DNA of 64,000 nucleotides from assembly GCA_043228905.1 (NCBI GenBank), contig JBHGNT010000018.1, forward strand, positions 9,858,001 through 9,922,000. Reading direction: 5' to 3'. Of the stretch, positions 1 to 64,000 are shown piece after piece. Source of the DNA: Azolla caroliniana (taxonomy: Eukaryota > Plantae > Polypodiophyta). Position 1 is the first letter of the stretch. Each line of letters starts with the position of its first letter. The notes under the pieces are model-generated. The model had not been told where the DNA came from. It did no database searches and saw only the letters and a program-made list of their open reading frames with translations. Both the position numbers and the translations under genes were made by a program.

Positions 1-144
1 AATGGGAAAAAACCACGGGAGTCCTCAATCTCCAACTATCACTATGAACAGGGATGTACACTGGTGAAGCTACAAGGCAACAACCTTGAGCTCACTGTCT
101 TCGCCACAGGCGGCGGTAATACACAGAGAGACAACGACCTCTTC

Positions 145-177
<33 letters not shown>

Positions 178-508
178 CTGCTCTCACTTCGCATAAAAAT
201 GAGCAACAACAACAAATTGTTTGCCCTATGTCATATTTATACACATATGACTTTCGGGCTATTTACAAATATAGCCTCAAGGGCTCTTGGCAAACATATT
301 CACAAATATGTCCCCGCATCCGGATCTCTCTCCGGGTACATTCGTCATCCGGCTCCGTAACCGGGGTCTTCATCATCCGGATCCGTATCCGGGTACTCTT
401 CATCCGGCTTCATGCCGGGTACTCTTCATCATCCGGTTCCGTAACCGCAACCGGGCTTGCCGTCATTCATCTCCGGACATCCCATCCGGAGGGACCGAAA
501 TCCCAACA
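1..508 (-). repeat. 3' LTR of Copia A (partial)
   Basis: Matches 4748-5255; contains a (CT)n tract and CTTCATCATCCGG-like repeats. Confidence 0.95.
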
Positions 509-518
509 AACTCCCCCT

Positions 519-3500
519 TCACTTCGGCATGGGATGTCTCTCCAATCCGACTCTCTTCCGGCACGCTCCCAGCTTGTCGGGTGTGAGCACTTTGGTCAGC
601 ATATCTGACCCGTTCTCTTCCGTGTGGATCTTCGTCAGCACGAACTCCTGGTCTTCTATCCTTTCCCGGATCCAGTGATATCTTCGCTGGATGTGCTTCG
701 TCCGGGAGTGATAGGCCGCGTTCTTCGCAAGGTGGATGGCACTCTGACTGTCGCAGTAGAGTCGGTACTCCTCTTGCCGGATACCGAGCTCTCTAATGAA
801 GTCCTTCATCCATATTATTTCCTTGCCGGCTTCAACAGCCGCCATGTACTCCGCCTCCGTGGTTGACAACGCAACCGTCTTCTGCAGCCTCGACTGCCAC
901 GAAACAGCTCCCCCTGCATACGTCATCACATACCCTGATGTGGACCGGCTGGTATCTGCATCAGCCGACATATCAGAATCAGTAAAGCCGTCGAGTTCGG
1001 GCTTACCGGAGCCGAATCGGAGGCACACGTTTGCCGTGCCCTTCAGGTATCGGAGTATCCACTTGACCGCGTTCCAGTGCTCTTTGCCGGGATTGCTCAT
1101 GTATCGGCTCACCACTCCAACTGCATATCCTATGTCCGGTCTTGTACACACCATTGCGTACATCAAGCTTCCAACGGCAGAGGCATATGGTACTTTCATC
1201 ATGTCCTCCTTCTCAGCCTTTGTCTTGGGGCTTTGCTTGCTGGACAACTTGCAGTTTGCCGGGAGGGTTGACCCGACCGGTCTTGCTTCCGACATGTTGA
1301 ACCGGTGAAGCACCTTTGTCACGTACTTCTCCTGTGACAGCCACAACTGCTTCTTCTTCCGGTCCCGGATGATGTGCATCCCTAGTATTTGCCTCGCCGG
1401 ACCCAGGTCCTTCATTGAGAAGGTTTGGTGAAGCGCTTTCTTCAGCGTCCGTATCTTGACCTGGTCCCGTCCGACGATCAACATGTCGTCCACGTATAGG
1501 AGGAGTATTAGAGAGTCTCCTCCTTCGAACTTCTTCACAAACACGCAGTGATCGGACTGCGTTTTGTGGTACCCTTCGTCGGTCATGAAGGAGTCAAACT
1601 TCCGGTACCATTGTCGGGGAGCCTGCTTCAGTCCGTAAAGGCTCTTCTTCAACCGGCATACCAGGTGCTCCTTCCCTTCTTTCTCGAATCCTTCCGGTTG
1701 CTGCATGTAGATCTCTTCTTCGAGGTCACCGTGAAGGAATGCCGTCTTCACGTCCATCTGTTCTACCTCGAGATCCATGCTTGCCGCTATGCTCAGCACC
1801 GTCCGGATGGAGGTCATCTTCACTACCGGGGCAAATATCTCGTCGAAATCGACGCCCTTCTTCTGCTGGAACCCCTTCACCACGATCCTGGCTTTGTATC
1901 TCGGGGGTTTTCCGGCATCTCCCGGTTTCAGCTTGAACACCCACTTGTTCCGAAGTGCCCGCTTTCCTTTCGGCAACTCCACAAGTTCATATGTGTGGTT
2001 CTCATGCAGGGAATCCATCTCCTCCTGCATGGCACTTAACCACCTGCGGCTATGAGTGTCAAGCTTTGCTTCTTCAAAGCTCTCCGGCTCCCCCTCGTCG
2101 GTTAGCAGCACGTGCTCTGGTTCCGGAAATCTCCGGGGGGCCCTTCTCTCTCTTAGAGGATATCTCCGTTCCGGAGCTTCGGTAACCGGCTCCTCCGTTT
2201 CCTCTTCATCCGAATCCATTTCGGGATCGGGGCTGGTTCCGGTATCAGTTTCATCTTCCTCGGCCGGTTCTGTTTCTTCACCGTCTTCGGCCGGATCCTC
2301 GAGTGCTAACCGGTCCCTTGCCGGTCGGGACTGCTCCTCGTAGAGTTGATCCTCACCGGTCGACTTGGAGCTCTTCATCTTCTTCTCCGACTCCCAGTCG
2401 GCGAGTGTCTTGTCCTCCATGAAGATGATATCTCGACTCCTGAATATCTTCTTGTCGACCGGGTCCCATACTCGGTAGCCGAACTCGTCGTCGCCGTAAC
2501 CGAGAAATATGCATGGCCGGGTCTTTGGATCTAACTTTCCTCTCCGGTCCTTTGCCACATGCACGTATGCGAGACACCCGAACACCTTCAGATGCCGGTA
2601 GGACACTTCCTTACCGGTCCACACTTTCTGCGGCGTGTCTCCGTCCAAAGGCACTGAGGGTGATCTATTTATCACATACGTCGCCGTCGACATTGCCTCA
2701 GCCCAAAATCCCTTGGGTAATTTCGCATGCGCCAGCATACTCCGGACCCTCTCCATTATGGTCCGGTTCATCCTCTCGGCCAGCCCGTTCAGTTCCGGCG
2801 TCTTCGGCACGGTAAACTCAAGCCGGATTCCCTTCGAGCGACAGTACTCCGTGAACTGCCCCCGGTATTCCCCTCCGTTATCCGCTCGTATCGCTTTCAG
2901 CTTCTTGCCGGATTCCCTTTCCACTCTCGCGTGGAGTTCTTTGAAGACGGACAATACTTGGTCCTTTGTCTTCAACGGTGCCGTCCACAACTTCCGGTTG
3001 TGGTCATCTATGAAAGTTACGAAGTATTGGGCTCCGCCATGTGACTTCGTTTCTACCTGACACACATCAGTGTGCACCAACTCCAATGGTACACTACGTC
3101 TCGTCGGTGGCCTTGAGTGGAAGGAGGTCCGGTTTTGCTTACCGGCCAGGCAGTCGGTGCACTTCTCCAGGTGCACATGCTTCACTGGAATAAGGTTGTC
3201 TTCTGCAAGCCTCTTCATCCCCTTCTCACTCATGTGACACAGTCTCTTGTGCCACAGCTCACCGGCAGTATCGGCTGCCACGTTCAGCTCCTCCGGACAT
3301 AGCCGGGAATTCATCAGGTACAGTGTGTTGACCTTCCGGGCCCGAGCCACTATCAGGTTCCCCTTGCTGAACTTCATGACACCGTTCCGGATGCTACCCG
3401 TGTAGCCTTCGTCATCTAGCCTCCCGGCCGAAATCAGGTTCAATCGAACCTCCGGAACGTGTCGAACATTCTTCAGCAGCATCTTGCATCCGGTTGATGT

Positions 3501-4592
3501 CATCAGCCACACGTCTCCTATGCCGGCAATCCGGCATGTACCTTCATTTCCCATCCGGACACAGCCGTGCTCACCGGCTGTGTAGGATGAGAAGTATTTC
3601 TTCTCCGGGGTCAGGTGGAACGACGCTCCGGAATCGACCACCCAGGTCATCTCTTCACCGGCACGGTTCAGCTCCCTCTCTTCGGTAATGAGCATTATCT
3701 CTTCTTCACTTGCCGCGAGTGCCGTCGTTCCTTTCCGGTCCTGCCCTCGCCGATCCGGACCTCTCCGGTCCGTGGCTCCCCGGTATGCACCGTTTCTCTC
3801 CGGTGACTTCTTCGAATCGGTGTCGTCGGCTCCGTTGTCCTTTCGGTAATGCCGACAATTCTTCCGAAAGTGCCCCGGCTTCCCACAGTGGAAGCATGTG
3901 GGCCTTCCTCTTGACTGCGACCGGGTCCCCGACTTCTCCCGTCTTTGCGGACTCCGGTTCCATTGTCTTCCCCGATCCGATTCGGTAAGCAGCATCTTCG
4001 GATCGGAAACCGGTTCTTTATCTCTCCGACGCGCTTCTTCGTTCAAAATGCTTGTCTTTACCGTTTGTAGAGACAAGTTATCTTCGGTGCAGGAGGTGCT
4101 GAGAGTCACCACCAAGTTCTCCCAGCTTTCCGGCAATGTACACATCAGAATGATGGCTTGCATTGCATCCTCCAACGGGAACTTGATCGCCGCAAGCTGG
4201 TTCACGAAACCCATGAACGTGCTTACGTGTTCCACCATACTCTCGCCGTCCCGGTACTTGAGGTTCACTATCTTTCTCATCAGGGAGGTCCGGTTCAACG
4301 CATTCTTCCTCTCGTAGAGGCCCGACAGCTTCCGCCACATCTCATATGCGTTGGTGTCGTTCGCCACGTGTTGTAGAACGCTCACGTCGACGTATTGCCG
4401 AATGGTTGCAACGGCTTTCCGGTTCAGAAGCCTCCATTCCGTCTCAAGTACCCCCTTGGGTATTTCCGACCTGTCGATCGGTTCATACAGGTACCGAACA
4501 ATGAGCAGATCCTCCATCTTTATCTTCCAGTCGGCGTAGTTCTGCGCATTCAGCACCATCATCCCCGGCTGCCCGCTGCTGCCGCCTTCCAT
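519..4592 (-). CDS. Copia Gag-Pol polyprotein (Gag, CCHC knuckle, protease, GAG-pre-integrase, integrase, RT, RNase H)
   Basis: CFHCGKPGHFRKNC, WVVDSGASFH, LWHKRLCHMS, DNGGEY, LLYVDDML, STTEAEY, YCDSQSAI. The ATG of MEGGSS at 4592 lies just after the PBS; the ORF-track start at 4646 is inside the LTR. Confidence 0.95.
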   Translation of the reverse strand: MEGGSSGQPGMMVLNAQNYADWKIKMEDLLIVRYLYEPIDRSEIPKGVLETEWRLLNRKAVATIRQYVDVSVLQHVANDTNAYEMWRKLSGLYERKNALNRTSLMRKIVNLKYRDGESMVEHVSTFMGFVNQLAAIKFPLEDAMQAIILMCTLPESWENLVVTLSTSCTEDNLSLQTVKTSILNEEARRRDKEPVSDPKMLLTESDRGRQWNRSPQRREKSGTRSQSRGRPTCFHCGKPGHFRKNCRHYRKDNGADDTDSKKSPERNGAYRGATDRRGPDRRGQDRKGTTALAASEEEIMLITEERELNRAGEEMTWVVDSGASFHLTPEKKYFSSYTAGEHGCVRMGNEGTCRIAGIGDVWLMTSTGCKMLLKNVRHVPEVRLNLISAGRLDDEGYTGSIRNGVMKFSKGNLIVARARKVNTLYLMNSRLCPEELNVAADTAGELWHKRLCHMSEKGMKRLAEDNLIPVKHVHLEKCTDCLAGKQNRTSFHSRPPTRRSVPLELVHTDVCQVETKSHGGAQYFVTFIDDHNRKLWTAPLKTKDQVLSVFKELHARVERESGKKLKAIRADNGGEYRGQFTEYCRSKGIRLEFTVPKTPELNGLAERMNRTIMERVRSMLAHAKLPKGFWAEAMSTATYVINRSPSVPLDGDTPQKVWTGKEVSYRHLKVFGCLAYVHVAKDRRGKLDPKTRPCIFLGYGDDEFGYRVWDPVDKKIFRSRDIIFMEDKTLADWESEKKMKSSKSTGEDQLYEEQSRPARDRLALEDPAEDGEETEPAEEDETDTGTSPDPEMDSDEEETEEPVTEAPERRYPLRERRAPRRFPEPEHVLLTDEGEPESFEEAKLDTHSRRWLSAMQEEMDSLHENHTYELVELPKGKRALRNKWVFKLKPGDAGKPPRYKARIVVKGFQQKKGVDFDEIFAPVVKMTSIRTVLSIAASMDLEVEQMDVKTAFLHGDLEEEIYMQQPEGFEKEGKEHLVCRLKKSLYGLKQAPRQWYRKFDSFMTDEGYHKTQSDHCVFVKKFEGGDSLILLLYVDDMLIVGRDQVKIRTLKKALHQTFSMKDLGPARQILGMHIIRDRKKKQLWLSQEKYVTKVLHRFNMSEARPVGSTLPANCKLSSKQSPKTKAEKEDMMKVPYASAVGSLMYAMVCTRPDIGYAVGVVSRYMSNPGKEHWNAVKWILRYLKGTANVCLRFGSGKPELDGFTDSDMSADADTSRSTSGYVMTYAGGAVSWQSRLQKTVALSTTEAEYMAAVEAGKEIIWMKDFIRELGIRQEEYRLYCDSQSAIHLAKNAAYHSRTKHIQRRYHWIRERIEDQEFVLTKIHTEENGSDMLTKVLTPDKLGACRKRVGLERHPMPK

Positions 4593-4623
4593 TTTCTGTG
4601 TTACAGTCCCTCTGATACCACTT

Positions 4624-4891
4624 TGTTGAACACAGTGCTCGGCCACAACCGAGGAATAGGATCAACTCACAGAAAACGGGAAATACAAAGTGCACGAGGA
4701 CAATAGAGAGAGAAAGGTACACTGGATATTTTACGTGGAAAACCCTAAATGGGAAAAAACCACGGGAGTCCTCAATCTCCAACTATCACTATGAACAGGG
4801 ATGTACACTGGTGAAGCTACAAGGCAACAACCTTGAGCTCACTGTCTTCGCCACAGGCGGCGGTAATACACAGAGAGACAACGACCTCTTC

Positions 4892-4924
<33 letters not shown>

Positions 4925-5255
4925 CTGCTCTCACTTCGCATAAAAATGAGCAACAACAACAAACTGTTTGCCCTAAGTCATATTTATACACATATGACTT
5001 TCGGGCTATTTACAAATATAGCCTCAAGGGCTCTTGGCAAACATATTCACAAATATGTCCCCGCATCCTGATCTCTCTCCGGGTACATTCGTCATCCGGC
5101 TCCGTAACCGGGGTCTTCATCATCCGGATCCGTATCCGGGTACTCTTCATCCGGCTTCATGCCGGGTACTCTTCATCATCCGGTTCCGTAACCGCAACCG
5201 GGCTTGCCGTCATTCATCTCCGGACATCCCATCCGGAGGGACCGAAATCCCAACA
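4624..5255 (-). repeat. 5' LTR of Copia A (632 bp)
   Basis: TGTTG...CAACA, adjacent to the tRNA-iMet PBS. Confidence 0.95.
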
Positions 5256-5608
5256 CCACCAACGTCCCATACCGCCGGATATTAGGATGACTAATACCTT
5301 GGAAGAGATAAACACGATCGTCGAGACGAAAGCCTAGCCTGCACCACCGGTGTCTACGACAGCAGCCTTCCGACGTGATTCTCCTATGAGGGTAGCTAAG
5401 CCTCATATTTATACCTTTTCCTAGGCCCCTTGAATAGATGTGCCTTTCTAAAAGGCTCTCTATTCATTGGTTGTCTAAATCATGATAGTGCATGCACATA
5501 TCATTCATTCTATCCAATCATTAGTCCCCTTTTTAATAATAGTGAACATACCCTTCACTAATGTAAATATTAGTGACCTACCCTCACCAACGTTATGTGT
5601 ACATAACA
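5256..5608 (-). repeat. Partial LTR of Gypsy family B, interrupted by Copia A
   Basis: Homologous to about 42332-42683 and to 56800-57151; ends TGTACATAACA. Confidence 0.9.
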
Positions 5609-6728
5609 GAAGCCGACCGTGGAGGGGGAACGGGCAAAGACACTTGGTGTTCAGCATCTCAACGTGCCACACTTGAGGGGGAGAACGGGCAAAGACACCG
5701 GAATGGGCAAAGGCAAAGAGAATGTCGATTGCGCCGGTAAGGGAAGAACCGACGAGGGGAGAGACAAGAAGAAGAAAGGAGCCAAGTTGACAAAGGAAGT
5801 TGACACATCCAAACAATTCGTAACAAGCGGCAACGGCGGCAAAGTCAAGAAGGACAGAGCTGACCTGAAGAAGAAGGCCAAGACCCGGACATGGTCCGAT
5901 GTGGTGAAGGGCCTAGAACTAGAAAACGAATCGGGAGCAACAAATTCGGACAAGAGCTGGAACGAGTTGGAGACAACCGATTCGGAATAACTAGATCAAT
6001 TCAAGGCCAAGAGGATGAGAGGGCAGCGAAAGTCGACGCCAACACGAAGGAATCAGCGAATCGGCGAGCGCCAAAGTCACAACAACGAGGGAGCTGAGTT
6101 GGGCTTGTTGAGCAAACAAGCCGACCGAGGAGGTCGAGGTGCGCAGAATGAGAAGGGTCGTGGAAAAAGGGACCGGACTGGACAAGGAGCGCGAACGAGG
6201 CAGAGTAAGGCTAGAAGGAGCCGGGTGGAAGGACCGACTGCCATGGAGACTGACACTACAATCTGACCTCAAGTTGAGCTTGAGGGGGAGTGTTGAGCTG
6301 CAAGCTCAACCGGATCCGGATCGGCTGAATAAGCCTGAGCCGGATCGTCATACGGAAGGATGAACCGGATCGGTGAGCCGGTGAGCAAGTGAGCTGGTGA
6401 GCCAGTGAGCAAGTGAGCAAGTGAACCGGATCGGTGAGCCGGATCCAGCAGTAACCGGAAGCTTAGTAACAACATAGGCTACTAAGTAGTTAATGTCTCG
6501 TAGTTACTGTCAGACGCTCATCTGAGCATTGAAGTACATCGTACTTTTGTCAGTCCATATGGAGTTGTCAGTCCACTGAACACATACAATGTATAGATTG
6601 AGTATTTTTTTAATTGAGTTTTCTGTGTGCTCTCTCTCTCTCTCTCTCTGTCTCCCCCGTGTACTATGTTTATTCTAAGCTCTCCATTAAACCTGCGTTT
6701 CTGTGTTCGGTTTTCTATTGCTTCCACA
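5609..6728 (+). mobile_element. 3' end of Copia family C: post-RNase H extension, PPT and 3' LTR (6291-6728)
   Basis: Homologous to the reverse complement of about 57450-58450; PPT TTGAGGGGGAG at 6280-6290 then TGTTGAG. Confidence 0.85.
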
Positions 6729-7511
6729 GGCTATTCTTTTACAAGTCCTTCATCCAGATTTTCTCCTTGACGGCTTTTACGACTGCCATGTACTCCGCCT
6801 TCGTGGTTGACAACGCAACCATCTTCTGCAGCCTCGACTGCCCTGATATAGCTCCCCTTGCATAAGTCATGACATATCCGGATGTAGACTGGTTGGTATT
6901 CGCATCAATTGACATATCCGAATCTGTGAATCCGTCAAGTTGGGGTTTACCGGAACCAAACCGGAGGCACATACTCGAGGTGCCTTCCAAGTACCGGAGT
7001 ATCCACTTGATTGCGTTCCAATGCTCTTTTCCGGAATTACTCATGAACCGGCTCACCACTCCGACTGGATTTCCAGCATCTCCCAGTTTCAGCTTGTACA
7101 CCCACTTGTTCCGGAGTGCTCTCTTCCCTTTCGGCCACTCCGTCAGGTCATATGTGTGCTTCTCATGCAGGGAATCCATCTCATCCTGCATGGCACTCAA
7201 CCACTTGCGCCTGTGGGCGTCTCTCTTTGCTTCTTCGAAGCTTTCCGGCTCCCCCTCATTGGTTAGCAGCACATGCTCTGCATCCGGAAATCTCTGGGGG
7301 GCACTTCTCTCTCGGAGAGTACATCTCCGTCCTTGGTTTCTGACTATCAATTCCTCTGTTTGTTCCTCATCCTCTTCCGATTCGAGATCTTGTCTGGTTT
7401 CGGTGTCTCCTCCTCCTCCTTCTTCTTCGGTCGGTTCGGTTTCTTGTCCGTATCCGACCGGTTCGTCGAGTGTCATCCGGTTACCGGCTAACATCCGGTT
7501 TTCAACCGTTA
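6729..7511 (-). pseudogene. Copia A-related pol fragment with the RT core deleted
   Basis: EPESFEEAK...NKWVYKLK.GDAGNP joined directly to VGVVSRFMSN...STTKAEY. Confidence 0.88.
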
Positions 7512-7778
7512 TGTCGTGAAGATCCGTCACTACGCGCGGATCGTGAGGCGGAACCATCGGGGTTCTAGACCGGATGGACTCGAAGTTTGCACTAGCTTTA
7601 GCGAGAAAGGAATTAAGATAGATTGAAAGAGAGAGAGATTGAGATAAGATAGAACACTTGACTTTAGATTGAGAGAGATTAAGATTGAACTCTTGAGTTT
7701 AGATTTGAAGAACAAGATTGATACATCAATTGGATAACGAAATTCTTACTGTTAATTTCTTGATTAATACAACTTTAA

Positions 7779-7858
7779 GGAAATGACTTGGCTTGGTGGT
7801 AAATATATTGCTTTTTATGTTGGAGGTGCAAGGTTCAAGTCTTGCTTATATCCCTTTT
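7779..7858 (+). promoter_or_regulatory. tRNA-like Pol III A/B-box cassette in D LTR (second copy at 11382-11461)
   Basis: A box TGGCTTGGTGG at 7789, B box GGTTCAAGTC at 7832 within a GCAAG/CTTGC stem, followed by TTTT. Confidence 0.65.
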
Positions 7859-8699
7859 AAAGCACAAAATACTATTAGGCTTTTGGACCAAATATCTTTA
7901 AAACACCATGCACCGTGATCAACCGATCCGATCGATTCGTCTGATTTACATCCGTTCGTTCTGGCCCGGTTTGGTCCGCATCCTGAGGTCGCTGGATGCT
8001 AGTAACTGGGTTTGCCGACACCGGTCAGTCACTGGTTGCCGGTTCCGTCGCCGGCTGGTCGTTGGTCGCCGTCTGTCCGTCCGGTTCCAACTCCATCGCT
8101 GTCCAAAACCAATGAACTTGGCTACATCCATTCATCAAGTCATTCTACTCATCCTTTCTATTCTCCACACATAGACAATGATAATAGCTTTTGCTCTGCC
8201 TTATATATGGTGAGATCCTTATTTGTCTTGTCTATGTGAGACATCTCACAATTTTTTATTTTTCTCTTTTTCTTTGCAAACTTTATACCCACATAACTTG
8301 ACACTTAGATGTCTGTTTGTTATGTAGCAAAGTGCATTCAAAAGCTCTTCAAGACCTCCATCTTTTTGTACCAAGATATTAAACTTATTTAAAATAGTGT
8401 CTTCACTATTATTGTTCTATATTTCGTGAGAAGAACCACACTCCATTTCGTATGTTCCTCACAAGTTTCACACCATTGCCGAAAATCTTCACGACATCCA
8501 CCCCCACCAAACTACACGTCCTCTGGTACGTGCTAAGAAGAGAGAATGTGAGATTTCGGCAATGGTGATTAGCATGACTCCTCCACGTCGAGCATGTCCA
8601 TTTCTTTGCACTCGAATCATCAATCCACCATATCATTCGCTTTTTCTTTGCTTTACCATGACTAGTTGTCATGGCCCCTTGTTCTCCTTTCGAACATAA

Positions 8700-10838
8700 C
8701 TCTTTAGGCTTTATGCATGTTCCACCTTTGTTTCGATCGTCTTCTTGCTCAAGGCACTTTGACCCATCGCACATTTTTGTTTTGTGTCTTTCATCCCAAG
8801 CCTCTATCTGAATAATGACATTGAATACCCCATGTAGTATCTTCAAGTGTATGCCAACGTCGAGATCCTTACACGACCATTTTTCATGCTTCTCATTTCG
8901 TCCATCGTTGTGGTTTCTTCTTATGTCAAAGTTCTCCATCGATTCCTCGATCTTAATGATAGTGTCCGCCTTCAAGTTGAATGTTACATCAATATTTTGA
9001 GGAATACCCTTCAAATCTTCTTGGCCCACTTGGCCCTCGTTTTTTTTTGTTGTGCTTTGCTAGGCCTCTTTCCCCCACACATAAGCTTCGACCCTGGCTT
9101 CCTCGTCGTCATTGTCCTTCTCTTGGGTCTGACATCGGTTAATGCCCAAGTTTCCAGAACGAGTGTGGAGAGATCCATATGTATTTGCTGGCCACGCCCT
9201 GACATTGTTATTTGCGTCAACTTGGACCTTCGCTTCCCCACCATCATCGTCTGTCTCTTGGGTCTCACGTTGTCTTTGATTTAGAACTGCCCAAGTCTCT
9301 AGAACATGTGCGAAGGAATCCATTTATCTTTGCTCAATCACCCTCGACACCTTTGTCTTGATGTCATCTTTCACATTAGATTTGAACTCCCCCTTGTTGC
9401 CACCTTCTGTCTCTTGGGTCTTCTATTGGTTCTTAGACGCAACTGCCCAAGTCTCTGGAACCAGTGAGGGGAAAGTCTTGTCACTGCCATCATTCACCAT
9501 CAACTCGTCCATATCTATCTTCACCTTGATGTTGTGCACACCATCTTAGTCCTTCTCCTTAATACCACCTTCCATCTCTTGGGTCTCACGTTGGTTCTTG
9601 GATGCAACTGCCCAAGTCTCCGGAACTTGTGTGAAGGAATCCTCAATGTGGCCATTTGCCATTAATTCTTTCATAGCCACCTCTGACTTGATGTCATTTA
9701 TTATGGCTATCTTGTCAATCTCATGGGCCTCATACCCATTGACCTTCTTGATCGAGCAAGCTTCAATTATCCTTCTCTCTTCGTCGCATGTATTCGTTTT
9801 GACCATCGGCTCCTCGCCGACACCTTCCATCACTTGGGTCTCACGTTGGTTCTTGGACGCAACTACCCAAGTCTCTGGAGCATGTGTGGAGAAAATCCGG
9901 CCATGGTCGTTGTCGACGCTTGTTATCTTTTTCATAGTCACCTCCTCGATGTAGTCTTTAGCGGCTAGATCCTCAATTACACTAGCCTTGCACTCTTTAT
10001 CTCCATTGATGCCGATTTGGTTTGTTCCATCATCTGTTGTTTCAAACATGACGCATGTTCTGAAACATTCCACCTCCTTTGAAATGGTTGCCATCGTCCT
10101 TGATTCATCATCAATCTTCTTTTCATGTTGAATGCGTTGTTTAGGCGTCTCAACTTCTTTAGCTGGTTTTGATTTTTCTACAGTTTGTCTTACCACGTCA
10201 ATATCATCGAGCCATCGATGACGCTTGTCGATCTTGTTGCATGCTTGCTTCACCGCAACCCAGTCCTGCACAAGCCCGTTCACTTGGGTATCATCTTCGA
10301 GGAGAGTTGGGGACTCTCATCTATTCTTCATGTCCATAGCTTTCAAGAAGTACAATGTCTTGTCCTCCTCAAGTAGCACTTGGTCCGTAGCGGGGAGACG
10401 ACGAAACATTTGGTCGAACTCGTCGTACACCTTCGAAGCACTTATCTTCTTATTTTTCTTCTCTATCCACCTCATCAAGGTATGTCGAGTCATCCTCGAC
10501 AAATCTTCCGTTGCAAACTCTGCTAATATTGATCTTTCAAACTCTAACCATGTTGTCTTTCCTTCTTGAAGCTCAATGACACGTCTTTAGATGTTGTTGG
10601 CAACAACTCTCTTGAAGCTTGCGATTCGACATGCTTCGGACATGTCCCTTTGATTCATCTCCATTCTATATGCATCAAGGAACTTCGTAATGTTCCTTCT
10701 GTCAAATTGACCCTCTAGCTCAACGACACGGTCGACAACCTTCTCCACGCTCGCATCGTTGTCTCGAGATCTCATCATTTGTTCGACGATCAACATCATC
10801 CTTTCAAACTCTCCCACTTGGTTGCTTGAGGATGCCAT
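8700..10838 (-). pseudogene. Degenerate Gag fused to an acidic ETWAVASKNQRETQ repeat array
   Basis: N-terminal part resembles the Gag at 22878-23861 (VDRVVELEG.F...ITKFL; LDKRRQW); stops and frameshifts present; 3' boundary approximate. Confidence 0.75.
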
Positions 10839-11639
10839 CTCCAAGTATCGGTTGATCCTCGATTTGATCCTTCCTGCCGCCTCTTTCACGTCAGGTTCAC
10901 CATATAATTATGCCATGAAGATCCGTCACTACGCGCGGATCGTGAGGCAGGAACCATTGGGTTTCTGGACCGGAAGGACTCGAAGTTTGCACTAGCTTTA
11001 GCAAGAAAGGAATTAAGATAGATTGAAAGAGAGAGATTTTGAGATAAGATTGAACACTTGACTTTAGATTGAGAGAGATTAAGATTGAACTCTTGACTTT
11101 AGATTTGAAGAACAAGATTGATACATCAATTGGATAACGAATTTCTTACTTTTAATTTCTTGATTAATACCTCGCCCCTTTTTTTCTTTTTTATCCACTC
11201 TTTTATAGATGCCCCCATGCATATGATGCATGTGGGGTACAAGACATGCATAAAATGCATGATGCATGCTTGCCATTTGGCGCTCATGCATTACATGTGA
11301 CGCATGATAACCATGTCACTCATTTAAGCTCTCATATTAGAATTTTCAAGTAAAAGTATAATGATAAAAATATAACTTTAAGGAAATGACTTGGCTTAGT
11401 TGTAAGTATATTGTTTTCTATCTTAGAGGTGTCAGGTTCAAGTCTTGCTTACATCCCTTTTAAAGCACAAAATAATATTAGGCTTTTGGACCAAATATCT
11501 TTAAAACACCATACACCAGGATCAACCGACCTGGCCGATCCATCTAATTTGCATCCGTCCAGTCTGGCCCGGTTTGGTCCGCATCCCGAGATTGCCGGAT
11601 GCTAATAACTGGGTTTGCCGGCTTACCCAATGTTACTGG

Positions 11640-14600
11640 GCAGACCATGGTTGCGCATAGCAAATATCAAACAACATTGGCAGCGCAACATGATCTCGTT
11701 TCGCCAAGAGGAAAGTCCAAGGTCCAGATCATAACCGAAGAACGCGTAACCATGCCCCACAACTCCTCGCCGTTATATGCGGAAGGGGTGCACATGCTCG
11801 ACGGATTAGCCGATGACGACGTGGAAGACTTCCTAGAAGACCATCCCTCCATCATACCTCTCTTCGAAATCGATGCCATGTCGGCCGTCGGCACACCTCT
11901 AGACGAGGAGGTCACGGTGAATACACCTACCCAGGATGAGCTCGATCCCAGCACCATTGTTGAATTACGACACGCTCGGGACGCTTTTGAACGTGAACTC
12001 GCCATCTCCCAACGAGTGAAGGCATCAACGCTCGAAACACCGAACCTCGGTTCGGACGAGACCCCTCAGACCCTACCGATTGCTAATAACTTACCAACCG
12101 GCGAACGAGCAGCCCTCATACACTTACTCACCGATTACTAGGATGTATTCGCATGGTGTTACACGGATATGAAGGGTTTGGACCCACAATACTACCAACA
12201 CCAGATCCACCTTCTCCCGGACGCTCGGCTGGTTCAGCAAAGACGATACCGGATGAACCCCAATTATGCGGCTAACGTCAAGGAAGAAATAGACAAGCTC
12301 CTCCGAGTAGGGTTCATACGACCGGTAAAATGCGTCACATGGTTAAGCCCAATCGTAGTCGTCCCCAAGAAAAACGGGAAAATCCGAGTCTATGTGGACT
12401 ACCGCAAGCTTAATGTTGCAACGGTCATGGATGGATTCCCTCTCCCGTTCACGGATAGTGTTCTCGACACAGTGGCAGGTCACGAATGCTACAACTTTCT
12501 AGACGGGTTCAGTGGGTACAACCAAATCAGAATGCACCCGAATGATCAGGAGAAAACAACATTTATCATGGAATGGGGTGTTTTCGTGGCAGAAGTCATG
12601 ATGTTCGGTTTAAAAACGGCGCCGGCCACGTTCCAACGCATCATCACCGAAATTTTTGATGAGTATATCCCGACGGTCATGCAAGTCTTTCTCGATGACT
12701 TCGCCGTATATGGTCAGCGATTGGAACACATGACCCAGTTACGTCTCTGTCTTGATCGATGTCGCCAGGCTCGGTTAAGTTTAAACCCGGAAAAATGTGC
12801 GTTCTTGGTCACAAGCAGCAACCTACTCAGACACATCGTCAGTCAAGAAGGTATCGCCATCGACCCGGATAAAGTACAAGCCATCCTAAAAGCCCCGACA
12901 CCCTCGAATGCAAAAGGCCCCAGCCGATTTCTGGGACAAATCAGATGGCACAACTGGATGATATGCCACGTGGCCGATTTCGCGACAACACTACACGCGG
13001 CGGTGCATCGACTCCCCTGTCAATGGACTTCAATCGAGGACGAGGATTACCAAGGATTGAAATTAATGCTATCGTATGCCCTAGTTGTACAACTCCCGAA
13101 CCTTTTCAGGTCTTTGTGGACACATCAGATATTGCCATCGGGAGCGCACTTATGCAATGCACGCCCCCAAATTGGTATCGACCCGTGTATTATGCTAGCC
13201 AACGTCTCTCGGCCGTGGAAAAGAACTATTCAACCACCAAACAGGAGGCCCTTAGTATGATCTACAACATCAGTAAACTTCAGCATTACCTCTTAGGCCG
13301 AAAATTCACCTTTCACGTCGATCACTTGACCCTCCTTTACTTGGTTAATAAACAAGCCCTGACAGGTCGATTGGCTCAATGGATGCTCCTATTACAAGAG
13401 TTTGATTTTCATATACAACATCGACCTGGAGTTCAACACGCCGTCACTGACTACCTAAGCCGCCTCAAGTCAGGAGACCCTACCGAGCCCACGTATGACG
13501 ATCTACCCGATGCCGGCTTATTTCATCTCGCAACGCTACCCGACGACAAAGAAGATGAATGGATCACAGAGATGACCCATTTCCTTAGTACTGGCTTGCC
13601 TCCCGACCACATGGCCCTCGATGTACAGAAACGACTCGCAGTACATAGCCGCAACTTTTGTCTAGTTTCTGACATCCTCTATCACAAAGGCTCGGACAGA
13701 ATATGGCGTCGGGCCATTCGACAATTCGAGAAGAAGGCCATCCTCCAAGAGGCCCGCCTCGGAATTGCCGGCGGACACTACGCCAGAGAGTCCATGGCAA
13801 GGAAAGTATGGCAGAGTGGGTTATGGTGGCCTACAACGAAAAAGGATGCCCACGAGTTCTGCCGACAATGCGACTTGTGCCAACGGTTGGGACAGCCGAT
13901 GGAACAAGCTCGAATGCCACACCAACCCATTCTTCCATTGGAACCATTTCAAAAATGGGGGTTAGATTTTGTGGGACCCTTCAAACCAGTTGCGGCCCGA
14001 ACCGGTAATAAGTATATCATCGTCGCCACGGACTACTGCAGAAAATGGGTCGAGACAAAGGCTTTACGAGACAACATGGCAACATCCATGGCCAAATTCC
14101 TGTACGAACATCTCTGGTGCCATTATGGATGTCCAATTGAGCTCGTTAGTGACCAAGGTGGGCATTTTATAAACCATATAATACGTGAGCTTACGAATCA
14201 CTACACAGTGGTACATAAGAAAAGCACACCATACTACCCGCAGGCAAACGGATTGGCAAAATCGACTAACAAAATTCTCCAAACAATCCTGAAGAAGATC
14301 GTCAACGAGAACCGCACCGATTGGGATGACAAGCTCTAGAGTGCATTGTGGGCTTATTGCATGACATTCAAAACGAGCATTCAATCCACCCCCTTTTGGA
14401 TGGCTTTTGGTCTAGAAGCCGTTATGCCCATCGAGTTCCAAGTCCCGAGTCTTCGAGTTCAAGTTAAAGCACGACTTCCCGAGGCCCAATCTAAACAATT
14501 GAGGCTGGAACAACTCCTCGAACTTGGCGAGGACCGAGTAGCGAACATGGCCCACCTTGATTAGCACCAACGCCAACGGAAAGCCTTTGTGGACCGACAT

Positions 14601-14894
14601 TGGAAGGGATTGGAACAAGAAGTGACCATAGGCAAACCGGTCCTCATTTTCCAGACGCGACTCGGTGCTATGTCAGGAAAGTTACGATTTTGATGGACCG
14701 GCCCCTTCTGGATTATTGACAAGTTTAACAGCACGTTCCAACTCGGCACCCTTGCTTGGGAAATAGTCAAAAGCTGGGTGAATGGATTCCGACTACGACC
14801 GTATCAGGGAAATACCCCAACCAACCCTTTCGCCGAGTCTCACGGCACGGACACGGACACGGCCACGAAGGATGCCACGCGTCCCCCTCGGTAA
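11640..14894 (+). pseudogene. Gypsy pol (RT, RNase H, integrase), degenerate
   Basis: WLSPIVVVPKKNG, DYRKLN, FLDGFSGYNQI, VFLDDF, HVDH, QKWGLDFVGP, SDQGGHF, YYPQANG; frameshift near 13090 and several stops. Confidence 0.92.
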
Positions 14895-15190
14895 GAATCC
14901 ACCAACATTCCAAAATAGACATTAGGTAGGATTAGGCATAGTTTTAGCAATTAGTTAGTTTCACCTACACCACCTACCACCTCACCCAAATCACATCAGG
15001 TTAGAGGCACACATTAGTCACTTTCACATTCACTTAAGTATTTAAAGGCACATGCACAACATCCAAGGCGAAGCACTAACTCCCTAGGACACGTGGCCAT
15101 AATATCCTATTATGGCATCCATGCCCAAGAATCTCCAGGCTCCTCTTCATGCACAAAACCCTAGGCGTTGTCATGAACACATGACCATTA

Positions 15191-15258
15191 TGGCGTCACC
15201 CGGACTTGAACCTCGAACCTTGTAATCCATACTTGAAAACCTCAACCATTAAGATAGC
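15191..15258 (-). promoter_or_regulatory. tRNA-like A/B-box cassette in the solo LTR
   Basis: TATCTTAATGGTT...GGTTCAAGTCC GGGTGACGCCA (ends in CCA). Confidence 0.6.
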
Positions 15259-15326
15259 TTATTGTTATATGAAACAATAAAAGCTACTTCTTATATTACA
15301 TTGATTATTGTAAAAACTCTTGATTA

Positions 15327-15390
15327 TTCTAGAATGTTCTAGAATGTCCTAGAGCATTCTACGTCTAGAACATTCTAGAACATTCTAGAA
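15327..15390. promoter_or_regulatory. Heat-shock-element-like nGAAn inverted-repeat array in the solo LTR
   Basis: TTCtaGAAtgTTCtaGAA and GAAcaTTCtaGAAcaTTCtaGAA just upstream of TATAAAT. Confidence 0.7.
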
Positions 15391-15872
15391 ATCTCTAAGC
15401 TATTCTATAGGAACCTATAAATAAGAGCATACATGTATTCTCAAATCAATTCGAATCAAGACCAGTCTTTAGCTCTCATTACATATCTTGTATCCATTCT
15501 CTTTCTTTCTCTATCTTATACATCCATTCTTCTCTTAGTATTTGGTTCCTTTCTTCTCATGTTCTCTAATATCCTTCTTCGATCACTCTATCTTTTATCC
15601 TTGGTTCTGACAGGCGTTCGCTAAAAAATAGTTACCCCAAGCCCACTCCACCCACAGACGTTTGCTTGCACACCCAACATTCATCGATCCCACACTCTCA
15701 AGCTTCCTCTCGCTCTCAGCGCGTTCATCGCTCCCACCGCTCTTGCTCACAAGCCCTCTCTTGCCCTCGTAGCCCCGCTGCCACACCACAACCATCTCCT
15801 TCCCTCACTTTGTCTTGGCCTGGTCGAATCCTCCTTCCCCAATCTTCCACACAGCAGAACCACGAGTCTAGT

Positions 15873-16330
15873 ATGCCTCTTGCAACTTCACAGGAAACCC
15901 GCTCCTAGCTTCAGGAACGAGGCTTGGGTGGTTATTTAAAGGTGTTCGATGCCCCTGTGCACCCTGATGCCCAAGCGGTCGCACGAAGAATCCACCCGGA
16001 CATAGTCACAAACAATATGATTTGTGCTGCCTTGGACCTAAAATGAGGAGGTGATCATGAGGTCGAGATTCCCCCTTCCACGAACTTGAAGGAATACTTT
16101 GGTGCGTATTCCATATCTGGTAAAGCCTACCGCACCTACGGTGGATCCAACAAGGCATTTGGGGAACTCACTCACATCCTGATGGAGTGCACGTTCATGC
16201 ATACCAACTCTACCAGTATGCCACAGAGCAAAGCGGCGATCATTATCAGTGATTACGAGGGAAACAAAATCGACTAGCCAATCATCACAGGTGAAGGAAT
16301 TCGTGAGGTGCTTCAATCCTTCCAAACCGG
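15873..16330 (+). pseudogene. N-terminal part of the family F extra ORF
   Basis: MPLATSQET...SMPQSKAAIIIS.YEGNKID*PIITGEGIREVLQSFQT; continues in frame at 25459 once the nested element is removed. Confidence 0.75.
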
Positions 16331-16789
16331 TGTCGTGAAAATCCGTCACTATGTGCGGATCGTGAGGCGGAACCGCCGGGGTTCTGGACTAGACGGATTT
16401 AGTGCAACACGTACAACACAAGCAAGTTTTAAGCATAAGACAAGTGGGAGAGACAAATCATTTGTTTATTGCAAAAGAAAATCGATTCTTTATAATTTCA
16501 GAATCGTGTTACAATGGGTTGGGTATGGAAATGAGAGATTAGTTTTTCAAAGAAAGGAGCCAACAACCATGCAAGGAGTGGTCTGATCTGAATACGAGAG
16601 ATAATTTTTTACAAGAAAGCTCAAGTAAACAAAGCTAAGAGTTTGATATCAATATGTGAGATCATTCTCTTCTCGAATTCGAGAGGGAAGAAGAAAGAAG
16701 GGGGGGAAAAAAACAAGACGGGAAAAAAACTAGGAGGGAAAAAAATGGGACATATATCGAGCTCCCTGTTGATCCTCCTCCCCAACTTT

Positions 16790-17800
16790 ACTTTGCATGC
16801 CCACTTTTAGTCGGAAGGCCTCTATTTTTAGTTGCATGGCCTTTGCTTTTAGTCGCATGCTTCCATTTTTAGATGCATGCCTTTTTACTTTTAGTTGCAT
16901 GGCCTTGGCTTTTGGTTGCATGCGATTGTCCGTATAATTCGGCCAAATGACACAATCATCCATAAAGTTTAGCCCGTGCGCAATCCGTACGTGCGTCGCA
17001 ACCAAACTGTAGACGCGTCAGCGCGCAAAAGTCTCGACCACGTAGTAGTGTACGCATCCACGCATGCGCACGTCCTGACCGCGCCGTAGTGTACGCATCC
17101 ACACGCGTGTGCGTACAACCCGCACCGTATACGCATCCGCTCACAAAAGTCTCATCCGCGCCATAGTGTACGCATCCACGCATGCGCGCGTGCCCAAGGC
17201 CTCTATTTTTAGTTGCATGGCCTTTGCTTTTAGTCGCATGCTTCCATTTTTAGATGCATGCCTTTTTACTTTTAGTTGCATGGCCTTGGCTTTTGGTTGC
17301 ATGTGATTGTCCGTATAATTCGGCCAAATGACACAAACATCCATAAAGTTTAGCCCGTGCGCAATCCGTACGTGCGTCACAACCAAACTGTAGACGCGCC
17401 AACACGCAAAAGTCTCGACCACGTAGTAGTGTACGCATCCACGCATGCGCACGTCCTAACCACGCCATAGTGTACGCATCCACACGCGCGTGCGTACAAC
17501 CCGCACCGTATACGCATTTGCGCACAAAAGTCTCGTCTGCGCCATAGTGTACGCATCCAAGCATGCGCGCGTGCCCACACACGTGTCCGCGCCACACATA
17601 CACGTCCGTCCGAAACGTCCACGCATGCGCGCGTGCACACACACGCGTCCGCACATACGTGTCCGTCCGAAACGTCCATGCGTACGCCCAAAATTTGCAC
17701 ACGCACATACATCCGAAGATGACCATGTGCGCGTACTTCCAATAACGTCCACGCGGCCATGTAGGCATGCATACACCCGAAGCATGCACACCACATAGTG
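16790..17800. repeat. CpG/CATG-rich alternating purine-pyrimidine repeats in the G LTR, with a ~380-bp tandem duplication
   Basis: Recurrent GTGTACGCATCCACGCATGCGC units; ~16817-17195 is repeated at ~17198-17575; counterpart at ~24310-25140. Confidence 0.85.
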
Positions 17801-18169
17801 TAGCCCAAGTCACCTTGAACATCCTATGCTCCACACATTGATAGAATGAATATGTTTTGGTTTCCCTTATATATTCTGGGTTCCAATGTTGTCCTATCTA
17901 TGTGGGATATCTCACAATTTTGTCTTTTCTTTTCTTTTCTTCAAACTTCACACTCACATAACTTGATACTTGTTTATCCGTTTTATGCGTAGTAAAATAC
18001 GCTATGAAGCTCTTTAACACATCTATCTTTCTATATCCATATATTAAGCTAATCGTAAATAATTATTTTACTAGTTTTCATATCGTGTGTGGAAACCCAC
18101 ACGGCATTCACCCTCACCAAACCTGCACATCCACCGGTATGTGCCAATTGTGGTGAGGTTCCTCTTTTT

Positions 18170-21100
18170 TAATTACTCTTCTTCAACCTCGATGTTCAAG
18201 GATACATCATCTAGATCTTCGATCTCAAGATTTGGGGCTTCTCTTCTCTTAAAGATCTTGATCCTCTTCCCTGCTATCAGCAAAGCAAGTCGAGTTCCAT
18301 CCAACTCCGCTAAAAAATAGGTTGCATTGCTTTCTACTTTCTTGACCATATACGGGCCAAACCATCGTTTTGCGAACTTTCAAGCAATGCTATATTGATT
18401 ATCGAGACTACTATCATAGAAAAGAACCCAATCTCCTTCAATTTTTCTTTGTCGAAGACGATGCTTTCTATCAAAATTCTCCTTGTTCTTCAATCGAGCT
18501 TGGCGCAACCGTTCTATTGCCAACTCGACATCTTCGGGCCTTCGTTCTAATTGTTGAATCCTCGTGGCTAGGAAGTCTTCTCGACTCATTTCCTCTTGCC
18601 ATGGCAAAGACGTCCACAAACCAACACTTTGCTCAATAGGCATTATTGGTTTTTGTCCTAATATGAGTTCGGCGGGCATATATCCCGTAGTCGTGCTATG
18701 TGTAGTTCTATCTGCCCATAATGCATAAGGTAGTAATCGTGGCCAATTTCCCATCTTGCCGTCGCAAGCCTTTGCTAGAGCTTTTACAATTGGACTATGT
18801 CCTCGTTCCACCTTCCCATTTGTGTTCGGGTTGTATGCCATGGTGAGCGATAATTTGACGCCTATTCTTGAAAAGAACTCTTTAGCTTCATTTGCATCTA
18901 ATTCTCCTCTATTGGCCACTATTTTGCCGACACATCCGTATTGACAAATAACATCTTCAAGGAGAAACCTACAAACCGCCGAAGTTGTTTTATTCCTTAG
19001 CGCCCGTCCTTCTACTTGGTTGGTGAGATCCTGTCTTGCTAGCACGAGATATTTCAATTGCCCCAATCCCATTGGCATAACCACTATGTCTACCAACCAC
19101 TTATAATGCATTGATAATGGATATGTCGGATGAAGTTCATCCCTATGTTGAATATTCGAGTATAATTGGCATTGCTCACATGTTTCAACATAGCTTGCTA
19201 CATCTTTGTAAACACCCGGCCACCAATACTTCTCCTTGAGCTTTGCAAATGTTGCCCATATACCACGATGACCTGCCCACACACTATCATGAAATTCAAC
19301 AATTAGTGTTTGTTGATCCTATTTCTTGCACACCACTCGAAGTGGAGATCCATTCTTTTTCTTCGGAAACTTCTATAGATGTCCTTCTTTGAGGAAGAAC
19401 TTGTAGGCCTTCTTCCTAATTCGGTAGAAGTCTTCCTTTGACCATGATTCATCTTTTGTAAGAGAGCTTAAGTATTTGCCAATTTCGATGAATTCACCCT
19501 CATAATCTTCTACTTTGAACACTGCTAGCACCCGAGCACAAGAAACCGTAAAGAAGTTTAGGCCAACATCCTCTTTGTCGGAGTGCAAATCTTCTTCATC
19601 CTCATACCTCGCCCTTGACAACATATCGGCCACCACATTATGCTTTCCATTTATATGTCGAATCTCGGGGTTGAGGGACTTGATATAGGCAATCCATCGC
19701 AGCATAGCAATATCCGGTGTAGCACAACCGGATATCATTCCGAGAATAGGTAGACAGTCGGTTTCGATTATGACCTCTGTTCCTATAAGGTAGTCATGGT
19801 CGGTTTTAACCGCAGATACTATTCCCCATAGCTCTCTCTTTACTTGAGCATACTTCATTTGTCTTTCGGTTAACACCTTCGCACCAAATCGGATTGCATA
19901 CCGATTCTTTTCTTTGTCTTCTTGGTTTATCACCCATCTAATTCTGGTTGGTCTCGTATCCACCGTCACATATATCGGGGTACCATCGGTGTAGTCGGCT
20001 TTGCGCAGTGCTGGAGCTTCCAATAATAGTTTCTTTAGCTTTTGAATTGCGTAGGTATGCTCATCTTCCCATTCGAACTTCTTCCTTTTCTTTAATAGTC
20101 CATACAATGGTTCAGCGACATGGGCATAATGTGGAATCCATATGTGATAGAATGCACATGCTCCCAAGAATCTACGCACCTCCGTTTGAGACACACATTC
20201 TTCTTTCATCTCTTGAATAGCGTTCACCTTGGATGGAGATGGTTTCCGGCCATAAGACCCACATAAGTGTCCTACTACCAATATTTCTAGTTGACCGAAT
20301 GTAGACTTCTCTCCCGAAAGCGTGAGATTCGCATCCTCAAGCTTTTGCAACACCTTCTCGCTATCCTTTATATGATCGATGACGAATCTTCGACAACCAT
20401 CTTCATCTTTCGATTCATTTTTCGATTCATCTTTCGATTCATCTTTCTCTTCCATCAAGCATCCTTTGATTGGAATGTCATCTAAGAAGGGCATTGTGAT
20501 ATCGGGGATGCAATCCCTCAACACTTTATTCATGGCATTCACCATGTGGGCTACGGAATTTGTTGCACCTTGGGGTAAGGTGCACATCCTTACCAACCTG
20601 ATCGACGTCCTCATTGTCGTTATGTCTCTACTATCGACGGCCAATTGAAATTGACCATAGCCCGAGTAGAGATCTCCAATGGAATAGATCGATCTTCCCG
20701 CGAAGGCTTTGGCAAATTCATCCACGCTTGGACCAATTCCGGCATTTCGGATCATCACCTTGTTGACGGGTTGGAGATCTTGTATAAAGCGTAAGGACCC
20801 ATTCTTCTTCGGCACTGTAAACCATCTATTAGAGTAGGGAGCATTGGATGGCTCAAGAATTCCCATCCTAACCTTCTCCTTTAGAAGCTCAATCAACTTT
20901 GGAATGTGAGCTCTTGGAACCGGTATCAGCTTGAGGTTCCAAGGTACATGTGGCACCGTAAAAATCACCATCGGTTCTATCATCTTCGGGTCAGCACATC
21001 CGATCTCTTGTGGAGAGAAGGCAAAGGCTTTCCCATGTCTCTCAAGCATTCCGCGGAACATTCTCTCCTCTTCGGGGAGAAGGAAAGCTTCCCTTCCAAC

Positions 21101-21652
21101 TTGTAGCTTTCCTTTCATCTCTTTGGTGAAGACATGACCTATTTCCTTTGGATCCCTTAAGCTCGGATCATTGGCAACTTCTTTCATCTTCTGCCAGCTA
21201 TCTTCTGGTAGCGGAACCGCAACTGGCTTGATCTTCTTATCCACCATTTTATATTTTGTGTTGACTTCAGCTTCCTCCATCAAGATGCCTCGATGATATT
21301 CATCGATGATAGCGTACATGTTGACGGAGTTAACCAAAATCACATTTTGATCGTGAGGGTAGCTCAAGTCCACGACTTCCTCGATTTCACCGATGGTATC
21401 GTTAAATGAGGCTTCCTCTAGAATATGAGACACGAATTCTTCTTCTTCGATTATGCTTTCTTCTTTCAACATCTTCTCGAAGTCTTGTATCTTATGTTTG
21501 TCCTTCTTGTTGAGTACTATTAGTTTACATGCGCCACTAGGTGTCACACATGTTGCTTCTCCTTGCGATCCACTTATTTCGCTTCCTTGTGGGGACTTAT
21601 GATTGCTTGGACTATTTGTGCCCCACGCTTCAATAGTCCGCTCTAAAAATCC
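18170..21652 (-). pseudogene. Family G RT-RNase H-integrase ORF (degenerate), in the -1 frame
   Basis: PYSNRWFTVPKKNGSLRFIQDLQPVN, FLDDIPI, ETDC, GHRG...CEQC, NGKVERGH; 3' end approximate. Confidence 0.9.
21589..21652 (-). promoter_or_regulatory. Putative -1 ribosomal frameshift signal: slippery G GAU UUU, 6-nt spacer, H-type pseudoknot
   Basis: GGATTTT-TAGAGC-GGACTATT..GTGGGG..AATAGTCC..CCCCAC; the -1 frame is open into pol. Confidence 0.8.
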
Positions 21653-23825
21653 GAGGATTCGCCTCCAAGGCTATCTTGGTTCCTTTCGTGATTAGCCGCA
21701 CCGTAAGGAATTGAACAGATCTTTGATTGTCAAGGCTCTTGACTCGCGCGAAGGCCGCTCCGTTATCGAACACCTTAGTCTCCATCCGGGACGATGTGAT
21801 ATATGGTTGTCCTAGGATGACGGGATGTGAAGCCGAGTCTTGCACGAAGAAGTGTTGATCCATCTCCACATCTCTGATCGTGACTTTAACATTGGGGCAA
21901 GCTTCGTACAGGTCTTCCGTGGCTTTCGTTGCCGCTCGTATCTTCCATCCGTGGTTTGTGTTGATCGGCCATCTTCCTTTCTTGTAGAATTCGGTCGACA
22001 TGAGGTTGATCTCCGAACCATGGTCAATCAAGGCTACCACAGTCTCCTTCTTCTCTCCGATCTTCAACGGCGTCTCCGTTGTCGCTCTTGCCCAATGCGG
22101 CCGAGAGTAATGACTGTCCGCGATCACTTCTTCTTCCTCCTCCTCTACGGATCTTGCCATGGTTATGGCACTTGTTTTCACCTCTTCTTCATCTGATTGT
22201 TGCCGCTTTCGCTTAATCAAGTCCACGATAGTATCGTGGAACTCCTTCTTAGCGATCCCAAGTAGCTCTCTCAAAGTAAGGACGACATGACTGTCTAAAA
22301 CCTTCTCCTCAAGGACCTTCCACAAGTTGGTTGTTTGTTCTATGTCTGACCTTAGCTTGTAAGTCGGCGCCACTCGTTCCTTTCCTTTCTTCACAGATTC
22401 ATCGACTTCCATCCGAGAAGGTTGGCTCGATCCACCAGGCTTCATGCTTGTTTCTCCTATCTCTTTTCATGGCGTAGTTTGGGCTTGTCCTTCTTTCCCT
22501 ACATTCCTTGTATTCTGACGCTTTGAGGTGCCATCTTCTTCACCGGTTCTTTTCCTCTTCTCTTCGACAAGAGCCTCATAGTTGTCGCACACAACCTCCG
22601 CAAAGCTTGTGTTATCGTCGACTGGATCCGACCATCCGGTTACTCATTGCACATTCCGATCAACATGTTTGAGATCCTCCAAATCTATTTTTCCTTTCTT
22701 TTGACACTCGAGTACCGTTGGCCAAAACCCAATTCCCGGCTTGATCGTCTTTAGATTCTCTCTTCCGACTCGTATTCCCGCCGATGCAGCGTAGTGCATG
22801 GCTTCCACATGCCTTGCATCTTCCTCTTCCACGATCTTTTTCAGCCTGCCTCTTCCGAAGTTCACTCGTAGCGGCTTTCAGGTCTCGCTCAAGTGAATCA
22901 TGTTGCCATCCAAATAGACGACATTCTTATGAATCGCGTCTTGCAAGTCAGTGCACTCCCTTCGTGAGTGCTCGAAGCTGTCGCACCACACACATCTATA
23001 TGCTTCTTTTCCCTTTGGCCCGCGTCGACCTAAGTTGGCCAACGATACCGCTTCAAACTTCTTGGAGAGCTCTTCAATTATAGATTCATCCATCGCTTTC
23101 TTGTCGAAATTGTTGATTGGCTTGTTAGACTCAATCATCACAGGTGCATTGCTCCTCCACGATTGTGGATTCTCCATATCAGTTTGCTCTTGCCATTGTC
23201 GACGCTTATCAAGATGGCTACAAGCCTTCTTCACCGCCGCCCAGTCCGCCACCAAGCCATTTGGTTGTGTTTCATCCTCCAAAAAGTTACCCAATTCACG
23301 CCGATCTTTGGCATCCACTGCCTTCAGGAATAGTAGGACTTTATCTCCATCCAGAACTCGTTGATCAACACTCGGAAGTCGGTTATACTTCTGGTCGAAT
23401 TCGGCATATACTCCAGACGCACACATATTCTTCCCTTTCTTCTCGATCCAACACATTAGCATATGTCGAGTCATCCGTGATGCATCTTCAAGCATGTATT
23501 CGGCGAGAAGCGCCTTTTTGAACTCCGCCCAAGTTGCATGCTCGCTTTGGATCTCCATGATGCGCTCGCGGATCTGTGGTTCCACCACATGTTTGAAGCT
23601 AGAAATTTGTTTGAGATCGTTGACATCCCTTTGTTGCATCTCGTTCCGATAGGTAGCAAGAAGATCCGTGATGTCCTTGCCACCAAATCGTCCAGCTATC
23701 TCGACCGTACGATCAACAACTTTGTCGATTAAAGCTTCTCGATCTCTCACCTTCAACATGTATTCCACTATGGACACCATACCTTTCGTTAATTCCTCTC
23801 CTTGAGTTCCGCTTGTTGAAGCCAT
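21643..23825 (-). pseudogene. Family G Gag-protease ORF (degenerate)
   Basis: CVWCDSFEHSRREC knuckle, ALIDHGSEINLM and VILGQPY protease motifs, ends ...SSDF*. Confidence 0.85.
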
Positions 23826-25458
23826 TGTTGCAATTGATATCCTTCCTACCGCCTCTTTCACGTCGGGTTCACCACTTAATTATGTCATGAAAATCCGTCA
23901 CTATGTGCGGATCGTGAGGCGGAACCGCCGGGGTTCTGGACTAGAAGGATTTAGTGCAACACGTACAACACAAGCAAGTTTTAAGCATAAGACAAGTGGG
24001 AGAGACAAATCATTTGTTTATTGCAAAAGAAAATCGATTCTTTATAATTTCAGAATTGTGTTGCAATGGGTTGGGTATGGAAATGAGAGATTAGTTTTTC
24101 AAAGAAAGGAGCCAACAACCATGCAAGGAGTGGTCCGATATGAATACGAGAGATAATTTCTTACAAGAAAGCTCAAGTAAACAAACCTATCAGTTTGATA
24201 TCAATATGTGAGATCATTCTCTTCTCGAATCCGAGAGGGAAGAAGAAAGAAGGGGGGAAAAAATGGGACATATATCGAGCGCCCCGTTGATCCTCCTCCC
24301 CAACTTTAGTTTGCATGCCCACTTCTAGTCGGAAGGCCTCTATTTTTAGTTGCATGGCCTTTGCTTTTAGTCACATGCTTCCATTTTTAGATGCATGCCT
24401 TTTTACTTTTAGTTGCATGGCCTTGGCTTTTGGTTGCATGCGATTGTCCGTATAATTCGGCCAAATGACACAATCATCCATAAAGTTTAGCCCGTATGCA
24501 ATCCGTACGTGCATCGCAACCAAACTGTAGACACGTCAGCGTGCAAATGTCTCGACCACGTAGTAGTGTACGCATCCACGCATGCGCACGTCCCGACCGC
24601 GCTGTAGTGTACGCATCCACGTGCGCGTGCGTACAACCCGCACCGTATATGCATTCGCGCACAAAAGTCTCGTTCGCACCGTTAGAGTACGCATCCACGC
24701 ATGCGCGCGTGTCCATACACGCGTCCGCGCCGCACATACACGTCCGTCCGAAACGTCCACGCATGCGTGCGTGCACACACATGCATCCGCATATACGCAT
24801 CCGTCCGAAATTTGCACACGCACGTACATCCAAAGACGTTCATGTGTGCGTACTTCCGAAAACGTCCACGCGGCCACGTAGACGCGCGTACGCCCGAAGC
24901 GTGCAATGCGTCCGCGCCGCACATACACGTCCGTCCGAAACGTCCATACACGCGTCCGCGCCGCACATACACGTCCGTCCAAAACGTCCACACATGCGTG
25001 CGTGCACACACACGCATCCGCATATACGCATCCGTCCGAAATTTGCACACGCACGTACATACGAAGACGTCCATGTGTGCGTACTTCCGAAAACGTCCAC
25101 GCGGCCATGTAGACGCGCGTACGCCCGAAGCGTGCACACCACATAGTGTAGCCCAAGTCACCTTGAACATCCTATGCTCCACACATTGATAGAATGAATA
25201 TGTTTTGGTTTCCCTTATATATTCTGGGTTCCAATGTTGTCCTATCTATGTGGGATATCTCACAATTTTGTCTTTTCTTTTCTTTTCTTCAAACTTCACA
25301 CTCACATAACTTGATACTTGTTTATCTGTTTTATGCGTAGTAAAATACGCTATGAAGCTCTTTAACACATCTATCTTTCCATATCCATATATTAAGCTAA
25401 TCGTAAATAATTATTTTACTAGTTTGCATATCGTGTGTGGAAACCCACACGACACTGG

Positions 25459-28010
25459 TAAGCATCTGTTGCCTATGATCAACCACTTCCTTGCAGTCCT
25501 CTACCCACCGCCTTTGGTTTCCCCTCATCGCACCCTGATCTCTCCAGCACCACCACGGAAACAACGTGGGCAGATTTTGGAGATAACTCAGGAAGAATGG
25601 GAAGACTCCTCGTCTTCTCCACCTCCCTCAAGCGTTCGGAACCCCGTTTCCGCCTCGACCTCACCCCCACCAAAAACACAAAGAAAACGGGTGGTGACAG
25701 CAACCCATGTCGAATGGGATGAGGCCGAGGAGGCCATCCCCGAGGATGTCACCATATGCCAGAGGCCAGCAAGGACATCAATGACCTCTCCACAACCAAG
25801 CCCACAGCCCACCAGCCAGGAGGCCTTGGCCATCCGGCAACAGAAGAGGAAACATGCCGAGGAGCCAACACCACCGGCCCCAGACGCGCAGGACCAACCG
25901 CCAGAAAGACGTCGTATCATTCGAGAGGCAAACATAGAAACCGAAGGCGACCAACGGCAGAAATCAAAAGAGGCTAGCGCCCCCTCCACGGACATAGTAC
26001 CAGTGGAGTCATGGCTCCAAGTCGGCACGATTGAGGATGGCCAAACCATGCAGATATCAGAGGAGGAAGTCCTCGGGTACAAAGATCTCCCCGCGGAGGC
26101 ATACGAGTTCAGTGCCCTACTTCGACCGGGCACAACTTACGAGTTAATGGATTTCCTCGCTCGCGCCCAAGTAGCACGCCGAAACAAAGATGATCCAAAG
26201 CGCGCTAATGGGTGAAATCGAACCTCACGAGGATCGAGCCTTACAAAAGATAGGACAGAAGAAGCAAGTACAGAATGCTTCGCTTCTCATGGAACTACCG
26301 GATGTGAAGATGGCCTTAGTCGAGGCATATCGCAATTTACACCACACTACTCGGGCAACCAAGGACATGGCCCGACGTATAAAAAGGGTGCATCAACAAG
26401 CCAAACGGGCTACCGACCTATGGCAAGCCGCTGAGAAGAAACTAGTGACACTCACACAACAACGGCCGCCCTTAATCCTCCCTGCGCCGAGTGAAGCTGT
26501 CTCACCAGCCACTCTTTCGAACCCGAACCCAAGTGCTGAAGGTACCATAGCATACAAAGATGACACCTCCCACCCCACGGTAGCCACGACCGAGGCCAGC
26601 ACAATGACAGACTCGGTACAGAAAAGTGAGCCATCGTCACGGGCAGATATCAGCCTGCACCCCCAAACCAGCCAAGCCTCGATGCAAACGCTACCACCTC
26701 TGGAAGTCATGGAACGAGCGACACAAACAGACAGGGAGTCCTCGGCCCAACTCTAGCAAGTGGCAACCTAGACAGGGCCTGCCCTTAGGGACTAACAGGA
26801 GGAGCTTCAGGCCCAGATTGCGCTAGCCGAAATGGCCGAACAGAATCACAACAACATTCTTGGCCAGCAACGAGAACAAGCCGCGAGCCGCGAAGTGAAC
26901 CTCAAGCGATTGCTTGCTGAAAGGTCGGCCGCGCTTGAAGCATGAGAACGAGAGGTGATGACCTTCCAAGTCTCGATCACTGAGGCTAAGGAATAGTTCA
27001 TGAAAGAAACCGAGTGGAATAGCCAACGGGAACAATATCTCTTCGCCGACAACCAGGAATTACGCCATCATCAACGAGCCTTCCAGGACATGGCCAACGA
27101 ACATATGAAGAAGTGGAGGATCTCGGAGGAGCAATGAGCGAAAATTTCCGATGCATATCACCAGTTGCAATCCGAGCACATCGCCGTCAAAGAACAACAC
27201 CGGGACGCCTAGTGACAGGAAAGGGACAAAATTGTAGCTCAGCTAACCAACCGTTATGAGCAGACCATCGTGCTCATCACGGAAAAAGCAAAAGATAATC
27301 AAGCTATGTTAGCAGTCTTCGCCTGCAAAAGCCAAGCAGAAGCCAAGGCCGCAAGGGAGGCACTGGAAGTTCACGGCGCGAGCATCGACATGGACGATAC
27401 CAAAATCAAGACCCTAATCCACAAGTATCGCCAACAATTCACCACGAAGATCAAAGAAATGCTTGACCATGTTTGGCAGGAGTGGTCAGCCCAAGCCGCG
27501 GACCTACACATACTACGCGCGGATGCCGAGAACCGATGGAAGGAGAGCCGAGGGTTTTACAAGATGGATGACACCAGCATCCAGACCCTCCGTGAGGACT
27601 TAACGGAAGAATATCATAGCTTGGCAACATCCCACAGCGCGGCCATCGAGCAACTCTTGGAGGAATTCAACGACGATCTAATGGTGTTTCGTTTAGAAGC
27701 CGAAGCATACGAGGAGGAATGACTCGCTACCGAGAGTCACAGGGCTCCCACAAACACCGAGCAAGGAACCGAGTCACTCCCCACGGCAACTAGACCGGAG
27801 GAACCTGCTCCTACCGACGTCCACATCCCACCGGAGCCACAGACTATAACCCCGACCCTGCCTGAATCGGTCCCAACAAAGGAGGGCACACACGCCAACA
27901 CCGCCATCCCCAACTCGGCAACACCACCTTCATCACCAAACCCACCGGCCGAGCAACCAGCCCAACCCGACGCCCCCGAGGATATCCTCCGCATATTGGA
28001 AGAAGAATAA
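25459..28010 (+). pseudogene. C-terminal part of the family F extra ORF (Pro/Ser-rich, then coiled-coil-like)
   Basis: ORF-track pieces 25352-26215, 26190-26756 and 27270-27722 are linked by one frameshift and point stops; ends RILEEE* just before the PPT. Confidence 0.75.
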
Positions 28011-28550
28011 AACCAACCTCTAAGCCCCGTAGGAAGGGGCAATTTTTGTAATTCGTGTGGTTTTGTTAAATCCATGGTGAACCGTGGGTCCGCTGGACAA
28101 AGTCCTGTCCCACAGATGTGCTAGGTGTTGTCCATAGGCCAAAAAAAGAAATTAGTTAAATGTAATACGCTGGAAGTAAGCTGATTAGGTAAGGGAGAGT
28201 TAGGTAAAACGCCGAGTTTCGAGCCTCACAGTCAGCCGACCGCTCGATGTTGTATGAAGGAAAAGAAGTATATAAACCGAGGTCTGCGTACCTCGACAGG
28301 GAGATATCAAGAGCCTAGGCGAGGTTGTTTCATAGATATAGGAGCTTTGTAAGGCTACCGGTTGTGGGCCGTGTTTTTGTAATCATCGTTAACTATTGCA
28401 ATAATACATATCTATTAGCTCTTGTTGTCTTCATCTGTGTGTCGTCGCTTCTAAGGTCTCAACTACGTATACGACCCGGGCTCTATTCTGGGTATACTCT
28501 TCGTGTTCCTCCCCTCACGACACCTTTGTGCACAAGTCTTCACGATTACA

Positions 28551-28731
28551 ATTCCCTTGATACCGATAGCTTGTAGGCATATCAAAGGTGTTTCTGGCAG
28601 AATGGTTAACACTCTTTGCGATGTGCCTCTGTCCAAGGGGATTGAGGGTGATCTATTTATGACATAGGTCGCCGTCGTCAACGCCTCAACCCAAAACTTC
28701 TTGGGTAACTTTGCATGTGCCAACATGCTCC
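28551..28731 (-). pseudogene. Copia A-related integrase fragment
   Basis: MLAHAKLPKKFWVEALTTATYVINRSPSIPLD. Confidence 0.85.
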
Positions 28732-29100
28732 TGTCAAGACAGAGGGAGAGAGTGAGTGAGAGAGAGAGAGAGAGAAAGAAGATAGAGAGATAAAATAAAA
28801 GGAATTATTATATTGAAGAGTAAATGGATTACAAAGAGTAGGCAACAAAGTACTACAAAATGGTGTTGAACCAATTTAGGTTTGGGATGAGTGGTAGATC
28901 CCAATTTATAAGTAATAGAGAACACTCTAGAATATTCTAGGTTATCTTAGAATGTAGAGCAATCTAGAAGATCTCTAGAGTATTCTAGAAGTTTCTAGTG
29001 GTATAGAACACTCTAGAATATCCTAGGTCATTCTAGAATGTAGAGTAATATAGAATATTCCTATGATATTAAATTTCATATTCTGAAAACTATACATATA

Positions 29101-29172
29101 AGAATATTAATACAATGGTTAAGGATTTGACATGTGTTCACAAGGTCGTGGGTTCAAATCCTTTCGAGTCAT
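29101..29172 (+). promoter_or_regulatory. tRNA-like A/B-box cassette in the Tcn1-like LTR
   Basis: TAATACAATGGTTAAG at 29108; AAGGTCGTG GGTTCAAATCC with the B box at 29151. Confidence 0.65.
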
Positions 29173-32100
29173 AATGTGAGTGTCACGATCCTTTCAATGC
29201 ATGATGTGAGTGTTGTCATGACACTATCCCCCTTCTTTGACGACACGTCTCACGGGTCGTAAGGTTTGTATGAGGACCTGGTGTACAAGGATATTGGCGA
29301 TGAAATGTAGTGACGAGTTCCACAGCAGTGGAAAGATTTGTAGTAGGTTCCCAAGTTCGATCATTGGGGGTATAGCTTAGCCAATCGACTTAAGTAATAC
29401 AACTTGTTGTGGATGATTTTAGAATCGAGAATGGCAGCAACTTCAAATTATGGTTCGTCCAAGAACTTGATAGGTGGTGGGGGTGTCGTAAGACGGCCTG
29501 GAATTGAACTTGTAGTATAAGGTTCCAAAAGGGATACATGAAACACCGGATGAAGATGCATATGTGGAGGGAGGTCAAGATAAATGCAACATCACTTATC
29601 TTACCAGTGATCATGTAAGGGCCAAAACATTGGTAATCCGATTTACTGCAAGGTCAAGTGGTCTTGATGTTGTGTTGGAGAAGCCATACATGATCCCCAA
29701 CGTGGAACTTTTTTGAGGAGTCTAGATGATGACAATCGGCAAGCCTCTTGTGTGTAACTTGAGCATCGTGCAAATTGTTGAGAATAGTAGTGTGAATTTC
29801 TTGGAGGCGACTAAGAAGATCCTCGGCAGCAGGGTTGGTAGGAATGTCTAGATGCACATTCATCGTCCACCGAGGATGACAATCCGTATTTGCGAAAAAT
29901 GGGGAATATCCTGTAGAAGAATGGGCTGAGTTATTGTAAGCGAATTACACCAAGTGGAAAAAATCAACCCAATCATCTTGTTGATAGTTGATGAAACAAC
30001 GAAGATATTGTTCCAATGTCTAGCTGGTACGCTAAGCTTGGCCATTTGTTTCGGGATGATAGCCTGAAGAAAGCTTAACCGAAATGTGGAGAAGTTTGAA
30101 CATGTGCTTCCAAAACTTTGAGATGAATTGTGGACCAGGATCACTAATAATATCATCCAGCAGACCATGATGCTTAGATACCTCCCGCATAACGAGATCA
30201 ACCGCCTCTTGACTAGTAATCAACTTTGTACATGGCAAGAAATGTGCCATTTTGGTAAATCGATCAACCATTGTGAGAATTGCATCAAAACCTTTCGAAA
30301 CTGGGAGATCAGTAATGAAGTCCAAGGATATAGACTTCCAAGGAGTTTCCGGAATGGGATGTGGTTGTAGTAAGCCATAAGATCGGTGATGAGGACTCTT
30401 TGATTGACAACATATATCATAGCTCTGAACATACTCCTAAACAAAATGACAAAGGCGAGGCCACCAATAGCGTTGAGAAATTAATTCTAGAGTCTTGTGA
30501 ACTCCAAAATGACCAGCCATTGGTGAGTCATGACAATGTTGTAAAACTTGTAGTCTTGGGGGACCATCAGGAACATACAATAGATTTTGACGAAACAGAA
30601 AATCACCATGCCAATAGAACTGACGATAGTCATTACGAGGATTTTTCGACCGTGAACAAGAAACACGATCCAGGACGATATGATCCAAAACATCCTTGGT
30701 GAAATCATTAGTGGCCATATGATCACGAATGGAATCAAGAAGAGTGGAATTTTCAAGAGTTGTTATGGCATTAACTACCATTAATCGTAATCGATTAGGA
30801 CCCAAAAGGATTTCTTTTTTATGCGCAAATGCAGGTTCCCCTAGACGAAGTTCCATATAAGAGCGCCGAGAAAGAGCATTTGCTTTGCCTTGCTGCATCC
30901 CAGGGAAATATATTATGATAAAGTCAAAGTGAGTCAAAAATTGCGCCCACCAGGCTTGTTGCCGACTCAAGACTCGAGCATTTTGGAAATAAGTCAGGTT
31001 CTTATGATCATTGTAGACAATGATTCGTTGAGAAGAACCTTCTAGAAAATGTCACCATTGTTGAAACGAATCCACAATTGCAAGAAGCTCTTTGTCATGG
31101 ATCTCGTAGTTGATCTCTGCAACTACAAAATTTCGTGAATGAAAGGCGACAGGGTGTAGCTATCCATCATCTCCAGTCTGCGAGAGGACACTCCCTAGTG
31201 CAAAATCGGATGCATCGGCTTCGAGGATGAAGCGTTTTGTTGGGTCAACATGTGCTAAGATAGGTGCCATTGTAAATGCTCATTTTAAGCTTTCGAATGC
31301 CCCGGCTACATTTGAACTCCATATAAATGGCTGATCTTTATGTGTGAGTTGAGTAAGTGGAAGCACAACCTTGGAATAATCTTTAATAAAGTTTCGATAA
31401 AAATTTGCGAACCCGAGAAAACATTGCACATCATGCACTGAAAGGGGCGTTTGCCACTCTAAAATTGCTTGTACCTTCATGGGGTCCATAGCAATACCAT
31501 CTGATGATACAACATACCCCAAAAATTCCACTTGATTCTGGCCGAAACTACACTTTTCTAATTTTATGTAGAGACCATATTCTCGGAGTCGACGCAGTAC
31601 TTGACGAACATGTTTGTCATGCTCCTCTTGGGTCTTCGAGTAGATTAAAATATCATCTAGGTAAACTATAGTGAAGATATCAAGAAAATCTCAAAAAATA
31701 TCGTTCGCCATATGTTGGAAAACAATAGGTGCATTTGTGAGACCAAATAGCATCACAGTATACTCAAAATGTCCATAGCGAGTTCGAAAAGTTGTCTTCC
31801 ATTCATTCCCCGGGTGAATCCGAACTAGATTATATGCTCCGCGAAGGTCCAACTTCGTGAAATATTTTGCACCACTGAGACGTTCTAAAAGGTTCGGGAT
31901 TAATGGTAGAGCATATCTATTCCGGATAGTCACTTTGTTTAGCCCTCGATAATCCACGACCAACCGAAGAGTCCCATTCTTCTTCCTAACAAAGAAGATA
32001 GGTGCACTAGCAGGGGATCTAAATGCCGAATGAATCCATTTGCCAGATTCTCATCAATATATTCCCGCAAAGTCTCTAGTTCTACAAGGGAGAGATTATA

Positions 32101-32852
32101 AATTGGGCCCCATGGAGGTTCTTTCCCTGGTTGTAAGTCAATAGGGCAGTTGTATGGCCGATACTCCGGCAATGTATTGGCCTTCCCCTTATCAAAGACA
32201 TGTGAAAACTCCTTGTATTTATCTGGTAGTTTAATGTTCGCTTCACGTGAAGTGGATGATGGAGTTGCTACTATTGCGAAGACAAACATGGCCTCATTCC
32301 CCCCTTCCTCCCGCAACTGTCGTAAAGCGATGGTTGATAACTCCGGGGATCTATTATCACATGTAGGAGAGAGGGATGCAGGGTTTGTGCTTTTGTCCTG
32401 GGTCTCCTCAATTGTTCTTTTCATCCAATCAATCTTCCGGTTATGGAGTTCAAACCAAGGGAGACCTATAACTATTGGGTGTTCCGGACTACGAATAATG
32501 TTGAAAGAGATTATGCTTGCCAAATCACCAAGAACTATCCTAATTGGCTCGGACTCCTCAACTATATCTCCTGATGCTATCGGACATCCATCAATGACTC
32601 CTACAGCTATTGGGCTGCGAAGCTTATTCAAGAGGATGTTTTGTGACAAGGCAAATTCATGATCCATGAAACAAGAGTTGGCTCCAGAATCTAGGAGGGC
32701 AGAGGCTAGGAATCGATGACATGTAGATGTGGTAAGCTCAACTTGTGCTGGAAAAACTCTACTCACTTGATTTGATGAAATGGAACCACGACTAGGAACT
32801 AACTCTACATAGCTAGAATGGTTCAGCCAAATGGCTCCTATTTTGGCCGGAC

Positions 32853-33780
32853 TTACTTATTTAACACATCCTCTAATTGGCTCAAGACATCAAATCTATT
32901 CTCATGGCATGGACTATGAGGCTTACTTATGTTATTAGAAGTAACAATAGAACTCGATGTAGGGTTTTCATGGGCACTTACTTGGTATACTTGACGCCTA
33001 GGTTTATGTGGACAATTTATAGCTATATGTCCCAGACCGCCACAATACAGGCAGAGGTAATGTGCTCGATGACGTTGCTTCTTAGCATCTAATAACGGCC
33101 CACGATGTTGTGTTGACTCTATTTCCATCGGAGTTGAGTCATCCCTTGTATTGGGTCTAGAGACTTGTGGAGGTGTTGCGACTACGGAAGTGTAAGTCTG
33201 TTCAGGTTGGCGGCGTAACATTTGTGGGTACTCAGAACATCGCTCAAATAGGCGATTATCACATCGCACGGCTCGACTAATGGCTTCTGTAAGCAACTTC
33301 GGATCTTCAGGGAAAGTAAGAAGAAGATCTTTGACATCATTTTGCAAACCTTGATGGAATTGATCCATTAAGGTTGCCTCATCCCAAGGGATATCGCATG
33401 CCAAGAAACGGAAATCGGCTACGTAAGCCGACGCGGGATGATCTCCTTGTCGAAGGCTTCGAATCTTTTCTATCGTTGTCCTGTTGCTGCCGGTGTCTCC
33501 GAAACTAGCTTGAAACTCTTTAACAAATGCCTCGAAATCCTCCAACAATGGTGATTTCTTCTCGAGAAGTGGTGCGAACCATGCTAACGTCGTATCGCAT
33601 AGCAAAGTTCCCACTAATCCCACACGAGCAACATCAGTTGGATACCGATTGGGATGTAGTTGAATAACCAGACGAACTTGATTCAAAAAGCATCGAAATA
33701 AAGACCTCGTACCATCAAACTTGGCGGGGAGGCTGATCTTTGGCTCTCTCGAGGAGTTCTGTGCCCCCGACACTTGTTCT
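32853..33780 (-). pseudogene. Tcn1-like Gag
   Basis: ORF 32853-33803 with a retrotransposon capsid-like region and CLYCGGLGHIAINC. Confidence 0.85.
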
Positions 33781-33784
33781 CGTA

Positions 33785-35813
33785 ACTTGTAACCGGATGA
33801 CACTCAACGAACCGGCCGGATACAGACAAGAAACCAAACCAACCGAAGAAGAAGAAGAAGAAGACACCGGAACCGGACAAGATCCCGAATCGGATTCGGA
33901 TTCGGAACAAACGGAGGAACCGATAGTCAGAGACCAAGGATGGAGATATCCTCTCCGAGAGAGAAGAGCCCCCCCGGAGATTTCCGGATGCAGAGCACGT
34001 GTTGCTAACCGATGAGGGGGAGCCGGAAAGCTTCGAAGTAGCAAATAGAGACACCCACAACCGCAAGTGGTTGAGTGCCATGTAGGATGAAATGGATTCC
34101 TTGCATGGGAACCACACGTATGAACTGACGGAGTTGCCAAAAGGGAAGAGAGCACTCCGGAACAAGTGGGTGTACAAGCTGAAATCGGGAGATGCCGGAA
34201 ATCCACCAAGGTATAAGGCCCGAATCGTGGTGAGGGGCTTCTAGCATAAGAAAGGAGTGGATTTCGATGAGATCTTTGCCCCAGTAGTAAAGATGACATC
34301 CATCCGGACGGTATTGGGCATAACAGCAAGCATGGACCTCGAGGTAGAGTAACTGGACGTCAAGATGACATTCCTACATGGCGACCTCGAAGAAGAAATC
34401 TACATGCATCAACCGGAAGGATTTGAGAAGAAAGGGAAGGAGCACTTGGTGTGCCAGTTGAAGAAGAGCTTATACGGATTGAAGCAAGCTCCCCGGGAAT
34501 GGTACCAGAAGTTCGACTCCTTCATTTCCAACCAAGGGTACCACATGACGTAGGCCGATCACTGCATGTTTGTGAAGAAATTTGACGGAGGATATTTCTT
34601 GATACTCCTATATGTGGATGATATGTTGATCGTCGGACGAGACCAAGGCAAGACTCGGATGCTGAAGAAGGCTCTGAACCGGACCTTCTCAATCAAAGAC
34701 TTGGGTCCGGCAAGACAAATATTGGGTATGCACATCATCCGGGACCGGTCAAAGAAGCTGTTGTGGTTGTCACAAGAGAAGTACGTGACAAAGGTGCTTC
34801 AACAGTTCAACATGTCGGAGGCGAAAATGGCCGGATCGGCACTTCCGGCAAATTGCAACCTATCTGGAAAACAAAGTCCAAGGACAAAGGTGGAGAAGAC
34901 GGATATGATGAAGGTACCATATGCCTCTGCCGTCGGAAGTTTGATGTACGCGATGGTATGTACCCGGCCGGATATCGGATATGTAGTCGGAGTGGTGAGC
35001 CGGTTCATGAGCAATCCCGGAAGAGAGCACTGGAACGTGGTCAAGTGGATACTCTGGTATTTGAAAGGCACCTCGAGTATGTGCCTCCTGTTTGTCTTCG
35101 GTAATCCCCAACTTGACGGATTCACGGATTCGGATATGTCGGCTGATGCGGATACCAGCCGGTCTACATCCGGATATGTCATGATCTATGCAGGGGGAGC
35201 TGTTTCGTGGCAGTCGAGGCTACAGAAGACGGTTGTGTTGTGAACTACGAAGGCGGAGTACATGGTAGCGGTAGAAGCCGGCAAGGAGATAATCTGGATG
35301 AAGGACTTCATCGGAGAGCTAGGAATCCAACAAGAGGAATATCGGCTCTACTGCGACAGTCAAAGTGCCATCCATCTTGCAAAGAACACGGCCTACCATT
35401 CCCGGATGAAACATATCCAGCAAAGGTACCATTGGATCTGAGAGAAAATAGAAGATCAAGAGTTCATGCTGACAAAGATCCACACGGTGAAGAATGGGTC
35501 GGACATGCTGACCAAGGTGCTGACAACCGACAAGCTGGATACGTGCCAAAAGTGGATTAGGCTGGCGAGACATCCCATGCCAGAGTGAAGGGGGAGATTG
35601 TTGGGAAATCAGTCCCTCCGGATGGGATCCGGTTATGAATGAAGAGGACCCTGTGAGAACCAGAAAAGGAGACATATTTGTAAATATGTTCTGAGTAAGA
35701 CTATTGAGGCTATATTTGTAAATAGCCCTAAGTTCATATAAGTATATATATGACTTAGGGCAGCCACTTAAGTGATGGTGTTTTCTTATTATTGTATGCA
35801 TATAATTGTTGTA

Positions 35814-35855
<42 letters not shown>

Positions 35856-36097
35856 CAGAGCTATATACTCTGTTGTAACCGCCGACTGGCGAAGATATAG
35901 AGCTCAAGGTCGTTGCCTCCGAGTCTTTATTTTTTACCTTTCTTACATAGTGCTAGTTTGGAGTTTGTGGACTCCCATGGTTTTTCCCATTTAGGGTTTT
36001 CCACGTAAACATCCTGTGTACTCTCTATTGTGTGTGTGTGTGTGTGTACATGCGCTCACTCCCTACTTCCCATTTCTATGTTTGATTCTTATCGACA
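33785..36097 (+). mobile_element. 3' half of a Copia A-related element (RT-RNase H, PPT, 3' LTR 35599-36097)
   Basis: LLYVDDML, YCDSQSAI, ends RHPMPE*, PPT AAGGGGGAGA, LTR TGTTGGG...TCGACA; contains stops. Confidence 0.9.
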
Positions 36098-36452
36098 AGT
36101 GATTCGTGACTCGGCTGTGGCCGAGCAATATTCTGCGCTTAACTCATCATGATGCTGATGGTCAAAGAAAACCACGCGAGTGGGTCGAGGACCACTCAAC
36201 CGGACAACCGGATTTTGTACACAGAGGTGGACTTGCCCCATGCGTGTGGAGGATGAGGTGCGTCGGCACGCAATGGAGGACGGCCAGCAAGAGTAGAATG
36301 AAAGGCACCGAGACAGTGCCAACAACAGTTCAAGACCCTCCATGAGCAGGGGGAGTCAAAACGGTGTCGGAAACCGGCAAGGGAAGGCCAACACGGAATG
36401 CTGGTATTGTGGCAAGAAAGGCCACAAATAAAGCGAATGTTGGAAGAAGCGC
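36098..36452 (+). pseudogene. Copia C gag fragment
   Basis: MLMVKENHASGSR...ECWYCGKKGHK.SECWKKR, homologous to 61860-62160. Confidence 0.85.
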
Positions 36453-36947
36453 CCTCTCGTGCCTTTCGGCGCCGGATCGTTGCGTGAGTCGGGTGGGAAC
36501 TATTGGGGTTTTGGACTAGGAGGTTGGATAAATCAAGGCAAATAAGAATGTGAATAGGTTGTAAGTAAAAAATATAAAAACCTCATGAATCCCACGGGTA
36601 TAGTGTATTAATCAACACTTAGATAAGAGTATGAATTTAGATGAAAAGAATTAGATAAACTTGTGAACCCACAAGTATAGTTTATTAATCCCCCTTTCTA
36701 GAAAATATTCAACAACCCATATAGATCTTTCTCTCCTCCTTATATAGTGATGGAAGAGTCTAAGTTTACCACATGCAAGCATCATGCCTTTTCTAACTTT
36801 AGTTTTCATGCACACTACATGTGCATGATTAGCTTTCTATCACATCTTTTCATTTAACTCGAGTGAGTATGCATGAATAACTTTTCCTATCATGCTTATC
36901 TAGAATATTTACATGGGATAAAGTTTAGTATAACTTTAAAAGTCATA

Positions 36948-37020
36948 ATATGCTAGTACAATGGTAACACTTAAAATCATTAACATGGAGGTATAGGGTT
37001 CAAATCCTACCCTCTGCATG
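36948..37020 (+). promoter_or_regulatory. tRNA-like A/B-box cassette in the H LTR
   Basis: TAGTACAATGGTA at 36954; GGTTCAAATCC at 36997. Confidence 0.65.
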
Positions 37021-37794
37021 TAACATAATTATTGTAGTATTTTCTCCTATTTCTTTTTACTTAGTTAATCGGGTACTCCACGCATATTTTACGTAGTTTA
37101 CAAACTGACACTCACCCCCTCCGAACCTGCACATCCTCTGGTATGTGCCAAAGTTTCTGATACTTGCTTGTTACTCTTCTTCATCCGAAGCACCCTCTGT
37201 CTGTTCCCCTAAGTTGATTATTAAATCCAACTGACTTTCCTCGCATTCTGCACCACCGTGATCTTTGTTTGATTGCTCCTCACTGACGGTCTTGTCTAAG
37301 GTCACGCAGGGTTTGTCGTCAGTTCGCTTCTTGAAAATCTTCACCTGTTTCCCCGCTATAGGCACCCATAGTATCGTTCCATCGAACTCACTTAGTTGGT
37401 AGATTCCGTTGTCGAAAACTTTCCGAACTTCGTATGGTCTGAACCACCCTTGAGCAAATTTCCGGATCGTTGTGTGTTGATGATCCAAACTACTGTCATA
37501 GACTCTCATCCAATCTCCTTCTTCAATCTTCTGTGGTCGTAGACGGTGTTTTGTGTCGAATTGCCTTTTGTTGCGGAACCACTCTTCTTGTTGTTGGCGT
37601 ATTGCTTCCGCTATGTCTTCCGGTCTTCTCTCTAGTTGTCGTATCCGAACCACTAGTAGTTCTTCCCGGCTCATCTCTCCCTCCCACGTCAGCACTGTCC
37701 ATGTTGTAATTGTGGTTTACGCAGACATTACCGATGCTTGTCCGGTCATAAGTTCCGTTGGCATATAACCAGTCACGGAACTATGCATTGTGCG

Positions 37795-40709
37795 TGTTAC
37801 CAATAAGAATATGCATGGAGGCATAAGGGTATGTGTAATGATGTGGTTGATGTGTATGTGTAAAGTAAATGAGTGTGTGAGGATGAGTATGTGCATGTGT
37901 ACAAGAATGTGTAACGGTCTTATTTATAACGGTCTCTTTTTGTAACGGATATATTATTTACCGTTACATTATGTATTATATAAACCCCTTATGGGGCATG
38001 TAATGAGATATAGTATTTTCCCCTCTCATTTGGTGTCATTTTCAATTTGTCGTTCTCTCTAGCTCTCTCACTATCGTAACCCCCTTGGGAGGGGGGTGAA
38101 GCCTTGAATGGCTTCAGCCCCCACCCTAACAGCACTTTTGGCACGCCCGAACGGCCGACCTCCCTTGAGAAGAGGTCGATCTCTCCCTCCCTCACTCTCC
38201 CTCTCCATCAGTAATCTTTCACCATCCCTCTCTATGTCTGTACTTGTGTGTGTTAGAGAGTGTGTTTTTTGTGCATACAATCACTATATGGTGAGTCATT
38301 TTTATTAGAGGTTTTTGGTGAAAGACTCTCTACATGATACGATGAGAGGTTTTTGATGAGATGAAAGACTTGAAGAAGACATGGAGATCATGGCTGAAGT
38401 TTCCATGGCCGAGAAGAAAAATTGATGCATAAGATTTTGGGAGAAAAGGATTCTGGAAGAATTAGTCCACAGTTGCGTCCCGGTGAAAAGGCTATCAGTC
38501 GAGCTCTCTTAGAAAAATGATTTGGAAGCACACAATATTCTTCTCCCTCTCTCTCTTGCCTTCCTCGTTCCCTTTTCCCTTGGTGGTGGTAGTGACTCGT
38601 GGGCATTTTACAGATTCTCAAAAACACCCACATGATGATGGAGAATCCACAGGAGGGGGATGATCATGATGATGACTTTGCATATGCTTGTGATGCCTTT
38701 ACCATCATCAGCCCCTCTCTACATTCATCATCCCCTCCTCATCTCACCTTCCTCTCTGCGTGTTTGTTTGTCTGTCCCAAATACTCTTCACAGCAATGGC
38801 AACGATCATCACACCCCACTCCATCGCTTTCACCCAAACTCTCTCCCCCTCCTATGGCAACTCTGAGCCTGAGTCTGAATCTAAATTAGAGCTATGATGG
38901 AATGAGTAGCAATGCGAACTCGGGATCACATGGCTCTAGATGTAATGTGCCTTATGCAAATGCACCTCCCTCTACAGTGAGCTCTTATGGAAACTCTACA
39001 TCTGGTTCAGAGAGTGGAGTGAGGCCCAGTTCACCACCACCACCATCTCCTCGCCCTGATGTTGCCAATACTGGATATGGTGGTTATTTGGATCCAAGTT
39101 ATGGTGGTGGCTCAATCCCAAGTGGGCTAAATCGAAGCTATTTTGTTCCTAGTTCAGGATTGTAGACGACGTTGAACAAACACCAATCAATGGACGACAA
39201 AGACAGGCGGCAGCCGACCAAACAACCAACAAACAGAGCCGGTGGCCGGACAGCCAACCGAGACACGGCGAGCCGGTGGAAGTAGTTAGACAGACGGTAG
39301 ACGTCCAACAAAGCTGACAAACGACAACAGATGGTCCGATAGAGCCCGAATGGACAGTCGGCCAACGACGAATGGCGACGGACGACGTCCGACAGCCGGC
39401 CTGCAAACAACAAGATGGACGACGACGGCCAAGTGACGGCCAGCCGGACAAAGACGGTCGAGTGAGTGACGGTCGTAGGACAAAGACGGTTTGACAACTG
39501 ACAGACGGCGATGGCCGGACAGAGCCGGCCAGACGGTTGGGCCGAGAATAGGCTAAGACAGAAGTGTCAGCCAAGAGCCTGCCCTTCGACATCCGATGGA
39601 GCGGACGAACGAAGATCGACGGTGGCAGAGCCCGCAAGATGGTACGGAAGCCCCAGAAGCCGTACATAGATGACCGAAGTTCGACAGGTGTCCGAAAAGA
39701 CATGACAGAACCCTCCTAACAATAGCGGCCGAGCCGACAGCCGATAGAGTCGGCCGGACAGATGGTGACGACACGGATGGAAATGGCCACAGATGACCAC
39801 GGAAAAAGAAAAAGATAGAACATACACACAAAGAAGGAAATCAGGAAGAAACGAAGAGGAGGAAGAAGAAGCAGAAGAAGAGATGAATGCACAAGAAGAA
39901 AAGAAAAAAGAGGAGAATAGAAGGAAACGAAGGAAGAGAAGAGGGGTATGAAGAGAAAATTTCAGAAGCATAAGGGTAGAAGAGAAAATTTCCAAAACTC
40001 AAGGGCATAAAATAAATAAATAAATGAGGGCAAAATTTTAAAGACCAAAGGGTATAAAATATAAAACTCACTTCACATGATGAAAGAAAGAATACACAAA
40101 TGCACAACACGATTTCACGACCCATGCCACAGTGAACTAGCCGATTGGTGTATGATCCAATCGTGACTTGTGCTGACCAAACGAGAAGGTTCGAGTCAAG
40201 CAAAGCTCTGATCGAAGTTATTAATCGTAGAGCAGTGATCCGGTCGAGAGATTTCCGACCATTGAGATGACTGATGGAGTTTTGGTTGAGAAGAGTTGTC
40301 ATAGCGAGTGGGTTCAGTGTGGAATGCACCGTCCCACAAGCGTGCCATGTGTTACCCATAAGAATATACAGGGAGGCATAAGGGTATGTGTAATGATGTG
40401 GTTGATGTGTATGTGTAAAGTAAATAAGTGTGTGAGGATGAGTATGTGTATGGACACATGCATAGTTATGTGCAAGTGTACAAGAATGTGTAACGGTCTT
40501 ATTTAGAACACTCTCTTTTTGTAACGGATATATTATTTACCGTTACAATATGTATTATATAAACCCCTTATGGGGCATGTAATGAGATATAGTATTTTCC
40601 CCTCTCATTTGGTGTCATTTTCAATTTGTCTTTCTCTCATGCTCTCTCACTATCGTAACCCCCTTGGGAGGGGGGTGAAGCCATTCTAGGCTTCACCACC
40701 CCAACAACA
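37795..40709 (+). mobile_element. Non-autonomous 2.9-kb LTR element (family I); LTRs 37795-38131 and 40350-40709
   Basis: Direct repeats TGTTAC...AACA; TSD GTGCG/ATGCG; removal restores host integrase PYALWAYRTMHSS; no gag/pol motifs; strand inferred from the TATA box. Confidence 0.88.
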
Positions 40710-42211
40710 ATGCGATATGCCCATAGTGCATACGGAAGCATTTGAGGCCAATTCTTCACCCTGCCATCTCATGCTTTTCCAAGTGCTTCAACGATTGGAC
40801 TATGTCCTCGTTCAATCTTCTCGTTGGCTTTTGGATTGTATGTCGTGGTCAGTGTTAACCGTTCTCCATGTTTGGCGAAGAATTCCCTAACTTTATCAAC
40901 GTTAAGTTCTCCCCGATCTGCAATCACTTGTGCTACACACCCATAACATGTCTTCCTCCGTAGCGCCCAACCTTCTACTTGGTTCGTCAGATCTTCCCGA
41001 GCTAATACCAAGTATTTCTTTTGTCCAATCCCAGTTGGCATGGCCACAATGTCGACCATCCATTTTAAGTTGATTGTCGGTGAGAATGTCAGATGTAATT
41101 CATCTCGATGTCGATCTCCGGAGTAGATTTGGCATTTCTCGTAGCTTCCTGTGAACTCCGCTACATCTTGATACATATTCTTCCACCAATATTTTTGCTT
41201 GATCTTCGTAAATTTTTCCCATGTTCCCCAGTGTCCAGCCCATTCGGATATTATTCTATTTCGTTGCTCTTTTGTTCTGACTACCCGCAGTGGTATGCCA
41301 TCCGGTCTTTTCGGCTCCCTCCAGATTTATCCATTGTTCAAGAAGAACTTCTGGACTTGCTGCTTCTTACTTCGGATCTTGGCTCTCTTTTCCATATTGT
41401 CTGATGATTCCTCGATATCTTGTAGCACCTTCCCGATCATCAGGCTTTCTCCCTCGTATTCGGCTTCTCGAACTTCTCGGATTACGTTCACCCGGCATAT
41501 GTGCTCTGAAGTAAAGTAGTTTTTGGAAACTTCTTCATTATCGGATTCAGCTATGTTGTCTCTGAACCGTGCCCTTGACAACATATCCACTACCGCGCGT
41601 TGTCTTTTCTGGAGATGTGCCGTACCCCCAGATTAAGTGACTTTACATATGCAATCCATCTTAGCATAGCCATATCCGGTATCGTACAACACCGCATCAT
41701 CCTGAGTATCAAAAGACAATCCGTTTCAATCACTACTTCGGCTCCGATCAAATAATCTCGATTTGATTTTATCGCCGACATGACTCCCCATAATTCTCTT
41801 TTAACTTATGCATATCCACATTACCTTTCGTTGAGAACTTTTGCTCCGAAAGAATCAGATATCGCGAACAATCTGAGTCAACTTGGTTGATGACCCATCT
41901 GATCCTGGTTGGACTTGTATCAATCGTTACTATGATCAGTCGGCCATAGTTCAGTTTCTTAAGTGCTTCTGCCCTCCGTAGTGTTTTCTTGAGCTTCTTC
42001 ATGGCTTTGGTATGTTCCGGCCTTCATTCGAACTTCTTACCCTTCTGCAACAAGTGATAGAGTGGATCCGCAACGTGTGCATAACGCGGAATCCATATGT
42101 GATAAAATGCACATGCACCAAGAAATCTACGGCCTTCGGATTGTGACTCGCATATTTCTTTCATAGCTTGAATCGCATCGATCGTGATTGATGACGGTCT
42201 TCGGCCGTAGG

Positions 42212-45200
42212 TGTTAAGAGTCTATTACTAATCAATAGACCAAAGTAAAGTAAAAGAACCAAAATAGATTGGATAGAAGAACCCATTCCACCCGACCACT
42301 CCCGAGCTATGATCTAGACATAGCCAACTGATCACCGAAGTCCCATACCGTCGAATATTAGGATGACTAATACCTTGGAAGAGATAAACACGATCGTCCA
42401 GACGAAAGCCTAGCCCACACCACCAGTGTCTAAGACAACAGCCTTCCAATGTAATGTACTTATGAGGGTAGCTAAGACTCATATTTATACCTTTTCCTAG
42501 GCCCTTGAATAGTCGTGCCTTTCTAAAAGGCTCTCCATTCATTGGTTGTCCAAATCATGATAGTGCATGCATCTATCATTCCTTCTATCCAATCATTAGT
42601 TCCCTTTTTAACATTAGTGAACATACCCTTCACTAATGTAAATATTAATGACCTACCCTCACCAACGTTATGTGTACATAACATACTCCCCCTACTTCAA
42701 AAGATTGCACTCTTGCAATATAAAGTGAGAAAATTGTGCCTTAAGAGTATGCTCACATTCCCGTAGACAATGACGTAGAGTCAGTAGGGACATGCAAAAA
42801 AAACTTTTTGACCAATAGTACATGCAGGAGGACGTCTATCCTGATCAACATAAAATCGAGCACGATCTTGAGCCGTCTTGACATTCTCTTTGGCAATATC
42901 CAACATTTGGTTCATGTCTTGCAAAAAATTGTGTGTACTGTCTAATGTGTCACAATGAATTGTGACATCAACTGGGGCATGTGGCTGAAAACCATACATC
43001 AACATAAAAGGAATATATCTAGTGGATGTATGTTCAGAGCTATTATAGGCAAATTCTAAGATAGGAAGGTATTGCTCCCACTTAGAAGGGGTTTTTGCTA
43101 CGTAATCTCGAAGCATGTCCTCGATAATTTGATTAACTCATTCAGTTTGTCCATCAGATTGAGGATGATCTGCGGAATTCATGCTTAACGTAGTTTCTAG
43201 TTTCTTAAAGACCTAAGTCCAAAAGTCACTAGTAAACTTGGAATCTCGATCACTAACAATATCCATCGGTAATCCATAAAAGCGAAATAACTCATCAACA
43301 AATTGATAAGCCAATTGTTGAGCGGTTGGCGTGGTTTTGGTAGGAATAAATCTAGCCAATTTTGTTAGTCTGTCAATGACAACCCAAATGACATCATGAC
43401 CCCTCTGTGTAAGAGGTAAACTAACAATAAAATCCATCGAGATACTTTCCCATTTGTTGTTGGAAATATCTAAGGGATGTAAAAGACCCGCAACTTTAAG
43501 TTGTTCTGACTTATTAATCCGACATTGTAAGCATTAAGGTACGTATTTATGCACGTCAAAGCACATCTTAGGCCAGAAAAAAGTACTCGAGATGAGAACA
43601 AGTGTGCGTTGTATTCCAGGATGACCAACAGATGGTGCATCATGACATTCATGAAGAATTTTCTGTTCTACGTTTGGTAAATCTAGAACATAGACCTTTG
43701 CACTACGGTAGAGCAAACCATTTGTAATGTGAAAGGTCACCTTCGAGGGTAGGGTGCTAGTATCGACATCTAAACCAAATTTGGCTTTCGTCCAGTATTT
43801 CAAAAAATAACTGTCATCAAGGTATTTCCCTCGAAGGTGATAAAAAAGATCAGATTTTATTTCTGTGAAGCTAAGCATGTTAACTTCTTTAATGCGACTA
43901 AGAACATCCGCAACAGTGTTCATAGAACCTTTGCGATACCATATGGAAAAATCAAAATCTTGCATAAGGTCAGCCCAATGGCCTTTACGACCAACAAGAT
44001 CTAGTTGGTCACAAAAATACTTCAATGATTGATGGTTTGTTGTAACCACAAATTTATTTCCATAGAGATAGTGCATCCATGTTTTAAGTGCATGTATTAC
44101 CGCCAACAACTCTTTCTCTTGAACTGAATACCGAGATTGAGCAGCACCAAGCTTCTTACATTCAAAAGAAATAGAGTGACCGCCTTGATAAAGAACGACA
44201 CCAATAGCATAATCACTAGCATCGGTTTTGATTGAGAAAGGCTTAGAAGGGTTTGGTAATAGAATAGTGGGAGCTTGGCACACATGCTCTTTGAGTGTCT
44301 CAAATAATTTGTCAAGTTGTTCATTCCATGCAATCGGTTTGATAGACTTACGTGGATGACCTTTAAAAAGGTCAGTTAATGGTGTAGTCAATTTGGAATA
44401 TTTACGAATTGATTTTCGTAAAAGTCCAACAAACCCTAAGAATGATCGCAATTCATGAATATTACGAGGAATGGGCCAAAGTTTAACCTTTTCAATACGA
44501 GAAGGTTCAATTTCAACACCATTTTCCGTAATTAAATGACCTAGGTACACAATCAATTTTTGGAAAAAATCACATTTTCAATGTTTTGCATAGAAAGAGT
44601 TGTCACTCAACTTTTGCAAAACAAATTGAACATGTTGAACATGATCTTACGAGGTACGGCTATATATCAAAATATCATCCAAGAAGATGACAACAAAATC
44701 ACCAAGTTGATCTTGGAAAATGTCATTCATCGCTTATTGGAATGTGGTTGGAGCATTAGTCAACCCGAAAGGCAGGACTAAAAACTCATAATGGCAATAG
44801 CGCGTACAAAAAGAGTTTTAAGGAATATCATCCTCGGCAATGCGAATTTGATGATAACCTGTTCGTAAGTCAATTTTTGTAAATTATCGGGCCCCATGCA
44901 AATGATCAATCAAATCATTAGCACGAGGTAACGGATATGCATTTTTAATTGTCATTTTATTCTAACGGCGATAATTGATACACATTCACCATGAACCTTC
45001 CTTCTTCTTAATGTGATTTACTATACCTAATGTGGCCCATGCTCAAGTATTCATTAAGTTGTTTAGTGATCTCATCCTCTTCTAATCGACTAAGTCGGTA
45101 AGGTGAAATGCTCACAAGAGCAGCACTGGGGATGAGTTCAATTTGATGGTCCACATTACGTTTTGGTGGTAAAGTAAGCGGCAATTCGTTAGGAAATACG

Positions 45201-48200
45201 TCTTGAAAATCATCTAAAATAGGGTCGAGTAATCGTTGTTCATAATGTGTTAATTGTGTGGCATCAATAATAAAATAATAAAATTGAAGCGCATGATCAA
45301 TTACACATGAATAAATTAATGAACTAGAATGCTCACTTAACGATTTAGAAGACACAAGTGAACGAGAAGGAAGTTTGGAACATGGAATAAAATGTTTACA
45401 ATTATTAAGTTCAAATGTGATTGAGTGATTAACCCAATCAATGGACAAAGAAGGGTTTTTATTAAAAAACCAAGGGTATCCTAAAATGACATGAAAGTCT
45501 AGCTTCTCCAAATAGGTATCTATTTGAATTGGTAGTTGACAAACAATGCCATTGATGTATTGAACGCTTCCATTTGCCATGTGAACTTGAGAGATATGAT
45601 CACTTGCGTTTATGTGGAGTTCCATTTGCTGCACAAAGTGATCATTAAGAAAACTGTGAGAACTACCGGAATCAAACAAATAAATATGCTTGTGTTCCAT
45701 TGATATACCCGACTGCTTGGAGTAAATCATTAGGTCCAAGTAAATGTGAAGGAAAAGTGCATTCACATGAACTTAAGTGGTTGGTATGAACTTAAACAAC
45801 ATCAAAAGACTCCCCTGTGTGACTCGTAGATTTGTCTTGAGGAGGGGTGTTCATTGACTTTCTCTCAAGCTGACGACATGTATCCTTTGTGTGGCCTCGC
45901 TTCTTGCAATATGCACACAAGAGGTTCGGTTTCTTGGAGTCGCGGTCAAGAGTGTCACTGGATTGCTTACATTTCCCAATGAACTTGACATTTAGAGTTT
46001 TGGCGAACTCAAGTTTATTGTGGTTTTTCTTAGAAGTCCTATGATACTAAAGTACAATGTTGACGGCTTCCTCGAAAGTTGCGGGGTCCTTGTCATGGAC
46101 AATCCAATGGTAATCCCCCTTTGGAATACCATTCAAAAAGCAAGCAACAAACCATTTCTCACCCGTAAGTCCTGATTTTTGGATATGGGTCCAAGTATGA
46201 TGCACATAATCCTCGAGAGACATAAATGGGTTACTTGACAACATGAGCAAGTGTTGCGCTTGTTCAGTTTGAGAAGGTGGCTACAAAAATTGTTTCTTAA
46301 AAACATCAATGAAACCTTCCCAAGTTGTGGGTAAGTTCTTTGGAGTCCTTAGGCCGCGCCACCAAGCAGTAGCTCGGCCACCTAACTCATGACCGACATA
46401 ACCAATTTTTACAACATCGGGCTTGGGGTGGAGCTCAAAATGAGACTCCCAACGACCAAGCCAAGTGCTAATGGCCTCCTCGGTTCTTTCTTTCTTATCT
46501 CCCTTGAATGGTATTACTACGTAAGAAGGCTCACCTTCTTTCTTGGACTCAATAGTCAATTCTTGGAATTTCTTTTCCAAAGCCATATTGGCCTGCCTCA
46601 TTTCGGCCAATTGATTCAAGGTAGTAGTGAGCAATTGCTCAATAGTGATCTCAACTTGTGTGCGAGATGCGGATTGGAGTTGAGAGGTCTCGGTCAGAGA
46701 GATTGCTCCAACAACGTTTCAAAACTTGTTCCATGATGTAAGTTGTGGGCATGCAATATAAATAAGGAGGTTCAGAAAATACAGAAGCAAAATGAATGCT
46801 TGAAATTTTGATTGTAAGAACTTTACCAAGAAAGCATCTCACGTCTTTACCCCTCTAGACATATGAGATGTGATTCAAGATCCGATAACTATGGTAATAC
46901 TATGGTGTTTTTAAAACCATGCGGGAAAACATAGCTAAGATGTCTTTCTCAAATCTCTATCTTGAATAATCATGGTGGCTCCCAAAGGCTCAACCATGGT
47001 TCTAACATCAACGTAGTTTCCTAGTTAGCCTTATATTAGAATGCCAACCCAACATGTATTGATATGGTCGAGAAAGTGTATTACGTGAAAAAGCAAGTGC
47101 ACTCGCAAGTAATATTCTAGTCTTGCAAGTAACAAGCAAATGTTATGACAAAAAATGATAAAATAAGGCACTACCCGTTATAGGCAAGTAGTGACAAAAA
47201 CAAGGGTCAAAAAACCCATGTTCTACCTACTAAAAAAATATCACAAATAAATGGATGGTGCGAGGTATGCACATATACATCCAAATATGGTGGTTGTAAT
47301 TCGCACAATTGTGACATTGTGCGCAAAGATGTAGCACTCAAATTTATGAGTAAAACATCAATAGGGGAACTCATATGATTTCACTTGAGTTCTAAGGCTC
47401 AATAATATGAGTTAAACCTAGATGACCCATTGGAAATAATCATTTAAAAAGCGGCATGATGCCCAGTCAATACGAAAAAGATAGACTACACAAAATTGTT
47501 ACCCAATAGGGAAACACATGTAAATAGTGTAGATGAACATAAAAATTAAGGTTTAAAAAATAGTGAATTGTGGGTGAGTAGATGAAAATCATAAGAAAAT
47601 CTTAAGAAAGGGAGAAGATAACTTGTGTAATTAAAAATAGGTAGAATAATAATCAATTAGGTGTATGAACATTAAGCATGCCTTAAGGTATGAAACCCTA
47701 AGGTAGTCAACATGCACCTCCTCAAGACCACCACATCTCCCTAGAATCGGCCAATTGATGGCTCAATAAAGAGTAAAGTGGCATAGGTAAGCGACATATA
47801 CCTCGTTAAGGCCACAACATCCCATAGAATCGGCCAAGTGATGGCTCAATAGAGAGTAGAGTGGCATAGGTAGGTGGCATACACCTCGTCAAGACCACAA
47901 TATCCCATAGAATCAGCCAAGTGATGGCTCAATAAAGGGAAGAGTGGCATACTCAACATCATATGCAAAAGGGCCATGAGGTGAGCGTGTACGATTAGGG
48001 CAAACACGCTCGACCCGATGCACAAGAATAATTAATATCGTAAGAGATGGCTCAAGAGAGGGGAGAGTGGGAGATACATCGCAATATGCAAAAGGGCCAT
48101 GACTTGAGCGTGTGCGATTAGTGCAAACACGCTCGACCCGATGCATAAGTAGATTAACATCGTATGATGGTAGAAAGAAGAAAGAAAAGAAAAGAAAACG

Positions 48201-48504
48201 TAATACCACTTCCATATGACCAAGAAAAAAGCATCATAAGAAAGAAAAGAGAGATCGAGAAAGAAGAATACCAGGTTAAGAATGTTGTTTTGATCCTGTG
48301 AAGAGCATGATGAGCCTTGTAAGATCCCCATCGCTCACACGCAAAAAACATCAAAACAACCAAAAAAATTTGTTAGTAAATGCTCTGATACCACTGTTAA
48401 GAGTCTATTACTAATCAATAGATCAAAGTAAAGTAAAAGAAGGAAAATAGATTGGATAGAAGAACCCATTCCACTCGACCACCCCCGAGCTATGATCTAG
48501 ACAT
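42212..48504 (-). mobile_element. Degenerate Met-primed chromovirus-type Gypsy (family B); 3' LTR 42212-42683, 5' LTR begins at 48395 and is interrupted at 48504
   Basis: PBS at 48382-48393, Gag with CAYCKKRGHTKDTC, protease LFDSGSSH, RT FTKIDLRTGYHQIRI, INT MDFIVSLP, PPT GGGGGAGTA. Confidence 0.9.
47705..48150. repeat. Tandem repeats in the family B 5' UTR (~85-bp unit x3, ~120-bp unit x2)
   Basis: AGAATCGGCCAA(T/G)TGATGGCTCAATA-like unit three times; ATATGCAAAAGGGCCATGA...CGCTCGACCCGATGCA twice. Confidence 0.8.
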
Positions 48505-51500
48505 TGTTGAGAATCGATTCGTAAAACCACAAGATCAAACAATACTGAAAATACACAACACAGCCACACAACGACGCAGGACACAGATACTTACGTGGAT
48601 CCCTAAAATGGGAGAAAACTAGGGGAGAGGAAAAACTTCACTATACATTGGATGTCAAGGACAGAGATTACAATACTTTGATTATGAGTGTATCAACCAC
48701 ACAGGGTTCTTAGCGTCCGCTATTACGCACACAACTATGGCGCTGTTGTCACTCTCCTTCTCTCTCTCTCTCTCTCTCTTTCGCACAACTCTCACTTCTT
48801 TTTTTCGCCTGTTTTGCCCTAGATGTATATATCAACTGATACATCGTATATACTATTTACAATTGTAGCCACTACTATATATCATTGATTATTATGATTA
48901 CTATAATAACAATGATAATAATCTATTCAAACAATCGGCTCTCTGTGTCGACTCTTTGATTGTCGACTATCGGTTGTCGGCTACTTTCGATGAGTCGGTT
49001 CCTCCCACTAGAGGGACATATTCCCAACAAAATCCCCCTTCACTCTTGTGGGAGGGAGTCAATCAATCCTGTCTTCTGTCGACAAACTTTAAGTCTGTCC
49101 ATAGGTAGGTTCTTCGTGAGCATGTTGGATCCATTGTTATCTATGTGGATCTTCACAAGTGTGAACTCTCCTTCTTTGACCTTCTCCCACAACCAGTGAT
49201 ACCTTCTCTGTATGTGCTTGGTCCGGAAGTGATATGCAACATTCTTGGCAAGATGTATGGCACTCTAGCTATCACCGTGAAGCAAGAACTCCCTCTGCTT
49301 CATCCCTAGCTCGTTGAGAAAATTTCTCACCCAAATAAGCTCTTTGCCGACCTCTACCACTGCCATATACTCTGCCTTTGTAGTCGACAAGGCTACGGGC
49401 TTCTGCAATCCTGATTGCCATGACACTACTCCCCCTCCATAAGACATCACGTACCCTGACGTGGATCGACTTGAGTCTACATCTCCCGACATGTCCAAGT
49501 CGGTAAAACCTTCCAACACAGGTTTTCCGACACCATACCCTAGACACACCCTTGAGGTGCCTTTTAAGTACCTAGGTATCCACTTCACTGCTGCCCAGTG
49601 CTCTCTTCCTGGATTACTCATATATCAGCTTACTGCTCCCACAACAAATGCTATGTCTGGTCTCATACAGACCATAGCATACATTAGACTGCCGACGACC
49701 GAGGTATATGGTACCTTCCTCATCTCGGCCTTCTCCTTCTCCCCTTTCAGACTCTGCTTCGCATTCAACCTGCAATTTGTCGGCAACACCAAGCTGACTG
49801 GCTTTGCATCCAACATGTTGACCCTCTCTAAGATCTTCGTCACATACTTTTGTTGTGACAACCATAGCACCTTTTGAGTTCTGTCTCGAACTATGTGCAT
49901 TCCTCAGATTTGTTTAGCCTGTCCAAGGTCTTTCATGGAAAACGACCTGCTTAGAGCTTTCTTCAAGCTTCTGATCTTTTTTGTGTCTTGACTGACTATC
50001 AACATGTCATCAACGTATACCAAGAGAATCAAGAAGTCTCCTTCTTCATATCTTTTGACGAACATAGTGATCGGCCTATGTTTTCTGGAACCGGTGTTCC
50101 ATCATGAAGGACTCGAACTTCTTGTACCATTGGCGTGGAGCTTGTTTCAGACCATACAAGCTTTTCTTCAGTCGACACACCAGGTTCTCTTTCCCTTTCT
50201 CCTCAAAGCCTTATGTCGTGAAGGTCTGTCACTACGTGCAAATCGTGAGGCGGAACCGCCGGGTTCCTGGACCGGAAGGATTCAAAGTTCGCACTAGCTT
50301 TAGCGAGAAAGTATTGAAGATAGATTGAGAGAGATTGATATGGTGAGAGAGAGATATTGAGATAAAGATTTAACTCTTGATTTTAGATTTGACAGAGAAG
50401 ATACATCAACAATAGGATTACAAGTTTTCTTATTTTTCCCAAATTTTACATTGACATAACTTGACATTTAGTTGTCCGTTTCAAATATAGTAAAGTACAT
50501 TCGGAAGCTCTTTAAGACCTCCATCTTCCCATACCAAGATATTAAGCTAATCTAAAAATAGTATCTTGACTATTATTGTTTCATGTCTTGCGTGAAGAAC
50601 CACACTCGATTTTGTACATTCCATGCAATTTTCACACCGTTGCCGAAAATCTTCACAACATCCACCCCCACCAAATAGCATGTCCTCCGGTACATGCCAA
50701 GAAGAGTGAGTGTGAGATTTTGGCTACGGTGATTAGTACGATTCCCTGCACACAATACACCCTTCACTCGAACCATTGTCGCCACCCAATCCACCATATC
50801 ATTCGCTCAGTCTTTGTTTTACCATGACCAGTTGTCACGGCCCCTTATTCTCTTTCCGAACATAATTTTTTAGGTTTTATGCATGTTCCACCTTTGTCCC
50901 GATCGTCTCCTCGCTCAAGGCACTTTGACCTGTCACTTCTCCCCAAGCCTTTATCTGAATAATGACATTGACTATCCCATGTAGTACCTTCAAGTGCATG
51001 CCCACTTTGAGATCCTTATGCGACCATGCTTTATATTTCTCACTTTGTCTAGTTTCATGATACAATCTCATGTTAGAGTTGAAAATCTTCACACTAGTGT
51101 CTTTGCTAGATGTTTCGTTCACATTCTTCGGATCTTGATGGCTCGCTTGGCTATCCTCATCCGTTGTCATACTTTGCTCAGAGTCTTTGTTGTATGCATC
51201 AACTTTTGTCTCTATGCTTTGCTTGACCTCTTCCTCCCACACATCAGCTTCAACCCTTGCTTCTTCGTTGTCATTGTCCTTCTCTTGGGTCTTACATCGG
51301 TTATTTCCCAAGTCTCCAGAACAAGTGTGGAGAGATCCATATGTATTTGTCTGCCACTCCCCAACATTGTTATTTGCAGCAGCATGGACCTTCGCTTCCC
51401 CGCCATCATCTTCTGTCTCTTGGGTCTCACATTGGCTTTGAGCCACAATTGCCCAAGTCTCTAGAACATGTGCGAAGGAATCCATTTGTCTTCAGCCAAT

Positions 51501-54500
51501 TACCTTCGACACCTTTGTCTTGATGTCATCTTTCACATCAGATTTGAACTCCCCTTTGTTGCCACCTTCCATCTCTTGGGTCTTCTGTTGGTTCTTGGAC
51601 GCAATAGCCAAAGTCTCTAGAACCAGTGTGGGGAAAGTCTTGTCACTGCCATCATTCACCATCGACTCGTCCATATCTATCTTCACCTCGATGTTGCACG
51701 CACCATCTTGGTCCTTCCCCTTACTACCACCCACATCAGATTTGAACTCCCCTTTGTTGCCACCTTCCGTTTCTTGGGTCTTCTATTGGTTCTTGAACGC
51801 AACTGCCAAAGTCTCTAGAACCAGTGTGGGGAAAGTCTTGTCACTGCCATCATTCACCATCGACTCGTCCATATCTATCTTCACCTCGATGTTGCGCGCA
51901 CCATCTTGGTCCTTCCCCTTACTACCACCTTACATCTCTTGGGTCTCACATTGGCTCTCTACAACTGCCCAAGTCTCGAGAACTTGTGTGAAGGAACCCT
52001 CGACGCGGCCATTTGCCATTAATTCGTCCATAGCCACCTCTGACTCGATGTTTTCTTTTTTGTGGCTATCGCTTCAATCTCATGGGCCTCGTACCCATTG
52101 ACCCTCTTGATCGAGCAAGCTTCGATTATGCATCTCTCTTCGTCGCATGTATTAATTTTGACCTTCGGCTCCTCGCTGACACCTTCCGTCTCTTGGGTCT
52201 CATGTTGGTTCTTGGACGCAACTGCCCACGTCTCTAGAACAAGTGCGGAGAAAATCTAGCCATGGTCGTTGTCGACACTTGTTCTCTTTTTCATAGTCAC
52301 CTCCTCGATGTTGGTTTTAGTAGGTAGATCCTCCATCATGTTGATCTCACACTCTTTATCTCCCTCAATGCAAGCTTCGATTAGGCTTGCTCCTTCATCA
52401 TCCATTGTTTCGAACACGATGCGCGTCCTGAAACATTTGTCCTCCTTTGAAGTGGCCTTTGCCGTCCTCGAGTCATCATCAATCTTCTTTTCGAGTAGGA
52501 TGCGTTGTTTAGGCGTCTCTACTTCTTTAGATGGTCTTGATTTTTCTACGCTTGGTCTTACCAAATCAATATCATCAAGCCATTGACGACGCTTGTCAAG
52601 CTTGTTGCATGCTCGCTTCACCGCAATCCAGTCTGTCACAAGCCCGTTCACTTGGGTATCATCTTCTAGGAGAGTTCCCAATTCTCGTCTATCCTTCATA
52701 TCCACAGCTTTTCAAGCAGCATTTGGTTTGTACTTCTCAAGCAGCATTTGGTTTGTGGCCTGGAGACGACGAAACATTTGGTTGAGCTCGTCGTACACCC
52801 TCGAAGCACTCATCTTTTTATTCTTCTTTTCTTTCCACTTCATCAAGGCATGTTGAGTCATTCTCGACAAATCTTCCGCCACGAACTCCGCTAATATCGC
52901 TTTCTCGAACCCAGACCATGTGGCCTTCCCTTCTTGAAGCTCAACAACAAGCCTTCAGACATTTTTGGCGACCACTCTCTTGAAATTTGCGATTTGACGT
53001 GCTTCAAACACGTCCCTCTGATTCATCTACCTTTTGTATGCATCAAGGAACTTCGTAATGTTCCTTCCGTCAAATTGGCCCTCGAGCTCCACGACATGGT
53101 CGACGGTCTTCTCCACGCTCGCATCATTGTCTCGAGATCTCATCATTTGTTCGACGATCAACATCATCCTTTTGAACTCTCCCGCTTGATTGCTTGAGGA
53201 CGCCATCTCCAAGTATTGGTTGATCCTTGACTTGATCCTTCCTACCGCCTCTTTCACGTCAGGTTCACCACTTAACTATGTCGTGAAGATCCGTCACTAC
53301 GTGCGGATCGTGAGGCGGAACCACTGGGGTCCTGGACCAGAAGGATTCAAAGTTCGCACTAGCTTTAGCAAGAAAGTATTGAGAGAGAGAGATATTGAGA
53401 TAAAGATTTAACTCTTGATTTTAGATTTGACAGAGAAGATACATCAACAATAGGATTACAAGTTTTCTTATTTTTCCCAAATTTTACATTGACATAACTT
53501 GACATTTAGTTGTCCGTTTCAAATGTAGTAAAGTACATTTAGAAGCTCTTGAAGACCTCCATCTTCCTGTACCAAGATATTAAGCTAATCTAAAAATAGT
53601 TTCTTCACTATTATTGTTTCATATCTTGTGTGAAGAACCACACTCGATTTTGTACATTCCATGCAATTTTCACATCGTTGCCGAAAATCTTCACGACATC
53701 GGGTTGCTCCATGTAGATTTCTTCTTCTAGCTCCCCATGTAAGAATGTAGTTTTGACATCCAATTGTTCGATCTCCAGGTCCATACTGGCCACTATACTC
53801 AGAACAGTTCGAATGGATGTCATCTTCACGACTAGTGCGAATATTTCGTCGAAATCGATGCCCTTTTTCTATTGAAAACCCTTCACCACTATCCGGGCTT
53901 TATACCTGTGCTCACTGCCGGCTGCTCCAGTCTTCACCTTGTAGACCCATTTATTCCTGAGTGCTCTCTTACCTTTCGGTAGCTCTACTAGGTCATAGGT
54001 GTGATTCTCGTGCAAGTATTCCAACTCATCTTGCATCGCACTCAACCATTTCTCTCTGTGCTCGTCAGCAATGGCTTCTTCATAGCACTCCGGTTCACCT
54101 TCATCAATCAAGAGGATGTATTGACTGGCATATGTTGTTGGTGCTTCCCTTTCTCTAAGTGGGTATCGCCTTCCACTCATTGTTGGCTCTCTTTCAGATG
54201 TCTCTGCCAACTCTTCTCTTTGCTCGGGTTCCTGCACGTCAATCGGCATCTCCAGGTTGGACGACTCCAACTCATACTCTTCAATTGACCTTAGCAGCTC
54301 TGCCAACTCAAACTCATAGTCGGTACATGCATTTACCCCAAACATCCGAACACCCTCAGGTGTTGGTACGAGACATCCTTCCCTGTCCACACTCTTTGTG
54401 GGACATCACCCTTTAATGGTACTAAGAGAGACCTGTTGATCACCTAAACAACTGTGTACATAACCTCAACCCCAATAGGATTTCGGCAAATTTGCATGAG

Positions 54501-56799
54501 AGAGCATGCTCCTTACCCTCTTCATGATTGTTTGATTCATCCTCTCTGCAAGCCCGTTCAACTATGGGGTCTTTGGCACTATGTATTCGATCCGAATACC
54601 TTGGCATTTGCAGTATTCCTCGAATTGCCCTCTATACTCGCCATCGTTGTCGGTTCGAACAACCTTCAACTTCTGACCCGACTCTCGTTCAGCTCTAGCC
54701 TTGAACTCCTTGAAAACCGACAGTACTTGATCCTTCGACTTCAATACGAAGACCCATGTCTTCCGACTATAGTTGTCGATGAACGTCACAAAATATTGTC
54801 CACCTCGATGCGATGGAGCATCTACATAACACACATCCGTGTGTACCAGTTCTAGTGCAACCTCTCTTCTTCTTGGTGGTCTTGTGTGGAATGCTGATCT
54901 ATTCTGCTTTCCGACCAAGTAGTTGACGCACTTCTCTAGGTGCACTCCCATGACTTCTGGTAGAAGCTTTTGGTTGGCTAGCAGGTGCATACCTTTCTCA
55001 CTCATGTGTCCCAACCTCTTATGGCATCTCTCTCCTGCCGAGTCGGTTGCCACATTTACATCCAATTTGCACAATCAGGCATGCATCATATATAATGTGC
55101 CTTCTTTCTGTGCTCGGGCCACTATAAGATATCCTCGGCAGAACTTCCACTTGCCATTCCTTCGTCATCTAACCTTCCAGTTGATATCAGATTGAATCAG
55201 ATATCGGGGACGTGTCAAACATCCTTCAGAGTCAGTCGACGCCGTCAAGCGGACACTTCCAACTTCGGCTATCTTGCACTCTCCATTATCACCGATTTTC
55301 ACATAATCGTGATCTCCGGCTATGTAAGTTGAGAAATACTCCTCGACGGAGTTATGTGGAACGATGCCCCGGAATCGATCACCCAAGTGCATTCTTCACT
55401 TGCAAGATTTGCACTTGTCTGTTCACAGATGAACACCAGTTCTTCATTGCTCGTAGCAATGGCAGAAGTGTTCTTCTCATCAGGAATCTTCTTGGGTTCG
55501 ACATTGTTTCCGACACCCTTGTCTTTTCTCATGTGTCGGTAGTCCTTCTGGAAGTGTCCAGGTTTACTACAGTAAAAGCACACTAGCTTACCTCTAGAGT
55601 TCAATCTAGTTTGGGACTTTTCTCTCCTTGGTGGACTTCTTTGCTGGTTCCTTCCTCTGTCCGAATGTTGTGTTACATTCGACTCCGACTAGGACAGGAC
55701 TCCCTTGTCCTTCCTCCTTGCCTCCTCATTTAGGATGCTTGTCTTTATGGTTTGTAAAGACAAGTTCTCTTCTTGACAAGAGGTGTTGAGAGGGACCACC
55801 AGGTTCTCCCAACTATGCGACAGTGTGCACATCAACAAGATGGCCTGCATCACATCATTCAAGGGAAACTTGGTTGCAACAAGTTGATTCACATACCCCA
55901 TGAATGTGTTGATGTGTTCGACGATGCTCTCACCATCCCTATATTTCAGCCGTATGATCTTTCTGATCAGTGAGGTTCTATTGAACGTGTTCTTCCTCTC
56001 ATATAGACTCGACAACTTCTGCCACATCTCATGCGCATTTGTGTCGTTCGCTACATGTTGCAAGACACTTACATCGATGCATTGTTGGATGATGGCCATT
56101 GCCTTTCTGTTAAGAAGTTTCCAATCTGACTCCAATACCCCCTGGGTATATCTGTTCTGTCGACTGGCTCGTACAGGTCTTTGACTATGAGAAGGTATAA
56201 GGTCCTCCATCTTTATCTTCTAGTCTGCATAGTTCTGTGACTTTAGAACTATCATGCTTGGGAAGCCGCTCACACCTCCTTCCATGCTTGCACATCAAGC
56301 TCTGATACCAGTTTGTTGAGAATCGATTGGTAAATCCACAAGATCAAATCATACTGAAAATACACAACATAGCCACACAGTACACAGATATTTACGTTGA
56401 AACCCTAAAACCGGAGAAAACCACGGGAGAGGAAAAACTTCACTATATAGTGGATGTCAAGGACAGATATTACAAAACTCTGATTAGGAGTGTATCAACC
56501 ACATAGGGTTCTTAGCGTCTTCTATTACGCACACAACTATGGCGCCGATCTCACTCTCCTTCTCTCTCTCTCTCTCTCTCTTTCGCACAACTCTCACTTC
56601 TTTTTTTCTTCTATTTTGCCCTAGATGTATATATCAACTGATACATCATAGCCACAACTACATATCATTGATTATTATGATTACTATAATAATAATGATA
56701 ATAATCTGTTCAAACAATCGACTCTTCAACTGTCAACTATCGGTTGTCGGCTACTTCCGAACACTCGGTTCCTCCTGTTGGAGGGACATATTCCCAACA
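48505..56799 (-). mobile_element. Degenerate Copia (family E, related to A); LTRs 48505-49029 and 56314-56799; hosts D copy 2
   Basis: PBS at 56299-56310, PPT at 49030-49043, Gag/PR/INT/RT/RH remnants; LTRs visibly diverged; no TSD. Confidence 0.92.
50214..53698 (-). mobile_element. Non-autonomous gag-only Gypsy (family D, copy 2); LTRs 50214-50660 and 53279-53698
   Basis: Trp-type PBS 53253-53270, PPT 50661-50672, same gag plus ETW array as 8497-10910; splits host EEEIYMEQP|EGFEEK. Confidence 0.92.
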
Positions 56800-57450
56800 C
56801 CACTGACGTCCTATACCGTCGGATATTAGGATGACTAATACCTTGGAAGAGATAAACACGATCGTTGAGACAAAAGCCTAGCCCGCATCACCAGTGTCTA
56901 AAAGAGCAACCTTCTGACGTAATGTCCTTATGAGGGTAGGTAAGCCTCATATTTATACCTTTTCCTAGGCCCTTGAATAGTCGTGCCTTTCTAAAAGGCT
57001 CTCCATTCATTGGTTGTCCAAATCATGATAGTGCATGCATCTATCATTCCTTCTATCCAATCATTAGTCCCCTTATTAACATTAGTGACCATACCCTTCA
57101 CTAATGTAAATATTAGTGACCTACCCTCACCAACGTTATGTGTACATAACATACTCCTCTACTTCAAAAGATTGCACTCTTGCAATATAAAGTGAGGAAA
57201 TTGTGCCTTAAGAGTATGCTCACATTCCCGTAGACAATGACGTAGAGTCAGTAGGGACATGCAAAAAAACTTTTTGACCAATAGTAAATGCACGAGGACG
57301 TCTATCCTGATCAACATAAAATCGAACATGATTTTGAGCCGTCTTGACATTCTCTTTGGCAATATGCAACATTTGGTTCATGTCTTGCAAAATATTGCGT
57401 GTACTGTCTAATGTATCATGATGAATTGTGACATCAACTGGGGCACGTGG
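56800..57450 (-). mobile_element. Family B LTR remainder (56800-57151) followed by the PPT and integrase end of a second B copy
   Basis: 57152-57450 matches ~42684-42984. Confidence 0.88.
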
Positions 57451-60400
57451 AGAATAAGAGGTTTAATGGAGAATCTTAATACACAGAGAGAGTACACACA
57501 TGAGAGACAGAGAGAGTAGAACGTAAAAGTTTATTAAAAAAATAACTCTACAACTCTGTACATACAACGTGCTAAACAACACTATTTATACAAGTCCATA
57601 AAGGACTGATAGAAGTACTCACAGGTAGTTCAATATTCCTACGTGCGACTGACACTAACTACGAGACAATGATTACCTAGTAGTCTACGCTACTGCTAGG
57701 CTTCTGGTTCCCGCTCATATCCGGCTCTCCGATCCGTCTCCCCGATCCGGCCGGTTGTTTCCGGATACCGATCCAGCTCATCCTTCCGGATGCCGATCCG
57801 GCTTAGGCTTCTTCAGCCGATCCGGATCCGGTTGAGCTTGCTCGCTCAACACTCCCCTTGAAGCTCAACTTCAGGTCGGATCATGGTGTTAGTGTTCGTG
57901 GTAGCCGGTCCTTCCACCTGACTCCTTTTGGTGTCGTCACACCTTGCTTGCACTCCTCGTCTGGTCTGGTTCCGCTTCTCGCGACCTCTCCGGTACTGTG
58001 CGCCTCGACCTCCTCGGTCGGCTTGTCTGCTCAACATGCCCATTTCAGCTCCCTCGCTGCTGTGACTCCGGCGCTTGTCGACCCGTCAGTTCCTTAGTGT
58101 TGGCGTCGACTTCCATTGCGTCCCTGTTCACTTGGCCTTTACTTAATCCGGCTTCTCCGAATCTTCAACCGAATCGGTTTCCTTCGATTTGTTCCAGCTC
58201 TTGTCCGAATTGGTTGCTCCCGATTAGTTCCTGCTCTTGTCCAAGTCACTATTTTCCAACTTATCTTCTAGTTTCAGGCCCTTCACCATATCAGACCATG
58301 TTTGGGTCTTGGGCTTCTCCTTCCGGTCAACTCTGTTCTTCTTGACTCTGCCGCCACTACTGCTCGTTCTGACTTGTTCGGATGTGCCGACTCCCTTTCC
58401 TTTTCTCGCCTTCAAGTGCGGCACGTCGAGATACTAAACACCAAGCATCTCCGAAAAGTGTTGCAACTTGTCTTATCTGAGTGGCTTGGTGAAGATGTCA
58501 GCAACTTGCCGATCCGTATGAACATATTGAAGGTCAACTTCACCGCTCAGAACCTGCTCACGCACAAAGTGATAGTGCACTTCAATGTGCTTTGTTCGAG
58601 CATGGAAGATGGGGTTCTGGGCGAGCTGACTGTTGCTCATGTTGTCACAATAAATCAGGTTCGGGGTCGGTACCTCGATCTGGAGGTCTCACAGTAGTTG
58701 CTGAAGCCAGATGGCTTCATGGGTGGCATTGGTAGAACCTCGGTATTTAGCCTCAATGCTCAACAGAGCCACTACTGGCTGCTTTTTGCTGCTCCACGCA
58801 ACAACCACGCTACCTAGAGAAAACATGTAACCGGAGGTGAATCGGTGATCCGATGCATCAACAGCCCAGTGGACATCTGTATATCTGACTAGCTTCCCAG
58901 CTATACCGTGTCGGTATAACAATCCCCGATCCTTCGTGCCGCTAACATACTGGAGTATCCGGTGTGCGCATTGCAGGTGCTCGACGGTCGACTTCTGCAT
59001 GAACTGGTTGATCAATCCAACTGGGTAACTAAGGTCAGGTCAAGTGATTGTCAAGTATATGACACTTCCGACAATTTGTCAGAACCGTTTCTCATCGTAG
59101 GCCGGTCCAGAGTTGGGACAGAGCTTCTGGCTCTGGTCTAGGGGTGTGGAGACAGGTCGGCATTCCGGCATGCCAAACTTGTACAGCATATTCAACACAT
59201 AGTGTCGTTGTGAGAGCAATATGCCATCGGGGGTTCGGATCACCTCAATCAAAAGGATAATGAAGGTCCCCTAGGTCTTTCATTTCAAATGCGTTTGACA
59301 ACTGGGACTTTATTCAGCCGATTTCATTGAGTCCGGGTCTGGTGATGACTAAATCATCAACATAAAGTAGGATGCAAACTGGACCGTCTGGACCTTGCCG
59401 GATGAACAACGAGGAGTCGTATTTAGAGGTCACAAACCCCATCTTACGCAACCGGTGTGTGATCTTCGCATTCCAAGCTCGGGGGGCTTGTTTCAGACTA
59501 TAAAGCGACTTCTTACGGTGACACACCGCCGACTTTTTCATCTCTGACTGAAATCCGGGAGATTGGATCATATGGACCCGTTCTTCAAGGTCACCTTGAA
59601 GAAATGCATTCTTCACGTCCATCTGGTCAAGATGCCACCCCCTTGCCGCAGCAATCGCCAGTACCACACGAATCGTCATCATCTTCGCTACTGGAGCGAA
59701 GGTCTCGTCGTAATCAATTTCGTGGGTCTATGTGTATCCCTTCGCTACTAACTGGTCCTTGTACCGGTTAACCGAACCATCGGCATTGTACTTTACCTTG
59801 TGTGCACCCATTTGCAACTGATCGGTTTACAGTGTCGGGGAGGGTCAACGAGGTCCCATGTGTCGTTGGCATCGAGTGCCCACATTTTTTCTTCCATAGC
59901 GGCACGCCAATTTGCGTCCTTTGCCGCTTCTGCGTAGCTCTTCAGCTCACGCACTTCCACCACTTTGGTCATGTACGCATAGTGGTGAGCCATGTACTCA
60001 TTGTACCCGTACCACGTAACGGGGTTCTTTAGGCGGGAAGACCGACGTAACTTGGTATCACCCTGTTTGGGCCCTTCTTGGCTGGTTCGGACTTTGTTCC
60101 CGGAGATCCGCCTTCATCCTTTCCGGAGTTGGATGCGGTCTGATCTGACTTAATGCTACTAGCTTCGTATTCTGGCATCTTCTTCTTCCCCTTCTCTTTG
60201 CGCATGAACCGTCTCTTTGGTTCCTTGCGCGGGGAGAGCACGGTAGAGTCTCCACTACTCGTCAGTCCTTCATCTGATTGGTCACTTTGACCCAGTCGCT
60301 CATTCCGTACGCTCAACCGTAACGATTCCGGAGTCTCTTCTAGAGTCTCTAGCTCGTCATCTTCTATCTGGTCCTCCTTGGGCTCACTAGTCTCATCTTC

Positions 60401-63226
60401 TGGAATCCGGTCTTCGTCGGGATTTGGAGTCGATAAGGAGTACCATGATGCCGTCTCATCAAACTTGACATCTCGGCTTACTCGGACCTGCTTAGTCCGA
60501 GGGCTATAGCACTTATACCCCTCTGCTCATGCAAGTGGGCGACTAGGATGCACTTCTCCGACTTCGGATCTAGCTTTTTTCGCTTCTCATCCGGTACATG
60601 CACATATGGTATGCTACCGAATATCCGCAGGTGTCTCAAATTTGGTTTGTGCCCAAAATACAACTCGTGTGCTGACACCTTATCATCGATCCAGTTTTGG
60701 ATGTAGACGGCCATCCGAACTGCCTCAGCCCATTAGAAATGGGGCATGCTCTTCTCCTCCAACATTGTCCTTGCCACGTCGACAATCGACTGGTTCTTCC
60801 TTTCGGCCACACCGTTTTGCTCCGGTGTGTACTACAACTGAATTCTCTCCGAATTCTGTTCTGCTACAGATTACTGTTGAATTGGCCGGAAAAGTATTCC
60901 TTCCCGCCATCCGACCGCAGGCACTTGATCTTCCTCTCCGTTCCCCATTAAACCAAGCTTTGAAGGTTCTAGAAACACTCGAAGACTTCGCTCTTCCCCT
61001 CGATGAGGTAGATGCACGTGTGCCGGCTGTAGTCATCGATGAAGGAGATGAAAGGCCAACTCACGCCAAGACTAATGTTTTGTGCCGGTCCCCATATATC
61101 CGAATGGATTAAATCAAGCTTGTTATTGCTCCGGTTTTGTTAAGTGGGGAATGGAAGCCAGTGTTGCTTCCTGAGTTGGCAGGCTTCACAAATTTCGGCC
61201 TTCCAGTCGCTAAATTTCGCCAAACCGAAGACAACTTGTTTCGATTGTAGGTCCTGAAGCCTCCGGTAGATCCGCTTGTGCCACAGGTTGATGTTCGACT
61301 CGACCTTCTACCCTTTGGCAAACATGGCGGTACCAACATCATTGGTGTTGAGGATGAACATCCTCCCTTCTCTGCGCCCTTGCGCAAGTATCCAGACTTC
61401 TTCCTCAATGAAACACCGGGGGTGTGTAAACCGCACCCACATCCCCTGGTTGACGATTTGTCTGACTGACACGAGGTTCTTTGTGATAGTCGGAACGTGT
61501 AGTACGTTCATCAGCTTGCCCTTTTTTCCAACATGTCTTAAAGGGACTTCTCTAACATGCAGAATTGGGTGAGGGGTGTCGTCTCTGGTTTCGACAATCC
61601 CTGGTTGTTCCGGCTTTTCCAAAAAAGAGAACCACTCTTCATGGCTCATCATGTGGTTGGACGCTCCAGAATCAACGTACCATACTTCCTCCGATTTGGA
61701 AGTAGTCTTCTTCATCGAGTTAGCCTTGTGCTTCATCACGAAGGCTGGCCCTTTACCGGTTTTCCCGGTTGGGGATCCTTTTGATCCTTCCGCGTAGTGC
61801 GAGTTTTGCCGGTTCTCTCGACCCATTTTTCCGGATCCGGATTTGTCTGAATCGGCGCGCTTCTTCCAGCACTCGCTTTTCTTGTGACCCTTTTTGCCAC
61901 AATACCAGCATTCCGTGTCGGCCTTTCCTTGCCGGTTCCCAGTGCCGCTTTGACTCTCCCTGCTTGTGGAGGGTCCGGAACTACTGTCGGCACCACCTCT
62001 GTGCCTCTGGTCCTGCTCTTGCCGGTCGCCTCCACAGCGTGCCAACCCACCACGTCCATGGGGCCGATCTCTCTTCGTATACAGCATCCGTTCATCCGAT
62101 TGAGTGTTCCTTGACCCACTCGCGTGGTTTTCTTCGACCATCAGCATCGATTGCAAGTTGAAGAAAGACGGTGGTTTCTCCCAGGTGCAGATCGTTGTCC
62201 GAATTGGCCCGTACATTTGCGCTAGACCACCGAGGCAGATTTGTACCATCTCGTCTTCGTCAACCGTCACATTGATGAACCCGAGTGCGTCGCAAATCTC
62301 CTTTATCTTGGTGGTGTAATCCGTAACGGACATGTCTCTTTGCCGGATGTTGTTCAGCTCTTGCCGGAGCTGCAACTTACGGCTTGTGGTCCTCGCGGTG
62401 AAAATCTTCCTCATATTTCCCCAGGCCTCCTTTGGCGTCTTTGCATCCTTGATGTTGCCAAATCATCTGATCATGCACACAGGACACGAGGCAGTACAAT
62501 ACTCGGCTCGTTCCTTGCTCCCATACCGGGAAGTCCTTGTGTGACGGCTCTAGTGCTACTTCATTTGTTCCTTCCACGAAGCTCCAATATCCATGCGCCA
62601 ATAGGTACTGGTGCATTTTATATGACCATGACACGTAGTTGCTCCGGTCGAGTTCTCCGTTGGAAGTGAACTCATCATTCCTCTGTCCATATCTTCTCTC
62701 TATCTATTGTTACCGGGTTCTAGGGTTCGTCTACGAAAGCAAGTGTCGGTTGCAGAGGTTCTCAACCCTCATGCTCTGATACCATGCGAATGTAAACGTG
62801 CAGAAGCGTTAGACAAAACCGGCACAACCGGATAGCAACAGAAAAAAAGAGGTTTAATGGAGAAGCTTAATACACAGAGAGACAAAGAGAGCAGAACGTA
62901 AAATTTTATTCAAAAAATAACTCTACAACTCTATACATATAACATGCTAAACAACACTATTTATACAAGTCCATAAAGGACTAATAGAAGTACTGACAGG
63001 TACTTCAATATTCCTACATGCGACTGACACTAATTATGAGACAATGATTACCTAGAAGTCTCGGCTACTACTAGGCTTCCGGTTCCCGCTCGAATCCGGC
63101 TCTCCAATCCGTCTCCCCGATCCGGCCGGTTGTTTCCGGATGCCGATCCGGCTCATCCTACTAGATGTCGATCCGGCTCAAGCTTCTTTAGTTGATCTAG
63201 ATCCGGTTGAGCTTGATCACTCAACA
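57451..63226 (-). mobile_element. Degenerate near-full-length Copia (family C); truncated 3' LTR ~57451-57851, 5' LTR 62785-63226
   Basis: PBS 62773-62784, CWYCGKKGHKKSEC, WYVDSGASNH, LLYVDDLV, WSSKKQ, PPT 57852-57862. Confidence 0.92.
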
Positions 63227-64000
63227 GAATGTCATCTAGGAATGACATTATTATCTCTGGAATGCACTCTCATAGCACCTTGTTCATTACATTCATCATA
63301 TTTGCGACCGAGTTTGTCTCTCCTTCTGGTAGCGTGTACATCAAGACTAACCCTATCAGTGTTCACATTGTAGTGATATCTCAACTCTCCACGGCTAGTT
63401 GGATTTGGTCATACCCGGAGTATAGGTTTCCGATGGAATATATCGTGCGTTCGGCAAACACTTCCGCAAATTCATCCACTATCGGATTGACTCCGGAGTT
63501 CCGGATCGTGACCTTGTTCACCGGTTGTAAATCTTGAATGACTCGGAGTGACCCATTCTTCTTAGGAACCGTACACCATCGATTTGAGTACGGAGCGTTT
63601 GATGGCTCTAGAATCCCCATTACCACCTTTTCTTTGAGCAATTCAATGATTCTCGGAATATGTGCTCATGGCACCGGAATTGGCTTTAAGTTCCATGGCA
63701 CATGTTCAATCGTAAAGATCACCATCAGCTCCACTATCTTTGGATCAACACGCCTCTCTCTTTTGGTGTGAATGCGGATGTTTTTCCATGTTGCTCCAAC
63801 ATCTCATGGAATTGTTCCTCTTCATTCTTTAAGCGGAACCCACCTCCACCAATCCAAAGTTTCTTCCGGGTCTCATTCGTGAAGGCATGTCCGATATCCA
63901 CGGACTTCCGAACTGTCAGATCTCTCGAGACTTCTTTCCTCTTTTGTTCGGTATTGGCAGGTAGCGGTCCCATGGATAGTTTCACCTTCTTTCCTACGGT
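63227..64000 (-). pseudogene. G/H-type Gypsy RT N-terminal fragment
   Basis: GILEPSNAPYSNRWCTVPKKNGSLRVIQDLQPVN...FLDDI. Confidence 0.9.

What the first reader, a model, noticed from the sequence alone, without database searches (positions are those of the whole stretch)
5250..56815. Two different Copia families abut the same nucleotide of the family B LTR
Seen: Copia A junction CCCAACA|CCACCAACGTCCCATACCG (5255/5256) and Copia E junction CCCAACA|CCACTGACGTCCTATACCG (56799/56800) are at the same position of the B LTR and in the same orientation. The left junction of E (48504/48505) maps about 10 bp away in the uninterrupted B LTR (42320-42335), with no TSD. A is very young and E is old, and their LTRs differ. 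Inference: sequence- or structure-specific targeting of one retrotransposon's LTR by a Copia clade, or a homology-driven junction using CCAAC shared by both ends.
Basis: partly seen in the sequence, partly recalled or inferred. Interest (0 to 1): 0.7.

Follow-up and report, generated by a model that had tools for sequence, protein, structure and literature searches.

The report
Retrotransposons landing at one LTR spot
Two different plant jumping genes end at the same base of a third one's terminal repeat, and a further element from a public contig ends four bases away, but one family's other insertion sites look random, so this is likely a mild landing preference or chance, not strict targeting.

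Summary
The 5' LTR ends of Copia A (young) and Copia E (old) both join chromovirus B's LTR at 42331/42332, in B's orientation. E's other end joins 10 bp away, with no TSD.

Strict targeting is not supported. A-type ends have diverse flanks in public contigs (99 and 85 contigs in two runs, agreement 0.37-0.40, as random as B's own flanks), no listed contig bridged the junction, and relative A' sits elsewhere. CCAAC homology predicts a join that is not seen.

One independent hint favours a soft hotspot: the only clear LTR-element insertion among 27 other B LTRs (L006) lies 4 bp away, same orientation (p about 0.015-0.08). The exact match has p about 0.002 per pair, which a large scan will meet by chance.

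E's missing bases fit local decay: 5 of 26 B LTRs have deletions there, and the host LTR is the middle LTR of a tandem B.

Odds: soft hotspot 0.5, chance 0.35, strict targeting 0.04. An unchecked scan note (e1-10618240) read a different nest in this genome as a local pile-up.

The parts
1..508 (-). Copia A 3' LTR (cut by the window start; about 124 bp and the TSD lie outside)
   Evidence: 505 of 508 identical to 4748-5255; PPT follows at 509
519..4661 (-). Copia A gag-pol frame, 1380 aa without a stop, Tnt1/Tork-like
   Evidence: (Copia gag, rve, RVT_2)
4624..5255 (-). Copia A 5' LTR, TG..CA, 632 bp; Met-type PBS at 4610-4620
5256..5608 (-). B-family LTR hosting A (equals B 42332-42683); no PPT beyond it, flanked by F-like Copia sequence
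   Evidence: 322 of 352 matches to B1; outer flank
33792..36143 (+). A', a decayed relative of A whose 3' LTR ends next to F-like Copia gag, not in B
42212..42683 (-). B1 3' LTR, uninterrupted, 472 bp; TATA-like box at 42489-42482; PPT at 42684 onward
   Evidence: termini confirmed by 41-59 loose-end contigs per end and run
42317..42336 (.). Candidate landing zone in the B LTR: junctions at 42321/22 (E left), 42327/28 (L006), 42331/32 (A and E right)
42684..48394 (-). B1 internal region, decayed Ty3/Gypsy pol; lacks about 306 bp of the integrase C-terminus with the chromodomain; Met-type PBS at 48383-48393
48395..48504 (-). Left part of the B LTR hosting E
   Evidence: 105 of 110 identical to 42212-42321
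48505..56799 (-). Copia E, decayed; LTRs 48505-49029 and 56314-56799; PBS 56300-56310; both termini intact, no TSD
50212..53700 (.). Element G nested in E (LTR pair differs at 21 of 424 sites)
56800..57151 (-). Right part of the B LTR hosting E (equals B 42332-42683)
   Evidence: 328 of 352 identical to B1; shares rare alleles with B1 at 42513, 42514, 42572
57152..57450 (-). PPT and 300 bp of a second, tandem B internal region (B2), cut off by a join to Copia F
   Evidence: 285 of 299 identical to 42684-42984; same 306-bp loss as B1

Best explanation
A and E are two different Copia elements whose intact ends join the same base of two separate copies of a chromovirus LTR, and they are likely independent integrase insertions into a stretch of about 15 bp that LTR-element integrases likely use more often than average but far from exclusively. 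Shown: the junctions, the intact termini, separate host copies, very different ages, a third element (L006) 4 bp away in the same orientation, and random-looking flanks for the A family. Inferred: the preference comes from the target's local DNA or nucleosome geometry, as described for Ty1 and ATCOPIA93, and not from base recognition or homology. Inferred history of E: it entered the 5' LTR of a B copy soon after that copy inserted, later lost 15 bp (10 bp plus one TSD) on one side, took up element G, and an unequal crossover in the U3 half of the LTR then made B tandem. Which E end marks the original site is open, so E's true site is either A's or 15 bp away.
For: Junction panel. L006: PBS, 308-bp TG..CA LTR, joined at B 42327/42328, same orientation; it is the only clear LTR-element end among 27 B LTR loci; chance of falling within 5 bp is 0.029, with orientation 0.015, or 0.079 if only the part left of the search pattern counts. 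Three sites within 16 bp in one orientation: 0.0008 under a uniform model, two of them preselected. Not exclusive: flanks, A', and no cluster at the site among the listed loose ends. E's history: left plus middle parts of the host LTR differ from B1 at 25 of 256 sites (9.8%), like E's LTRs (9.3%), while the U3 part differs at 4 of 206 (p 0.003); B1 and B2 share a 306-bp loss; 5 of 26 loci carry deletions of 5 bp or more over the zone. Precedent: ATCOPIA93 peaks about 55 bp from the dyad (10.1101/447870, passages); Ty1 has two hotspots per nucleosome (PMC3545840, first part read).
Against: The independent support is a single low-coverage contig (L006, about 2x), whose family is only weakly placed (score 71 against F, 55 against A, shuffle maxima 54 and 51). 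No listed contig bridged the A junction in four runs and one search listed no non-B cluster at the site, though contigs drop rare forms and only 24 of 802 and 24 of 178 loose-end rows were shown. LTRs were the least-targeted regions across 12 genomes (PMC6911290, section 7). ATCOPIA93 did not prefer well-positioned or +1 nucleosomes (10.1101/447870, passage). No nucleosome data exist here. A symmetric target preference does not explain the shared orientation (1 in 4 by chance).
Confidence: 0.5

Rival explanations
1. Coincidence. Three ordinary nested insertions happen to lie close together, helped by a small deletion that may have moved E's right end onto A's base.
For: p about 0.002 per pair gives a 43% chance of at least one such match in 264 pairs and 88% in 1000 (one pair per window is my assumption, 264 is the number of noted windows). 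Random A flanks. Deletions are common over the zone. Plant TSD sequences are nearly random, 1008 of 1024 5-mers seen (PMC6317226, passage).
Against: L006 was not preselected and fell 4 bp away in the same orientation (p 0.015-0.08).
Confidence: 0.35
2. Strict targeting: the A/E clade's integrase recognises this B LTR position, by sequence or through a bound factor, and mostly inserts there.
For: Same base and orientation for two families of one lineage and very different ages.
Against: 99 (X1) and 85 (X6) contigs leave the A-type end into flanks with agreement 0.37-0.40, like B's own 0.36-0.40 (these rows include the PPT side). All 32 listed longest pieces of 3401 laid are B-only, 5255-5308, and the one joint listed is elsewhere. 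A' is not in B. 0 of 27 other B LTRs carry an A/E-type end.
Confidence: 0.04
3. Homology-driven join: the CCAAC shared by the Copia end and B guided recombination or a deletion to the same breakpoint twice.
For: CCAAC lies 3 bp left of the site in most B copies; E has lost flanking bases.
Against: The predicted product keeps B's CT after CCAAC; both junctions lack it and keep the full Copia CA end, with only one shared base. None of 27 loci reads CCAACA there. L006's end has no CCAAC.
Confidence: 0.04
4. E is a recombinant of two E-family insertions 15 bp apart (one at GACAT, one at CCACC). This would give intact ends, no TSD and exactly 10 bp lost, and would add a fourth insertion to the zone. 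It is compatible with the best explanation and replaces only the deletion step.
For: Both E termini are intact at the breakpoints; E's LTRs have 19 transversions, 26 transitions and 4 gaps and are more diverged than pooled B1/B2 (45 of 485 against 43 of 761, p 0.017).
Against: The excess disappears when only the host parts next to E are compared (9.8% against 9.3%); both host halves carry B1-lineage alleles.
Confidence: 0.2
5. Assembly artefact.
For: No reads of the source were available; neither junction was seen bridged; assemblers can produce PBS-LTR-PPT joins (as in high-coverage L004).
Against: The two B flanks differ by 8% and have different outer neighbours; junctions fall exactly at TG..CA termini; A is young and may be absent from the samples laid.
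Confidence: 0.03

Closest known systems
Nested plant LTR retrotransposons with regional preference (Jedlicka et al. 2019, PMC6911290; abstract and sections 7, 8 read)
   Same: LTR elements inserted in other LTR elements; non-random positions; link to predicted nucleosome occupancy; weak palindrome effect.
   Different: There LTRs are the least-used regions, preferences are regional, and similar nested pairs always differed by at least 50 bp; here sites are 0-15 bp apart inside an LTR and cross superfamilies.
Nucleosome-guided Ty1/copia integration: ATCOPIA93 (10.1101/447870, passages) and yeast Ty1 (PMC3545840, first of two parts)
   Same: Copia integrases can have position-level peaks set by nucleosome geometry, which in a repeated target would recur at the same bases.
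   Different: Those targets are H2A.Z-rich genes or Pol III upstream regions, shown with thousands of new insertions; here the target is a chromovirus LTR, with three cases and no chromatin data.
Tork lineage of Ty1/copia (Tnt-1, Tto1; Neumann et al. 2019, PMC6317226, passages)
   Same: A has the Copia domain order, a Met-type PBS and 46-63% identity in the integrase region to proteins several of which are named TNT 1-94.
   Different: Best hit only 62% over the full region; no tree against reference lineages was made.
Three-LTR and TSD-less elements from unequal recombination (Cassandra in pear, PMC4079214, passages)
   Same: A middle LTR shared by two internal regions, and intact elements without TSD (198 of 1373 intact copies there).
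   Different: Here the tandem element is a full-size chromovirus and its middle LTR carries a nested Copia.
Tethered site-specific integration: Ty3-TFIIIB, Ty5-Sir4, Tf1 (as summarised in PMC3545840)
   Same: Would give fixed position and orientation.
   Different: Those elements insert mostly at their targets; A-type ends here do not.

Membership tests
Ty1/copia (A, E) | gag-PR-INT-RT order with RVT_2 | tested here: met
   A: Copia gag 73-216, rve 525-622, RVT_2 888-1129; E fragments in the same order
Ty1/copia (A, E) | TG..CA LTRs, PBS and PPT | tested here: met
Ty1/copia (A, E) | 4-6 bp TSD | tested here: inconclusive
   E has none; A's second flank is outside the window
Tork lineage (A, E) | Placement in the Tork clade in RT/RH/INT trees | not tested
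   Only hit names (TNT 1-94) and Table 1 of PMC6317226; no reference set in the script box
Chromovirus Ty3/gypsy (B) | PR-RT-RH-INT order and integrase chromodomain | tested here: met
   Window B1: protease, RNase H, integrase zinc finger; family contig L004 has rve, SH3_Tf2-1 and Chromo, E 3.3e-08; B1 and B2 lack that stretch
Site-specific (tethered) LTR retrotransposon | Most family insertions at the target | tested here: not met
   Diverse A-type flanks and no listed bridging contig; A' elsewhere
Site-specific (tethered) LTR retrotransposon | Conserved target motif or structure | tested here: not met
   First flank base not enriched; folding z -1.62 and 0.00; the three sites differ (CCAC[C/T], CCTAC, GACAT)
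Site-specific (tethered) LTR retrotransposon | Integrase contact with a host factor bound at the target | not testable with these tools
   No candidate factor
Nucleosome-guided soft hotspot | Enrichment of independent insertions in a narrow zone | tested here: inconclusive
   1 of 1 unselected insertions in the zone; contig tables truncated
Nucleosome-guided soft hotspot | Positioned nucleosome with the zone about 55 bp from the dyad | not testable with these tools
   No chromatin data; the zone is GC-rich (48-55%) beside an A-rich U5 end (28-35%)

The most novel reading that the evidence does not exclude
Several Copia families, across ages and related species, are steered to one narrow, orientation-fixed landing site about 160 bp downstream of the TATA box in a chromovirus LTR, by a factor or nucleosome bound there. 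One retrotransposon superfamily would then exploit another's promoter region as a safe, transcribed harbour.
Probability: 0.12. Interest if true: 0.75.

Novelty: new member of a known kind. Interest (0 to 1): 0.35.

Why it matters
Plant LTR-retrotransposon integration is thought to be nearly blind to target sequence, and LTRs are reported as the least-used nesting sites. A base-level, oriented landing zone in another element's LTR would give a natural many-copy substrate for studying how Copia integrases read chromatin, and the claim can be tested with one genome assembly. If it is chance, the locus is an ordinary nest and a warning about coincidences found by large scans.

Tried and rejected
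Own-genome survey and A's TSD: no genome held; assemblies behind the loci not held. B LTR pattern in viral and prokaryote collections: 0 matches; A-type terminus in viral contigs: 0. Contigs on the B LTR: the only listed row at the site (X1, 42333, 7 contigs, median 9 letters) ends in ordinary B letters and reflects B1's private substitutions at 42329, 42330 and 42332; up to three longer loose ends in it cannot be read apart. The letter and indel tables were empty despite known differences, so I do not rely on them. Absence of bridging contigs is weak evidence: contigs drop rare forms, a bridging piece may be about as short as the 54-letter pieces listed, and the runs may be other species. Other breaks in the 27 loci (L005, L006 right side, L010, L017, L020) show no clear LTR end and were not counted as insertions. 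Hairpin or palindrome target: not better than shuffles. Host younger than E paradox: resolved by region-wise comparison. A +1-nucleosome version of the mechanism was weighed and not adopted, since ATCOPIA93 does not prefer +1 nucleosomes. Look-alike scan notes by sequence and by words: none.

Full report
Observation. The window is a nest of plant LTR retrotransposons. Copia A lies on the minus strand with an open 1380-aa frame and LTRs that differ at 3 of 508 sites. Copia E (48505-56799) is also on the minus strand, decayed, with LTRs differing at 45 of 485 sites. They are different families of one lineage: 55-72% amino-acid identity, LTRs alike mainly at the terminus. Both 5' LTR ends continue into family B at base 42332 of the intact B LTR. 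E's other end joins at 42321/42322, so 10 bp are missing and no TSD exists. The two host LTRs differ at 28 of 351 sites and have different outer neighbours, so they are separate copies.

What B is. B is a Ty3/Gypsy element with a 472-bp LTR (42212-42683); public contigs break off at exactly these termini, 41-59 contigs per end and run. A family contig, L004, encodes integrase, SH3 and a chromodomain, so B is a chromovirus. The site is base 352 of the LTR in B's sense, 157 bp after a TATA-like box. That the plant is a fern comes only from unchecked scan notes; I did not test it.

History of the E locus. The LTR holding E has a PBS on its left and a PPT with 300 bp of B internal sequence on its right. 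It shares rare alleles with B1, and the two internal regions share a 306-bp loss that L004 and L001 lack. So it is the middle LTR of a tandem B. Divergence from B1 is patchy: 5 of 110, 20 of 146 and 4 of 206 (p 0.003). The parts flanking E give 9.8%, close to E's own 9.3%, and G inside E gives 5.0%. My inference: E entered B's 5' LTR early, and a later crossover in the U3 half made the tandem. With a 5-bp TSD, 15 bp were lost on one side of E. Deletions of 5 bp or more cover this zone in 5 of 26 other B LTRs, the maximum over all 20-bp windows (mean 1.4), although these are mostly old copies. E's original site is therefore either A's or 15 bp away. A recombinant of two E insertions gives the same product and is not excluded.

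Test of homology. Of 27 B LTR loci from one metagenome scan, 21 read (C/T)CAACCTA before the site and none reads CCAACA. Annealing at CCAAC would leave CT in the product. Both junctions lack it and keep the whole Copia terminus. They look like integrase-made ends. CCCAACA is simply this lineage's LTR end; A' has it too.

Test of targeting. Contigs of four runs were laid on the A junction. In X1, 72 plus 27 contigs, and in X6, 68 plus 17, leave the A-type end into other sequence with agreement 0.37-0.40; the only recurring flank is the element's own PPT. B's own random flanks give 0.36-0.40. The first flank base is C in 27 of 99 and 17 of 85, as expected from 23%. The 32 longest pieces listed, of 3401 laid, are all B-only, and the single joint listed is not at the junction. 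On the intact B LTR no cluster of foreign ends at the site was among the 24 of 802 rows shown. A' ends beside a Copia gag. These results exclude dominant targeting. They cannot exclude a weak hotspot, because contigs drop rare joins between two abundant repeats and the runs may be related species.

Evidence the other way. Locus L006 carries a PBS and a 308-bp TG..CA LTR of a third family, joined to B at 42327/42328 in the same orientation. It is the only clear LTR-element end in about 9.7 kb of B LTR seen in the 27 loci. The chance of landing within 5 bp is 0.029, 0.015 with orientation, or 0.079 on the narrowest reckoning. It is one contig at about 2x coverage, and its family is weakly placed. 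The A/E match itself has p about 0.002, which 264 such pairs would meet 43% of the time (the number of pairs is assumed).

Mechanism. I favour independent insertions into a mildly preferred zone (0.5) over chance (0.35). Copia integrases have nucleosome-level peaks: about 55 bp from the dyad for ATCOPIA93 (10.1101/447870, passages) and two per nucleosome for Ty1 (PMC3545840, first of two parts). In a many-copy LTR such peaks would recur at the same bases; this step is inference. Against it, ATCOPIA93 did not prefer well-positioned or +1 nucleosomes, LTRs were the least-used nesting sites in 12 genomes (PMC6911290, abstract and sections 7 and 8), and the site has no unusual fold.

Comparison with print. 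Nesting, three-LTR elements and missing TSDs are known (PMC4079214, passages; PMC12477314, three passages; PMC6317226, passages). Seven searches (listings only unless named above) showed no report of several Copia families sharing a base-level site in a Gypsy LTR. The library lacks most subscription papers, and no supplements were read.

Verdict. A real coincidence of junctions; the strong claims fail; a soft hotspot is open and cheap to test. Interest 0.35.

Noticed in passing
L006:45-385: A third LTR element with PBS and 308-bp LTR ends 4 bp from the A/E site in a B LTR, same orientation; the B piece is then cut at 42421 and joined to F-like RT sequence.
   Followed up: yes
window 42751-42762 and 57218-57229: B1 and B2 both lack about 306 bp that in L004 encode the integrase C-terminus and chromodomain.
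   Followed up: yes
window 57450: B2's internal region is fused to Copia F, whose left LTR lacks about 50 bp of its end; F's right flank is an unrelated Gypsy pol, so F has no matching flanks either.
   Followed up: partly
window 7509-11620, 16331-25454, 50212-53700: Three elements with related LTR starts (G family); two sit in A/E-lineage Copia internal regions at different positions.
   Followed up: no
window 16815-17788 and 24711-25136: Tandem duplications of about 380 and 230 bp inside the LTRs of element C.
   Followed up: no
window 5609-6568 and 36151-36452: Both the B copy hosting A and the relative A' are inserted in F-like Copia sequence.
   Followed up: partly
runs X1, X3, X6, X10 on window 5203-5255: The A-type LTR end is very abundant in three runs and nearly absent in X10, while B is abundant in all four, suggesting a lineage-limited A burst.
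   Followed up: no
L009, L013, L018, L019, L022, L026: Small internal deletions cluster around the site in older B LTRs.
   Followed up: partly

Follow-up and report, generated by a model that had tools for sequence, protein, structure and literature searches.

The 2.9-kb non-coding LTR retrotransposon at 37795-40709 belongs to a multi-family plant Ty3/gypsy lineage that carries a real, conserved and structured signal at the position of the polypurine tract (PPT): a tRNA-like site in tRNA sense, two nucleotides before the 3′ LTR. The inverted orientation of this site and the absence of an abutting PPT, first noticed in a single copy in the window (the whole 64,000-nt stretch of DNA that was analysed), are features of the whole lineage, coding relatives included. 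Judging from its position, register and conservation, the 3′ site likely replaces the PPT. It is also probable that the lineage replicates without a PPT, with plus-strand synthesis beginning at a CCA-ended tRNA terminus, which would most likely be a cis-encoded structured tRNA mimic and otherwise a second host tRNA.

Structure and insertion of the element

The LTRs of the element are direct repeats (Table 1) with 94.3% identity over 336 aligned columns (K2P 0.059), plus one 24-bp indel. The target-site duplications (TSDs), GTGCG and ATGCG, match at 4/5 positions. The element between them interrupts a single integrase reading frame, which matches that of a related copy at 18380-19318. Because this frame, part of an older gypsy element, runs on across both flanks, the element is a real insertion, in agreement with the initial annotation, which had taken it to have transposed. 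The same annotation had described it as non-coding and this is borne out: in the 2215-bp interior no Pfam match was obtained for the six internal or overlapping ORFs scanned, the longest ATG ORF has 184 codons, and a protein-level comparison with coding relatives gave no match. The element would borrow the proteins of a coding relative. The TATA-like box in the 5′ LTR is consistent with transcription of the plus strand.

The two tRNA primer-like sites reported earlier lie where they had been placed, TGGCACGCCCG at 38139-38149 and GTCCCACAAGCGTGCCA at 40331-40347, the latter followed by TG and by the right LTR from 40350. The first is the primer-binding site (PBS). Position 38132 reads A in 2005/2020, 2947/2956, 14815/14815 and 310/310 contig depth units of four runs; since A is found in nearly all the contig depth of 4/4 runs, the left LTR ends at 38134 and the PBS spacer measures 4 nt. 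The PBS is thus located just 3′ of the left LTR, as had been described, at a distance of 4 nt instead of the 7 nt given at first. Among 25 relaxed matches in relatives, one of them probably spurious, the PBS matches tRNA over 9-11 nt only, with spacers of 1 nt (n=8), 2 nt (n=13) or 4 nt (n=4). An 18-nt PBS at the 5′ end was dropped in view of these short matches and of the window's 14-nt string, which occurs in 0/160 loci. The PBS lies between the U5-side hairpin and a 7-bp hairpin at 38156-38178, and the flanking sequence is similar in related non-autonomous families.

Table 1. Features of the element and its surroundings, in window coordinates
Feature	Position	Strand	Remarks
Decayed motif copy before the LTR of a coding relative	28084..28125	+	Not picked by the scan pattern
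Left target-site duplication, GTGCG	37790..37794	+	
5′ LTR, 340 bp	37795..38134	+	TG start; final bases CAGCA here, A at 38132 in other copies
TATA-like box, TATATAAA	37977..37984	+	Sequence
U5-side hairpin near the LTR 3′ end	38091..38126	+	Second copy in the right LTR, 40666-40701
Spacer CTTT between LTR and PBS	38135..38138	+	1, 2 or 4 nt in relatives
PBS, 11 nt complementary to a tRNA-Arg-type 3′ end	38139..38149	+	Proxy tRNAs prokaryotic
Low-copy internal region	38220..39883	+	No Pfam match in six scanned ORFs, no match to coding relatives
High-copy non-coding 3′ region	39884..40307	+	Common to related non-autonomous elements
T-arm-like 5′ strand and loop start, GTGGGTTCA	40308..40316	+	tRNA positions 49-57
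Inserted hairpin	40317..40330	+	Covaries across families; 40330 is T in nearly all other copies
T-arm 3′ strand and CCA-ended tail, at the PPT position	40331..40347	+	tRNA sense; one base shorter than tRNA-Arg 59-76
Spacer of 2 nt between CCA and the TG of the LTR	40348..40349	+	
3′ LTR, 360 bp	40350..40709	+	TG...CA
Right target-site duplication, ATGCG	40710..40714	+	
Integrase region of an older degenerate gypsy element, the insertion target	40769..41326	-	Resumes at 37171-37789

The site at the PPT position

The right site reaches further upstream than the boundaries first assigned to it, to 40308, as a stem-loop. By comparison with prokaryotic proxies, it represents tRNA-Arg positions 49-58 and 59-76 in sense, split by an insert and with one base missing at 65/66, a deletion that breaks the match to the tRNA after 11 nt. 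The absence of a purine tract adjoining either LTR on either strand, noted from the start, is confirmed, the longest purine runs being 3 in the 20 nt before the right LTR and 5 next to the left LTR (minus strand). Elsewhere in the window, a copia element shows the usual purine tract ahead of its LTR. The 8-mer core occurs three times in the window against 1.6 expected; as this is near chance frequency, the window alone makes a weak case, and the case rests on position and on conservation elsewhere. A complete tRNA cloverleaf was sought at the site with ARAGORN (0 genes) and Rfam (no tRNA match), and an acceptor-5′-like string is present upstream in 3/119. A full minihelix was rejected, as was a longer stem via 40300-40305, confined to the window's own family group. 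Further 5′, about 240 non-coding bases (40063-40300) are kept among non-autonomous families and organism C (~75-80%), and this conserved block is a possible packaging signal.

Both sites had been likened to a tRNA-Arg 3′ end, a resemblance that stands when judged from prokaryotic proxies. The 14 prokaryotic loci that combine the T-arm with an identical acceptor end are without exception tRNA-Arg (13 UCG, 1 UCU), proxies from which the host's tRNA may differ. When the last G is dropped, many tRNA types match among the prokaryotic loci, and since the T-arm string is common to the Ile, Leu, Lys, Met, Asn and Arg tRNAs of these proxies, the assignment to Arg rests on the last bases. A search for host tRNA-Arg with ARAGORN on 120 loci returned two tRNA-Lys only. 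In L081, two tRNA-Lys genes or pseudogenes (1062-1137 and 2756-2828) are found 3′ of an LTR of the lineage.

Occurrence across the lineage

Parts of the window element are contained in the Logan contigs of 13 runs. The summed contig depth, which is not a copy number, runs to thousands at the LTRs, around the PBS and along 39884-40349; for the interior it is about 50-180 in run X1. The stretch 40296-40375 is covered by 164, 225, 66 and 72 contigs in four runs with four organism labels, and in the contigs of all four no variant of 8% or more was found at 40340-40349 or 40332-40336 and no indel. Contig depth peaks over the tail, and the loose ends, among the rows listed, show several different LTR starts behind it; the contigs are unstranded, and ordinary PBSs could contribute to the depth and invariance at the tail.

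A scan of metagenomes with a pattern made of the two stem strands, the tail and TGT gave at least 122 motifs in at least 120 loci. The matches listed comprise 90 different upstream strings, and their 77 LTR starts fall into 29 clusters. Since GGGTT, TCCCAC, the tail and the two 2-nt gaps were prescribed by the pattern, their invariance in the scanned loci is not evidence. Other features of the matches listed were left free by the pattern: GGGTT and TCCCAC are separated by 17-18 nt in 82/90 strings, though 10-30 nt were allowed, GT precedes GGGTT in 64/90, and CGA follows in 46/90. When LTR starts were used as bait, five of the six unselected LTR starts found in the loci carried the motif with its 2-nt spacer (L086 judged by eye), and the 3′ spacer is 2 nt in all unselected copies. 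The sixth is an inverted junction in L080, where the 5′ PBS directly adjoins an LTR in inverted orientation and a pair of 3′ ends lies head to head; this is one low-coverage contig that may be a chimera. The metagenome loci apparently stem from a single set of assemblies that contain plant DNA, so that the diversity concerns element families and not hosts. Viral contigs scanned for the motif yielded 13 matches, and RT-based locus searches of the viral and prokaryote collections gave no relative.

In several loci (L047, L049, L053, L059, L061, L064, L066, L078, L088, L095 and L111) the motif and LTR are followed by another PBS, which makes tandem units sharing an LTR. Some of these units differ in sequence, and a collapsed assembly could explain others. 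In L097, a leucine-rich-repeat gene lies about 2.7 kb 5′ of a 3′-end fragment of the lineage.

Fold and covariation of the 3′ site

The inner 4-bp stem of the inserted hairpin is perfect in 68 of the 90 distinct strings, compared with 1.8 in shuffles and 39 with swapped arms. Covariation was assessed in 31 rows: a single representative of every cluster whose upstream DNA was long enough (28 clusters), the coding relative L091 and two window copies. The score of 0.153 compares with 0.070 +/- 0.012 and is reached by 0/500 shuffles. Two-sided changes occur in 4/6 inner pairs and in none of the outer stem, where 13 of the 31 sequences break the first pair and 6 the second. In parallel, the RNAalifold consensus has six pairs and is weak, at only -2.4 kcal/mol.

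The imperfect pairs of the hairpin show a bias when read in RNA sense, with 14 G-T against 3 A-C (12 vs 3 by cluster, p = 0.035); in particular, at the first pair A-C is rare (1) compared with G-T (9) and A-T (7). The base at tRNA position 59 changes together with its cis partner, as C-G in 59, A-T in 18 and T-G in 4 of 90, and the A-T variant, present in three clusters, may be a single event. Folding energy reveals no strand preference (plus strand favoured in 40/89). For the copy in the window, the minus strand gives the better fold (z -2.45 vs -0.9); this copy is devoid of two pairing bases present in other copies (40303, 40330). The distance from stem to LTR is fixed at about 12 nt.

Coding relatives and placement of the lineage

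The near-complete coding relative L091 displays the order LTR end, CTTT, PBS, an ORF of 1886 aa, a sense ORF of 976 aa, motif, TG and LTR start, the last differing from that of the window element. The 1886-aa ORF holds GAG, zinc knuckle, protease, RT, RNase H and integrase (GAG-PROT-RT-RH-INT), and the RNase H catalytic motifs are present. Another coding relative lies in the window itself; its RT is 76% identical to that of L091, and it ends in the decayed motif at 28084-28125, a match that on its own does not exceed chance and draws its weight from where it lies. Among eight long sense ORFs that end within 400 nt of the motif, six have their stop 53-56 nt before the LTR, which leaves about 10 nt beside the motif. 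The extra sense ORF after pol, of 976-1109 aa, is found in L091 (242-3169, minus strand), L058, L087, L092, L104 and the window (25310-27722), with about 30-80% identity in blocks; its Pfam matches are all below cut-off, and an Atlas look-up gave no result.

The window element is a non-autonomous member of a plant Ty3/gypsy lineage without aRH that is distinct from Tat/Retand. Of the Ty3/gypsy features, TG...CA direct LTRs, a short TSD and a PBS after the 5′ LTR are present, and the abutting PPT, which is usual and not classifying, is absent. The nearest named RT-RH relatives are about 50% identical and come from Riccia, Marchantia and Adiantum, those of Pinus reach 42-47%, and further proteins 63-83%. 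A FastTree of 101 sequences was built after 8/120 had been dropped for short alignment and 12 arachnid rows as redundant, and its rows carry no lineage labels. In this tree, L091 and five further proteins (support 1.0) fall within a clade that includes the rows from liverworts and a fern (0.84) and is separate from that of the seed plants (0.99).

The initial annotation had likened both sites to the PBS of Tat/Retand elements. A tRNA-Arg PBS is a Tat feature, described for Ogre, TatIII and part of Retand in the available part of PMC6317226, and the window PBS matches proxy (prokaryotic) tRNA-Arg ends. According to the same partial text, Tat (TatI-III, Ogre, Retand) is defined by aRH (PMC6317226). 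The L091 polyprotein gave no RNase_H or RVT_3 match at E 0.01, and because it has no aRH, the lineage is not Tat/Retand; the sense orientation of the extra ORF and the grouping of the RT with those of seed-free plants argue in the same direction, and membership in Tat/Retand was given up. For Athila, the portion of PMC6317226 at hand describes a PBS for tRNA-Asp, Asn or Ala, no aRH, an extra ORF after pol and a 5-bp TSD. The layout is alike in the last three respects, but the PBS is not of the Asp, Asn or Ala type, and Athila was set aside; the RT of L091 lies outside the seed-plant clade of a tree in which the Athila clade is not marked, its rows having no lineage labels. Phygy and Selgy, for which a 4-bp TSD, a tRNA-Trp or Ala PBS and no extra ORF are given in that excerpt (PMC6317226), were compared by description and excluded by all three. 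The lineage is treated as unclassified within the non-chromoviruses and is likely one of seed-free plants.

Priming of the plus strand

That the element's own RNA at the 3′ site is a tRNA-like plus-strand primer has, from the sequences compared, about an even chance of being correct. Host tRNA-Arg would prime the minus strand at the PBS of 9-11 nt. Once the first strand has been transferred, RT would be held up at the base of the RNA stem, and its RNase H would then be located about 10-13 nt back, near the CCA. In the removal of tRNA primers by RNase H, a sequence-directed cut is made after CCA. Here the cut would leave a folded RNA that is held on the cDNA by its tail of 10-11 nt and that resembles, in shape and sequence, the tRNA primer at the PBS. 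RT would extend this primer into NN-TG-U3, and integrase would trim the two extra bases.

A tentative alternative is that a second host tRNA-Arg anneals to the minus-strand cDNA after RNase H has cleared the RNA and primes the plus strand, with the insert forming a three-way junction at tRNA 58/59. The site is identical to tRNA 49-58 and 59-76, and the GT and CGA that flank its strands extend this identity beyond the scan pattern. The tail, identical to tRNA, is invariant even at CG, for which a fixed outside partner is a simpler explanation than a primer made in cis. The outer stem without compensatory change, the weak consensus fold and the lack of a plus-strand energy preference also speak against the cis-RNA primer, as does the predicted pairing of proxy tRNA-Arg, which is stronger with the minus-sense site than with the PBS. 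In particular, 25-28 of the 30 terminal bases of the proxy could be paired with this site, for a predicted gain of about 17-30 kcal/mol over separate folds compared with about 12 at the PBS (RNA parameters, three sites). In tRNA, m1A58 stops pairing, and it is at this point that the insert is placed. A CCA-ended primer would moreover yield the 2-nt spacer without any cut. Variants at positions 67-68 are mostly G to A (84/90 purine-purine) and would be tolerable via G-T wobble, but they are also what methylation decay produces.

The self-made primer is favoured over a second tRNA because the wobble bias of the hairpin is in RNA sense and not in minus-DNA sense, because position 59 covaries with its cis partner, and because a one-base deletion inside the would-be complement is conserved. 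It is also favoured because the 3′ spacer and the stem-to-LTR distance are fixed, the latter at about the 13 bp that separate the two active sites of Ty3 RT in the accessible part of PMC5371799, while the PBS spacer varies. Cis pairing and the one-base deletion inside the tRNA-matching part thus fit a self-made RNA primer somewhat better than priming of both strands by tRNA, which had been suggested at the outset. The weights given to the element's own RNA and to a second tRNA are a matter of judgement.

It is improbable that the tail instead serves to circularise or dimerise the RNA through pairing with the PBS, or is excised to self-prime the minus strand, with plus-strand priming being secondary or performed by the same fragment. 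Pairing of the two sites for circularisation, as envisaged in the initial annotation, holds for the 8-bp core, which is complementary in 15/15 PBS/site pairs (10 bp in 8), but fails beyond it: position 9 is a C-A mismatch in 4/15 pairs, including L091 with its intact ORFs, and the window element is mismatched at both positions 9 and 10. The first L080 junction is what an exchange between two tRNA-like sites would give, though the contig may be chimeric, and pairing with the PBS leaves the hairpin and the missing PPT unexplained. More doubtful still is a stem-loop that acts as a packaging or regulatory signal, with the plus strand started from a displaced purine run or from unspecific RNA fragments. 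Among the motifs listed, purine runs of 10-14 nt are present 45-100 nt 5′ of the LTR in 15/118 but in none of the other 103; a distant start would not set a precise LTR start, and the CCA stands in fixed register with the LTR edge. Finally, a functionless relic or chance match, or an element read backwards with the site as its ordinary PBS, is very unlikely: the right site does have ordinary PBS geometry on the minus strand and the left LTR has a purine run of 14 nt less than about 100 nt away, but the gag-pol of L091 runs towards the site, its forward PBS precedes gag, and the site is conserved and covaries across 29 clusters with unrelated flanks.

Relation to known systems

To our knowledge, retroviruses and LTR retrotransposons are generally taken to prime their plus strand from a PPT. 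For the minus strand, by contrast, several modes of priming are known, which rely on a tRNA end, a half-tRNA or self-priming. The self-priming of Tf1 and Tcn1 concerns the minus strand, proceeds from the RNA 5′ end and involves no tRNA mimic, unlike the 3′ site described here. The likeness consists in the element's own RNA standing in for a primer (PMC6317226 and PMC5371799, both available in part). For the plant non-chromovirus Ty3/gypsy elements, the primers described in the accessible text of PMC6317226 concern the minus strand only. A description of a tRNA-sense site in place of the PPT was not found in the literature searched, which lay largely outside subscription journals.

Canonical Ty3 of S. 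cerevisiae shares the LTRs, the tRNA-type PBS and the RT-RH-INT order, as far as the partial texts of PMC5371799 and PMC6894440 go, and under the preferred model of a self-made primer its plus primer would be similar in again being an RNase H-made piece of element RNA. The Ty3 primer is a 12-nt purine tract, whereas here a GC-rich tail in tRNA sense stands behind a hairpin; likewise, the second segment of the Ty3 RNA that binds the tRNA does so as its complement and functions in priming the minus strand, whereas the present site is in tRNA sense (PMC5371799, PMC6894440, same excerpts). Drosophila Gypsy also has two tRNA-related sites, 5′ and 3′ tRNA-Lys, one near each RNA end, according to the available part of PMC1635307. 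In Gypsy, both are complementary to different parts of the tRNA on the RNA, whereas the 3′ site here is tRNA-sense, CCA included, and 2 nt from the LTR (PMC1635307). With Athila and Tat/Ogre/Retand (OTA), as covered by the partial text of PMC6317226, the lineage shares the 5-bp TSD, the extra ORF after pol and the 10-kb size, and, as judged from proxy tRNAs, with Ogre, TatIII and some Retand the tRNA-Arg PBS. Helenus/TRIMp3 and Cassandra are likewise non-autonomous LTR elements with tRNA- or 5S-derived sequence, which in the accessible description (PMC10886601) is located inside the LTR and functions as a Pol III promoter, and they have a PPT, unlike the window element. Membership in Helenus/TRIMp3, which requires a tRNA-like sequence inside the LTR, a length below 1 kb and a PPT, was accordingly rejected.

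If the model is true, either route, cis mimic or second tRNA, would be a new way of priming the plus strand of LTR retroelements, and the PPT rule would no longer hold, given a successful lineage of several families in which a tRNA-shaped signal occupies the PPT position. The lineage would offer a direct test of what determines a plus-strand primer for RT, purine sequence or shape, and the molecule expected at the 5′ end of plus strong-stop DNA differs between the two leading models. Annotation tools that orient elements by PBS and PPT could read such elements backwards or discard them.

Two further features of the window are of separate interest. A short stretch at 29100-29170, in which ARAGORN calls nothing, resembles a tRNA B-box region and is SINE-like. 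At 519-4661, on the minus strand, an unbroken copia polyprotein frame of 1380 codons is flanked by LTR copies that are 99.4% identical, which points to a young element.
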